Made by a program: the position numbers and the translations under genes. The notes beneath the pieces are model-generated. The model made no database searches and was not told the DNA's origin. It was given only the letters and a program-made list of their open reading frames with translations. Shown here piece after piece: positions 1-50,479 of a DNA stretch of 50,479 nucleotides; position 1 is the first letter of the stretch; each line of letters opens with the position of its first letter. The DNA lies in contig JBECKX010000105.1 in assembly GCA_040235515.1 (NCBI GenBank), positions 1 to 50,479 on the forward strand, in the 5' to 3' direction. The stretch comes from Candidatus Zixiibacteriota bacterium (lineage in GTDB: Bacteria; Zixibacteria; MSB-5A5; CAIYYT01).

Positions 1-1
1 C

Positions 2-2206
2 TTCGATACAGCTTCAAGCAAGAACCTCGTCTACGGAAACTTCATCGGCACGGCTGCGGATAGCACTACGGCGATCCCGAATGGCGCCGGTGTCCTGATC
101 GACAATGCCCATGAAAACTACCTTTCACAGATTCCAGCCGGAGCCAATCTGATCAGCCAGAACAGTGGCCCCGGTGTCTGGATACGCGGAGATGAAGCCT
201 GGGGCAACACGGTGCGCTTCAATAAGACCTTCAACAATGGCGGACTCGATATCGACTTAGGTGAACTCGGAGTAACCGCCAACGACCTGGGGGATATGGT
301 CACCGGAATCGACGACGATGCCGGACCGAACGACCAACTCAATTTCCCGGCCGGGGTGAGCTACGAGTACGACGAAGAGAATATCGTCACCGTGATCTCC
401 GGATTTCACGACACCCACGACCCGGAGCTTGACAGCATCGACATCTACTCGGTCTCCGAGCGCAACCCCTCCCGGTACGGTGGAGCGCGGCAGTACCTCG
501 GTACAGTGGTGCCGCAGGAGAACGGCTATTTCCGCTTCGATTTTCCGGGGCTTCCCGAAGAATTGCCCTACCCGTTCGTGAGCGCGACGGCGACTGACCC
601 GGATGGCTCAACTTCCGAATTCTCCTACGTCTGCTCAGACCCGCTCGGGGTCGGCAAGATCGACAATGAAGAGGATGGGCTTTGCGACTCATGGGAAGCT
701 GAGGGAATCGACTACGATGGCGACGGAGTCATTGACCTGCCGCTCAACCAGCCACCATTCGCAGCCTATAATCGGGTAAAAGACCTTTTTGTTGAAGTGG
801 ACTGGATGCAGGAGGATGGCATCAATTTCAAGCCGGTATCACTGATCGGTGTCTCGGTCGCGTTCAAGAACGCACCGGTTGACAATCCCAATTCCTCTCT
901 CGATGGCATCGAACTGCACGCGATGCTGTCCGACTCGGTGCCGCACCACACCTACGTCGACTTCAACGACGATCCGAGAGATCCGGGAGTAATCCTCTGG
1001 AAGGATTTCGAGGAGTTGAAGTGGGGCGCGCCGTTCATGCCTTGCGGTGAAGGAGCGGATCATGGCTGGTTCGGTAACCAGGAGGATCGGGCGGCGGACA
1101 ATTGTGCAGCGATCCTGGGGGCGAGGAAGCTGGTCTTCCGTTACTGCATCTTCGGTCATCATCACGCACAGGGGCCCGGCTCATCCGGAATTGCCGATTT
1201 GCCCGGAAACGATTTCATGGTGACGCTGGGCGGGTGGCCCGACTCAGTCGTGTTTGCCGCCGGTGCTATTCCGAAGCAGGATCCCGCCGACCCATTCTAT
1301 GATACGGAACTACGCATCGCCCGCGGCTATCTGGAGGAAGGCACTTTCATGCACGAACTGGGCCACACCCTGAACTTGCAGCACGGTGGAGCGGATGGCA
1401 TCAATTACAAACCCCACTACCTGAGCGTAATGAATTACAGCTACCAGGATCGAGGAGTAGTCAGCGGCCGGAAACTGGATTACTCAAGGGAAAACCTCGG
1501 CACCCTGGACGAAAACAACCTCGACGAAAATGTAGGGCTCTTCGGGTCGGCCGGTCTCAAAGCGGCCTACCTGCAGACGCGCGGCCCGGGAGACGCCGAT
1601 GACTACATCAAAGTTGTTCCGGCGAATATCTCTCCGATCGACTGGGATGGGATCGATAAGGATGGCGACGGTGATTTCTACAACGACAACCCTGTCATGA
1701 GCAATATCAACGGCATCGACATGACAAATCCCACAACTGCAGGTCTGCAGGAGCTTAAGGGCTACAACGACTGGTCCCACATCAAGCTGAGTTTCCGTAA
1801 CACGCAGGGCTTCCTCAGTCGCAGCAGCAATTCTGCCTTTGACAAAACGGCAGATGTGGCTGTCAGCCTGGCAAAGCGGACCGACTCCGACGGTGACGGC
1901 ATCGCCAACTTCGATGACAATTGTCCGCAGATTGCCAATCCGGATCAGCTCGATGAGAACAATAACGGAATCGGTGATGTCTGCGAGGCTTCCGAATTCG
2001 CCTGTGGTGATGTCGATGGATCCGGTGAGGTCATCATCTCAGACGCCGTCTATCTCGTCAACTATATCTTCGCCGGCGGTCCGGCGCCGCTTGACCCGTA
2101 TGGCGGCGATGTCGACTGCGACGGTCAGACAATCATTACGGACGCCGTCTATCTGGTCAATTGGATCTTCGCCGGTGGGCCGAGTCCGTGTGCTGCCTGC
2201 AGGTAA
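2..2206 (+). CDS. 5'-truncated modular protein: parallel beta-helix repeats, metzincin-like zinc metalloprotease, TSP3-like Ca-binding repeat, C-terminal dockerin
   Basis: The frame is open from position 2 (FDTASSKNLVYGNFIGT...), upstream of the tracked start at 212. Motifs: HELGHTLNLQH zinc site with downstream SVMNY Met-turn; DSDGDGIANFDDNCPQIANPDQLDENNNGIGDVC; duplicated dockerin CGDVDGSGEVIISDAVYLVNYIF / GDVDCDGQTIITDAVYLVNWIF (2003-2203). Confidence 0.8.
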   Translation, partial: FDTASSKNLVYGNFIGTAADSTTAIPNGAGVLIDNAHENYLSQIPAGANLISQNSGPGVWIRGDEAWGNTVRFNKTFNNGGLDIDLGELGVTANDLGDMVTGIDDDAGPNDQLNFPAGVSYEYDEENIVTVISGFHDTHDPELDSIDIYSVSERNPSRYGGARQYLGTVVPQENGYFRFDFPGLPEELPYPFVSATATDPDGSTSEFSYVCSDPLGVGKIDNEEDGLCDSWEAEGIDYDGDGVIDLPLNQPPFAAYNRVKDLFVEVDWMQEDGINFKPVSLIGVSVAFKNAPVDNPNSSLDGIELHAMLSDSVPHHTYVDFNDDPRDPGVILWKDFEELKWGAPFMPCGEGADHGWFGNQEDRAADNCAAILGARKLVFRYCIFGHHHAQGPGSSGIADLPGNDFMVTLGGWPDSVVFAAGAIPKQDPADPFYDTELRIARGYLEEGTFMHELGHTLNLQHGGADGINYKPHYLSVMNYSYQDRGVVSGRKLDYSRENLGTLDENNLDENVGLFGSAGLKAAYLQTRGPGDADDYIKVVPANISPIDWDGIDKDGDGDFYNDNPVMSNINGIDMTNPTTAGLQELKGYNDWSHIKLSFRNTQGFLSRSSNSAFDKTADVAVSLAKRTDSDGDGIANFDDNCPQIANPDQLDENNNGIGDVCEASEFACGDVDGSGEVIISDAVYLVNYIFAGGPAPLDPYGGDVDCDGQTIITDAVYLVNWIFAGGPSPCAACR

Positions 2207-2491
2207 GGGCCAGGTTCTTCAAATCGATGCGCTAACCGGAACGGCACAGCTTTCTCGGTGAAGACGCACGGAGTAAGATCAGCTAGATTCTTCCCGGCTA
2301 TCCACCCGGTGCGTCGACGGTCCTGCGCGATTATCCATTGACAAAGAAGGGCTGCGACCATTTCTTGGGCAGTCTCAGGGTGTTTTACCCGGCACGCATT
2401 GGCCCGCCTATTTCTGTCGTTTTAGTCGATAATTCGAGCCAATTAAACAAATAGCGAAATTCCGCCGGGCGTAACACTTCGGAGTTCATTT

Positions 2492-2508
2492 CTGACCAAC
2501 TTGGTCAG
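2492..2508. promoter_or_regulatory. Perfect 17-bp palindromic operator upstream of the suf operon (Rrf2/IscR-like)
   Basis: CTGACCAA-C-TTGGTCAG, ~95 bp upstream of the sufC ATG. Confidence 0.6.
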
Positions 2509-2603
2509 TATTGATCGTGACTTCGTCGCGCTGAGGCGGACGGAGCTGTGAGACAGCAATTACCAGGCTTGTGGAGAATTAATAGAGGATTATCGAGGAT
2601 AAC

Positions 2604-3392
2604 ATGGCCGATAAGAAACCACTGTTGGAGATCAGGAATTTCTCAGTCAAGATCGACAACAACGAGATCATCAAGAACCTTAACTTTTCCGTCAATGCTG
2701 GCGAAATCCATGCGATAATGGGACCAAATGGCTCAGGTAAGTCCACGCTGTGCTACGCACTGACCGGGCATCCTGAGTATGAAATCACCGGCGGTGAAGT
2801 CACCTACGATGGCAAAAACCTGCTTGAGATGGAAGTCGACGAACGCGCCAAGGCGGGTTTGTTCCTGGCATTCCAGTACCCGGTGGAAGTACCCGGTGTG
2901 ACCCTGCAGAATTTTCTGCGGACTGCGTACAATGCTCGCCATGGCAACAACGGTGATGGTCAGTCGAGCAAAGTCAACGTGCTGAAATTCTGGGGTTACC
3001 TCAAAGAGAAGTTGAAGATGCTTGATATCCCGGAAACCTTCGCGAATCGCTATCTCAATGAAGGGTTCTCCGGTGGTGAGAAGAAGCGCGCCGAGATTCT
3101 GCAGATGGCGGTTCTGGAGCCGAAGGTGGCTCTCCTCGACGAGACCGATTCGGGACTCGACATTGACGCACTCAAAGCAGTGGCGGATGGTGTCAACAAA
3201 TTGATGAACGAGAATATGGCAGTCGTCATGATCACCCACTATCAGCGCCTGCTCAACTATATAAAACCGCACTTTGTCCATATCATGTCGAATGGCAATA
3301 TCATCAAGACCGGCGGGCCGGAACTGGCGTTGGAGCTGGAAGAGAAAGGCTACGGCTGGATCACTGGTGACAAAGTTGAAGCGGAGGCATAA
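2604..3392 (+). CDS. sufC: Fe-S cluster assembly ATPase SufC
   Basis: GPNGSGKST Walker A, FLAFQYPVEVPGV, GFSGGEKKR, LDETDSGLDID; GAGGA RBS. Confidence 0.97.
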   Translation: MADKKPLLEIRNFSVKIDNNEIIKNLNFSVNAGEIHAIMGPNGSGKSTLCYALTGHPEYEITGGEVTYDGKNLLEMEVDERAKAGLFLAFQYPVEVPGVTLQNFLRTAYNARHGNNGDGQSSKVNVLKFWGYLKEKLKMLDIPETFANRYLNEGFSGGEKKRAEILQMAVLEPKVALLDETDSGLDIDALKAVADGVNKLMNENMAVVMITHYQRLLNYIKPHFVHIMSNGNIIKTGGPELALELEEKGYGWITGDKVEAEA

Positions 3393-3395
3393 GCT

Positions 3396-4814
3396 ATGGC
3401 GGAACCGAAAGAAAACGCTGATCTGCGAGGATTAGGCGATTACAAATATGGTTTCCACGATCCCGAGAACTACAAGTTCAAGTCGGGGAAGGGCCTCAAT
3501 CGCGAAATCGTAACAACGATCTCGGAGATGAAAAACGAGCCGGGCTGGATGACCGATTTCCGGCTTAAGTCGCTCAAACATTTCCTCGAGCGGCCGATGC
3601 CGCGCTGGGGCGGTGGTGGACTGCTCGACACTATCGATTTCCAGAATATCCACTACTACGTCAAACCCTCCGAGCGCTCCGAGCGCACCTGGGAGGATGT
3701 TCCGGAGGATATCAAGAAGACCTTCGATCGTCTCGGAATTCCGGAAGCTGAAAAGAAGTACCTTGCCGGCGTCGGCGCCCAGTATGAGTCAGAAGTTGTC
3801 TACCACAACTTGCAGGAGCAGTGGACCAAGCTGGGTGTGGTGTTCCTCGACACCGACACGGGACTCAAGGAACATGAGGATGTTTTTAAGAAGTACTTCG
3901 GGACCGTAATCCCGTACAACGATAACAAGTTCGCCGCGCTCAACTCAGCGGTCTGGTCGGGTGGATCATTCATCTATGTCCCGCCGGGCGTGAGTGTTGA
4001 CATCCCGCTCCAGGCATATTTCCGCATCAACACGGAGAATATGGGCCAATTCGAGCGCACCCTGATCGTCGTCGATGAGGGTGCCTGGGTGCATTATGTC
4101 GAGGGTTGCACCGCTCCGACCTACTCCTCCGACTCGTTGCATTCGGCGGTCGTTGAGATCGTCGTGCGCAAAGGCGGCCGCTGTCGCTACACGACGATTC
4201 AAAACTGGTCGAAGAACGTGTACAACCTCGTGACCAAGCGCGCCGAGGCGTACGAAAACGCCACGATGGAATGGGTCGATGGCAATATCGGTTCCAAGCT
4301 TACCATGAAGTATCCCGCGATTCATCTCAAGGGAGAGGGCGCCAAGGGTGAAGTGCTGTCGGTGGCGTTTGCCGCGGATGATCAGCATCAGGATGCAGGA
4401 GCCAAGGTGGTGCACCTGGCGCCGAATACGTCATCATCCGTCATCTCCAAGTCAATCTCGAAGGGCCTCGGCCGTTCTTCCTATCGTGGCCTGGTAAAGG
4501 TTGCCAAAGGTTGTACCGGGGTTAAGTCAAATGTCGAGTGCGACGCACTACTGCTCGATGAAGAATCACGCACCGACACCTACCCGTACATGGAGATCGA
4601 CGAAGAGGATGTCTCGATCAGCCATGAGGCATCAGTCTCGAAAATCTCGGAGACTCAGATGTTTTATCTGATGTCGCGCGGATTGACCGAGGAACAAGCC
4701 TCGATGATGATCGTGAATGGTTTCATCGAGCCGATCGTGAAACAGCTGCCGATGGAATACGCGGTCGAACTGAACCGCTTGATTGAACTTGAGATGGAAG
4801 GTTCGGTGGGCTGA
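3396..4814 (+). CDS. sufB: Fe-S cluster assembly scaffold SufB
   Basis: [53 protein letters not shown]-terminus. Confidence 0.97.
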
Positions 4815-4816
4815 GG

Positions 4817-6145
4817 ATGGCGGAAGTCGTAATCAAACGTAAGGATAAGGGAGATCTCTTCGATCCCCTCTCTGAAGAACTATTCAATGAGTCCCTCAGT
4901 TCGACTCACAGCGGCGATGATCTGATCAAGTGGCAGCGGGAGAGCTTCAAGCTTGCTCAGGCGGCAGCTACCCCGACGAACAAGGATGAGGACTTCAAGT
5001 ACGTGAACTTCCGCCAATTGAAGTTCGATGGCTTGAAGCCGGTTGCGGCAGATTGGAATTCTGCTAAGCAGGGTAAACTGCTTGCGGTCGGAATCAGCGC
5101 CGCCGACGCCGTCCCGGATGAGTACGCCGTGGAGCAGGTGCAGGGCGATCCTGAGTCGCATATCTTTTTCGGTTCGTTCGATCAGGCGATGGTCGACCGC
5201 AAAGATCAATTGCTCAAGGCTCTGGATCTGATTAAGGCCGAGTTTCCGGCGCGTAAGTTCGCACTCTTTGCGCATGCGTTCCTCAGCCAGGGCGCATTTC
5301 TGCACGTCGACAAGAACACCGAGGAATCCACTCCGCGTCAATTGTTTACCAGAATAGCAGACTCAAGCTGCCTTCACTCTCCCGCAACACTGGCCGTGGT
5401 GGAAGAAAACGCCCGTGCCAGCCTGGTGTGGGATATCGATTCCGCCGAGTCGGCTGACGGCCTGCTGAATGGCACGATGGATGTGATCGTAAAGTCTGGC
5501 AGTCATCTGAATCTGCTCGTGACGCAACATCTGACCTCCAGCGTCAATAGCATCTCGACAATTCGGGTTTATCTCGGTCGCGATGCCCAACTGGAGATGG
5601 CGATGATCAACTCCGGTGGGAAAGTCAACCAGATGGAGATCGATGTCAAGATGGCGGATCGTGGATCGAGTGCGTTGATCAATGGTGTCTACGTCGGGAG
5701 AGAGCGGGAGAATTTCAATCTGCTCACCCATCAGCATCACCGCGTGGGGAACACCGGGTCAGATCTGTTTTACATAGGGACCCTCTCCGGTAAGTCATCG
5801 TCGAACTATCTCGGCAAAATCACGATCGATCCCGGCGCACAGCAATCAGACGCCTATCAGAAAAATCGCAATCTTATCCTGACTCGCGGTTGTACGGTCA
5901 ACAGCTCCCCGAAGCTGGAAATCTCGGCCAACGATGTGCGCTGCTCGCATGGGGCGACTACCGCGAAGGTGTCAGACCTGGAGATGTACTACCTGCAGTC
6001 GCGCGCGATTGACTACAACACCGCCAAGGTACTGCTGTCCGACGGCTTTATATCGCAGGTTACGCCGCGGATCAAAGCCAAGCTGTTGCGGGACGGATTT
6101 GAACGCCGACTGGAGGCTCTCCTGAGCCGGTGGGGTGGACGTTAA
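4817..6145 (+). CDS. sufD: Fe-S cluster assembly protein SufD
   Basis: PKLEISANDVRCSHGAT and YYLQSRAI motifs; follows sufB. Confidence 0.92.
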   Translation: MAEVVIKRKDKGDLFDPLSEELFNESLSSTHSGDDLIKWQRESFKLAQAAATPTNKDEDFKYVNFRQLKFDGLKPVAADWNSAKQGKLLAVGISAADAVPDEYAVEQVQGDPESHIFFGSFDQAMVDRKDQLLKALDLIKAEFPARKFALFAHAFLSQGAFLHVDKNTEESTPRQLFTRIADSSCLHSPATLAVVEENARASLVWDIDSAESADGLLNGTMDVIVKSGSHLNLLVTQHLTSSVNSISTIRVYLGRDAQLEMAMINSGGKVNQMEIDVKMADRGSSALINGVYVGRERENFNLLTHQHHRVGNTGSDLFYIGTLSGKSSSNYLGKITIDPGAQQSDAYQKNRNLILTRGCTVNSSPKLEISANDVRCSHGATTAKVSDLEMYYLQSRAIDYNTAKVLLSDGFISQVTPRIKAKLLRDGFERRLEALLSRWGGR

Positions 6146-6276
6146 ACATCGAGAGAGCGGAGAGCAATACCAACACACTGCTGTCACAACTGTTTGCAGC
6201 AGTGGAAAGTGTGCCCACAGCATGTTGATCCCGGCTTTCTCAGGCGCAACGGCAATGCTGCGCTGCGGAGTTTCAG

Positions 6277-7518
6277 ATGAGCATAGATGTTAAGAAGATA
6301 AAGGCCGATTTTCCGATCTTCGCCAATACCATTCGCGATGGCAAGCCGTTGGTCTACCTGGACAGCGCCGCCACCAGCCACAAGCCGAAGGCGGTGATTG
6401 AGGCAGAGTGTGAATTCTATGCCCGCGAGTATGGTACAGTCAGGCGTGGCATCTATGAACTCTCGGCCCGGGCGACCGAGAGATACGAAGGGGCGCGACA
6501 AACGATCGCAGACTTCATTCGTGCCAAATCATCCGCTGAGATAATCTTCACGCGCGGTACCACCGATTCGATCAACCTGATCACTCGTTGTTTCGGTGAG
6601 TCTCAAATGAAAGCTGGGGATGAGATCATCCTCTCCCGCTTCGAACACCACTCCAACCTCGTACCCTGGCTGATGCTGGCGCAGCGAATTGGTGTTAAGT
6701 TGGTGTATGCCGACTTCACGCCGGAATGGAATATCGACACCGCCGATTTAGAGCAGAAAATTACAGAGCGAACGAAGCTCATTGCCGTTTCGGGGATGTC
6801 CAATGTCCTCGGCTGTGTGACGGACGCAGAGACGATCACCGAAATTGCTCATGCCAGGGGAATCCCGGTTCTGATCGATGGCGCTCAACTGGTGCCACAC
6901 TTCGGATTCGATCTTTCCAAGGTGAAGTGTGACTTCCTCGCCTTCTCCGGGCATAAGATGCTTGGGCCTGCCGGTATCGGCGTGCTGTACATGAAGAAAC
7001 AGTGGGGCGAACAGCTCCCCCCCTACCTCGGCGGCGGTGATATGATCGAGTATGTCCATTACGACAGCTTCACCACCAACGACTTGCCGTGGAAATTCGA
7101 AGCCGGCACCCCCAACATGGCCGGGGCAATCGGGCTGGGCGCCGCCGTTGAATATCTCAACCGGATCGGGTGGGATAAGCTGATTGACCACGAGAACGAA
7201 ATCACGGAGTACGCGCTCGAGCGGATGCTCTCCACTGATGGAATGACGCTGTATGGGCCGCAAACCCCGGAGCGACGCGGGGCGGTCTTTGCGTTTAACT
7301 ACAAGGGAATACACTCTCACGACGTCGGTTCGATGCTCGATTTTGCCAATATTGCCATCCGCGCCGGTCACCATTGTGCCCAGCCGCTGATGGAGACACT
7401 CGGTGTCAACTCTACCGCCCGTGCCAGCTTTTTCCTTTACAATGAGAAGGAAGAGATCGATATTCTCCTCGAACACCTTAAAGCATCCGAAAGGTTTCTG
7501 ACAGATGCAGTTGGATGA
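6277..7518 (+). CDS. sufS: Group II cysteine desulfurase SufS
   Basis: YLDSAATS, FSGHKM (PLP lysine), RAGHHCAQP catalytic loop. Confidence 0.96.
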   Translation: MSIDVKKIKADFPIFANTIRDGKPLVYLDSAATSHKPKAVIEAECEFYAREYGTVRRGIYELSARATERYEGARQTIADFIRAKSSAEIIFTRGTTDSINLITRCFGESQMKAGDEIILSRFEHHSNLVPWLMLAQRIGVKLVYADFTPEWNIDTADLEQKITERTKLIAVSGMSNVLGCVTDAETITEIAHARGIPVLIDGAQLVPHFGFDLSKVKCDFLAFSGHKMLGPAGIGVLYMKKQWGEQLPPYLGGGDMIEYVHYDSFTTNDLPWKFEAGTPNMAGAIGLGAAVEYLNRIGWDKLIDHENEITEYALERMLSTDGMTLYGPQTPERRGAVFAFNYKGIHSHDVGSMLDFANIAIRAGHHCAQPLMETLGVNSTARASFFLYNEKEEIDILLEHLKASERFLTDAVG

Positions 7519-7963
7519 CCTCTATCGCGAGGTTATAGTCGACCATTACAATCACCCGCGTAACTACGGTAAGCCCGAGAAATGGGATATCGTGGTCGAA
7601 GGGAAGAATCCCGTTTGTGGTGATGAGATCAAGATCTACCTTGCCGTCAAGGATGATGTCGTTTCCGACGTTCATTTTGAAGGACAGGGTTGCTCGATCT
7701 CGATAGCCTCTGCCTCGGTGATGACTGAAGCGTTGCGCGGCAAGAGCTTGCTGGAAGTGAAGACGATTCTGGCTGATTTCAACCAGATGCTGCGTGGCGA
7801 GGCCTGCGAGCGTTGCGAAAATTATTCTGATGCTATTGCATTTCAAGGGGTTACGAAGTTTCCGGTACGGGTGAAGTGTGCGTTGCTCGCCTGGAAGACT
7901 GTCGAGGAAGTGGTAAATTCTGAGGATGGAGAGACCCCTCCCACGGAAGTCAATTTGGAGTAG
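7505..7963 (+). CDS. sufU: SUF system sulfur-transfer protein SufU
   Basis: NPVCGD, GCSISIASAS, RVKCALLAW; overlaps the end of sufS. Confidence 0.93.
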   Translation: MQLDDLYREVIVDHYNHPRNYGKPEKWDIVVEGKNPVCGDEIKIYLAVKDDVVSDVHFEGQGCSISIASASVMTEALRGKSLLEVKTILADFNQMLRGEACERCENYSDAIAFQGVTKFPVRVKCALLAWKTVEEVVNSEDGETPPTEVNLE

Positions 7964-8084
7964 TCGCCGAGTCTGAAATCCCGCCGTTTTGGAAGCAATT
8001 CCGACCGCATTTAAGCTAAGTTCTGGCTTGAAGTTCTGTTACTAACTTAACAATAATTAAACAGTTAAATAAGGGGGTTTTCTG

Positions 8085-8112
8085 TTGACACCTGTATTGC
8101 AATAGCTATATT
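8085..8112 (+). promoter_or_regulatory. Sigma70-type promoter of the large surface protein gene
   Basis: TTGACA-16 nt-TATATT with an AT-rich upstream region. Confidence 0.6.
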
Positions 8113-8352
8113 TTAAGCATGGGAAATAGGGGGAAATATACTTATTTTTTACGTTACCTTTCGGTAATTAGAACGCAAATTTCAGAATCACGAAAAGATT
8201 GTAAGTCTGAAAGGAACTTCCGGTTCGCTTTTGGATATTGGACATTTCTGAGCTTCTGTCAACGGTGAAGCAGAGCCTATTCCAGTCATTCAACTATTTC
8301 TACTATGTCGTCAAATAGAAACCTAACTTTTCAGCAACCTAATGGAGGTATT

Positions 8353-11300
8353 ATGTCACATCGACCGCGCTTGGCCATTGCTGCATTTTTCCTTGTAGCA
8401 TTGGCAAGCATGTTCACCTTCACAGGCTCTGCGTCTGCGCAGGTTGATCCCGGCTACGCCATCCGGATTGATTGTCCGATGGAAGTATCCGCCGCAGACG
8501 AGGGCGACTCAATCGAGGTCAAAGTCTACTACACCGCAGCCGAAGCGGTGGGTGCTTTCTCCCTCGGTTTCAAAGTTAATTCGCCTGATTTGGATATCGC
8601 CGGTATTTCTCCGGGACCGCTGTTGGGCTCATGGTTTATACCGACGGTGCTGTTCAATCCCACCGAGAATACCGCGCTTTATGGCGGATTGACCTTCAAT
8701 CCAGCCGCCACAATTCCTCCTGCCACCGATCAGTACCTGTTCTCCTTCTGGGTTAGGGTGCCGGTAGGTGTACAGCCCCAGTGTGCGTCTATCGACTCTA
8801 TCTTCGTCGCGCCGGGCGGTGTCTGGAACCTGACAACCTCCGTCGGTGGTGTCACCAGCAACAAGCGTCCTGATTTTATCGCTTGTGGCGGCGAGGAGAT
8901 CAACGTGAAGGGTGGTTGCGATGCTGCGCAGAACAACCCTCCGGTCGCGCTCTGCCAGCCGATAACCGTTGACGCAGATGAAAACTGCCAGGCAAACGCC
9001 AATATCGATAATGGTTCAAACGATCCCGATGGTGATGCTATCACAATTGTGCAGGTGCCCGCGGGACCTTATCCATTGGGCGAGACAATGGTCTCGCTGA
9101 TTGTTTCCGACGGGGAATTCGCTGATACCTGCGATGCTCTCGTTACCGTCAATGACAATACGGATCCTCAGGTTAACTGTCCGGCCGATATCGTGGTCGG
9201 CAATGATGCCGGTGTTTGCGGCGCGGTCGTCAACTTCGCAGCCACGGCTACAGATAACTGCTCCGATCCGGTCACAATCGTCTACAGCCAGGATCCCGGC
9301 ACCGAGTTCCCGATCGGAACCACCACGGTGACCGTGACGGCCACTGATGATGCCGGTAATTCAGCCCAGTGTACATTTGACGTTACAGTCAATGATACCG
9401 AGGCTCCGGTTGTTACCTGTCCTGATGATGTCACTGTAGTTGCCGCTGGCGGCGCTACTACCGCAGTGGTCAATTTCTCGCTTAATGACCCGACCGATAA
9501 CTGCCCCGGTGCCACGGTCTCTTCTGAACCGGCCTCGGGAACAGAGTTCGCTCTCGGTACTACTTCGGTTACAGTGACCGCTGAAGATGCCGCCGGCAAT
9601 ACCACTCAGTGCAGCTTCGACGTCACAGTCCAGGCTCCGCCGGTGGTCGCCGATATTCCTGACCAGACAATCGATCAGGGTGGATCCTTCGCCCAGATCA
9701 ATCTCGATGACTTCGTCGAAGATCTCGACAACGCCGACACCGAAATTACCTGGAGTGCCGGTCTGTTCAAGAGCCTCGGCGAAATCACGGTGGATATCGT
9801 TGATCGTGTTGCCACAATCAATGTGACTCCCGACTTCACCGGTTCTGCAGTGTTCGAGTTTACCGCCACCGATCCTGATGGCAACTCTGACTCAGACCAG
9901 GCGACATTCACGGTTAACACCCCTGAAAACGAGCCGCCGGTTGTAGCCGATATTCCCGATCAGACGGTGACTTCTGGTGACCCGTTCGTTCAGATCAATC
10001 TCGACGACTACGTCAGTGATCCTGACAACGCCGACAACGAAATTTCCTGGACCTCAGCCGGTGCGAACCAATTGACGGTCGCAATCGTTGATCGCGTCGC
10101 CACCATCACCTATCCGGGTGGATTCACCGGTGCCGAAACGGTTACCTTCACGGCTGCCGATCCGGGTGGTCTGTTCGACTCCGACCAGGCTACATTCACC
10201 GTGAATGCAGTCCCGAACGAGCCGCCGGTTGTCTCTGATATTCCTGATCAGACAATCGACTCCGACGGCGCATTCGCCTTTATTCCGCTCGATGATTACG
10301 TGACCGATCCCGACAACACCGACGAGGAAATGACCTGGGTAGCAAACGAGCTCTCCAATACAGCCGGTGTTTCGGTAACGATCGATGCCAATCGGGTTGC
10401 GATGCCGACCTTTACCAACGTCGGTGTTGCCACATTCGAATTCGTGGCTACCGATCCGGGCGGTCTCAGCGATGCTGATACGGTCACTTTCACCGTCAAC
10501 GAAGCCCTTAATCCCGACTTCGAAGTCCTGGCGTCACCGGATTCGATCTTCGTTCCGGAAGGAACCGCCACCGACTTCGCTTATAACGTGACCGTCAACG
10601 CCATCGACGGCTTTACCGGCGACGTCACCCTCAGCGTGAGCGGACTCCCGGCTGGCGTCGGTGCTGCGTTTGACACCAACCCTGTTTCAGTTCCGGGTAG
10701 CTCGATTCTTGAAGGCACCACCGCTGACGATACGCCGGCAGGTGTCTATGAGCTCGAAATCTCCGGTGCAACTTCGGCTAAGATCGTGGACCCGCACGTT
10801 GCGTATGTCTACCTCGTAGTCGAAGAGCAGGGCTGTATTGATCCGCCGGTCCCGATGGTCAGTGCAAACCAGTTTGATATCACGATCACCGAGGGCGAAA
10901 ACGCTGCCGATGAGATGTTCTATGTTACCAACGGTGCTTCCTGCGGTACGCTCTTCTGGCAGGCTATGTCAACTGAAGCCTGGGTATCGCCTGATCCGAC
11001 CAGCGGTTCAGTTGATGCCGGCGTGAGCCCTGGCGATGAAGTTACTCTTAGCTTCACCACCGCAGCGCTTGAGCCGGGCGATTACACCGCCCAGATCAAT
11101 GTCGTATCGGTGTTGCCGGGTGCCGGCAAGAGCGATGAAGGCGCCGCCGTCGTGATCAACCTTACGGTTGAGCCGATGGGCGAGTCAGCGGACACTGTTT
11201 ATGTCTCCAGCGCCTCCGCCTATCCGGGTGGTCATGCCGCTATCGAAATTAATTTCAAGAACGACGAAGAACTCGCCGCCCTCTCACTCGGTTTGATGTG

Positions 11301-13392
11301 GGATTCGGGTGATGTGACTCTCGATTCAGTCAGTTATGCGGGTTCGCGCGTCGCCTATATCAGCAGTAAGGTCACCACGATCAACAACGCTCAGCAGCAG
11401 CTTGCGCTCGGTGTACTGCGCGTGCCGCCGGAAGCTCTTATTCCGGCCGGTAGCGGTCTCTGGGCCACCCTGCACTACACGGTTGATCCGGCTGCCTCAC
11501 CGCAGTTCGTCATGATCGATTCAACCTTCATCCCGCCGGGTGTCGAGTTGCTCTTCAATGACGATATGGCTAACGCCATCTATCCGCAGTTCGTGAAGGG
11601 CCAGATCGAAATTCTGCCGGCGCAGGATGTCTGCATCAGCGGTATCGTGAAGGATCCTTCCGGCACTCCGATTCCGGGTGCTACTGTCATCCTGTTCGAC
11701 GATTTCGGAAATCAGGTTGATATGACCACCAGCGACGCCTCAGGATTCTATGAATTCTGCGTCGATGGTTCTATGATGGGTGATCTCTTCCACGTGCGCG
11801 CCTACGGCCCGGGATATTATCCTGGCTCCGAGGATGCGTTCGCTCCTGAAGATGACGCCGATGTCGTTCTTGCGCCGCTCGCACAGGTGGTTCAGCCGAC
11901 CTTCGAGTGGGTTGATCTCTTCTGTGACGGTGGTGCCTATGGCATCGACGGTCCGGTGCTGCCGGGCGACGTAATCGAAGCCTACGATCCTGATGGCGTG
12001 CTTTGCGGCCGTGAGGTCGTGGACCAGGTCGGTACCTTCGGCTTCATGCCGGTCTACGTGGACGATCCGTTCACTCCGGGTATCGACGAAGGTTGCGAGG
12101 TTGGTGATGAAATCACCCTTATGTGGAATGGTAACCCTGTCCTCCTTACCGGTACCCCGAATCCGTTGATCTGGACCGGTAACGGTGATCGCTACTCAGC
12201 CTGCTTCGAGGTTGAGACCCAGGTCACCAAGTGCATCGAACTGCACCAGGGCTGGAACCTGATTTCCTTCAACGTCAGCCTGCCGACCAGTGACATCGAA
12301 GATTTCTTCGCCGATGTCATGGACAACGTCGACGTGATCCTGAGCTTCGAGTCAGTCGCTCAGACCTACGATCCGGATCTGCCGCAGTTCTCGACCCTCT
12401 GGAATGTCGATAACTTCCACGGCTACTGGGTCCGCATGGATGTTGCCGACGAGATCTGCTTCACCGGCGACCTCGTTGATGCGGCCACTCCGATCGAACT
12501 CGAACTCAACTGGAACCTGGTCAGCTACCTGCCGGTCGACCCGATGTCACCTCCGGATGCGCTTGCCTCAATCTGGCAGAGTGTTATCGTGGTGCTCGGT
12601 TACGATGGCGGCGGTTTGACCTATGATCCGGCACATCCTGAGTTGTCCAATCTTGAAGAGATGGCCGAGTGCTTCGGCTACTGGATCAAGACGAACTCTG
12701 CTGGTACCCTGATCTACGAGGGCGTACCGGTGTTCGCAGGTGGTGAGCCTGATGCTACTCAGACACTCGCCAGCTACGTGCCGCGCGTCAATGTCACCAA
12801 CACCTGGGTCAACCTGTATGGTTCAGATGTCACCTTCAACGGCCAGACCCTCAAGGCTGGCGCGGTGATCTCTGCCTACAACGAGGCCGGTGCTCTGATT
12901 GGTGAGACCACGCTTCGTCAGGATGGCAAGTTCGGCTTCATGCCGATCTACGGCCCTGAGAACTTCTCGGCCGACTTCGCCAAGATCGCCAACGCCGGTA
13001 AGGTCAGCTTCAAGGTTGACGGTGTCGATGTCGTACAGACGATCGACTGGACCGCCAATGGTGACCGCATCGAACTGAGCCAGTTCTCGACCGAGAAGGG
13101 CAGCACGCTGCCGACCTCGTTCACGCTGGAGCAGAACTATCCGAACCCGTTCAACCCTGAGACCTCGATCCAGTACACGGTCGCGGCCGCAGGTAATGTC
13201 CGTATCGAGATCTACAACATGCTGGGTCAGAAGATCAGGACCCTGGTTGACGATCAGCACGCCGTCGGTACCTACACCGTCACGTGGCATGGACGGACCG
13301 ATTCGGGCTCGCAGGTAGCCTCTGGTATCTATCTCTATAAGATGGTTGCCGGTGACTACTCAGAAACCCGCAAGATGACGCTGCTGAAGTAA
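8353..13392 (+). CDS. Large secreted scaffoldin-like protein: signal peptide, cohesin-like module, 2 HYR, 3 Ig/cadherin-like repeats, BACON-like, second cohesin-like module, carboxypeptidase-regulatory-like domain, duplicated GFMP domain, T9SS/FlgD-Ig C-terminal domain
   Basis: ATG 8353 follows GGAGG (ORF track start is 8305). Signal peptide ends ...SASA|Q. HYR-type repeats DNTDPQVNCPADI / DTEAPVVTCPDDV; three PPVV(A/S)DIPDQT repeats; C-terminal LEQNYPNPFNPET...GIYLYKM...RKMTLLK. Confidence 0.8.
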   Translation: MSHRPRLAIAAFFLVALASMFTFTGSASAQVDPGYAIRIDCPMEVSAADEGDSIEVKVYYTAAEAVGAFSLGFKVNSPDLDIAGISPGPLLGSWFIPTVLFNPTENTALYGGLTFNPAATIPPATDQYLFSFWVRVPVGVQPQCASIDSIFVAPGGVWNLTTSVGGVTSNKRPDFIACGGEEINVKGGCDAAQNNPPVALCQPITVDADENCQANANIDNGSNDPDGDAITIVQVPAGPYPLGETMVSLIVSDGEFADTCDALVTVNDNTDPQVNCPADIVVGNDAGVCGAVVNFAATATDNCSDPVTIVYSQDPGTEFPIGTTTVTVTATDDAGNSAQCTFDVTVNDTEAPVVTCPDDVTVVAAGGATTAVVNFSLNDPTDNCPGATVSSEPASGTEFALGTTSVTVTAEDAAGNTTQCSFDVTVQAPPVVADIPDQTIDQGGSFAQINLDDFVEDLDNADTEITWSAGLFKSLGEITVDIVDRVATINVTPDFTGSAVFEFTATDPDGNSDSDQATFTVNTPENEPPVVADIPDQTVTSGDPFVQINLDDYVSDPDNADNEISWTSAGANQLTVAIVDRVATITYPGGFTGAETVTFTAADPGGLFDSDQATFTVNAVPNEPPVVSDIPDQTIDSDGAFAFIPLDDYVTDPDNTDEEMTWVANELSNTAGVSVTIDANRVAMPTFTNVGVATFEFVATDPGGLSDADTVTFTVNEALNPDFEVLASPDSIFVPEGTATDFAYNVTVNAIDGFTGDVTLSVSGLPAGVGAAFDTNPVSVPGSSILEGTTADDTPAGVYELEISGATSAKIVDPHVAYVYLVVEEQGCIDPPVPMVSANQFDITITEGENAADEMFYVTNGASCGTLFWQAMSTEAWVSPDPTSGSVDAGVSPGDEVTLSFTTAALEPGDYTAQINVVSVLPGAGKSDEGAAVVINLTVEPMGESADTVYVSSASAYPGGHAAIEINFKNDEELAALSLGLMWDSGDVTLDSVSYAGSRVAYISSKVTTINNAQQQLALGVLRVPPEALIPAGSGLWATLHYTVDPAASPQFVMIDSTFIPPGVELLFNDDMANAIYPQFVKGQIEILPAQDVCISGIVKDPSGTPIPGATVILFDDFGNQVDMTTSDASGFYEFCVDGSMMGDLFHVRAYGPGYYPGSEDAFAPEDDADVVLAPLAQVVQPTFEWVDLFCDGGAYGIDGPVLPGDVIEAYDPDGVLCGREVVDQVGTFGFMPVYVDDPFTPGIDEGCEVGDEITLMWNGNPVLLTGTPNPLIWTGNGDRYSACFEVETQVTKCIELHQGWNLISFNVSLPTSDIEDFFADVMDNVDVILSFESVAQTYDPDLPQFSTLWNVDNFHGYWVRMDVADEICFTGDLVDAATPIELELNWNLVSYLPVDPMSPPDALASIWQSVIVVLGYDGGGLTYDPAHPELSNLEEMAECFGYWIKTNSAGTLIYEGVPVFAGGEPDATQTLASYVPRVNVTNTWVNLYGSDVTFNGQTLKAGAVISAYNEAGALIGETTLRQDGKFGFMPIYGPENFSADFAKIANAGKVSFKVDGVDVVQTIDWTANGDRIELSQFSTEKGSTLPTSFTLEQNYPNPFNPETSIQYTVAAAGNVRIEIYNMLGQKIRTLVDDQHAVGTYTVTWHGRTDSGSQVASGIYLYKMVAGDYSETRKMTLLK

Positions 13393-13430
13393 GCTTCGGC
13401 GCGACATTCTACGGTTTCTAACCGAAATAC

Positions 13431-13474
13431 CTATAAGGTCAGGGACTCTGTGAAGAGCCCCTGACCTGATATAG
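13431..13474 (+). other. Stem-loop in the 3' UTR of the large surface protein gene
   Basis: CTATA-AGGTCAGGG-ACTCT-GTGA-AGAGC-CCCTGACCT-GA-TATAG. Confidence 0.65.
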
Positions 13475-13532
13475 AGGATACAGAAAACCCCTGCAGGTGA
13501 TCGACTTGCAGGGGTTTTCTTGTGTGATCTAC
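13454..13532 (+). repeat. Direct repeat copy 1 (79 bp) flanking the Fic gene
   Basis: AGAGCCCCTGACCTG...TGTGTGATCTAC; matches 14888-14965 with 3 substitutions and 1 indel. Confidence 0.95.
13482..13521. terminator. Intrinsic terminator, likely bidirectional
   Basis: AGAAAACCCCTGCAGGT-GATCG-ACTTGCAGGGGTTTTCTT. Confidence 0.8.
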
Positions 13533-13636
13533 CATCTGTCCCCCTGCTGCGATTAAAAAATGATGGCGTTTTTTTTAATCCTGCATAGATTGTTAAAAAA
13601 CTCTTTAACCAGTCTAAACCTGTGGAAGCCAACTAT

Positions 13637-14800
13637 ATGAAACGTGGTGCCACTGGCTACTACATTGAGTCAGCTGTCAGAGATGAGGTTGTACAGGCAT
13701 TTGTGCCAAACGCACTCCCACCCAAACCGCCATTGAAAATGACCGAAGAACTGCAAGAACTTAACTCTGAAGCGACACTTGCATTGGGTCGCCTGGATGG
13801 GCTGACGGCAATTCTGCCTGATACCTCCCTGTTCTTGTACATGTACATTCGCAAGGAGGCGGTATTGTCGTCACAAATCGAGGGAACACAATCATCCCTG
13901 TCAGAACTCCTGCTGTTTGAACGAGAAGAAATGCCTGGGATTCCGACCTCAGACGTGATCGAGATATCTAACTATGTTGCCGCGATGAAACATGGATTGA
14001 CGAAACTGAAGGAAGGGCTGCCGCTTTCCAGCAGACTCATAAGAGAAATCCACAGCGTGCTGTTATCATCTGGACGTGGGAGCAGCAGTGAGCCAGGCGA
14101 GTTTCGTAGATCGCAGAATTGGATCGGAGGAACGCGTCCAGGAAATGCTCGCTTTGTCCCCCCGCCGCACACTCACGTCATGGAATGCATGGGAGATCTA
14201 GAAAATTTCTTTCACAACATCCCGAGGAGAACGCCGACTCTAATCAAGGCAGCCATGGGGCATGTCCAATTCGAAACAATACATCCATTCCTGGACGGAG
14301 ATGGAAGAGTTGGACGGCTGCTCATTACATTCCTGCTATGCTCAGAGGCGATTCTGAGTGAGCCTATGTTATATCTAAGCTTATACTTCAAATCTCACAG
14401 GGAAGAATATTATGACCTGCTTCAGCGGGTTAGGACAGAGGGAATCTGGGAGGAGTGGATCGCATTCTTCCTTTCAGGAGTAAAGCAAACATCGGACCAG
14501 GCCATATCAACGGCACAGAGGCTGATAGGCCTCTTGAAGCGCGATCGAGCCTTAGTCGAGACTACACCGAAACAATCGAAGTCACTCCTCAGGGTGTTCA
14601 ATTACCTCACGGAAAATCCGATTACAACCGCCTCCAGCGTGGCGTCGCATATTGATGTTTCTTTTCCAACCGCGAATAGCGCTCTAAAATCACTTCAAGG
14701 GTTGGGCATTGTGAAGGAGTTGACAGGCCGCTCACAGAATAGGATTTTTGCATATCAGGAGTATCTGGACATCCTCAATGAAGGTGCAGAACCGCTCTAA
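13637..14800 (+). CDS. Fic family protein (N-terminal Fic_N-type region with class II inhibitory motif, C-terminal HTH)
   Basis: SSQIEGT inhibitory motif, PGEFRRSQNWIGG, HPFLDGDGRVGR Fic motif, C-terminal winged-HTH-like segment; more AT-rich than its flanks. ATG 13637 preferred over GTG 13622. Confidence 0.92.
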   Translation: MKRGATGYYIESAVRDEVVQAFVPNALPPKPPLKMTEELQELNSEATLALGRLDGLTAILPDTSLFLYMYIRKEAVLSSQIEGTQSSLSELLLFEREEMPGIPTSDVIEISNYVAAMKHGLTKLKEGLPLSSRLIREIHSVLLSSGRGSSSEPGEFRRSQNWIGGTRPGNARFVPPPHTHVMECMGDLENFFHNIPRRTPTLIKAAMGHVQFETIHPFLDGDGRVGRLLITFLLCSEAILSEPMLYLSLYFKSHREEYYDLLQRVRTEGIWEEWIAFFLSGVKQTSDQAISTAQRLIGLLKRDRALVETTPKQSKSLLRVFNYLTENPITTASSVASHIDVSFPTANSALKSLQGLGIVKELTGRSQNRIFAYQEYLDILNEGAEPL

Positions 14801-14887
14801 GCAGACTTGACCATTAGTGCAGCGGCCCGGATCATGCGGTGCACTCAAACAAACAGACTTAATCAGAGCCTTGTTCAGATTGAAGCG

Positions 14888-14965
14888 AGAGCCCCTGACC
14901 TGACATAGAGGAAACAGAAGACCCCTGCAGGTGATGACTTGCAGGGGTTTTCTTGTGTGATCTAC
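14888..14965 (+). repeat. Direct repeat copy 2 (78 bp) containing the duplicated terminator
   Basis: Near-identical to 13454-13532; terminator hairpin at 14916-14954. Confidence 0.95.
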
Positions 14966-15136
14966 TTTGTTACTTGAGTTTGCTATAATCGTAATCTCAA
15001 GCCGGAATGCAAGTGGAATTGGGCGGCAGGTCACGTCTCGATTCGTTGTCGCTATTCAAGCCAAGACCTGCCGTAACTCCTGTCAGAATTGATCCTTATC
15101 TGAACCCTGGGTGATTGATTCAGCAAACAGCCCCAC

Positions 15137-16468
15137 CTAACAAGTCGGAGCTGGACCTCCGCCAAAGATGAAGTTGATCAGATGGACCGCATCGCCTATC
15201 GATACTGTCCCGTTGCCGTCTGCATCACCATTACAAGGCGTGGGTCCACCACCGAAGATGTAGTTGATGATGAAGACAGCGTCGCCAATCGAGATCGCAG
15301 TGCTACCGTCGGCATCACCGCAGTCGCAGGTCTGCGCCATCAGCCCGTGCGGGCCGGGAGCAGTAGGGGTAACACCATGACAGACCGTACAGTCACTGAG
15401 AGTGCCGGCATGACCCTGCAAGGCGATGAATTGGACATTGTCACGAGCAACTTCGCTCGGCGCAATTGCATGCGGTTCGCCATGACAGGCACTGCAGAAG
15501 AGTCCGCCATGCCCGCGCGACTCGCGGAACAACTTGCCCGGCTCTTCTGCATAGTTCGCGCCATGACATTGCGTCGCACCGCAGCTCGGCTCCTCCAGCC
15601 ATGGTTCGCGGCCATTGCTGATGCTCTCACCCACCTGGCGTACGCTGCCATGGCAGTCCTGGCAGACCATGCCATGCTCAGACTTCATTACCCCCCGCAA
15701 ACACTGGGTCTGCGATCCGGGATGGCAACGATAACAGTCATTCGTGCGCTCCGCGTGCTGCTTGTGAATCACTTCCGACAGTGACTCCAACCCCGGCTGC
15801 CCGGTTGTTCCCAGCGCATTCGATGAATGACAGCTGGCGCAGAGAATTGGAGTATTGTTGGGATTAAACCCACCCTCGTCCTCATGTTCGTTCAGGATGT
15901 TCAGTTCGCTGCTGTGGCATCCGGAGCTGACACAGCCAATCTCGTTTGACACCGGAACCACCGGCTCTGCGGTTGCCAGCAGCGTGTTTGACTGGTCATA
16001 GAGCTTGAGAAGGCCCAACTGAAACGGGTCTTCATTAACGAGATCGGCATCGACAAATGGCGTAATTGGAATTCCCTCGACATGGAAGTAGTTCTCGATT
16101 GCGGCCATATCTCCCGACAGAGCCGCACCGGTCAATCCGATGTTGTCGGGCAAACTGACACCGAAGAGCTGGTCCTCATAATCCCAGAAATTAGTCTTAC
16201 CCACTGAATAGGTATTGCCGGGAATTTCGTATGTGACGTGCAGACCAGTAGTGACGACCTCCGGCAAGTGGGTTTCATCACCGACTTTAATGGCCTGTGC
16301 TCTGACGTTGTTGTAAGGGGGCAGGACTACGATCCGGGAGAAATCCTTATTGCTGCAGTGCATACCAAGATCATTCCAGCCAATGATTATGTAGTCTTGT
16401 GCGAAAAGCGGCGTCGCGATTGCCAACACAATAGCGGCAAACACGACGAAACACGCCACGTGTCTCAT
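15137..16468 (-). CDS. Secreted multiheme c-type cytochrome (5 CxxCH + 2 CX4CH) with C-terminal dockerin
   Basis: Signal peptide ...PLFA|Q. CxxCH motifs CASCH, CYRCH, CQDCH, CSACH, CTVCH; extended motifs CVSSGCH, CGATQCH. Dockerin CGDADGSTAISIGDAVFIINYIFGGGP / GDADGNGTVSIGDAVHLINFIFGGGPAP. Confidence 0.88.
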   Translation of the reverse strand: MRHVACFVVFAAIVLAIATPLFAQDYIIIGWNDLGMHCSNKDFSRIVVLPPYNNVRAQAIKVGDETHLPEVVTTGLHVTYEIPGNTYSVGKTNFWDYEDQLFGVSLPDNIGLTGAALSGDMAAIENYFHVEGIPITPFVDADLVNEDPFQLGLLKLYDQSNTLLATAEPVVPVSNEIGCVSSGCHSSELNILNEHEDEGGFNPNNTPILCASCHSSNALGTTGQPGLESLSEVIHKQHAERTNDCYRCHPGSQTQCLRGVMKSEHGMVCQDCHGSVRQVGESISNGREPWLEEPSCGATQCHGANYAEEPGKLFRESRGHGGLFCSACHGEPHAIAPSEVARDNVQFIALQGHAGTLSDCTVCHGVTPTAPGPHGLMAQTCDCGDADGSTAISIGDAVFIINYIFGGGPTPCNGDADGNGTVSIGDAVHLINFIFGGGPAPTC

Positions 16469-16511
16469 GATACTATCCTTGTCTTGGGCTTTGAGTTAGA
16501 TTCTGGATTTA

Positions 16512-16539
16512 AGTATACAATATCGATGTTTGCAGTCAA
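16512..16539 (-). promoter_or_regulatory. Sigma70-type promoter for the cytochrome gene
   Basis: Minus strand TTGACT-16 nt-TATACT. Confidence 0.55.
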
Positions 16540-16783
16540 TGACAAATCTCTCCAGTTGTCCAATTTGAATCGGATGCTCACAGATAGGCTTGCCGCGGCT
16601 CACAGCGGCGACCATAGATTGCCGGTGGGTTGTTTTGGTGTCTTGAATTCAGGCAGATATCTTGAAAAAGAGTCAGAGCGTGAGGCCCGCTTTCGGTCTG
16701 GTGTCCGCAGCTTCTCATCTGACAGGGCTGGTGGGGGAATCTAACGATCAGTCCTCCCATGGCAATTTCCCCAACCATAATTG

Positions 16784-16812
16784 TTGACATTATTCAACAG
16801 CAGCGTTATCAT
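16784..16812 (+). promoter_or_regulatory. Sigma70-type promoter of the gatC-kds-pyrG operon
   Basis: TTGACA-17 nt-TATCAT. Confidence 0.7.
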
Positions 16813-16854
16813 TAAGCCCGTGTTTTTTATTCGCCAACACGGGAAAATCCCGAC

Positions 16855-17142
16855 ATGATTAGCCGCGAAGAAGTCCTCAAACTCGCGGAATTAGCGCGTC
16901 TGAGCCTCTCTGAGCCGGAGATCGCTTCGCTCCAGAAAGACCTCGACCAGATGCTGGAGTATGTCAAACAGCTCCAGTCAGTCGATACCGATGGGGTCGA
17001 GCCGATGTCGCATTCGATCGAGTTGAAGAGCGTGATGCGCCCCGATGAGGTCAAGCCATCCCTGCCGGTCGAAGAGGCACTCAAGAACGCCCCGGAGCGC
17101 GTGGATGACTTCTTCAAGGTCCCGAAAGTGATCGACCAATGA
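16855..17142 (+). CDS. gatC: Asp/Glu-tRNA amidotransferase subunit C
   Basis: 95 aa; ISREEVLKLAELARL...LKNAP...FFKVPKVI. Confidence 0.95.
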   Translation: MISREEVLKLAELARLSLSEPEIASLQKDLDQMLEYVKQLQSVDTDGVEPMSHSIELKSVMRPDEVKPSLPVEEALKNAPERVDDFFKVPKVIDQ

Positions 17143-17152
17143 GGACCTGCCT

Positions 17153-19668
<2,516 letters not shown>

Positions 19669-19676
19669 GCCGGAAA

Positions 19677-20477
19677 GTGTTCTCGGTCGGTGATATCACG
19701 ATTGGCGATGGGCACCTTTTCCTGATTGCCGGACCCTGTGTGGTGGAATCGGAGGAGATGATCTTCCAGACCGCCGAACAGTTGCTCGCCCTGTCGCGAA
19801 AGTATCAATTCCCGCTGATCTTCAAAGCGTCCTACCGCAAAGCCAACCGGCTTTCTGGGGAGTCGTTTAGCGGAATCGGAGATCAGGAGGCGCTGGAGAT
19901 ACTCTCCAGGGTTAAAGCGAGACTGGGTCTGCCACTGCTGACTGACATCCACGAACCCTCTGAGGCCGACCCGGCCGCTGAAGTCTGCGACGTTCTTCAG
20001 ATACCCGCGTTTCTGTCGCGACAGACCGACTTGATCACCTCTGCTGCACGCACGGGACGAGCGGTCAACATCAAAAAAGGCCAGTTCCTCGCGCCCGAGG
20101 ATATGGCCCACAGTGCGCAGAAGGTAGTGGATTGCGGCAATGAGAAGGTGATGCTCACCGAACGCGGAACCAGTTTCGGCTACCGCGATCTGATAGTCGA
20201 TTATCGCTCGCTGGTGACGATGCGTCAGACGGGACATCCGGTCATCTTCGATGCCACGCATTCCAACCAGCAGCCCGGCGGCAAGGGGGGAAGCTCAGGC
20301 GGTAATCGGGAATTCATCCACCCTCTGACTCGTGCGGCACTCGCAGTGGGAATCGACGGTCTCTTCTTCGAAACGCATCCCGATCCCGCACACGCCAGGT
20401 CAGATGCTGCCACGCAGATGCCCCTCGATCAAGTTGAATCTTACCTGCAGGAAGTGAAACGCTATGCGGAAGCTTAA
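19677..20477 (+). CDS. kdsA: KDO-8-phosphate synthase
   Basis: IAGPCVVES, KASYRKANR, NIKKGQF, FDATHS, ETHPDP. Confidence 0.96.
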   Translation: MFSVGDITIGDGHLFLIAGPCVVESEEMIFQTAEQLLALSRKYQFPLIFKASYRKANRLSGESFSGIGDQEALEILSRVKARLGLPLLTDIHEPSEADPAAEVCDVLQIPAFLSRQTDLITSAARTGRAVNIKKGQFLAPEDMAHSAQKVVDCGNEKVMLTERGTSFGYRDLIVDYRSLVTMRQTGHPVIFDATHSNQQPGGKGGSSGGNREFIHPLTRAALAVGIDGLFFETHPDPAHARSDAATQMPLDQVESYLQEVKRYAEA

Positions 20478-21027
20478 CCGACCGCTCGAGATCGACGTCA
20501 AAGATCTCAAGATGCTGATCTTCGATGTCGACGGTGTGATGACGAACAACCAGATGATCTTCCTTAAGGGCGATCAGGAAGCCAAAGCCTTCAATGCCTC
20601 CGATGGCTTTGCCATCAAGGCCACAACCGAACGTATCCTCAAATACGCCGTCATCAGCGCGCGGAAATCTGAGGTCACGACCAAGCGTTGCACCGAACTC
20701 GGTGTCGGCGACATCATAATGCAGTGGGATAAACTGGCAGGGCTGCATGAGTTGATGGAAAGGCACGGGCTCTCTGCAAACGAGATCGGCTATCTGGGCA
20801 ATGATGTGCCCGACATCGTCGTGATGGAGCAGGTAGGGCTGGCGGTCTGCGTCGCGGATGCCGAGCCGGAACTGTTGCCATACTCGCATTTTCAAACGAC
20901 GCGCAATGGTGGCAGGGGGGTCTGCCGGGAACTGATCAACTTCGTCCTGAAAGCCAAAGGGATTGACTTGGTGCAGGTATACCGGGAAGGAATTCAAGGT
21001 GGAATCTCAGCGAAGAAAACGAGCTAG
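20464..21027 (+). CDS. kdsC: KDO-8-phosphate phosphatase (HAD family)
   Basis: FDVDGVMT HAD motif, GGRGVCRE; kds context. Confidence 0.9.
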   Translation: MRKLNRPLEIDVKDLKMLIFDVDGVMTNNQMIFLKGDQEAKAFNASDGFAIKATTERILKYAVISARKSEVTTKRCTELGVGDIIMQWDKLAGLHELMERHGLSANEIGYLGNDVPDIVVMEQVGLAVCVADAEPELLPYSHFQTTRNGGRGVCRELINFVLKAKGIDLVQVYREGIQGGISAKKTS

Positions 21028-21967
21028 GGAAGTCCTGCAGCACGAGGCCGATTGCGTATACGCCCTGGTCGACCGTCTCACCGACGCGTTTGACCGCGCG
21101 GTCGACGCGATTATCAACTGTAAGGGAAAGCTGATCGTCACCGGTCTCGGCAAATCAGGGTTGGTCGGGCGCAAGCTGGTGGCGACTTTTAACTCGACCG
21201 GAACACCGGCGATCTTTCTGCACCCCACCGAGGGTTTGCACGGCGATCTCGGCTTGCTGCAAAAAGACGATCTGGTGCTGGCGATTTCCAAATCGGGCAA
21301 CCTCGACGAGATCGAGCGCTTCTACCCTGTCATCGAACGGCTCGGACTCGACATGATTTCCATCACCGGCAACATGGACTCGCCGCTGGCACAAAAGAGC
21401 AAGATTGCGCTCGATGCCACGGTACCGAGCGAGGCATGCATCCATAATCTCGCCCCGACCGCCAGTTCGACCGCAGCCATCGCTCTCGGAGATGCGCTGG
21501 CCCTGGTTGTGCAGGAGGAGCGGGGGTTTACAGCAGAGGATTTCTCGTTGCTCCATCCCGGCGGAACCCTCGGTCGCAAACTGACGACAAAGATCAAAGA
21601 CCTGATGCATTCGGGCGACGATCTTCCAATCGTCACAAGCGATACCCTGGTCAAAGAGATGCTCGTGACCGTTACCAACAAACGGCTCGGAACCGCCCTG
21701 ATCGTCGATGCGGATGGACGGCTGACAGGTCTCTTTACCGACGGCGACCTCAGGCGCCTCGTCAACCGTGGCGGCAATTTCCTCACCCTCTCGGCAAACG
21801 ATGTCATGACCCCCAACCCCAAATTGATCGGCGCCGATGAACTCGCCGAACGGGGCTTGAAGATTATGGAGGATCACCAGATCACCGCATTGGTGGTCGT
21901 CGATGACCGGCACCGCCCGGTTGGAATGGTCCATATCCACGATATCCTGAAAAGTAAGATCGTCTAG
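20999..21967 (+). CDS. kdsD: Arabinose-5-phosphate isomerase (KpsF/GutQ family; SIS + 2 CBS)
   Basis: GLGKSG, EGLHGDLG, APTASSTA, LHPGGTLG, CBS pair. GTG 20999 after GGAAGGA preferred over TTG 20963. Confidence 0.94.
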   Translation: MESQRRKRAREVLQHEADCVYALVDRLTDAFDRAVDAIINCKGKLIVTGLGKSGLVGRKLVATFNSTGTPAIFLHPTEGLHGDLGLLQKDDLVLAISKSGNLDEIERFYPVIERLGLDMISITGNMDSPLAQKSKIALDATVPSEACIHNLAPTASSTAAIALGDALALVVQEERGFTAEDFSLLHPGGTLGRKLTTKIKDLMHSGDDLPIVTSDTLVKEMLVTVTNKRLGTALIVDADGRLTGLFTDGDLRRLVNRGGNFLTLSANDVMTPNPKLIGADELAERGLKIMEDHQITALVVVDDRHRPVGMVHIHDILKSKIV

Positions 21968-22009
21968 CCACTGCAGCCCGTTTCGCACTCCCACAGAATT
22001 AGTTTTTCA

Positions 22010-22038
22010 CTGACAGCGGCAGTCTCAAGCTGTATAAT
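22010..22038 (+). promoter_or_regulatory. Internal sigma70-type promoter upstream of lptC
   Basis: CTGACA-17 nt-TATAAT. Confidence 0.65.
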
Positions 22039-22044
22039 CTGGTG

Positions 22045-22731
22045 ATGCTATTACTACGTTTTGCTGTCTTAGGACTTGTCTCGCTCATGTTGCTGCTATC
22101 GTGCGATGCCGGGACAGAGGACTCCTCGCCGGAGCCCGAGAGAACCAAGCTGATCGAGCCGGATCAGGTGATGACACATGCCGAGATCTATCTGACCCGC
22201 GAGGGGATTCGCAAGGGTACGATCAAATCAGCCGAGCTGAAGTCGTTCACTCGCTACGATTCGACGTTGCTCTACGACGTTGAAGTGCTCTTCTTCGATG
22301 ACCAGGGTAAGCATACTTCGACTCTGGTTGCTGACTCCGCCGTGGTGCGACAGAACAGCAACCTGATGTCGGCGTTCGGTCATGTGAAAGCGTGGACCCA
22401 GGATAAGCGGAAACTGATAGCCGACTCCCTGCGCTGGGATGCCAACCGTGATCTTATCGTGACCGAGGGTTATGTCGAAGTGTATCGCGGCGAGGACATT
22501 CTGAGCGGGTATGGCCTTGAATCTGACCAGCGGCTCCGCTCCACCGTCATCAAGCGCGGTTTGAAAGGATCATTCACTGAGCCGCCTCCGGAGGAGAGAC
22601 GCGCGAAGCGGCCGACAGACAGCGTAACCACACCGCACGATTCAGCGGCACCGATAGAGGAATCGGAGACTGACCAATATGAGACAACCGACACATCTTC
22701 TCAGCTCAATCAGCCTGATAGCGATAACTAA
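22045..22731 (+). CDS. lptC: LPS export periplasmic protein LptC (lipoprotein-like signal)
   Basis: LLLSC lipobox-like motif; beta-jellyroll pattern VEVLFFD..G...STLVADSA, L.ADSL.WD, GYGLESD; located between kdsD and lptB. Confidence 0.8.
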   Translation: MLLLRFAVLGLVSLMLLLSCDAGTEDSSPEPERTKLIEPDQVMTHAEIYLTREGIRKGTIKSAELKSFTRYDSTLLYDVEVLFFDDQGKHTSTLVADSAVVRQNSNLMSAFGHVKAWTQDKRKLIADSLRWDANRDLIVTEGYVEVYRGEDILSGYGLESDQRLRSTVIKRGLKGSFTEPPPEERRAKRPTDSVTTPHDSAAPIEESETDQYETTDTSSQLNQPDSDN

Positions 22732-23293
22732 CGTCCTGGTGCTGTTGCTTGCTGCCGGCGTGGCGGCTCAGAAGACACCATCGCCGGAGCAGTACCGCGA
22801 TATGGTAATCGAAGACCTGAAGTTGCAGAAGATGGTAGCCGACTCCGTTGGAGCGGCTGTTCCTGTAGCCGGTTACGGCGCGGGAGTCGCCGACTTCCTG
22901 CTGATCCCGGTAACCGCCAAGGGCAAGCTGGTTGCCGTCTATCGCAATGATGCCGAGCGAAAAGCTGTCACACAAATCGCCTCGGCGCTCGTCTTACGAT
23001 CGGTGCAGGCAAGCCTCTTCGAGCGAAAAGGTGCAATCGAAGTGTTCAGCGGAATCAAGATCAAAGATCCGAATCCCAAACTGATCTCGTGTGGCCCATT
23101 CTCTCTCTTTGGAGCGCTCGGCGCCGGGTGGATTCAACGAACCGGAGAGAGTTTCGTGCTGCTGGCGCTCAACGGCCGCATTGTCAACGAAGCGGAGGTT
23201 GCCGAGCTGTTTCCCGATCGCTTAGACCTGCTTAAGTCGATCGCACAGAAGTTAACCCCGACGCCGGAGGATGCGACTCCGTCCGGGGAGTAA
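22679..23293 (+). CDS. Hypothetical exported protein
   Basis: 204 aa with hydrophobic N-terminus (...AAGVAA|Q); overlaps lptC and ends 5 bp before lptB. Confidence 0.65.
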
Positions 23294-23298
23294 AGCTT

Positions 23299-24033
23299 AT
23301 GCCAGAACTGCAACGACTACATTCTGAGAATCTCGTCAAAGCATACCGCAAACGTCGGGTCGTCAACGAAGTATCGATCGAGGTCAATCAAGGGGAAGTT
23401 GTCGGTCTGCTGGGGCCGAACGGCGCCGGCAAAACGACGACATTCTATATGGTCATCGGCTTCATTCGCCCCCGATCCGGCAGGGTGATGCTGGGTGATC
23501 GTGAGATCACCGGGTTGCCGATGTACAAGCGCGCGCGCCTGGGGATCGGCTATCTGCCGCAGGAACCATCGATCTTCAGAAAGCTGACGGTGTGGCAAAA
23601 TGTAATGGCGGTTGCTCAGACTCTGCGTATAACTAATAAGGAACGTCATCAACGCGTAAGCGATATCCTGGAGGAGTTAGATGTGCTGCGGCTGGCCAAG
23701 TCTCGCGGATATCAACTCTCGGGCGGCGAGCGACGGCGCGTTGAGATCGCCAGAGCGCTCGTCTTGAAGCCCTCATTTCTAATGCTTGACGAACCTTTTG
23801 CCGGAATTGACCCAATAGCTGTCGAGGATATCCAGCGTATTATTAGTGCACTCAAATCGAAACAGTTGGGCATTCTGATTACCGATCACAACGTGCGGGA
23901 GACCTTGCAAATTATTGATAGGGCTTATATTATGTGTGATGGGAAGATTCTGAAAAGCGGTTCCGCCGAGTTTCTTGCTTCCGATCCCGAAGCCCGCAAG
24001 ATCTACCTCGGCGAGAAATTTAGACTCAACTAG
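23299..24033 (+). CDS. lptB: LPS export ABC transporter ATPase
   Basis: [57 protein letters not shown]. Confidence 0.97.
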
Positions 24034-24134
24034 TCTCAAGTTAGAGTCATTCTGTGGTAAACTAAGTTCGGCTTCAGCCGATAATATAAACAAGACACCT
24101 TTGCTTATAACTTATTATTAGGCAAGCAGATACA

Positions 24135-25565
24135 ATGCGCTTAGGACTTGAACCCTCATTACGACAACAGCTCAAGATTGCCCCACAGCTGATTCAGTCG
24201 CTCAAGATGCTGCAAATGCCGGTGCTCAAGCTGGAGCAGATGCTGCGCCATGAGCTTCAGGTCAATCCTTTGCTCGAAGAGATCGAGTCGCCAGATCAGG
24301 AATTGGAGCCACTGGATGAGCGCGAAGCGGAACTGGTCGGTGAATCGAATGGAAAAGGCGACGAAGACGAAAAAATCGACTGGGACGAGTACCTGCGCGA
24401 CAACGAGGATTTCAATGCACGCGAATTCAAAGCGGTCAAGGAAACTCGTGATGATATGCCCGATTTCAATATCGGCGGCGAGGTCTCGCTCTACGAGTAT
24501 CTGCTCGAACAGCTAAGCTATCTCAAGCTCTCCCAGGATGATTATCTGGTCGGCGAATTCCTGATCGGTAACATCGACGACTCCGGCTACCTCTCCTGTA
24601 CCGTTGAGGAAGCGGCCGAGGCGATCAACTGCGAACCGGAACGCGCCGAACGGATTCTCTTCAAAATCCAGAAATTCGACCCGGCCGGTGTCGGCGCCCG
24701 CGACCTGCAGGAATCGCTCCTGATTCAACTGCGTGAACGCAAGTGCGAGAACAACCTCGCCTACCGGATCGTCGAGGAGTGCCTAGACCAGTTGGCGCGA
24801 AAAAGCTATCATCAGATTGCCAAGACGATGGGTGTCACGCTGGAGCGTATCCAGGAGGCGATGGAGGTGATTCGTTCGCTTTCGCCCTACCCGGCCTACG
24901 GCAGATTCGCTCGTGCCGCCGCCGCGGTGATTCCCGACCTGATTGTTGAAAAGATTGATGGAGACTGGGTGATTACCCATAACGACCGCAATATTCCACA
25001 GCTACGGGTTAATAGCCAGTATCGCGAAGTGCTGCGCCGCGGCAACAAGGCACATAAGGACACCAAAGCCTATGTGCGCGAGAAGCTCGATCAGGCCAAG
25101 TGGTTGCTGAAAGCGATCGACCAGCGCCGTAATACCATGGTGCGGGTGATGCACGCGATTGTCGAGGAACAGATTGATTTCTTCGAAAAAGGCCCGGAAC
25201 ACCTGAAACCGCTGCGGCAGGTCGATATCGCGGATAAGGTCGAAATGAACATCGCGACCATCTCACGAGTCTCCAAGGAGAAGTATGTACAGACCCCGCA
25301 CGGCGTCTTTGAGATCAAGCATTTCTTCACTTCGGGTGTCGCTACCGGCGACGGAGAGCAGGTCGCCAAGCGTCAGGTAAAGCAAGAGATCGAGAAGATA
25401 ATCGCCGAGGAAGATCCAGCCAAACCATACTCCGACCAGCAGATATTCAAATTCCTTTCGGATCGTGACTACCAGATCGCGCGCCGAACCGTCACCAAGT
25501 ATCGCGAAGAACTCAGTATCCCGGCTGCCCGCTTCCGGCGGAGAGCCACAACCGGGACCGATTAG
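24135..25565 (+). CDS. rpoN: RNA polymerase sigma-54 factor
   Basis: PQLIQSLKMLQMP region I, NPLLE, DPAGVGARDL, RpoN box ARRTVTKYRE. Confidence 0.97.
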   Translation: MRLGLEPSLRQQLKIAPQLIQSLKMLQMPVLKLEQMLRHELQVNPLLEEIESPDQELEPLDEREAELVGESNGKGDEDEKIDWDEYLRDNEDFNAREFKAVKETRDDMPDFNIGGEVSLYEYLLEQLSYLKLSQDDYLVGEFLIGNIDDSGYLSCTVEEAAEAINCEPERAERILFKIQKFDPAGVGARDLQESLLIQLRERKCENNLAYRIVEECLDQLARKSYHQIAKTMGVTLERIQEAMEVIRSLSPYPAYGRFARAAAAVIPDLIVEKIDGDWVITHNDRNIPQLRVNSQYREVLRRGNKAHKDTKAYVREKLDQAKWLLKAIDQRRNTMVRVMHAIVEEQIDFFEKGPEHLKPLRQVDIADKVEMNIATISRVSKEKYVQTPHGVFEIKHFFTSGVATGDGEQVAKRQVKQEIEKIIAEEDPAKPYSDQQIFKFLSDRDYQIARRTVTKYREELSIPAARFRRRATTGTD

Positions 25566-26114
25566 GGGAAGAGCGACTGGCTTCCCCCCGTAAAATAAGC
25601 ACCTTTCTTCAATTCCGACTCGATCCGAGGGGAGATCGAGAGGTAGCGATCTCAGTCACCGGCCCGCTCACAGATTTTCGTTGCACATCGGCTTGTGTCG
25701 TGCTACACAGTAACTCAGAGGTTATGACCAGGACCAACTCTTTCCTTCAGACGGGAGTATGAGTTTGCAGGACCTTACTGCCACACGGCAGTCTGCATTG
25801 GTATCGAGAACTGAACCTGCCGCTCAGGCCGGCAGGGGGCATCAGCGCACAGATTCTTCGCATAAAACTGATCCTTCGGGGATGAATTCCGTATCACTAG
25901 AGGGAGTTAAAATGACGGGTTTGCGGATGCGGACTACTGATTACTTCGGCGCCAGGCACACAACCGTAAAACATATCGATCTCAATGACCGCGAACCGCT
26001 GGCTCTCAGCCATGCTCGGTCGCGCTGTCTCACACCCATTGTCGCATCCATGCATTCCTTCACACGTACCCATCGTCGGTTTAACATAAATCGTTTTTCC
26101 GGAAAGGAGCCGTT

Positions 26115-26471
26115 ATGAATTTACAAGTAACTGGACGGCGCTTTGATCTCGATGAGAAAACCAAGCAGAGAGCGGTGCAGGAAGTCGAGAAACTCGAGAA
26201 ATTCTTCGACAACATAACTTCCGCGAGTCTGGTTCTCACTCAGGAGAACTTCCGCTGTGAGGGCGAGTTGACCATGAACGTCGCACGCTCCAAGCTGGTC
26301 GCCAAGGCTTCAACTGAGGATATGTTCGCAACCATCGAGCAGGTAACCGACAAGATGGCCAAGCAGCTGAAGAAGCATAAGGGGAAACTGAAAGAGAAGG
26401 ATCAGCGCAAACTGTCGGCCCGCAAGGAGAAGGTTGATCTCAGCACAGGCGTCGATGACGTAGAGTACTAG
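26115..26471 (+). CDS. hpf: Ribosome hibernation promoting factor (HPF/RaiA, short form)
   Basis: MNLQVTGR...KLEKFFD...DMFATIE...KQLKKHK; AAGGAG RBS; downstream of rpoN. Confidence 0.9.
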   Translation: MNLQVTGRRFDLDEKTKQRAVQEVEKLEKFFDNITSASLVLTQENFRCEGELTMNVARSKLVAKASTEDMFATIEQVTDKMAKQLKKHKGKLKEKDQRKLSARKEKVDLSTGVDDVEY

Positions 26472-26495
26472 GGAAGAGGATTCGAAGGTTTACGG

Positions 26496-27464
26496 ATGCC
26501 TGGCTTAACAGTAGAACAGATATTCAAGGAGCGTAAGGAGGTACTTGACCTTACGCTCCTTGCTGGTTCTGAGGGCCTTCCGCGCCAGATTCAGACCAAC
26601 GAAATTTACCGGCCCGGGCTGGTACTGGCCGGTTTCTCGGAGCGCTTCGCGTTCAAGCGGATCCAGATTTTCGGTGAGACCGAGATGACCTACATCGATT
26701 CGCTCAGTTCGGCCCAGCGCCGCGAATCAATCGAACGCCTCACTTCATTTCCGATCCCGCTGATCGTCACAACCAAGGGGCTCGTTCCTCCACCGGAGGT
26801 GCTTGAGGTCGCTGATCGCGTGAAGGTGCCCCTCCTCTCGACGCGTCTCAGCACGACAGAATTCATCACCAGGCTCTCTTCGATCCTCGACGGCATCTTC
26901 GCTCCCTCAATCTCCAAGCATGGCACACTCGTCGACGTCTACGGCGTCGGCCTGCTCTATACCGGCAAGTCAGGAATTGGAAAATCGGAGTGCGCCCTTG
27001 ACCTCGTTGAGCGGGGGCATCGCCTCGTCGCCGACGATATGGTTAAGATCACCCGCAAGACCCAGACTACCATCATTGGCTCAGCCAACGAACTGCTCGG
27101 ACATCACATGGAAGTGCGCGGTATCGGCGTAATCGATATCGAGAAACTCTTCGGAATTCGCTCGATCAGGCTGCAGAAACGTATCGAGGTGGAATGCCGC
27201 CTCACCTACTGGGAGGGCGGACAAACCTACGAGCGCCTCGGCCTCGAAGAGCGTTACACCACAATTCTGGGGGTGGAGATTCCGGTTGTTACGATACCGA
27301 TCTCACCCGGCAAGAATATTACAGTGATTTCCGAGGTTATCGCGATGAACCATATGCTGAAAGTCTACGGTGAGAACGCCGCCGAGGAGTTGAGCAAACG
27401 CCTCTCCGACCGCCTCCACCGCAAGACGATGACCGTCGATTACCTCGAATCCGACTACGAGTAG
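26496..27464 (+). CDS. hprK: HPr kinase/phosphorylase
   Basis: HGTLVDVYGVG, GKSGIGKSECALDL, GHRLVADD, MEVRGIG. Confidence 0.96.
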   Translation: MPGLTVEQIFKERKEVLDLTLLAGSEGLPRQIQTNEIYRPGLVLAGFSERFAFKRIQIFGETEMTYIDSLSSAQRRESIERLTSFPIPLIVTTKGLVPPPEVLEVADRVKVPLLSTRLSTTEFITRLSSILDGIFAPSISKHGTLVDVYGVGLLYTGKSGIGKSECALDLVERGHRLVADDMVKITRKTQTTIIGSANELLGHHMEVRGIGVIDIEKLFGIRSIRLQKRIEVECRLTYWEGGQTYERLGLEERYTTILGVEIPVVTIPISPGKNITVISEVIAMNHMLKVYGENAAEELSKRLSDRLHRKTMTVDYLESDYE

Positions 27465-27501
27465 GTTGACCCCTCATCGCTGCAATCCGCAAAAAGAACT
27501 A

Positions 27502-27530
27502 TTGACAACATCTGATTTTGCCGATACTTT
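27502..27530 (+). promoter_or_regulatory. Sigma70-type promoter of the RRM gene
   Basis: TTGACA-17 nt-TACTTT. Confidence 0.65.
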
Positions 27531-27735
27531 TTAACTGCAGTTAACCGATTGGGCCTCGTTTTAAGATTTTAGGGTTTAGCCTCACGTACACCGAGATAAT
27601 TCCATAAAAGATTAATCAAGAGGACCGTAGCGCGTCTTCTTCCATCAAAGAAGCGCGCGAACCGAAACGTCCTGTCTGGTTTCGAGGTTGTGCTATATTC
27701 ATGCCCGAAACCTGCAGGCCAAACAGGAGCGAACG

Positions 27736-28059
27736 ATGAATATCTTCGTCGGCAATCTATCACACGCATTATCCGAGGATGAACTCCGCGATGCCTTTAC
27801 CGAATTCGGTACAGTCGAGCGCGCGACGATCATCAAGGACCGGGAAACCGGCCAACCCCGCGGTTTCGGCTTTGTCGAAATGGCTTCCAAGGAAGAGGGT
27901 GAGGCTGCTATCGCCGGACTCAATGGCAGAGAGCTCAACGGACGTCCGTTGACCGTCAATCTTGCCCGCCCGCGCCCTGATCGTGGCAGCGGTGGTGGCG
28001 GTCGTGGTCGCGACTTCCGCGGCGGCGGTGGCCGTGATCGCGGCGGACGCGACTACTAG
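27736..28059 (+). CDS. RRM (RNP-1) RNA-binding protein with Gly/Arg-rich tail
   Basis: IFVGNL (RNP2), RGFGFVEM (RNP1), RGG-rich C-terminus; AGGAG RBS before ATG 27736. Confidence 0.95.
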   Translation: MNIFVGNLSHALSEDELRDAFTEFGTVERATIIKDRETGQPRGFGFVEMASKEEGEAAIAGLNGRELNGRPLTVNLARPRPDRGSGGGGRGRDFRGGGGRDRGGRDY

Positions 28060-28316
28060 AATCGTTATCGATTATAGTCCATAGCGATCAGGACTGACTT
28101 GAGAGGAATCGATCCGACTGGAACAAGCATAGTCTGACATGACTTATCGCAATTACCGATATTCAGGTTTGATAGATGCCGACCTAGATCGATAGTATAG
28201 ATTGTTACGAGTCCGAGAATCTGCTTAGAGTGTCGCTGTGAAGCGACCGTTCCAGTAACAGGCCGGGAGAAGATTCTCAACCTCGAGTTTGTCATCTGAT
28301 TTGCGTATGAAGAAGA

Positions 28317-28356
28317 AACGGGTACCTGCAAGCAAGCGGGTACCCGTTGTTTGTTT
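28317..28356 (+). terminator. Intrinsic terminator ~260 nt downstream of the RRM gene
   Basis: AACGGGTACCTGC-AAGCAA-GCGGGTACCCGTT followed by GTTTGTTT. Confidence 0.7.
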
Positions 28357-28487
28357 GCACAGTTTTCGCAGCTCTGCTGAAAATCCAGATGAAGGCAGAA
28401 GAAGTGACTCTACGCAAAAAGTGGTACCTATGTAGCCGGTTGATATCCGGTCGGTGGCCCACCATTTATGGTGGGTTCCTCTCGCGA

Positions 28488-29315
28488 CTACTTGGGCGAT
28501 TTTTCCTTCGTTGCCTGCTTTACATTGTACATCAGATCGTCGGCGCGGGTAATCATCTCCTCGACACTTGGCGGAGGAGTGGTGTAGGTGAAAACGCCGG
28601 TGCTGAGGGAGATCGGCCAGGCGTTGGTCTTGGCGGCGATGGCAAGCTCTTCTTTAATTCGCTGCACTACCCCGTTAGCAGTCTCAGAATCGGTTCCAGT
28701 CAGCAGCAGGAGGAATTCATCACCGCCGAATCGGGCTACGATGTCAAGTGCACGCACATTCCGTTTCATCGTTTCGGCGGTCAGCACCAGGACCTGATCG
28801 CCGATCAGGTGCCCGCAACGATCGTTGACGACCTTGAAGTTGTCAATATCCGCAAACACGATTGTAAACGGATCCCCGGAACGTTGTGAGCGACTGATCT
28901 CAATGGCAGCCAACTCGTAGAACGCCCGGCGATTGGCGACGTGAGTCAAAGGATCCTGCCGCGCAGACTGCGCCTCCCGCTCCAGCGTCTTCTTCAGTTC
29001 GGCGAGAATGAAGACTACCAGCAGAAACACAAAAAGACGCAGGGCTTCGTTGAGAAGCGTGATCCAGATGGAGTTGACTTCCAATGTAGTGGCAAGGTCC
29101 GCGAACATCCAGACCGTAACACAGACCAGTGAGGTAACAATTCCGGCTGTACGAGAGGAGGCCCAGGTGACGTACGCGATCGGGAACAGGTAGAAAATAG
29201 ACATCGCCAGCTGAGCGCCGGTGGCGTAGTAGACCGCCGTAATGATGAGCGACAACATCAGCCCAATAGCCAATGCAACAGGCGCCGAAAGGTTATTGAG
29301 CCTGGTTAGCCACAT
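28488..29315 (-). CDS. Membrane-anchored diguanylate cyclase (GGDEF)
   Basis: Several N-terminal TM helices; DPLT, DIDNFKVVND, RALD I-site, ARFGGDEF. Confidence 0.93.
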   Translation of the reverse strand: MWLTRLNNLSAPVALAIGLMLSLIITAVYYATGAQLAMSIFYLFPIAYVTWASSRTAGIVTSLVCVTVWMFADLATTLEVNSIWITLLNEALRLFVFLLVVFILAELKKTLEREAQSARQDPLTHVANRRAFYELAAIEISRSQRSGDPFTIVFADIDNFKVVNDRCGHLIGDQVLVLTAETMKRNVRALDIVARFGGDEFLLLLTGTDSETANGVVQRIKEELAIAAKTNAWPISLSTGVFTYTTPPPSVEEMITRADDLMYNVKQATKEKSPK

Positions 29316-29777
29316 CTATACGCACACCTTTCCTGAACAAGACACCACAGCCCGGACGAACCGACCGCTTCGTTCGTAAGTAGCCGAAGTAGGCAAACTT
29401 TGTCAACAAAAGCATTAGCCCTGAGAATCGAGTTGAGAACCTACGTAGGGTGATATTGTTGCCGCGCTTGAGCCAAGACCGTATGAAGCTAACAAGCTTC
29501 GATCGCCGCAGACCCCGCCTGACACGTATCCCGATTCCTCCTTCGAGTCTAATATCCACCATCTAATCCAACAAATAGTAAAATCGATCACGTATTGTTC
29601 GATAGTTGACTGCAGAAACGACCCACAAACTCTATATTTGTGGTCCTGGATTATTCGGTTATCCTTCCGTAGCGTTTATTTTCCGGCCTGCGGAACTTTA
29701 GCCGCTGAAAACGATATAGTGAATAACCTGGCAATTTGTCTGGTGAACACTAAAGCATAAACCAATAGGAGAGTTGA

Positions 29778-30380
29778 ATGACCTACGAACTTCCAAAACT
29801 TGATTACGCTTTCGATGCACTTGAACCCTTTATCGATGCGCGCACGATGGAAATCCACCACGACAAGCACCACCAGGCTTATGTCAGCAAGGTTAATGCC
29901 GCGCTTGAAGGGCACGCTGACCTTCAGAAGAAGTCGATCGACCAGTTGATCACCGATCTCAACAGCGTCCCCGAGAATATTCGTACGGCTGTTCGCAATA
30001 ATGGAGGTGGACATTCCAATCACGCCTTTTTCTGGAAAATCCTCAAAAAGGATACGAAATTCGGTGGGAATGTTGCGGAAGCAATTAAGAAAGAATTTGG
30101 CGGATTTGAGCAGTTCAAGGAGAAATTTTCCGCTGCCGCCGCCGGACAGTTCGGCTCCGGCTGGGGCTGGCTGGTCCTGAATAACGGCAAACTGGAAATC
30201 ACCAGCACAGCCAACCAGGATTCCCCGCTGACCGCCGGAAAAGCCCGCCTGATCGGCATCGATGTCTGGGAGCATGCCTACTACCTTAAGTATCAGAACC
30301 GGCGGCCCGACTACATCGAGGCGTTCTTCAGCGTCATCAACTGGGATGTGGTAAACGACCTGTACGCAGCCGCCAGGTAG
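29778..30380 (+). CDS. Fe/Mn superoxide dismutase
   Basis: [31 protein letters not shown]. Confidence 0.96.
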
Positions 30381-30422
30381 TTGCAGAGCCCAGCCCATTG
30401 CTGGTGTGTATTAGATGTTAGC

Positions 30423-30465
30423 AGCCGGCCCGCTTGAGAGAAGTTTTCGAGCGGGCCTGCTTTTT
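30423..30465 (+). terminator. Intrinsic terminator after the SOD gene
   Basis: GGCCCGCTTGA...TCGAGCGGGCC followed by a T-run. Confidence 0.75.
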
Positions 30466-30803
30466 CTCTCCCTTCGCTCTGTTTTTTCTTGAAACAGCTG
30501 ACCCGCGCCAATATATTGCCGACCGGTTGGGGCTACATTTAGCGTGGCCACAACGCGATCTCGGGCGCAATACCTACATTATCGGAATTGAATTGAAGCA
30601 GTCGGCGGGGCGGCCTCGGCCGCGGTTCCCCTCCAGCTGCGCGCTGCCTGAGGGTCCCCGGTGTGCGCGCGCCGTCCGGCTCGTAGACTTAATCTGACCG
30701 GCGTACAGCGCCTCACCACGCACTATTGAATTGAATAGCGACTACTTCAGCATATTAGTCGACCTGCCGCAACACTGTATCGAAGGATATTTGGGAGAAG
30801 GAA

Positions 30804-32015
30804 ATGAACGCCCCACAGAACTCCGCACTGGCAACAGATATTCAGCAATCACGGTCTCTCAACCCGCAGCTCGACGATGTCGTTTTCTCAGGCATCGTGG
30901 CGATTCGGGATCGCCTGCTGCAACATCCCAATCCCCTTCGCCTCGAATCGGGCGAGCCGAGCTTCGATACGCCTGAACATATCAAGGAAGCCGCGATGCG
31001 GGCATTGCGCGACAACCAGACCCACTACGCTCCCTCTACCGGAGTGATGCCGCTGAAGGAAGCGATCCTGCGGAAGCTGAAGAACAAGAACAAAGTCTCC
31101 TGCATCACTTCCCCCAACCAGGTGCTGGTGACAAACGGTGGCATGCATGCACTTTACGTGGCAATGACAACGCTGCTTGAGCCGGGTGATGAAGTCATCC
31201 TCCCGCTCCCGAACTGGACGGCGACCAACTGGATCGTCACGCTGGCGGGTGGAACTCCGGTCAGAGTGAAGCTGCACGCGGAAAACGGGTTCCGCTGGAA
31301 TCTCGATGAGGTCAGGGACGCGCTAACACCGAAGACCAAAGCGATTCTGATTAACTCGCCGCACAACCCGACCGGTGGTGTGTTCCAGCGTGAAGACCTC
31401 CTGGGGCTGCTCGAACTGGCGGAAGAGCACGGCCTCTACCTGATCGCCGATGAAGCGTATGAAGATATCGTGTATGAGGGTGAGCATATTGCACTGGCTG
31501 CGCTTGCCTCAGAATTTTCTCCTGCCGTTCAGGAACGGGTGATATCAGCGTTCACCTTCTCCAAGAGCTATGCTATGACCGGCTGGCGTCTGGGATACCT
31601 GGTATCCTCGCACCCGAAGTTTTGCGACAATGCCAAGAAGATGATCCTCTACACGATTAACGGCGTCTCGACTCCAACGCAGTATGCCGGCGCCGCAGCT
31701 CTTGATGGTCCGCAGGACTGCGTCGCGGAGATGCTTGCCGAGTACCGCAAACGCCGCGATCTGCTTTTCTCCGGGGTGCAGGCATGTGCCTATCTTCACT
31801 GCGAACAGCCTCCGATGGGGGCAATCTATCTTTATGCCTCAATCACCGACGCGTGGCAGGGCAGCGATTGGGATCTTGTCGACCACCTGATCGACAGCCA
31901 TGGCCTCGGCTGTGTGCCCGGCAACCAGTTCGGCGATCCGACCCGGGCGCTACGCTTCTGTTTTGCCTGCTCCACCGAGATGATTGAGCGGGCTACCACG
32001 GCTCTGCGTAGCTGA
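30804..32015 (+). CDS. PLP-dependent aminotransferase class I/II
   Basis: GEPSF, NSPHNPTG, DEAYE, SKSYAMTGWRLG. Confidence 0.94.
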   Translation: MNAPQNSALATDIQQSRSLNPQLDDVVFSGIVAIRDRLLQHPNPLRLESGEPSFDTPEHIKEAAMRALRDNQTHYAPSTGVMPLKEAILRKLKNKNKVSCITSPNQVLVTNGGMHALYVAMTTLLEPGDEVILPLPNWTATNWIVTLAGGTPVRVKLHAENGFRWNLDEVRDALTPKTKAILINSPHNPTGGVFQREDLLGLLELAEEHGLYLIADEAYEDIVYEGEHIALAALASEFSPAVQERVISAFTFSKSYAMTGWRLGYLVSSHPKFCDNAKKMILYTINGVSTPTQYAGAAALDGPQDCVAEMLAEYRKRRDLLFSGVQACAYLHCEQPPMGAIYLYASITDAWQGSDWDLVDHLIDSHGLGCVPGNQFGDPTRALRFCFACSTEMIERATTALRS

Positions 32016-32129
32016 GAGCCCCTGCCGAGGCAGGCCGTGCCGTAATCTGTTCGAGTACAAGGAACTAGCGACCGGAAATTCTGACCGAAACCGACCGCAT
32101 TGGCGGCTCGATCGCCGGGCAAATTCCTG

Positions 32130-32157
32130 TTGACTACTGTAGGGCGCTGGTTATATT
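32130..32157 (+). promoter_or_regulatory. Sigma70-type promoter of secD-secF
   Basis: TTGACT-16 nt-TATATT. Confidence 0.55.
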
Positions 32158-32248
32158 ACCCGACTAATTGTTCAGCACAGAGGCATTTACCTGGGTATAC
32201 TTGAGTTAACTGATAAGTGCCTTCCAATGACGGAGGTTTTGCTGCTTT

Positions 32249-33949
32249 ATGAAAGCTGATAGGTGGAAAATTCTTCTGACGGTCTTCTTCCTGGCCGCGG
32301 CTATATTCTATATCTATCCCAGTGTTCGCTTTTATTCACTGAGTCATCAGGAAAGAATGGAGATCCAGGATACCGATCCGGGTCGCTATGCGGAGATGCA
32401 GGACAAGGCGCTCAATCTCGGCCTTGATCTGCAGGGTGGTATGCATGTCGTGCTTGAAGTTGACAAGTCAAACCTGGATGAAAACGCTGCCAAGGATGCG
32501 CGCGAGCGCGCCCTGGAAATCATCCGTAACCGTGTGGACGAGTTTGGTGTCGCCGAGCCGGTGATCCAGGCTCAGGGTACCGATCGTATTCTGGTCGAGT
32601 TGCCGGCCGTTCAGGAGCCGGAGCGCGCACGTAACTTAATCGGTAAAACGGCGCAGCTTGAGTTCAAGCTGGTCGAAAGCCCGGAGAATACCAATGTCGT
32701 GTTCTCTCAGATTGACCGTGCCGCCGCTAAACTCGATCTCCCCGGACTCGATATCGAGACACCGATCGATGAGACAGCAACCACGAATCCTTTCAATGAT
32801 CCATTCAGTCAGGACTCGACCGCCGACAGCCTCGGTAAGACAATGGCTGAACAGGCCGCAGGCGATACCTCGACTGAGACAGGCAGCGCCCTGGAGGATA
32901 TTGGCAACGAACCGACAGCCAATGTCTTCACTCAGTATCTCGAAAACGCCGGTACCTGGTTCAACGTCTTATCGGAAGATTTCTATCGGGTGAACGCAAT
33001 CATCGAGTCACCTGAGGTTAAGGCAGTGATCCCATCCGACAATCAGCTCGCCTGGGGTACTCGTGAGGAACTGGTTAACGGGCAGAATGTCCGCAAACTT
33101 TACCTGCTCAAGTCTAAGACTGAGCTTAGCGGTGCGCATCTGACAGATGCCCGTCCGAATTATGATCAATACCACTCGCCGATCGTCGAATTCAACCTCG
33201 ACCGTGAGGGAGGACAGATATTCGGTCGCGTGACCGGCCCCAATATCGGCAAACCGCTGGCGATTCTGCTCGATGGTCGTGTTGAATCAGCTCCGACCAT
33301 TCAGTCGAAAATCCGCGACCAGGGTCAGATCACGCTTTCAGGCCAGGCGACCTTCTTTGATGCCAAGGATCTCGCGACAATCCTCCGTGCCGGTGCGCTT
33401 CCGGCTCCGGTGAGAGTAGTCGAGAGTTTTGTCATCGGTCCTACGCTGGGAAGAGACTCGATTGAAGCCGGCCAGCGCGGCCTGGTGGTTGCCCTTGTGC
33501 TGGTAATGCTCTTCATGGCAATTTACTATAAGTTGTCGGGGTTGGTCGCCGATTTCGTGTTGCTGCTGAACGTCTTCTTCCTGCTGGCAGTGATGGCCGC
33601 GCTCGGCGCGACACTCACCCTCCCCGGTATCGCAGGTATTATCCTGACTATGGGTATTACAGTGGACGCCAACGTGCTGGTGTTTGAACGTATTCGTGAG
33701 GAGTTGCGTTCCGGCAAAACGGTCCGGGCTGCCATCGACGCCGGATACGATCGCGCCACCATCTCAATCGTCGATAGCAACATCACCACCCTGATCGCCG
33801 CGGGAGTGCTCTACTACTTCGGCACCGGCCCGATCAAAGGATTCGCCGTAACACTTGGCACCGGTATTTTGATCTCGCTCTACACCGCGCTGATCGTGGG
33901 TAAGACGATTTTCCATTACCGTCGCAAGGCGGCGACGCTCAGTATCTAG
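32249..33949 (+). CDS. secD: Protein translocase subunit SecD
   Basis: LGLDLQGG, RVDEFGVAEP, LRAGALPAP, VDANVLVFERIREE, DSNITT. Confidence 0.97.
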   Translation: MKADRWKILLTVFFLAAAIFYIYPSVRFYSLSHQERMEIQDTDPGRYAEMQDKALNLGLDLQGGMHVVLEVDKSNLDENAAKDARERALEIIRNRVDEFGVAEPVIQAQGTDRILVELPAVQEPERARNLIGKTAQLEFKLVESPENTNVVFSQIDRAAAKLDLPGLDIETPIDETATTNPFNDPFSQDSTADSLGKTMAEQAAGDTSTETGSALEDIGNEPTANVFTQYLENAGTWFNVLSEDFYRVNAIIESPEVKAVIPSDNQLAWGTREELVNGQNVRKLYLLKSKTELSGAHLTDARPNYDQYHSPIVEFNLDREGGQIFGRVTGPNIGKPLAILLDGRVESAPTIQSKIRDQGQITLSGQATFFDAKDLATILRAGALPAPVRVVESFVIGPTLGRDSIEAGQRGLVVALVLVMLFMAIYYKLSGLVADFVLLLNVFFLLAVMAALGATLTLPGIAGIILTMGITVDANVLVFERIREELRSGKTVRAAIDAGYDRATISIVDSNITTLIAAGVLYYFGTGPIKGFAVTLGTGILISLYTALIVGKTIFHYRRKAATLSI

Positions 33950-34078
33950 GGTGAATAGGTTAGTCATTAGGGTAACATTACAGGAGCAGTGATCCGGAGC
34001 AGCATTCGCGACTGATTTGGAGGCTTTGGATCAGACCAAATTCGTATTCGAGCTTTTTTGAAATAGAGGAATAATCTG

Positions 34079-35020
34079 ATGCAGATTGTCGGAAAGACAA
34101 ACATAGACTTCTTTGCCAAACGTAAGATTGCCTGGCTATTCTCAGGAATCATGGCAATAATCGGAATCGTCTCCCTGGTCTGGATTATCGTGGGCCAGGC
34201 TGATCTCTCAATCGACTTCGCCGGTGGCACACTGGTGCAGGGAGCCTTCGAACAGGCAATCGACGTTGCGGATCTGCGCAGCGCGCTTGCAGCCGATGGC
34301 TACGCCGATGCCAGCATTCAGGCGGTGCTCGGAGGCACAGTTCCGAACACATTCAATATCAAGGTGAAAACCGCAGGTTCCGGCGGAGCCGAGGATCAAT
34401 CAGTCGCTGAGCAACTGCTGGCGGCGATCAAGAAAGAGTTCCCCAACAACGCATTCAAAATGGACTCCGTGCAGGAAGTCGGTCCTACCGTTGGACAGGA
34501 GTTGCAGACACAGGCTCAGAAGGCGGTGTTGATCGCCCTGATCGGAATCTTGATTTACATCTGGATCAGGTTCGATTTCCGCTTCTCGGTGGCCGCTACC
34601 ATCTGCACATTCCACGATGTTCTGGTGGTGCTTGGCTTCATGTTCATCCTGCACCGGGAGATTTCGCTGCTGGTTGTGTCGGCCTTGCTGACGCTGGCGG
34701 GTTACTCTCTTACGGACACCGTGGTCGTATTCGACCGAATTCGCGAGAACCTCAAGCAATTCCGTAAACGTGGCGACTTTGTTGGCGCTGTCAACGGTGC
34801 AATCAACGACATGTTGTCCCGCACCATCGTCACCTCCTTCACGACATTCCTTGCCGTTCTCGTGGTGCTGTTCCTCTGCGGTGCAGTCGTCCGTGATTTC
34901 GCCCTCGCGCTGTCGTTCGGAGTGCTGATCGGAACTTATTCGTCGATCTTTGTCGCGGCGCCGATCATCGTTGAGTGGGAAAACCGCAGCCCGAAACGAT
35001 TTGCAGCCACCAGCAAGTAG
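34079..35020 (+). CDS. secF: Protein translocase subunit SecF
   Basis: IDFAGG, GYSLTDTVVVFDRIRE, SRTIVTS, GTYSSIFVA. Confidence 0.97.
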   Translation: MQIVGKTNIDFFAKRKIAWLFSGIMAIIGIVSLVWIIVGQADLSIDFAGGTLVQGAFEQAIDVADLRSALAADGYADASIQAVLGGTVPNTFNIKVKTAGSGGAEDQSVAEQLLAAIKKEFPNNAFKMDSVQEVGPTVGQELQTQAQKAVLIALIGILIYIWIRFDFRFSVAATICTFHDVLVVLGFMFILHREISLLVVSALLTLAGYSLTDTVVVFDRIRENLKQFRKRGDFVGAVNGAINDMLSRTIVTSFTTFLAVLVVLFLCGAVVRDFALALSFGVLIGTYSSIFVAAPIIVEWENRSPKRFAATSK

Positions 35021-35053
35021 TTGCTGTCTTTCATGAATCGAATATTAGCTGAC

Positions 35054-35083
35054 AAAGCCCCGGTTTCGCCGGGGCTTTTTTTT
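35054..35083 (+). terminator. Intrinsic terminator after secF
   Basis: AAAGCCCCGG-TTTCG-CCGGGGCTTTTTTTT. Confidence 0.9.
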
Positions 35084-35128
35084 GCCCAATCGCCCCGCAA
35101 TTACGTAGTTTGGTGATATGAAGAGCTT

Positions 35129-35575
35129 GTGCAGATGATCCGGACGCTGATCAAATTCAACGCGTGGTACGCCTTTGCCTGTGGGGTGATGCTGCTGCTC
35201 GTCGCTCCAATGATTGTCAACGAGGCGCTCATTGCTCAGGGCGCATTGCCCAACCGCATTCTCTCCAGCCAGAGCTACATCACGGCGGTTACATTCGCGC
35301 GCTGTCTCGGAGTGGTGTTGTTTGTTTATGCGTTCCTGCTCCGCATGCTGCTCAAAGCTGAATTCGATCTCGACAACCTTCGAGCATTCTTCACCCTCTT
35401 CGCGGTCGGAGCACTGCTCTGGGGAGGTATGCTGCTCTTCATCGTCTCGACCAGAAGTGTCTGGCTGAATCTCGTAACTGGAATAGGGTTGCTTGAGTGG
35501 TTGATCGCCCCGGTCTGGCTCCTGTTCAACTACAAACAGCAGCAGGATTGGGAACCGGTTAAGCCGAAGAAGTAG
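35129..35575 (+). CDS. Hypothetical integral membrane protein (~4 TM)
   Basis: Four hydrophobic segments; start is GTG 35129 or ATG 35135. Confidence 0.7.
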   Translation: MQMIRTLIKFNAWYAFACGVMLLLVAPMIVNEALIAQGALPNRILSSQSYITAVTFARCLGVVLFVYAFLLRMLLKAEFDLDNLRAFFTLFAVGALLWGGMLLFIVSTRSVWLNLVTGIGLLEWLIAPVWLLFNYKQQQDWEPVKPKK

Positions 35576-35585
35576 ACGAAGTGTC

Positions 35586-36278
35586 CTAGTAATCTATCCT
35601 TGCTCCTTTGCGTAGGTTATGCCGCGCACACAGAAGTTGGATGTTTTTGGCCGTAATGGACGTTCCGCCTTTTGAGAACGGTAGAATATGGTCGAAGTGG
35701 AGATTGTCTGTCGCCCCACATTCCACGCACTTTCCAGCGTCTCGTTTCCACACTTCAAGTTTGACTTCTGACGGAATTAATCGATCATGCCGCAGCTTTA
35801 CATCTACACTTTCGCTAGTCTCTGCCTCATCTGCCAGCTCGAGCTTAAACTTGAACACTTTACGACCCTGCTTTGATTCCAGCCAAGAATCAGTTAACTT
35901 GAATACACCGTTGTATACCCAAATTCCGTTCTTAATCTTTTCATACACTCTGACAAGTTCTGCGGCAGTTCCCCTGTTCTTATGAGATTGTGCAGCTTGG
36001 TGGAAGAGCCCATTCTGAGTGAGCCGTCCACTCTCAGTGGTTTCCTGTTGATCCAGCGCCTTTGGGTTGACAACATCTTGGGTCCTAGGGACGTCATGAC
36101 CCTCATAGATTATCGTACTACCCCCCTGTGTGAGCTGATCCTCATAGGGGGCGTCCTTGCGGCGGCTCATAAGAATCACACTTAGGCCGTTCTTCAATTT
36201 GAAATTCATGCCACGTTGCAGATTGACACCTTCGCGTTGACACATGTCCAAGTATGAAATAATGTCACCGGTTTGCAT
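35586..36278 (-). CDS. HNH endonuclease with SRA/YDG-like N-terminal domain
   Basis: C-terminal CVECG...HFDHILPFSKGG...NIQLLCARHN. N-terminal YED...IIYEG...DQ...VRVYE...YNGVF...W...VFKFKL resembles the SRA pattern. Confidence 0.8.
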   Translation of the reverse strand: MQTGDIISYLDMCQREGVNLQRGMNFKLKNGLSVILMSRRKDAPYEDQLTQGGSTIIYEGHDVPRTQDVVNPKALDQQETTESGRLTQNGLFHQAAQSHKNRGTAAELVRVYEKIKNGIWVYNGVFKLTDSWLESKQGRKVFKFKLELADEAETSESVDVKLRHDRLIPSEVKLEVWKRDAGKCVECGATDNLHFDHILPFSKGGTSITAKNIQLLCARHNLRKGARIDY

Positions 36279-36280
36279 CT

Positions 36281-37594
36281 CTACTTAACCTCCGGCCAGT
36301 ACCCGATGTTATACTTCAGTTCAAGTTGAGCCTGAAGCAACTCGAAATGATCTCTGAGTGCCTCCATCTCAATCTGTCGAATCTCCAATTCGGTGTCGAG
36401 GTATTCGCTGTTCGTTATCAGCCCCACGCCATACGATACCCGCGCAATTTCAAGTGCCTTGCGTGCAACTGCGAGTTTCTCTCCCGTCGCGGCCTGCTTC
36501 GACTCGATCTTCAACATCTCCTCGCGTGCGACCGCGATGGAACGCCTCGCCTCACTCACAACTCTCTCGTTCTCCAGTTGGAATCTCACCTGCCGGGCAC
36601 GCTCTTCCGCCTGCTTATGCGTCGCAAGTCCACCATCAAAGAATCGATAGCTCACCTTGGCGCCTCCCGTGAAGTTAAACAGTAGTTCATCAGGATCAGG
36701 CATGACGTTGTTTTTCCAGCCGGCTGATGAGAAGAGTGTCACTTTCGGTCGTAACGATTCGAGTTTCTCAGTCAATCCCGATAACTCGATTTGTGCCTGA
36801 TTCAACTGGACCTCCGGCTTGCGCACCAGCAGGCTGTCGAATTGTTGATCGGGAGGCACCTGCAACTCGATGGCCGACAACGGTTGGTCTGCCGAGAGCG
36901 TAGTATCGGAATCAGCACCGATCAGTTCACTCAAGCGCAGTTCAGCCTGACGCAACTCCGCCTGCGCAACCGCCAGTTCCTCTCCAAACACTTTGAGTTG
37001 AAGCTCACTCTTGAGCAGGTCGAATTCTGACACCAAACCATTGTCATACTTGCTCCGGGCATCAACGAGGTGGCTGTCGGCGTTGTCGACATATTTTTGC
37101 AGGAGCGAGGCGCGTTCACGAGCCAGCGCCGCGGCCGAATAGGCCTTGGTCGTCTGGTAGATCACCTGCTGAAGTACCGCCTCAATCTTCAACTCCTGCA
37201 ACTGACGCGCAAGCGTTGCCTGTTGTACCCGGTCGCCGCGTTTTCCCCAATCAAACAGCACGTACCCGGCGGAGAGATTGAAATCAAGGAGATGGTGGCT
37301 GCCGAAATTTATCTGCGGCAGTTGGATCGGCAATTGGTCGCCGAGTTCTATCCTGGGGAGGCGAGAGACGTAGGTGTAGCCGCCGTTAAGTTCGAATTGC
37401 GGCAGGTAGGCAGACTCGGCCTGTGCCATGAGCGTGGCGGTCTCTACCAGCTCCTGGCGCAACACCGCGAGGGACCGGTTACGTTCGGCAGCCATCGCGA
37501 TTGCGTCATCAAGTGTTATTGCCCGGACCGGCTCAGGCAGGGTGAGGAGCGTGGTTATGCCCAAAAGCATGATCAAGAAACTGGTCTGGATCAT
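36281..37594 (-). CDS. TolC-family outer membrane efflux protein
   Basis: Signal peptide from ATG 37594 (track start 37687); ITLDDAIAMA, YLPQF, LFDWG, Y..GL.S..D OEP repeats. Confidence 0.88.
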   Translation of the reverse strand: MIQTSFLIMLLGITTLLTLPEPVRAITLDDAIAMAAERNRSLAVLRQELVETATLMAQAESAYLPQFELNGGYTYVSRLPRIELGDQLPIQLPQINFGSHHLLDFNLSAGYVLFDWGKRGDRVQQATLARQLQELKIEAVLQQVIYQTTKAYSAAALARERASLLQKYVDNADSHLVDARSKYDNGLVSEFDLLKSELQLKVFGEELAVAQAELRQAELRLSELIGADSDTTLSADQPLSAIELQVPPDQQFDSLLVRKPEVQLNQAQIELSGLTEKLESLRPKVTLFSSAGWKNNVMPDPDELLFNFTGGAKVSYRFFDGGLATHKQAEERARQVRFQLENERVVSEARRSIAVAREEMLKIESKQAATGEKLAVARKALEIARVSYGVGLITNSEYLDTELEIRQIEMEALRDHFELLQAQLELKYNIGYWPEVK

Positions 37595-37756
37595 TCCGCA
37601 TCGCCTGCCGAAGATACTGAATAGCCAACTTATTGGAGCGCAGCCGTTAAACCATATTGGTGAAATTGAATTGTGTGAATGGTTCATTGTCGTGAGCCTT
37701 CCACGAAATCAGGTGAACAAGACCGGATGAAATTCGTATATTGTTTACAGGCATCG

Positions 37757-37797
37757 GGCTACAGCCGCCGTAGCATTTTGGCTACAGCTGCCGGAGC
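37757..37797. repeat. Two imperfect 18-bp direct repeats (23-bp period) in the divergent promoter region
   Basis: GGCTACAGCCGCCGTAGC and GGCTACAGCTGCCGGAGC. Confidence 0.6.
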
Positions 37798-37887
37798 CGT
37801 TTAACTGATGATATGTGCTGTCCGTTGTCGCAGACAATCACTCAGATTAATTTCACAATTCTAGGGAAACTTCATAGAGGAAAATAG

Positions 37888-39396
37888 ATGTTTAGAAAAA
37901 TCGCTCTTGTCATCTTTCTTGGAATGACCGCCCTCGCAGTGGTTGTCGCCCTCAAGAGTGATCGCAGAGTCACTACCAACTCGCAGGAAGCGTACGAACA
38001 TTACCTGGCTGGAGTAGATTTCTACGAGAAATTCTATCTCCGCGACGCCGTCAACGAGTTCGAGAAAGCGGTGGCGCTCGACAGCAATTTCGCGATGGCT
38101 CAAGGTGAGTTGGCGATGGCCTACTATTCTCGCGGCTTCCACAAGAAGGGCAAGGAGATGCAGGAACTGGCGATCAAGAATCGCCCCAACGTTACTCCAC
38201 GTGAACAGATGATCATCGATGTCTGGGAGCAACAGTGGAGCTCGAATTCTGACAGTGCATTCGTGCTCGCCAGGAAATTGGCGGAGGCGTACCCGAACGA
38301 CCTCAAGGCCCTTGCGATTGTGGCAGGAATGGAATTCAGCCAGGACAACTGGGAGCAGGCACTGCAGTATTATCAGCAGGCACTGAGGATCCAGCCTGAT
38401 TTTGCCCCCGCGTACAATATGCTTGGCTACCTCAATTTCTATCTGGGACGCTATGATGACGCGCTCGACATGCTCGACAAGTATCTCGAGTACGCCAGGG
38501 ACCAGGCTAACCCGCATGACTCGCGTGGTGAAATTCTGCATGCCACAGGTCGCTATGAGGATGCGATCGCTGCGTTCCGGCAGGCATTCAACATCAACCC
38601 TGAGTTCGATTTCGCCGTGACGCACATGGCCGCGTCGTATCTTGAAATGGGACAGATGTCGCAGGTTGACTACTGCTATCAGATTCTATTGAAGGATTCG
38701 CCCAATGAACTCAAACGGCTCTCCTATCTGACCGACTACGCACAGTCGTTAACCTACCGCGACAACCTCGATTCAGCCATCAGCGTATGCCACTATGTCA
38801 TCGAGAATGATCCGCAGCTCGATGAGGGCGGCGTGACCGCGGCTCCGGTAGTTCTTGGGTTAATTTACTACCGTCAGCGCGACGCGGCTGCAATGAACCA
38901 GGTCTGGGATAGTTGCCGGGTCTATATGGCGCGCTCGATCGGGAAGAATCCGGAACTGAAAGATGCGCCGACCTACGAGCGCTGGAACGCACTGATGGAA
39001 GCCACCTCGGCCGATCTGGCCGGTGACCTCGATAGGTCTGAAGCTCAATTTGCGGAATCGCTCGGCAAATTGAGTCGTCCGAACGACAAGATATACTACC
39101 GGCTTTACTACGCCGATGTACTTAACCGCAATAACAAATCGAACCTTGCGATCTCAGAATTGCAGAAGAATCTCTCGATCAATCCAAATCATGCTCCCAC
39201 GCTGAGGCGACTGGCAGATATCTATGATGAGCAGGGAGATAAAGCTTCGGCACAGGCGTATCGAGAAAAAGCAGCCGAGGTGTGGAAGAATGCTGATCCA
39301 GATTTCAAACCGATGCTGGAACTGCGCGAGAAATTGAATCAGATGGTTACCGCGCAGAAGGGTAACCGCAAATCCCCCGGCCTGGCCTCAAACTGA
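37888..39396 (+). CDS. Exported or membrane-anchored tetratricopeptide repeat protein
   Basis: N-terminal hydrophobic helix; EAYEHYLAG, FEKAVALDSNFAMA, ALRIQPDFAPAYNMLG, NPHDSRGEIL TPR repeats. Confidence 0.88.
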   Translation: MFRKIALVIFLGMTALAVVVALKSDRRVTTNSQEAYEHYLAGVDFYEKFYLRDAVNEFEKAVALDSNFAMAQGELAMAYYSRGFHKKGKEMQELAIKNRPNVTPREQMIIDVWEQQWSSNSDSAFVLARKLAEAYPNDLKALAIVAGMEFSQDNWEQALQYYQQALRIQPDFAPAYNMLGYLNFYLGRYDDALDMLDKYLEYARDQANPHDSRGEILHATGRYEDAIAAFRQAFNINPEFDFAVTHMAASYLEMGQMSQVDYCYQILLKDSPNELKRLSYLTDYAQSLTYRDNLDSAISVCHYVIENDPQLDEGGVTAAPVVLGLIYYRQRDAAAMNQVWDSCRVYMARSIGKNPELKDAPTYERWNALMEATSADLAGDLDRSEAQFAESLGKLSRPNDKIYYRLYYADVLNRNNKSNLAISELQKNLSINPNHAPTLRRLADIYDEQGDKASAQAYREKAAEVWKNADPDFKPMLELREKLNQMVTAQKGNRKSPGLASN

Positions 39397-39461
39397 GTTC
39401 GCTACATCCCGGCCGGTCTGACTTCCGTCCTCGAACCAGGAGCCGGACAATCTGACCTTCA

Positions 39462-39878
39462 CTACTCGCCGATGATCTTAATCAAGGCGCGTTTCTTGCG
39501 TTTGCCGTCAAACTCGCCGTAGAAAATCTGTTCCCACGGCCCGAAATCGAGCCTTCCCTCGGTGATAGCCACCACCACCTCGCGGCCCATGATCGTGCGC
39601 TTGAGGTGCGCATCAGCATTGTCCTCAAAACCGTTGTGCTTGTACTGCGAGTACGGTTTTTCCGGAGCGAGCTTCTCCAACCAGACCTCATAATCCTGAT
39701 GCAAACCCGGCTCGTCATCGTTGATGAATACCGATGCCGTAATGTGCATCGCGTTAACCAGCACCAATCCTTCGGTTACTCCACTCTCCCTGACGGCATC
39801 CTCTACCTCGGGAGTGATATTGACCAGTTGTCTGCGCTTATCGGTGTTGAACCAAAGTTCCTTGCGGTAACTCTTCAT
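39462..39878 (-). CDS. yjbQ: YjbQ/UPF0047 family protein
   Basis: [30 protein letters not shown]. Confidence 0.92.
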
Positions 39879-39987
39879 ATCGTGATTCCTCGTTCATCCA
39901 GGTTCTGTCGTTATGATCTAGTGCTATCGCTGCGGCTGCAGGTTACTGTGTGCGGGGTGATGGGACTCGCCGGCGGTGCCGGAGCCG

Positions 39988-40842
39988 CTACTTGCCCGCC
40001 TGCTCGAACAGCTCCTTGAGGCGACGCAGGGTTGCGGGAGCGTGTCCGGCAAAGTGATTGTTAATGTAAACCAGGGTCGGAATCTGACGCTCGGTGAGTT
40101 TCAGCAAGAACTCCGACCAGCGCGTCAGTCGATCCATCTGGAACAGGACTTCCTTCTCCCAGGTCTTCGTAATCTTCTCAATCTCCTTGCGGTCACCGAT
40201 CAGTCGGATATAGCAAAAATCGGTCGTGATCGGATCGAATTTCTTCTCGATTTCGTCCGCGTGCGGCATCCAGGCCTGGTCTACCAGCACGAGCGAGACA
40301 TCATGCTTCCGCAGCATCTCCGCATACGCTTTACTCAGCCACGCCTTGTTTCTGATCTCAACGGCGTAGCGGAAAGTCGTTGGCAGCTCACCCAGGAAGG
40401 CATCCAGGCGGTCGATAAACTCGTTCTTGCCGGGGAATACGCTCTTGTTGAAATAGGGGAATTGGATCAACAGCTTGCCGCAACGATCACCCAGTCGTGA
40501 CATAACGTTGAGAAACTTGTCGCGCTCTTTGAATGTTTCGTCCCCCTGCAGGATGACCTCACGATTCGGTGTGGCTTTCTCCCCCCCATGCACAATCGAG
40601 CGGGGAAACTTGGCGGAGATCAGGAAGCCAGCGGGCGTCTTATCCACCCAGCTATCGACCATCTCTCTCGAGGGGATACGGTAGTAGGTGGCATCCACCT
40701 CCACAGTATCAAACTGCGAGGCGTAGTAGGAGAGAAACTCCGCAGGTTGTGTACCCTCCGGATAGAACGGTCCCACCCAGTCACTGGAGGAGAAGGAGGA
40801 TGTACCGAAGCGAATGAGAGGGGATACCGGCGTCATCGTCAT
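39988..40842 (-). CDS. DUF72 (YecE-like) protein
   Basis: GTSSFS..DWVGPFYP, VEVDATYYRIP, AVEIRN..W, YINNH..GHAP. Confidence 0.9.
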   Translation of the reverse strand: MTMTPVSPLIRFGTSSFSSSDWVGPFYPEGTQPAEFLSYYASQFDTVEVDATYYRIPSREMVDSWVDKTPAGFLISAKFPRSIVHGGEKATPNREVILQGDETFKERDKFLNVMSRLGDRCGKLLIQFPYFNKSVFPGKNEFIDRLDAFLGELPTTFRYAVEIRNKAWLSKAYAEMLRKHDVSLVLVDQAWMPHADEIEKKFDPITTDFCYIRLIGDRKEIEKITKTWEKEVLFQMDRLTRWSEFLLKLTERQIPTLVYINNHFAGHAPATLRRLKELFEQAGK

Positions 40843-40881
40843 CTTCGCTAAGATAAGCCAAACGGCTCAAATTGAAAACGA

Positions 40882-40913
40882 AAAGCACGCTCCGTATCTC
40901 AAGAGCGTGCTTT
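40882..40913 (-). terminator. Intrinsic terminator after the dockerin protein gene
   Basis: AAAGCACGCTC...GAGCGTGCTTT with a T-rich tail on the minus strand. Confidence 0.75.
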
Positions 40914-40946
40914 GATAGAACGTAGTAGTCTATCTCAACTGGGAAG

Positions 40947-42719
40947 CTACGGGCATGCTGCACAAGGAGCAGGTCCCCCAGCGAACAGGTAATTAACCAG
41001 GTAGACGCAATCACCGATATTCGTTTTGCCATCACAATTGACGTCGCCTATAGTGCCTTGGTTAAAGCTAGTGCAACCGAGGTTAAAAATCCAGTTAAGA
41101 AGGCAGACAATATCGCTAATGATCACTTGACCATCTCCATCGATGTCGCCGCAATCTCGGATGGATAGATTCACTGTAAACGTATCTCTGTTACAGGCAT
41201 CAGCGACAACAAAGGTAATGGAATACGACTCAATCAGCGAGTCGCTCGAAGCGCCATAAAGGGAATCTCCCGATAAGTTAAGCCAACTTGGAATACTGAG
41301 GTATTGCACAGTGTGAGTCGCGTCATCCGCATCAGAGATTTGCGGCTCGTAGCTCCAGAATGTTGAGAGAGCAATTTGGAACGGCCCACTGTTTTGAAGG
41401 ACCGGATGAAAGTTGATGCAGTTGTCGCAATCATCATCCACTCCATCCATGTCCGCGTCCACGCCACTGACGCAGTCATTGTCGACTGTCGGTCCTGTAA
41501 GATATATCTCTGGATTACCATCACGATTGTCTTGGAATACTACCCACCATTTTCCTGGTTCTGCTGATCTTGAGGCAATATCGGGATTGGTGGAGCTGCT
41601 CGGGTTGTTCGTGAGCCTCTCGTCGACGTAAGCATTGGAGCCATACGCTTTGGACAAGTAAATTTCTGAGTCCCCGTGACGACTATCCTGCCACACGATG
41701 TATCCGAATGACGGGTCGTTTGCGACGCGAGGTAGCGAAGCCGTGCCAACCACGTCATTCACGCGGGCAATACCATGGTCGCCATACAAGTTGTAGACAT
41801 TCCCGGAGCCTTGACAGGCGAGCCAAGGAAACGAGCCGGAGAATCCAGCCGCGCAGGACTCGTAGTCGCCGTCGGCGTGTCGTCGATAGTCTGTCAGGCC
41901 GCAGCTCGGATAGGCGACTCCCGCAACATAGACACCATCCTGGAAGTTCTGCGCAAGGTCATACCAAGCTACAAATGCAGTTCCGTTTGCCAATAGAGTG
42001 ACGGCAGGTTCTTTTTCAAAGCTCGGCAGCGTTCCGGCGTTAAGTCGTTGCACACAAACCTGTTCAAGATTACTGTTTCCATGTCGCATATAGACGTCCT
42101 GATCAGTCGGAGCGCGTCGATGGTAAACGATAGCATTGCTACCGGAAGGAAGAGCTGAAATCTCCGGATCCATACTTAAGTTCGAAGAGACCGCAAACGG
42201 CGCAACCAGGAGACTACCGTTCACATCAACTTTAGCGGCATAGATTGTCCCCCAGGGTGTATCTTCCTGCCAGACAATGTAGCTGTTTCCTAGGTCGTCG
42301 ACTGCAACTCCCGGCGCCACAGAATGCGAGCTAGTATTGCTCACCCGTATCGGAAGCGTCTGCGGCACTCCGTTTCTATCGAATCTTTGCCAATACACTT
42401 CAAAGTCGGGGCCACCATCACGCTTGTCCTCCCAAACCAGATAGAGGTACTGTGAATCAACCACCGCCTTTGGATGGTCGGAGGCTGCAGCGTCGAATGT
42501 CAACCTGACTATTTGATACTCCTCGAGCTCAGAGGCGGCCGAGGGTTCCAGCGGTGTGGAGTGAGTTGTATTGGTTCGATCATGCTCCGACTGTGAGGCA
42601 TCATCAACAACGATACCGACCTGCCCAATGGCATTCGTATTTAGCATAGACAAGAACGCAATAGACAATAGCGCAGTCACCAGATAAGTATATCCAGCGC
42701 TTCCTGACCCTTTCTTCAT
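40947..42719 (-). CDS. Secreted propeller-repeat protein with TSP3-like motif, Ig-like domain and C-terminal dockerin
   Basis: ATG 42719 after GGAGG. Repeats VWEDKRDG..EVY / VWQDSRHG..EIY / VFQDNRDG..EIY; DADMDGVDDDCDNC; dockerin CGDIDGDGQVIISDIVCLLNWIF / GDVNCDGKTNIGDCVYLVNYLFAGGPAP. Confidence 0.8.
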   Translation of the reverse strand: MKKGSGSAGYTYLVTALLSIAFLSMLNTNAIGQVGIVVDDASQSEHDRTNTTHSTPLEPSAASELEEYQIVRLTFDAAASDHPKAVVDSQYLYLVWEDKRDGGPDFEVYWQRFDRNGVPQTLPIRVSNTSSHSVAPGVAVDDLGNSYIVWQEDTPWGTIYAAKVDVNGSLLVAPFAVSSNLSMDPEISALPSGSNAIVYHRRAPTDQDVYMRHGNSNLEQVCVQRLNAGTLPSFEKEPAVTLLANGTAFVAWYDLAQNFQDGVYVAGVAYPSCGLTDYRRHADGDYESCAAGFSGSFPWLACQGSGNVYNLYGDHGIARVNDVVGTASLPRVANDPSFGYIVWQDSRHGDSEIYLSKAYGSNAYVDERLTNNPSSSTNPDIASRSAEPGKWWVVFQDNRDGNPEIYLTGPTVDNDCVSGVDADMDGVDDDCDNCINFHPVLQNSGPFQIALSTFWSYEPQISDADDATHTVQYLSIPSWLNLSGDSLYGASSDSLIESYSITFVVADACNRDTFTVNLSIRDCGDIDGDGQVIISDIVCLLNWIFNLGCTSFNQGTIGDVNCDGKTNIGDCVYLVNYLFAGGPAPCAACP

Positions 42720-42814
42720 GTACCCTCCTAAGTTCTTGAATGTCCCCCAATCCAAACATAGTGATAGTTGTCAATGAAGTCAAGGAGGGAGATTTATTCT
42801 CGAACGACTCCCCT

Positions 42815-43300
42815 CTACCGCTTATGCTCCTGGATCATGCTCTCGACGTTGCGGATATGGCCCAGCTCAAACTGTGTCAGGTACTCGAACGTCTTCCGGA
42901 CATCGGCATCATCAGCCTTCTCAGCGGCTTCGCTGTAAAGGTCGTAGGCTTCGCGCTCGAGCTCCAGAGCCAGATCGAGGATCTCCAGAATATCGGTCGC
43001 CTCTTTTACCCGCCCCAGTCGCTTAACATGCCGCTCTCCCATATCCTCGCCGATCTCCGGCAGGCCATCTTGATTCATGATGTCGCGGTAGGTGACCCAC
43101 TTCTCAGAGCGAACATGCTGGTCATACTGATGCTCTAACGTGAGAAAATGCTTTCGCTCTTCGTCGGCGAAATGGTGCATGATATCGATCAGCTTCTCAT
43201 CCTTCAGATTCTTAGCGCCGATTTTGTAGAACATATAGGCGGCGATTTCAGAAATGATGCCGCGCGACAGGTAATCGAGAGCTTCGGAACTTAATGTCAT
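42815..43300 (-). CDS. Ferritin-like/rubrerythrin-family diiron protein
   Basis: EI.AYMFY, DEERKH, ELEREAYDLY, FELGH four-helix diiron pattern; ATG 43300 after GAGG. Confidence 0.85.
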   Translation of the reverse strand: MTLSSEALDYLSRGIISEIAAYMFYKIGAKNLKDEKLIDIMHHFADEERKHFLTLEHQYDQHVRSEKWVTYRDIMNQDGLPEIGEDMGERHVKRLGRVKEATDILEILDLALELEREAYDLYSEAAEKADDADVRKTFEYLTQFELGHIRNVESMIQEHKR

Positions 43301-43412
43301 GATTCTTACCTCACTGTAGTCAAAATTCCTAACGATTGGGAATAAGAATAACAGAGAGCTTTTTGTCAAGCTAGTAGAGATTTGAATCGAATGTGACGCG
43401 CGCAACGACCGG

Positions 43413-44474
43413 CTAACTAACCCGCGCTTCCGAGTGGAGGTCAAACAGGTGCAATGCAGCTCTGGAGAAATCTATGCGGGTTGCCTCCGAGTCGAACGAA
43501 TCGGCTCGATCGGACAGTCGAGCCAGCAGCGGTTCGCCATCGAGTGTGCCATGCAGATAGGTTGCTGCGCCATGGAATTCGCGCTGATCGACGTTCATCC
43601 GGACCTCTCCGTCAACCTCCCCGGCGTAGATATGATCAGGTCGAACACCCAACAAGTACTCGCCGTCAGCGATTGATGATTGACCGATTATGACGCGACT
43701 TTGCAGCGTGGCAAGCTCGCCGTTTCGGGCGCGAACCCGGAGGAAGTTCATTGGCGGCGAACCGATGAATCCCGCTACGAACGCGTGCGCAGGTTCATTG
43801 TAGATCTCAGTCGGCGTGCCGCGCTGCATGATCTTCCCCTTGCGCAGCACGACCAGGTGGTCAGCCATGGTCATCGCCTCGGTTTGGTCATGGGTCACGT
43901 AGATCATCGTCTTGCCCAGTCGTCGCTGCAACGCCTTGATCTCCCCCCGCATCTGGTTGCGCAGTTGAAAATCGAGGTTGGAGAGCGGCTCATCGAACAG
44001 GAAGACCTCCGGATCGCGCACGATCGCCCGACCCACCGCCGTCCTTTGACGTTCGCCGCCGGAGAGAGTGCGCGGGAGTCGCTCGAGCAGGGGGGTTAGG
44101 CCCAGCAGCGCGGCAGCTTCCTCTACTCTTGCTGAAATCTCCTGCTTCGGAATTTTGGCGATTTTGAGCGGAAAACTGAGGTTCTCCCTTACGGTCAGAT
44201 GCGGATAGAGTGCGTAATTTTGAAACACCATCGCCACGTTGCGGTCACGCGGTTCGATCCGTGTGATCTCCCGCCCGGCCAGCCAGATTGCGCCGCTGTC
44301 AGGATACTCCAGACCGGCGATCAGCCGCAACAGCGTTGATTTCCCGCAGCCCGACGGCCCGAGGAATACGGTCAGCCCGCCACCCGGGATCTCCAAATCG
44401 AGATTCGGTATCACCTCGTTGCCGTCAAATGACTTAACAATCTGTTTCAGAGCGAGATTCGGCATCGGAATCAA
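43413..44474 (-). CDS. MalK/UgpC-type ABC transporter ATP-binding protein
   Basis: GPSGCGKST, VFQNYALYPH, LSGGERQR, DEPLSNLD, YVTHDQTEAM, FIGSPPMN. Confidence 0.94.
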   Translation of the reverse strand: MIPMPNLALKQIVKSFDGNEVIPNLDLEIPGGGLTVFLGPSGCGKSTLLRLIAGLEYPDSGAIWLAGREITRIEPRDRNVAMVFQNYALYPHLTVRENLSFPLKIAKIPKQEISARVEEAAALLGLTPLLERLPRTLSGGERQRTAVGRAIVRDPEVFLFDEPLSNLDFQLRNQMRGEIKALQRRLGKTMIYVTHDQTEAMTMADHLVVLRKGKIMQRGTPTEIYNEPAHAFVAGFIGSPPMNFLRVRARNGELATLQSRVIIGQSSIADGEYLLGVRPDHIYAGEVDGEVRMNVDQREFHGAATYLHGTLDGEPLLARLSDRADSFDSEATRIDFSRAALHLFDLHSEARVS

Positions 44475-44682
44475 TCTATCAGCAGCGACTTCGGCGGCAA
44501 CAACAATCGAAGATTTCCCGCCGATTGCCGATACTAGAATTCAAGAGAGCCGGGGACCTTCAGGAAGCGCGGCAGCGGATGTGTAACAACACTCGACTCA
44601 GTGACAAGTTTCTCAGCAGCTTCTTATCTGCCGAGAACAGGCCAACCGTTTAACAGAGCTTCATGCCGGGATGCGTAACGTT

Positions 44683-45426
44683 ATGAGTAATGGTACGAGC
44701 GAATCTACTCCGAAAGTGCTGGTCGTCGACGACGATCCAAGTCTGACCGAACTGCTGGTCGACACACTTGATGTGATCGGCTACCAATCCTTCAAAGCCG
44801 AATCGGCCCGCGAGGCGCTGGCAATCCTGCGCCGGGAGTCGATCGATATGGTGATTTCTGACATCAATATGCCGGAGATGTCGGGGATCGAGCTGCTCGA
44901 AGAAATCAAAAAGACCCATGCCAGTATGCCGGTCATGTTGATCACCGGCATCGGGAGCGATTCGATCAAAGAACAAGCCTACTCCAAGGGAGCTGATGGT
45001 TTCCTGCCCAAACCATTCCGAATTCGGACCATTGAAGCCGAAATCGGAAAATTGCTCTCGGGCGTCAAACGTCGCCGCATCGCCGTTATCGACGACAACG
45101 AGGAGTTTCTGCTCAGTCTCTCGCATCGCCTGGAAGAGAAAGACAACATCGTCCACACTTTCCGCACGATCAAAGAGGCACAGGAATTCCTGGAAGCATC
45201 CTCGGTTGATCTGATCATCACCGATCTCAAGATGCCCGATGGTGATGGCGCCACCCTTTCGAGCGAACTCCATAAACTCCATCCCGAGATTCCCGTGGTC
45301 ATGGTTACCGCCTTTGCCACGGCGAATATCGTCAAGCAGATCAAGGAAACCGGCGTAAAGAGGCTGCTCGCCAAGCCGGTCGATTTCAAACAGTTGGAAT
45401 CGGTGGTCGAGGAACTGTCAAGTTAA
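44683..45426 (+). CDS. Response regulator with two tandem receiver domains and no output domain
   Basis: VLVVDDD...ISDINMP...ITG...PKPF and IAVIDDN...ITDLKMP...VTA...AKPV; start is 44671 or 44683. Confidence 0.9.
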   Translation: MSNGTSESTPKVLVVDDDPSLTELLVDTLDVIGYQSFKAESAREALAILRRESIDMVISDINMPEMSGIELLEEIKKTHASMPVMLITGIGSDSIKEQAYSKGADGFLPKPFRIRTIEAEIGKLLSGVKRRRIAVIDDNEEFLLSLSHRLEEKDNIVHTFRTIKEAQEFLEASSVDLIITDLKMPDGDGATLSSELHKLHPEIPVVMVTAFATANIVKQIKETGVKRLLAKPVDFKQLESVVEELSS

Positions 45427-45460
45427 GTGGAGTTATAGCTTCTGATTTCACAGTCGTTGC

Positions 45461-45489
45461 TTGACACTACAATTCGCCCCCACTATTTT
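45461..45489 (+). promoter_or_regulatory. Sigma70-type promoter
   Basis: TTGACA-17 nt-TATTTT. Confidence 0.65.
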
Positions 45490-45809
45490 ATAGTCGCAAC
45501 TGAATAGCATCATCATTGGAAAAGCTGCGGGTGTTTCGACTTAAGGGCTACAACTGTCTCGATTGGCTATTATGGTTGTCAGCCATCACGGGCCGAAACT
45601 AGCAGGGCTGCTTATCGGCTGGGGCGGGTGAGTCTCGGGTAGCAAACTCGGCTCAATAGTCCACACCATAACGCAGTGGGGCCGGGTGCAGAGTTTAGGG
45701 ACAGCTTCGGCTGTACCGGCAAATATCTGTATCGTCGGCAATAGATTGAGGCGAAGGAAGCTCTGTCCATAGACTTCGTCCTGATATGCGCCGAATCTGG
45801 TAATAGGGG

Positions 45810-47363
45810 TTGCCTATGGTTACGATTCAGTTCGTAGGTTGCACAATCAGAAATCGGGCCCGCCTGATTCTGTCTCTAGCATCGCTGCTCGCAGTGGTGT
45901 GCGCGCCGACGGACCTCCTGCATGCTGCCGGGCGACACAGACATTTGAAATCGCTGGCAGTCGCGACCGATCAGGAGCAGGCGGACTACATCAGCCATAA
46001 TTTGGCCTTGTTCCAAATCGTCGATCCCGGCTACTCGAAGATTGTGCTGGAGCAGGCGGTCGATTTCGACCATTTCCGCACAGGTGTCAATGAATGGATC
46101 GAAAACAATCGGGAGCGCTGGGAACAAGTTCAGACATTCCTTGAGTATTGCCGCAACGAGGAAGCGGCAGGGAGAATCGGCACCGATATCGATGCCGACA
46201 ACGCGGATGTCCGCTGGCAACTTTTCCTGACTAACGGCCCGCCCCTCAACCGACTGACTCTTCCCTGTAAATGCGAAGGGGGACGCTCAGGTTGCACCGT
46301 CTGGACCTACGCCTGGCCTTCCGACTCGATCAACGTTAACGGCAAAGAGATATCCTGTCAGTCGCTTCGCGGTGAAGACTACCCCACCATGATAACTCGC
46401 AACGGCTCCGGGAGCTTTCCTGAAGCGCGTCCGCTCTGGCCGTTGGTCCAATGTTCACGTTTCCCCACCGATCAAGGCGACTGTGAATTGTGGTTCTCCA
46501 TCTGGGTGTTGGGAAATGAGTTGACGCGTAATACGCTTGACCTCGCCGAGTTGCGAATCCAGGTTGATCTCTTCGACAGTACCCAGACAGCCCTGGTCGG
46601 CAAAGCTCAGTGCACCGCCAATCTGCAACTGTTGCGGGGTATCCTCGAAGCGACCGATTTCGACGACCGTAATCTGGTTAGGGCAATGGCGTACCTTGGG
46701 CTGGCCGGTGTCTCAGCGGGCACCTTCTACGCGCGTGTGACTGTCAATGGTGCTCCTTACAACGAAGGCGACAAGTTGATCAGGGTTGATATTCCCGAAG
46801 GCGGCAAGATCAGCGACTTGCTACTGCTTGAGCAAAGCGCAATGGAGAATGAAAACGCAGCGTCGGGAATCATTCGCGGTAAGAGGAATGATTTGTATGA
46901 CAACCCCGAGGGAGTCTACCAGCCGGGCGCTAAATTGAATCTCTATGCCGAAGTGGCTCTGCCTTCCGAACGACAGGAAAGATATGAAGTCCAGGTGAGC
47001 CTGCTCAAGATTCCGGACGTTCGTCGGATGCAGCGTGAGAATGTCAGGCTGTCAGAAGCAGTGGTGGTATCAGATAGTCTCGACCAGCCATTTGATGATG
47101 GTGCGTTTGGTTCAACTACGGAAGGTGTGCTGGTGGACGGCGGCCAGGTCAGCGAGTCGCAAGGCCGCAGTCTCAATCTCGTGACCAAAACGTTTCGCAG
47201 CAATGGCCGGAGAAACGTTGTCAATATATCCTCGAGGTTAAGCAACAAGCTGGGTCATGGCCGCTACATGCTGACTCTGACTATCACCGACCCGAAGAGC
47301 CGCAGCTACTACATGACGGCGCGGCGCGTGATCCAGATAGCCTCACGAACGCCGAGTTTCTAG
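45810..47363 (+). CDS. Exported hypothetical protein, degenerate GWxTD-domain-like
   Basis: N-terminal signal-like helix; TGVNEW..N.ERW, DVRWQLFLTNGPP; C-terminal ISDLLL...NP..VY..G..LNLYAEV...GRYMLTLTITD. Start uncertain (45810/45816). Confidence 0.6.
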   Translation: MPMVTIQFVGCTIRNRARLILSLASLLAVVCAPTDLLHAAGRHRHLKSLAVATDQEQADYISHNLALFQIVDPGYSKIVLEQAVDFDHFRTGVNEWIENNRERWEQVQTFLEYCRNEEAAGRIGTDIDADNADVRWQLFLTNGPPLNRLTLPCKCEGGRSGCTVWTYAWPSDSINVNGKEISCQSLRGEDYPTMITRNGSGSFPEARPLWPLVQCSRFPTDQGDCELWFSIWVLGNELTRNTLDLAELRIQVDLFDSTQTALVGKAQCTANLQLLRGILEATDFDDRNLVRAMAYLGLAGVSAGTFYARVTVNGAPYNEGDKLIRVDIPEGGKISDLLLLEQSAMENENAASGIIRGKRNDLYDNPEGVYQPGAKLNLYAEVALPSERQERYEVQVSLLKIPDVRRMQRENVRLSEAVVVSDSLDQPFDDGAFGSTTEGVLVDGGQVSESQGRSLNLVTKTFRSNGRRNVVNISSRLSNKLGHGRYMLTLTITDPKSRSYYMTARRVIQIASRTPSF

Positions 47364-47422
47364 TTTATCGTCTTGGTGAGGGTAGATTCTCAGATAGGGT
47401 AGGGAATCAGTCGAAGGGGTTC

Positions 47423-48226
47423 CTACATCCACTTCTTCTTCCGCAGCACTGCCTGCATCTGCTGGTGGATATGCCCGTTCGATGCAATCAGGCGGTCGTT
47501 GTATATCGAGAATTCTCCCCCCTTAAAATCGCTCACCTTGCCCCCAGCCTGTTCAACTATCAGAATACCCGCCGCCGTGTCCCAGGCATGCAGCTTCAAT
47601 TCCCAGAAGCCGTCAAATCTGCCCGCCGCGACATAGCAGAGATCAAGCGCCGCTGACCCCGCCCGACGCACCGCACGAGCTGACTTAACGAAGTTGGCAA
47701 AATTGCGCAGATTGTTGATGCTGCTGGTGCGGATGTCGTATGGAAATCCGGTCGCCAGCAAACAGTGACTCAACTCCTTGCGTTCGGTGACATGGATATT
47801 CTTGCCGTTCAGCCTGGAATGAACTCCACGCGCAGCCGTGAACATCTCATCACGGGTCGGATCAAAAACAACTCCCAGAACGATCTTGTCACGGTACTCG
47901 AGCGCAATCGAGACGCACCACACGGGGAACGTATGGGCATAGTTGGTCGTGCCATCGAGTGGGTCGATGATCCACTTCAACTCGGAGTCATGTTGTGCCA
48001 CACTCTCCTCTTCGGTGAGAAATGTCGCTTCCGGCAGTAGCGCGCTCAGTTGCCTGACAATCAGCTTCTCGCTCTTGATATCCATTTCGGTAACTAGATC
48101 AATCTTCCCCTTGTAGCTGACCTTGCGCCGCGAATGAAAACTTTTCAGTAGTAACTGGCCGGCGGCGCGGGCAGTCCGTTCGGTCCCCTTTAACAGTTTC
48201 GTCAGCTGCGTGTTAATCAATTCCAT
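47423..48226 (-). CDS. suhB: Inositol monophosphatase family protein
   Basis: DLVTEMD, WIIDPLDGTTNYAH, GSAALDL, WDTAAG; ATG 48226. Confidence 0.93.
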   Translation of the reverse strand: MELINTQLTKLLKGTERTARAAGQLLLKSFHSRRKVSYKGKIDLVTEMDIKSEKLIVRQLSALLPEATFLTEEESVAQHDSELKWIIDPLDGTTNYAHTFPVWCVSIALEYRDKIVLGVVFDPTRDEMFTAARGVHSRLNGKNIHVTERKELSHCLLATGFPYDIRTSSINNLRNFANFVKSARAVRRAGSAALDLCYVAAGRFDGFWELKLHAWDTAAGILIVEQAGGKVSDFKGGEFSIYNDRLIASNGHIHQQMQAVLRKKKWM

Positions 48227-48239
48227 ACGAGATTCGTTC

Positions 48240-50018
48240 TCAGTCCAGCGTTTCCTGATCCTGGTACTGCAACTGGTACAAGCGCCAATAGACACCACCC
48301 TGTTTAAGCAACTCCTCGTGACGACCACGCTCCACGATGCGACCTTTGTGGAAGACCAGGATCATATCAGCTTCCTTGATTGTCGATAAGCGATGCGCCA
48401 CCACCACCGAGGTCCTGCCCTCAAAGAGGTGATGCAGCGCCTCCTGAATGATATGCTCGGTTTCATTGTCGACCGAGGAGGTTGCCTCGTCCAGTATAAG
48501 CAATTTCGGATCATAGGCCAGCGCGCGCGCAAAGCTGACGAGCTGACGCTGCCCTACCGAAAGATTGCCCCCGCGCTCGCCGACATTGTGATCGAATCCC
48601 TTCTCAAGGCGATTGATGAACGGCATCAGGCCAACTCGCTCCGACGCCGCCTTCACCTTCTCGTCGGTGATTGCTTCATTCCCGAGCGTGATATTATCTT
48701 TAATCGAACCGGCGAAAAGGAAGACGTCCTGCAGCACCAGTCCGATCTGCTTGCGCAACTCCACCGGATCCACGTCGCGGATGTCGGTGTCATCGAACCT
48801 GATGGAGCCTTCCTGAATATCATAAAAACGGCAGAGCAGGCTGACGGTGGAGGTCTTGCCCGCCCCCGTTGCTCCTACCAGCGCCACCTTCTCGCCCGGC
48901 TTGATCTTGAAACTGATATCCCTCAGGACAGGTTCATCAGGGTTATAAGCGAAATGAACTTTGTCGAACGAGATGCTCCCCCTGTAGCCGTTCAAGCTCA
49001 TGGGGACCGCGGGCGCCGTGATAGCGGCTTTGGTGTCGAGGATGTTGAATATTCGCTCAGATGATGCCATCGCGGCCTGCAGAATGTTGTACTTCTCGGC
49101 GAGGTCACGAATCGGTCGGTAAAATTTCTCTAGGTAACCGATAAACGCCGCGAGCGTACCGAGCGTGATCGCATTCTGGACCACCTGACCACCACCATAC
49201 CAGATAATCAATGCCAGACTGATTGCACCAATCAACTCGACGACCGGGAAGAAGATGGCATAATACATGATAGAACGATGGTGTTCGTAGCGCAGGTTGT
49301 CGTTGAGCGAATCGAATCCGCGCATTGTCTTGCGCTGTTGCACGAAGTATTGCACCTCCGACATCCCGGCGAGGTGCTCCTGGGTGAAGGCGTTGAGTCG
49401 CGCCAGGATCAACCTGATATTGCGATACGAGTCGCGCACCTTCTTGCGGAAGAGGAAACTGGCTGTCGTGATCAGCGGCACGATCACGAAAGTGACCAGT
49501 GTCAGCTCCCACGAGAGGTACAGCATGATAGCGACGATACCGAAAACCTTGATCAGGCTGCCAAAGATATCGACGACTCCGGAGGCAAACAGCTCATTGA
49601 GGGCGTTGACATCCGACGTGATGCGAGTGAGCAGCCTGCCGGAAGGATTGCGGTCAAAGAAAGCCAGGTGCATCTTTTGCACATGCTCGAACAGGGTCTG
49701 GCGCAGATCGAACATGGCGCTCTGGCCGATCCATTCCATGATGTAGATCTGTGCTGTTCCGAAGAAGAACTCCGAAGTCATCACAGCTCCCATGAACCAG
49801 AGCACGTTGGTGAAGTCATCCGCTTTGCCGTTGACAACAGCGTCGATACCGAGCTTCGTCAGGTAGGGGACAAGCAACTCCAGGCCACTTGCGATCAGCA
49901 GCAGCAGGATAGAAAGAGCAACAAACCAGCGATACGGCTTGATGTACTTCAAAAGCCGCTTCATCAACTGGGCGTCGTACGCTTTGCCTAATTTGTCTTC
50001 TTCGTAGAATTCCTGCAT
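48240..50018 (-). CDS. ABC exporter fused permease/ATPase (MdlB-like half)
   Basis: TM domain plus GATGAGKT, degenerate signature LSVGQRQ, LDEATS, AHRLST. Confidence 0.93.
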   Translation of the reverse strand: MQEFYEEDKLGKAYDAQLMKRLLKYIKPYRWFVALSILLLLIASGLELLVPYLTKLGIDAVVNGKADDFTNVLWFMGAVMTSEFFFGTAQIYIMEWIGQSAMFDLRQTLFEHVQKMHLAFFDRNPSGRLLTRITSDVNALNELFASGVVDIFGSLIKVFGIVAIMLYLSWELTLVTFVIVPLITTASFLFRKKVRDSYRNIRLILARLNAFTQEHLAGMSEVQYFVQQRKTMRGFDSLNDNLRYEHHRSIMYYAIFFPVVELIGAISLALIIWYGGGQVVQNAITLGTLAAFIGYLEKFYRPIRDLAEKYNILQAAMASSERIFNILDTKAAITAPAVPMSLNGYRGSISFDKVHFAYNPDEPVLRDISFKIKPGEKVALVGATGAGKTSTVSLLCRFYDIQEGSIRFDDTDIRDVDPVELRKQIGLVLQDVFLFAGSIKDNITLGNEAITDEKVKAASERVGLMPFINRLEKGFDHNVGERGGNLSVGQRQLVSFARALAYDPKLLILDEATSSVDNETEHIIQEALHHLFEGRTSVVVAHRLSTIKEADMILVFHKGRIVERGRHEELLKQGGVYWRLYQLQYQDQETLD

Positions 50019-50034
50019 TACTCTTCCGTCGTTG

Positions 50035-50478
50035 CTAGTCCAGCAGATTCAGTTCATCCGCCATCTCTTCGCGTCGGATCAACTCGTAGTAACGACCCTG
50101 CCGGGCGATCAACTCGTCATGCGTGCCCGCCTCAACCACCACACCATCATCGAGTACAACAATCTTGTCGGCCCGTTTGATCGTCGATGGACGATGACTG
50201 ATAATGAAAGTCGTCGCACGTCCTTCGATGCTCTTCAGGTGCTCCAGGATCATCTCCTCGGTGCCGGTATCGACCGCCGAGAAGGCGTCATCGAACACGA
50301 GGATGCGTGGTTGTTTCAAAAGTGCGCGTGCGATCGCCGCGCGTTGCTTCTGTCCACCCGACAATGTTATCCCGCGCTCGCCCAATACCGTCTGATATTT
50401 CTTCGGGAATGAATCCACTTCCGAATCGAACGCCGCCATTACCGCCGCGCGCTTAACGGCATCGTCGTCGATCTCATC
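50035..50478 (-). CDS. ABC exporter ATPase domain (MdlA-like partner), truncated by the window edge
   Basis: Frame open to the window end; GERGITLSGGQKQR, FDDAFSAVD, ISHR. Confidence 0.9.
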   Translation of the reverse strand, partial: DEIDDDAVKRAAVMAAFDSEVDSFPKKYQTVLGERGITLSGGQKQRAAIARALLKQPRILVFDDAFSAVDTGTEEMILEHLKSIEGRATTFIISHRPSTIKRADKIVVLDDGVVVEAGTHDELIARQGRYYELIRREEMADELNLLD

Positions 50479-50479
50479 C

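Follow-up and report, generated by a model that had tools for sequence, protein, structure and literature searches.

Two proposed systems are among the closest known to the one described here. The cellulosome-like complex of Candidatus Stygibacter (Cloacimonadota) is an in-silico proposal in which a diderm of the FCB group combines a scaffoldin-like protein, carrying cohesins and a type IX secretion (T9SS) C-terminal sorting domain (CTD), with dockerin-tagged peptidases of families S8 and C25 (PMC8542988). The Planctosome of freshwater Planctomycetes, also hypothetical, is a non-cellulolytic cohesin-dockerin display of peptidases (M12B and M14) with HYR and TSP3 domains (PMC6461901). These likenesses recur in the Candidatus Zixiibacteriota genome from which the window analysed here, a stretch of 50,479 nucleotides, is taken: a cohesin scaffold together with dockerin-tagged peptidases in a non-cellulolytic diderm, the combination that characterises this hypothetical kind of system, is present. 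The differences are equally clear. As outlined in its description, the Stygibacter complex belongs to one genus and has a 3,755-aa scaffold with tandem cohesins, CBM2/3 and GH18 and GH57 cargo (PMC8542988), whereas Zixibacteria have about 100 cargo proteins per genome across most of the phylum, many one- or two-cohesin proteins and no GH cargo; dockerin dialects and CTD-dockerin swapping, both seen in Zixibacteria, do not figure in the Stygibacter account as consulted here (PMC8542988). The Planctosome outline has few components and a lamin-tail domain as its proposed anchor instead of a T9SS CTD (PMC6461901).

The export apparatus resembles the Bacteroidota T9SS as outlined in two accounts of it (PMC10202324, PMC10994853), with type A substrates bearing a signal peptide and a CTD, a SprA translocon, a PorV shuttle and a PorU sortase; in contrast to that system, most extracellular-type proteins of the Zixibacteria genome lack a CTD. 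The words 'piggy' and 'hitch' are absent from the main text of a T9SS review, and in mostly open-access main texts no literature was found on dockerins, cohesins or type IX secretion in Zixibacteria. One study left out metagenome-derived genomes (PMC11557425). The reading we prefer, with a probability of about 0.7, is that some hundred dockerin-ended proteins are held at the cell surface by cohesins on T9SS-tailed proteins, so that the dockerin is a surrogate surface-targeting tag.

Predicted cohesin folds and dockerin tails in the window

The four open reading frames (ORFs) singled out by a sequence-only reading of the window were confirmed in the translation list (Table 1), and GGAGG-type ribosome sites precede the starts at 8353 and 42719. 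The first ORF has no visible signal peptide because the contig start truncates it; its 5' part was not found, as no contig overlaps the window start.

Table 1. Coordinates of features in the window.
Feature	Position	Strand	Basis
5'-truncated protein: beta-helix end, zinc metallopeptidase-like domain (unannotated), TSP3 repeat, C-terminal dockerin	2..2206	+	
Metzincin-like zinc-binding motif HExxH-x5-H	1352..1384	+	translation
Dockerin 1	1988..2203	+	Pfam Dockerin_1 and profile
Scaffold-like protein, 1679 aa: signal peptide, cohesin 1, HYR and Ig (Big_9, BACON-like) spacers, cohesin 2, CarboxypepD_reg, unannotated repeats, CTD	8353..13392	+	
Cohesin-fold module 1	8449..8922	+	AF2 model, Z 16.6 to 4ums
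Cohesin-fold module 2	11185..11625	+	AF2 model, Z 19.0; Atlas; profile search
T9SS type A C-terminal sorting domain (CTD)	13138..13377	+	TIGR04183, PF18962
Multiheme cytochrome c with signal peptide and C-terminal dockerin	15137..16468	-	
Dockerin 2	15140..15337	-	Pfam Dockerin_1; best PDB match 4uyq_B
Signal-peptide protein, likely beta-propeller repeats, C-terminal dockerin	40947..42719	-	
Dockerin 3	40950..41165	-	Pfam Dockerin_1

That reading had seen two cohesin-like modules in the scaffold-like protein, and predicted models bear this out. Both AlphaFold2 models (pLDDT 90.7 for module 1 and 96.5 for module 2) contain the nine-stranded cohesin beta-sandwich, and structural ranks 1-20 are exclusively cohesins for each (module 1: rmsd 2.3 over 141, first non-cohesin at Z 10.1; module 2: rmsd 1.9 over 140, first non-cohesin at Z 11.5). 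A generic Ig fold, named beforehand as the result that would speak against cohesins, is on these ranks rejected for both. Module 2 is also matched by Foldseek (best E 2.5e-10), by the Atlas, where cohesin clusters lead (0.94-0.95), and by a profile search of the PDB (best 4uyp_A, E 0.0013); hhalign aligns the two modules with a probability of 99.5. Identity to solved cohesins is 9-22%, Pfam Cohesin (PF00963) matches neither module of the window protein, 7 of 30 aligned homologs match it at E<=0.01, and a named-genome scan with cohesin 2 gave one weak locus. The signal peptide, read from sequence, and a CTD over the cut-off (TIGR04183 39.6 bits, cut-off 23; PF18962 28.8 bits) make the protein a predicted T9SS type A substrate; the first reading had overlooked this tail. 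A Pfam search found no catalytic or CBM family in it.

The claim that three unrelated proteins end in dockerins is upheld by Pfam Dockerin_1 (PF00404; 17.1, 23.5 and 23.5 bits for dockerins 1, 2 and 3, the last two over the cut-off of 22.9) and by profile matches to solved dockerins (best E 2.6e-7 for a profile built from 30 such tails). Searched independently, cohesin 2 and dockerin 2 find as best PDB sequence matches the two halves of one solved pair, ScaC/ScaB of Acetivibrio cellulolyticus (E 8.4e-5 for the ScaB dockerin). The likeness to this pair (4uyp, 4uyq) lies in the cohesin fold, where its Z of 19.0 is tied with other type I cohesins, and, as with type I pairs in general, in two similar repeats having Ile at loop position 10 and then a DAV helix start. 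The pair differs in coming from the cellulosome of a Firmicute, which has glycoside hydrolases and cell-wall anchors, and in being only 22% identical to the window module, and the window tails differ from type I pairs by conserved cysteines and a proline-glycine-rich end.

Each tail comprises two Ca-loop/helix repeats of ~22 residues with ligands at positions 1, 3, 5, 9 and 12, the type I pattern. For the 82 parsed dockerins the parsing pattern itself demanded Asp at positions 1 and 12 and Asp or Asn at position 3; position 5 is Ser/Asn/Asp and position 9 mostly Ser/Thr. Helix positions 10, 11, 14, 17, 18 and 21 are Ile, Gly/Ser/Ala, Val, Ile, Asn and Phe, a mostly hydrophobic set that is similar in the two repeats and so suggestive of dual-mode binding. 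Cohesin-dockerin binding in this genome is likely, as predicted from fold and sequence, although a shared fold alone shows no function.

A genome-wide and phylum-wide system

The modular complex envisaged at first stands in its cohesin folds, its dockerins and its non-cellulolytic cargo, but not as a dedicated assembly of four genes. Three dockerin genes in the 50 kb window compare with an expectation of 1.3-1.6 (P 0.15-0.22), which is genome background and makes the window nothing special. In 10/10 related loci the cytochrome and the peptidase body both lie away from the scaffold gene, whose orthologs adjoin suf and/or kdsB-pyrG in 10/10 family loci. A dedicated four-gene locus is rejected on dockerin density and gene position alike; the four window genes happen to be drawn from a system that spans the genome and the phylum.

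The genome-wide search and the survey of relatives proposed in the sequence-only reading show its extent. Dockerin domains number 126 and are spread over 114 ORFs; 101 are C-terminal, none of them accompanied by a CTD, and by a rough heuristic signal-peptide-like N-termini occur in 88/103 dockerin proteins against 338/924 background frames. The 20 cohesin-like modules lie in 18 ORFs, including the two-cohesin scaffold, of which eight have a CTD, seven a C-terminal dockerin and three neither tail. The ratio of dockerins to cohesin-like modules is ~5, and the scaffold holds only two of the latter. Because the modules are strongly divergent from one another in sequence, many may serve dedicated partners; for the three window dockerins, the scaffold is just one of many possible cohesin carriers.

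The cargo comprises subtilases, M4, M12 and M43 peptidases, and FG-GAP and TSP3 proteins, with 22 Pfam peptidases among the 114 ORFs. As first claimed, glycoside hydrolases are missing from it: no such family was found among these ORFs (E<=1e-4, best five families per protein), GH9 was not found in the genome search, and the genome's two GH5 matches lie outside dockerin ORFs. A cohesin scaffold without a catalytic family is present as in a cellulosome, but dockerin-bearing glycoside hydrolases and a scaffold CBM were not found. Four beta-helix and two BNR-propeller cargo proteins might still act on glycans. Ecologically, the system likely serves to break down protein at the cell surface, with some redox cargo besides.

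The zinc motif of the truncated window peptidase is kept in 119/120 listed homologs; a homolog matches Reprolysin_5 weakly, and the peptidase body matches no solved structure at E<=1. The propeller-like protein matches TIGR04275 (E 6.3e-10, 38.6 bits, below the cut-off of 85), leads to BNR-type clusters in the Atlas (0.85-0.87) and has, judged by eye, short TSP3-like and Ig-like segments; adhesion, named among the cargo functions in the first reading, is only conjectural for it. The cytochrome has five CxxCH and two CX4CH motifs, with close relatives in 36/201 phylum genomes.

T9SS machinery is present as SprA (458 bits, cut-off 200), PorU (602 bits, cut-off 420) and two PorV-family genes; the GldM/PorM models PF12080 and TIGR03517 found no match in the genome, and the control genomes were likewise silent. 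Among the 201 phylum genomes SprA is found in 197, dockerins in 196 and cohesin-like modules in 186; in the five where no dockerin matched, no cohesin matched either.

Dockerins differ between genomes. Across families the bodies of the cytochrome share 69-79% identity, yet the best 35 matches of the G044 cytochrome tail in 13 genomes are all G044 dockerins, and the best 61 of the G012 tail come from G012 or the genome G011, with G000 reaching only E 3.7e-5. In the two genomes tested, the dockerin on this conserved cytochrome follows its own genome's dialect. Counting with the window tail underestimates other dialects (16 matches in G012 against 64 with its own tail), so PF00404 was used to compare branches, though it undercounts too (24 in G012).

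The great similarity of the tails within one genome, with 63% amino-acid identity among the 82 parsed dockerins, might suggest a recently copied, idle calcium-binding appendage and no complex at all. Fourfold-site identity is slightly over the null (0.363 vs 0.325, sd 0.005), but so close to it that recent DNA copying is rejected as the cause of the uniformity. Amino acids are conserved while synonymous sites are almost saturated, so the uniformity reflects selection on protein. With dockerins so widespread in the phylum, and a dockerin-like tail kept by 30/30 fetched cytochrome orthologs, an idle appendage is very improbable.

Exchange of tails and possible routes to the surface

In one branch of the phylum, as placed by a single-gene tree, the families are dockerin-poor and CTD-rich, and here the same enzymes carry the other tail. 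When a dockerin-tagged M14 peptidase was the query, its top-ranked homolog ended in a CTD in 22/24 dockerin-poor genomes (21 by HMM and one by a cut-off motif; the other two are truncated by contig ends) and in a dockerin in none. PAD homologs end in a CTD in 2/2 cases, 3/5 dockerin-poor genomes having none, and the third tail-swap query, an FG-GAP/ASPIC protein, has no homolog in five such genomes. Of 78 cytochrome homologs, 35 end in a CTD and nine in a dockerin, and a T9SS tail also terminates P0199, P0207 and P0240, the closest long homologs of the window peptidase. In cargo homologs the CTD occupies the same junction as the dockerin. The dockerin/CTD trade-off depends on that one branch, being absent from the remaining 17 genomes (rho 0.04); six second-ranked M14 homologs within the branch end in dockerins.

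This exchange could also mean that the dockerin directly signals export or anchoring to a non-cohesin receptor, be it part of the T9SS or of a secretin or the membrane surface, with cohesin folds acting as adhesive or stalk domains for a few dedicated partners. The near-invariant, very hydrophobic helix face and the heterogeneity of the cohesin-like modules would fit, as would ten genomes of the CTD-rich branch that keep dockerins although nothing in them matches cohesin 2. However, cohesin and dockerin counts rise together (rho 0.80 in 41 chosen genomes, whose kinship makes them non-independent), 97/157 cohesin-module proteins carry a CTD motif, and 147/201 genomes have kept a minimal signal-cohesin-CTD protein, to which 24/24 dockerin-poor genomes show a match through the CTD only. 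We consider such a receptor unlikely.

In the preferred reading, T9SS-tailed scaffolds and small cohesin-CTD proteins would pass through SprA/PorV and become anchored once PorU has cleaved them, following the Bacteroidota scheme. Ca2+-loaded dockerins would bind their cohesins through the six helix positions given above, taking over on the same enzymes the job done in relatives by the CTD, and the surface would be loaded with proteases, propellers and one multiheme cytochrome. How the CTD-less cargo would cross the outer membrane divides this reading: riding a cohesin-CTD protein through SprA carries rather less than half of its weight, and a separate secretin route with capture afterwards carries the rest.

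Cargo that stays unexported, with pairs forming in the periplasm or as a head-to-tail structural mesh, is an improbable alternative. The absence of a CTD on dockerin cargo points that way, as do the three cohesin-like ORFs with neither tail, the seven combining a cohesin with a C-terminal dockerin, which could polymerise, and the periplasmic maturation of c-type cytochromes. Against this, the CTD found on homologs of this cargo makes their export likely, and the cargo families are typical extracellular types.

A bolder form of the surface-display reading, which we hold only tentatively and think rather doubtful, is that in most Zixibacteria the cargo itself has given up the T9SS signal to another protein. 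Dockerin enzymes would bind a small, conserved cohesin-CTD adaptor in the periplasm and be exported with it through SprA. The secretion signal would then act in trans, and a dockerin code particular to each genome would select what is displayed, the multiheme cytochrome included. Whether a signal can act in trans is the concrete T9SS question posed by the CTD-dockerin swap, which is new in this analysis together with the genome-specific cytochrome dialects, the one dockerin-poor branch and the conserved minimal cohesin-CTD protein.

If binding holds, this widespread phylum of uncultured sediment bacteria would display proteins on its surface mainly by a cohesin-dockerin assembly of cellulosome scale (60-150 dockerins in many genomes), one that targets protein instead of cellulose and is coupled to a T9SS over the outer membrane. 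The dialects would give protein engineering many orthogonal, likely disulfide-stabilised pairs; all the modules are small and within reach of work in E. coli, which needs no culture of the organism. In a sequencing-run search, which listed no RNA run, the best DNA matches were sediment metagenomes from one study.

Modules of the window and their genomic background

The sequence-only reading proposed a scaffoldin-like protein and three dockerin-tagged cargo proteins, and its four ORFs are borne out as real. The C-terminal module of each cargo protein is a dockerin: two of the three exceed the Pfam cut-off, the third lies below it (17.1 vs 22.9 bits), and a 30-sequence profile retrieves solved dockerins. 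Neither module of the scaffold matches Pfam Cohesin. AlphaFold2 models of both are confident and rank solved cohesins 1-20 (cohesin 1: Z 16.6, rmsd 2.3, 141 aligned; cohesin 2: Z 19.0, rmsd 1.9, 140 aligned), so that their cohesin-like reading stands at the level of predicted structure. To judge by sequence, the two modules are homologous to each other. The scaffold ends in a T9SS type A C-terminal sorting domain (CTD), a feature absent from the earlier reading.

The genome (3.59-Mb, 218 contigs, 100% complete) belongs to a diderm, since the LPS genes kdsB, kdsA, lptC and lptB are present in the window (Pfam). Of the named homologs of its HPr kinase, the best belongs to candidate division Zixibacteria (73% identity); five of the six named NCBI matches are labelled Zixibacteria and the sixth FCB group. 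The best DNA matches among sequencing runs are sediment metagenomes.

Starting from the three tails of the window, an iterated profile recovers 126 dockerin domains, spread over 114 ORFs and 73 contigs. Of these, 101 lie at the C-terminus and five strong ones at the N-terminus; some weak internal domains are divergent. Pfam alone supports 93 of 119 scored candidates. Three dockerin genes per 50 kb is the genome background (P 0.15-0.22). The scaffold gene adjoins suf and/or kdsB-pyrG in all ten family loci examined (both in eight), with the cytochrome and the peptidase body absent beside it in all ten and other dockerin genes close by in four. Of the earlier proposal, the modules are borne out and a dedicated four-gene locus is not, the system being genome-wide. 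The Fic-domain and cytochrome genes lie between scaffold and kdsB; in a congener, kdsB is directly next to the scaffold with nothing between.

Cohesin-like modules number 20 in 18 ORFs by iterated profile, with a few extra places by Pfam; structure models cover the two window modules, the remainder being called by profile. The 18 ORFs end in a CTD (eight), a C-terminal dockerin (seven) or neither (three). Cohesin-dockerin pairs might form a periplasmic or structural mesh, but this seems quite improbable beside display at the surface. CTD carriers amount to 29 ORFs by motif and 34 by TIGR04183, and no ORF among the 101 with a C-terminal dockerin has the CTD motif.

Features by location; C numbers denote contigs of the window's genome G000 (the window is C10), L numbers sequences and G143 another genome
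Location	Strand	Feature
C10:2-2206	+	Cargo 1, 5'-truncated; dockerin 1
C10:8353-13392	+	Scaffold
C10:8449..8922	+	Cohesin 1
C10:11185..11625	+	Cohesin 2
C10:13138..13377	+	CTD
C10:13622-14800		Fic-domain gene
C10:15137-16468	-	Cargo 2, multiheme cytochrome c
C10:35586-36278	-	ORF with C-terminal HNH-type nuclease motif (by eye), amid housekeeping genes
C10:40947-42719	-	Cargo 3
C36:11387-13081 (L083:8471-10165)		FlgD-Ig (CTD-like) domain, then directly C-terminal dockerin
C53:27277-28875 (L091)		533-aa protein of five dockerin-like domains
C58:7766-10240		One cohesin-like module plus three dockerins
C80:2308-3129		ORF with PEP-CTERM-like tail (by eye)
C82:2-5768 (L159, L194); C199:24792-26042		PorU sortase, apparently split by assembly over two contig ends
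C97:3911-4879; C210:1984-2934		Further minimal signal peptide-cohesin-CTD proteins
C126:9049-18207		TonB-receptor-like gene, large secreted gene, PorV/PorP-like barrel, then DUF7901 protein with dockerin
C139:1281-2144 (L126)		Signal peptide, cohesin-like module and CTD, nothing else
G143:C23:472417-473478 (L211)		Cytochrome ortholog; single in-frame TAG inside match

Cargo and the exchange between dockerin and CTD

Pfam scanning of all 114 dockerin ORFs (best five families per protein) finds peptidase families in 22 (S8 7, M43 4, M1 3, M14 2, and M12, M28, S1, M4, M23 and C39 1 each) and no glycoside hydrolase family, in keeping with the earlier claim of non-glycoside-hydrolase cargo. HExxH motifs occur in six further ORFs. 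Other cargo includes a lipase, a peptidyl-arginine deiminase (PAD), a sugar dehydrogenase and the window cytochrome; propeller, TSP3 and beta-helix proteins are numerous, and many ORFs have no family. Activity on glycans is still conceivable for four beta-helix and two BNR-propeller proteins. Both GH5 matches in the genome lie outside dockerin ORFs, and GH9 has no match there.

Of the cargo types first suggested, proteolysis and redox domains are present, but cargo 3 shows weak propeller evidence only. Cargo 1 is a member of a large family without annotation (2337 matches), and 119 of the 120 members listed retain its zinc motif; the cytochrome carries five CxxCH and two CX4CH motifs. Four metagenome cytochrome homologs (L244, L252, L279, L290) have tandem heme modules, with 6-10 CxxCH in 875-932 aa.

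Homologs can carry a CTD where the dockerin stands. Among long homologs, those closest to cargo 1 terminate in CTDs, and of 78 metagenome cytochrome homologs 35 end in a CTD and nine in a dockerin, the remainder being short, cut or other. Four families (24 genomes) were picked for their scarcity of cohesins and dockerins. Per genome, Pfam dockerins number 0-30 there and CTDs 53 to at least 107, the CTD counts in 16 being lower bounds; 17 genomes of 15 other families have 13-119 and 23-65, and show no dockerin/CTD trend among themselves. For a dockerin-tagged M14 peptidase of G000, the best homolog terminates in a CTD in 22 of the 24 genomes and in a dockerin in none, two being cut by contig ends; six further M14 paralogs in these genomes terminate in dockerins. 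Both PAD homologs there end in CTDs. An unrooted CTP synthase tree covering 30 genomes places these four families on one side of one branch (100/98), and the comparison is therefore a single, unrooted contrast. The domain order of the C36 protein is possibly an intermediate of the exchange.

Dockerin dialects and phylum range

The 82 parsed tails of the genome share 63% amino-acid identity. What we take to be the recognition positions (type I dockerin numbering) hardly vary in either repeat and are hydrophobic, and fourfold-degenerate sites are 36% identical vs 32% when shuffled. Selection on the tails acts at the protein level and is genome-specific, and an idle dockerin tail is very hard to credit.

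The cytochrome serves as an internal control: its bodies are 69-79% identical across families, and all 30 orthologs examined (37 matches in all) bear a dockerin-like tail that varies by lineage. In searches of 13 genomes, 34 other dockerins of genome G044 outrank every other genome's as matches to its cytochrome tail, and the first 61 matches to the G012 tail are all from G012 or its congener G011. Clostridial cohesin-dockerin pairs are species-specific, with the same kind of concerted change. Concerted change across unrelated proteins would be expected of a shared partner, whose identity is not given thereby; a non-cohesin receptor reading the tail is an improbable candidate. Among 201 genomes of the phylum, cohesin 2 is matched in 186, dockerin 1 in 196 and SprA in 197; the five dockerin-negative genomes also lack a cohesin match, and ten more have dockerins and no cohesin 2 match.

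Export machinery, candidate receptors and related systems

The observation of cohesin-like and dockerin modules in the window is real, and peptidase-bearing systems of this kind have been proposed elsewhere. They were put forward in silico in Planctomycetes (PMC6461901) and, with a CTD scaffold, in Ca. Stygibacter (PMC8542988); giant dockerin-rich proteins are known from Omnitrophota (10.1101/2023.11.21.568195). A literature search of main texts found nothing joining Zixibacteria to dockerin, cohesin or 'type IX secretion'; the cellulosome survey PMC11557425 left out metagenome-derived genomes. The likeness to cellulosomes is an assembly code of the cohesin/dockerin kind, known here from sequence and predicted folds. 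However, the system is not a cellulosome by membership, because glycoside hydrolase cargo and CBMs are absent.

SprA and PorU score above their curated cut-offs, and the genome has two PorV-family genes; PorU is followed by an ORF of 1016 aa whose C-terminal end holds a PorV-family domain. GldM/PorM has no match in the genome, and control genomes are equally without one. Of two secretin loci, one looks type IV pilus-like and the other MSHA/type II secretion-like, as read from their ORFs. In Bacteroidota, according to PMC10202324 and PMC10994853, export is signalled by the CTD, with PorV as shuttle and PorU as the protein that cleaves and anchors.

We consider it likely (about 70%) that cohesin-CTD proteins are exported and anchored, and that dockerin cargo would dock on their cohesins in a Ca2+-dependent manner and thus be displayed at the surface. 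The route of CTD-less cargo across the outer membrane is a more speculative matter; the boldest proposal, and a doubtful one, is that such cargo is co-exported on a cohesin-CTD protein.

As a general receptor, the minimal C139 protein may be a better candidate than the scaffold of the window; the two-cohesin form of that scaffold is typical of one family (f1). The C139 module aligns with cohesin 2 at an hhalign probability of 99.0, and near-full-length matches (39-77% identity) occur in 147 of 201 genomes, counted at E<=2.5e-40; including CTD-only matches gives 201 of 201. None of the 24 dockerin-poor genomes has one, nor have most members of four dockerin-rich families (f9, f11, f12 and f16); in all, 54 genomes are without. 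The PEP-CTERM-like tail on C80, beside a stand-alone cohesin-like gene, suggests a putative third sorting system.
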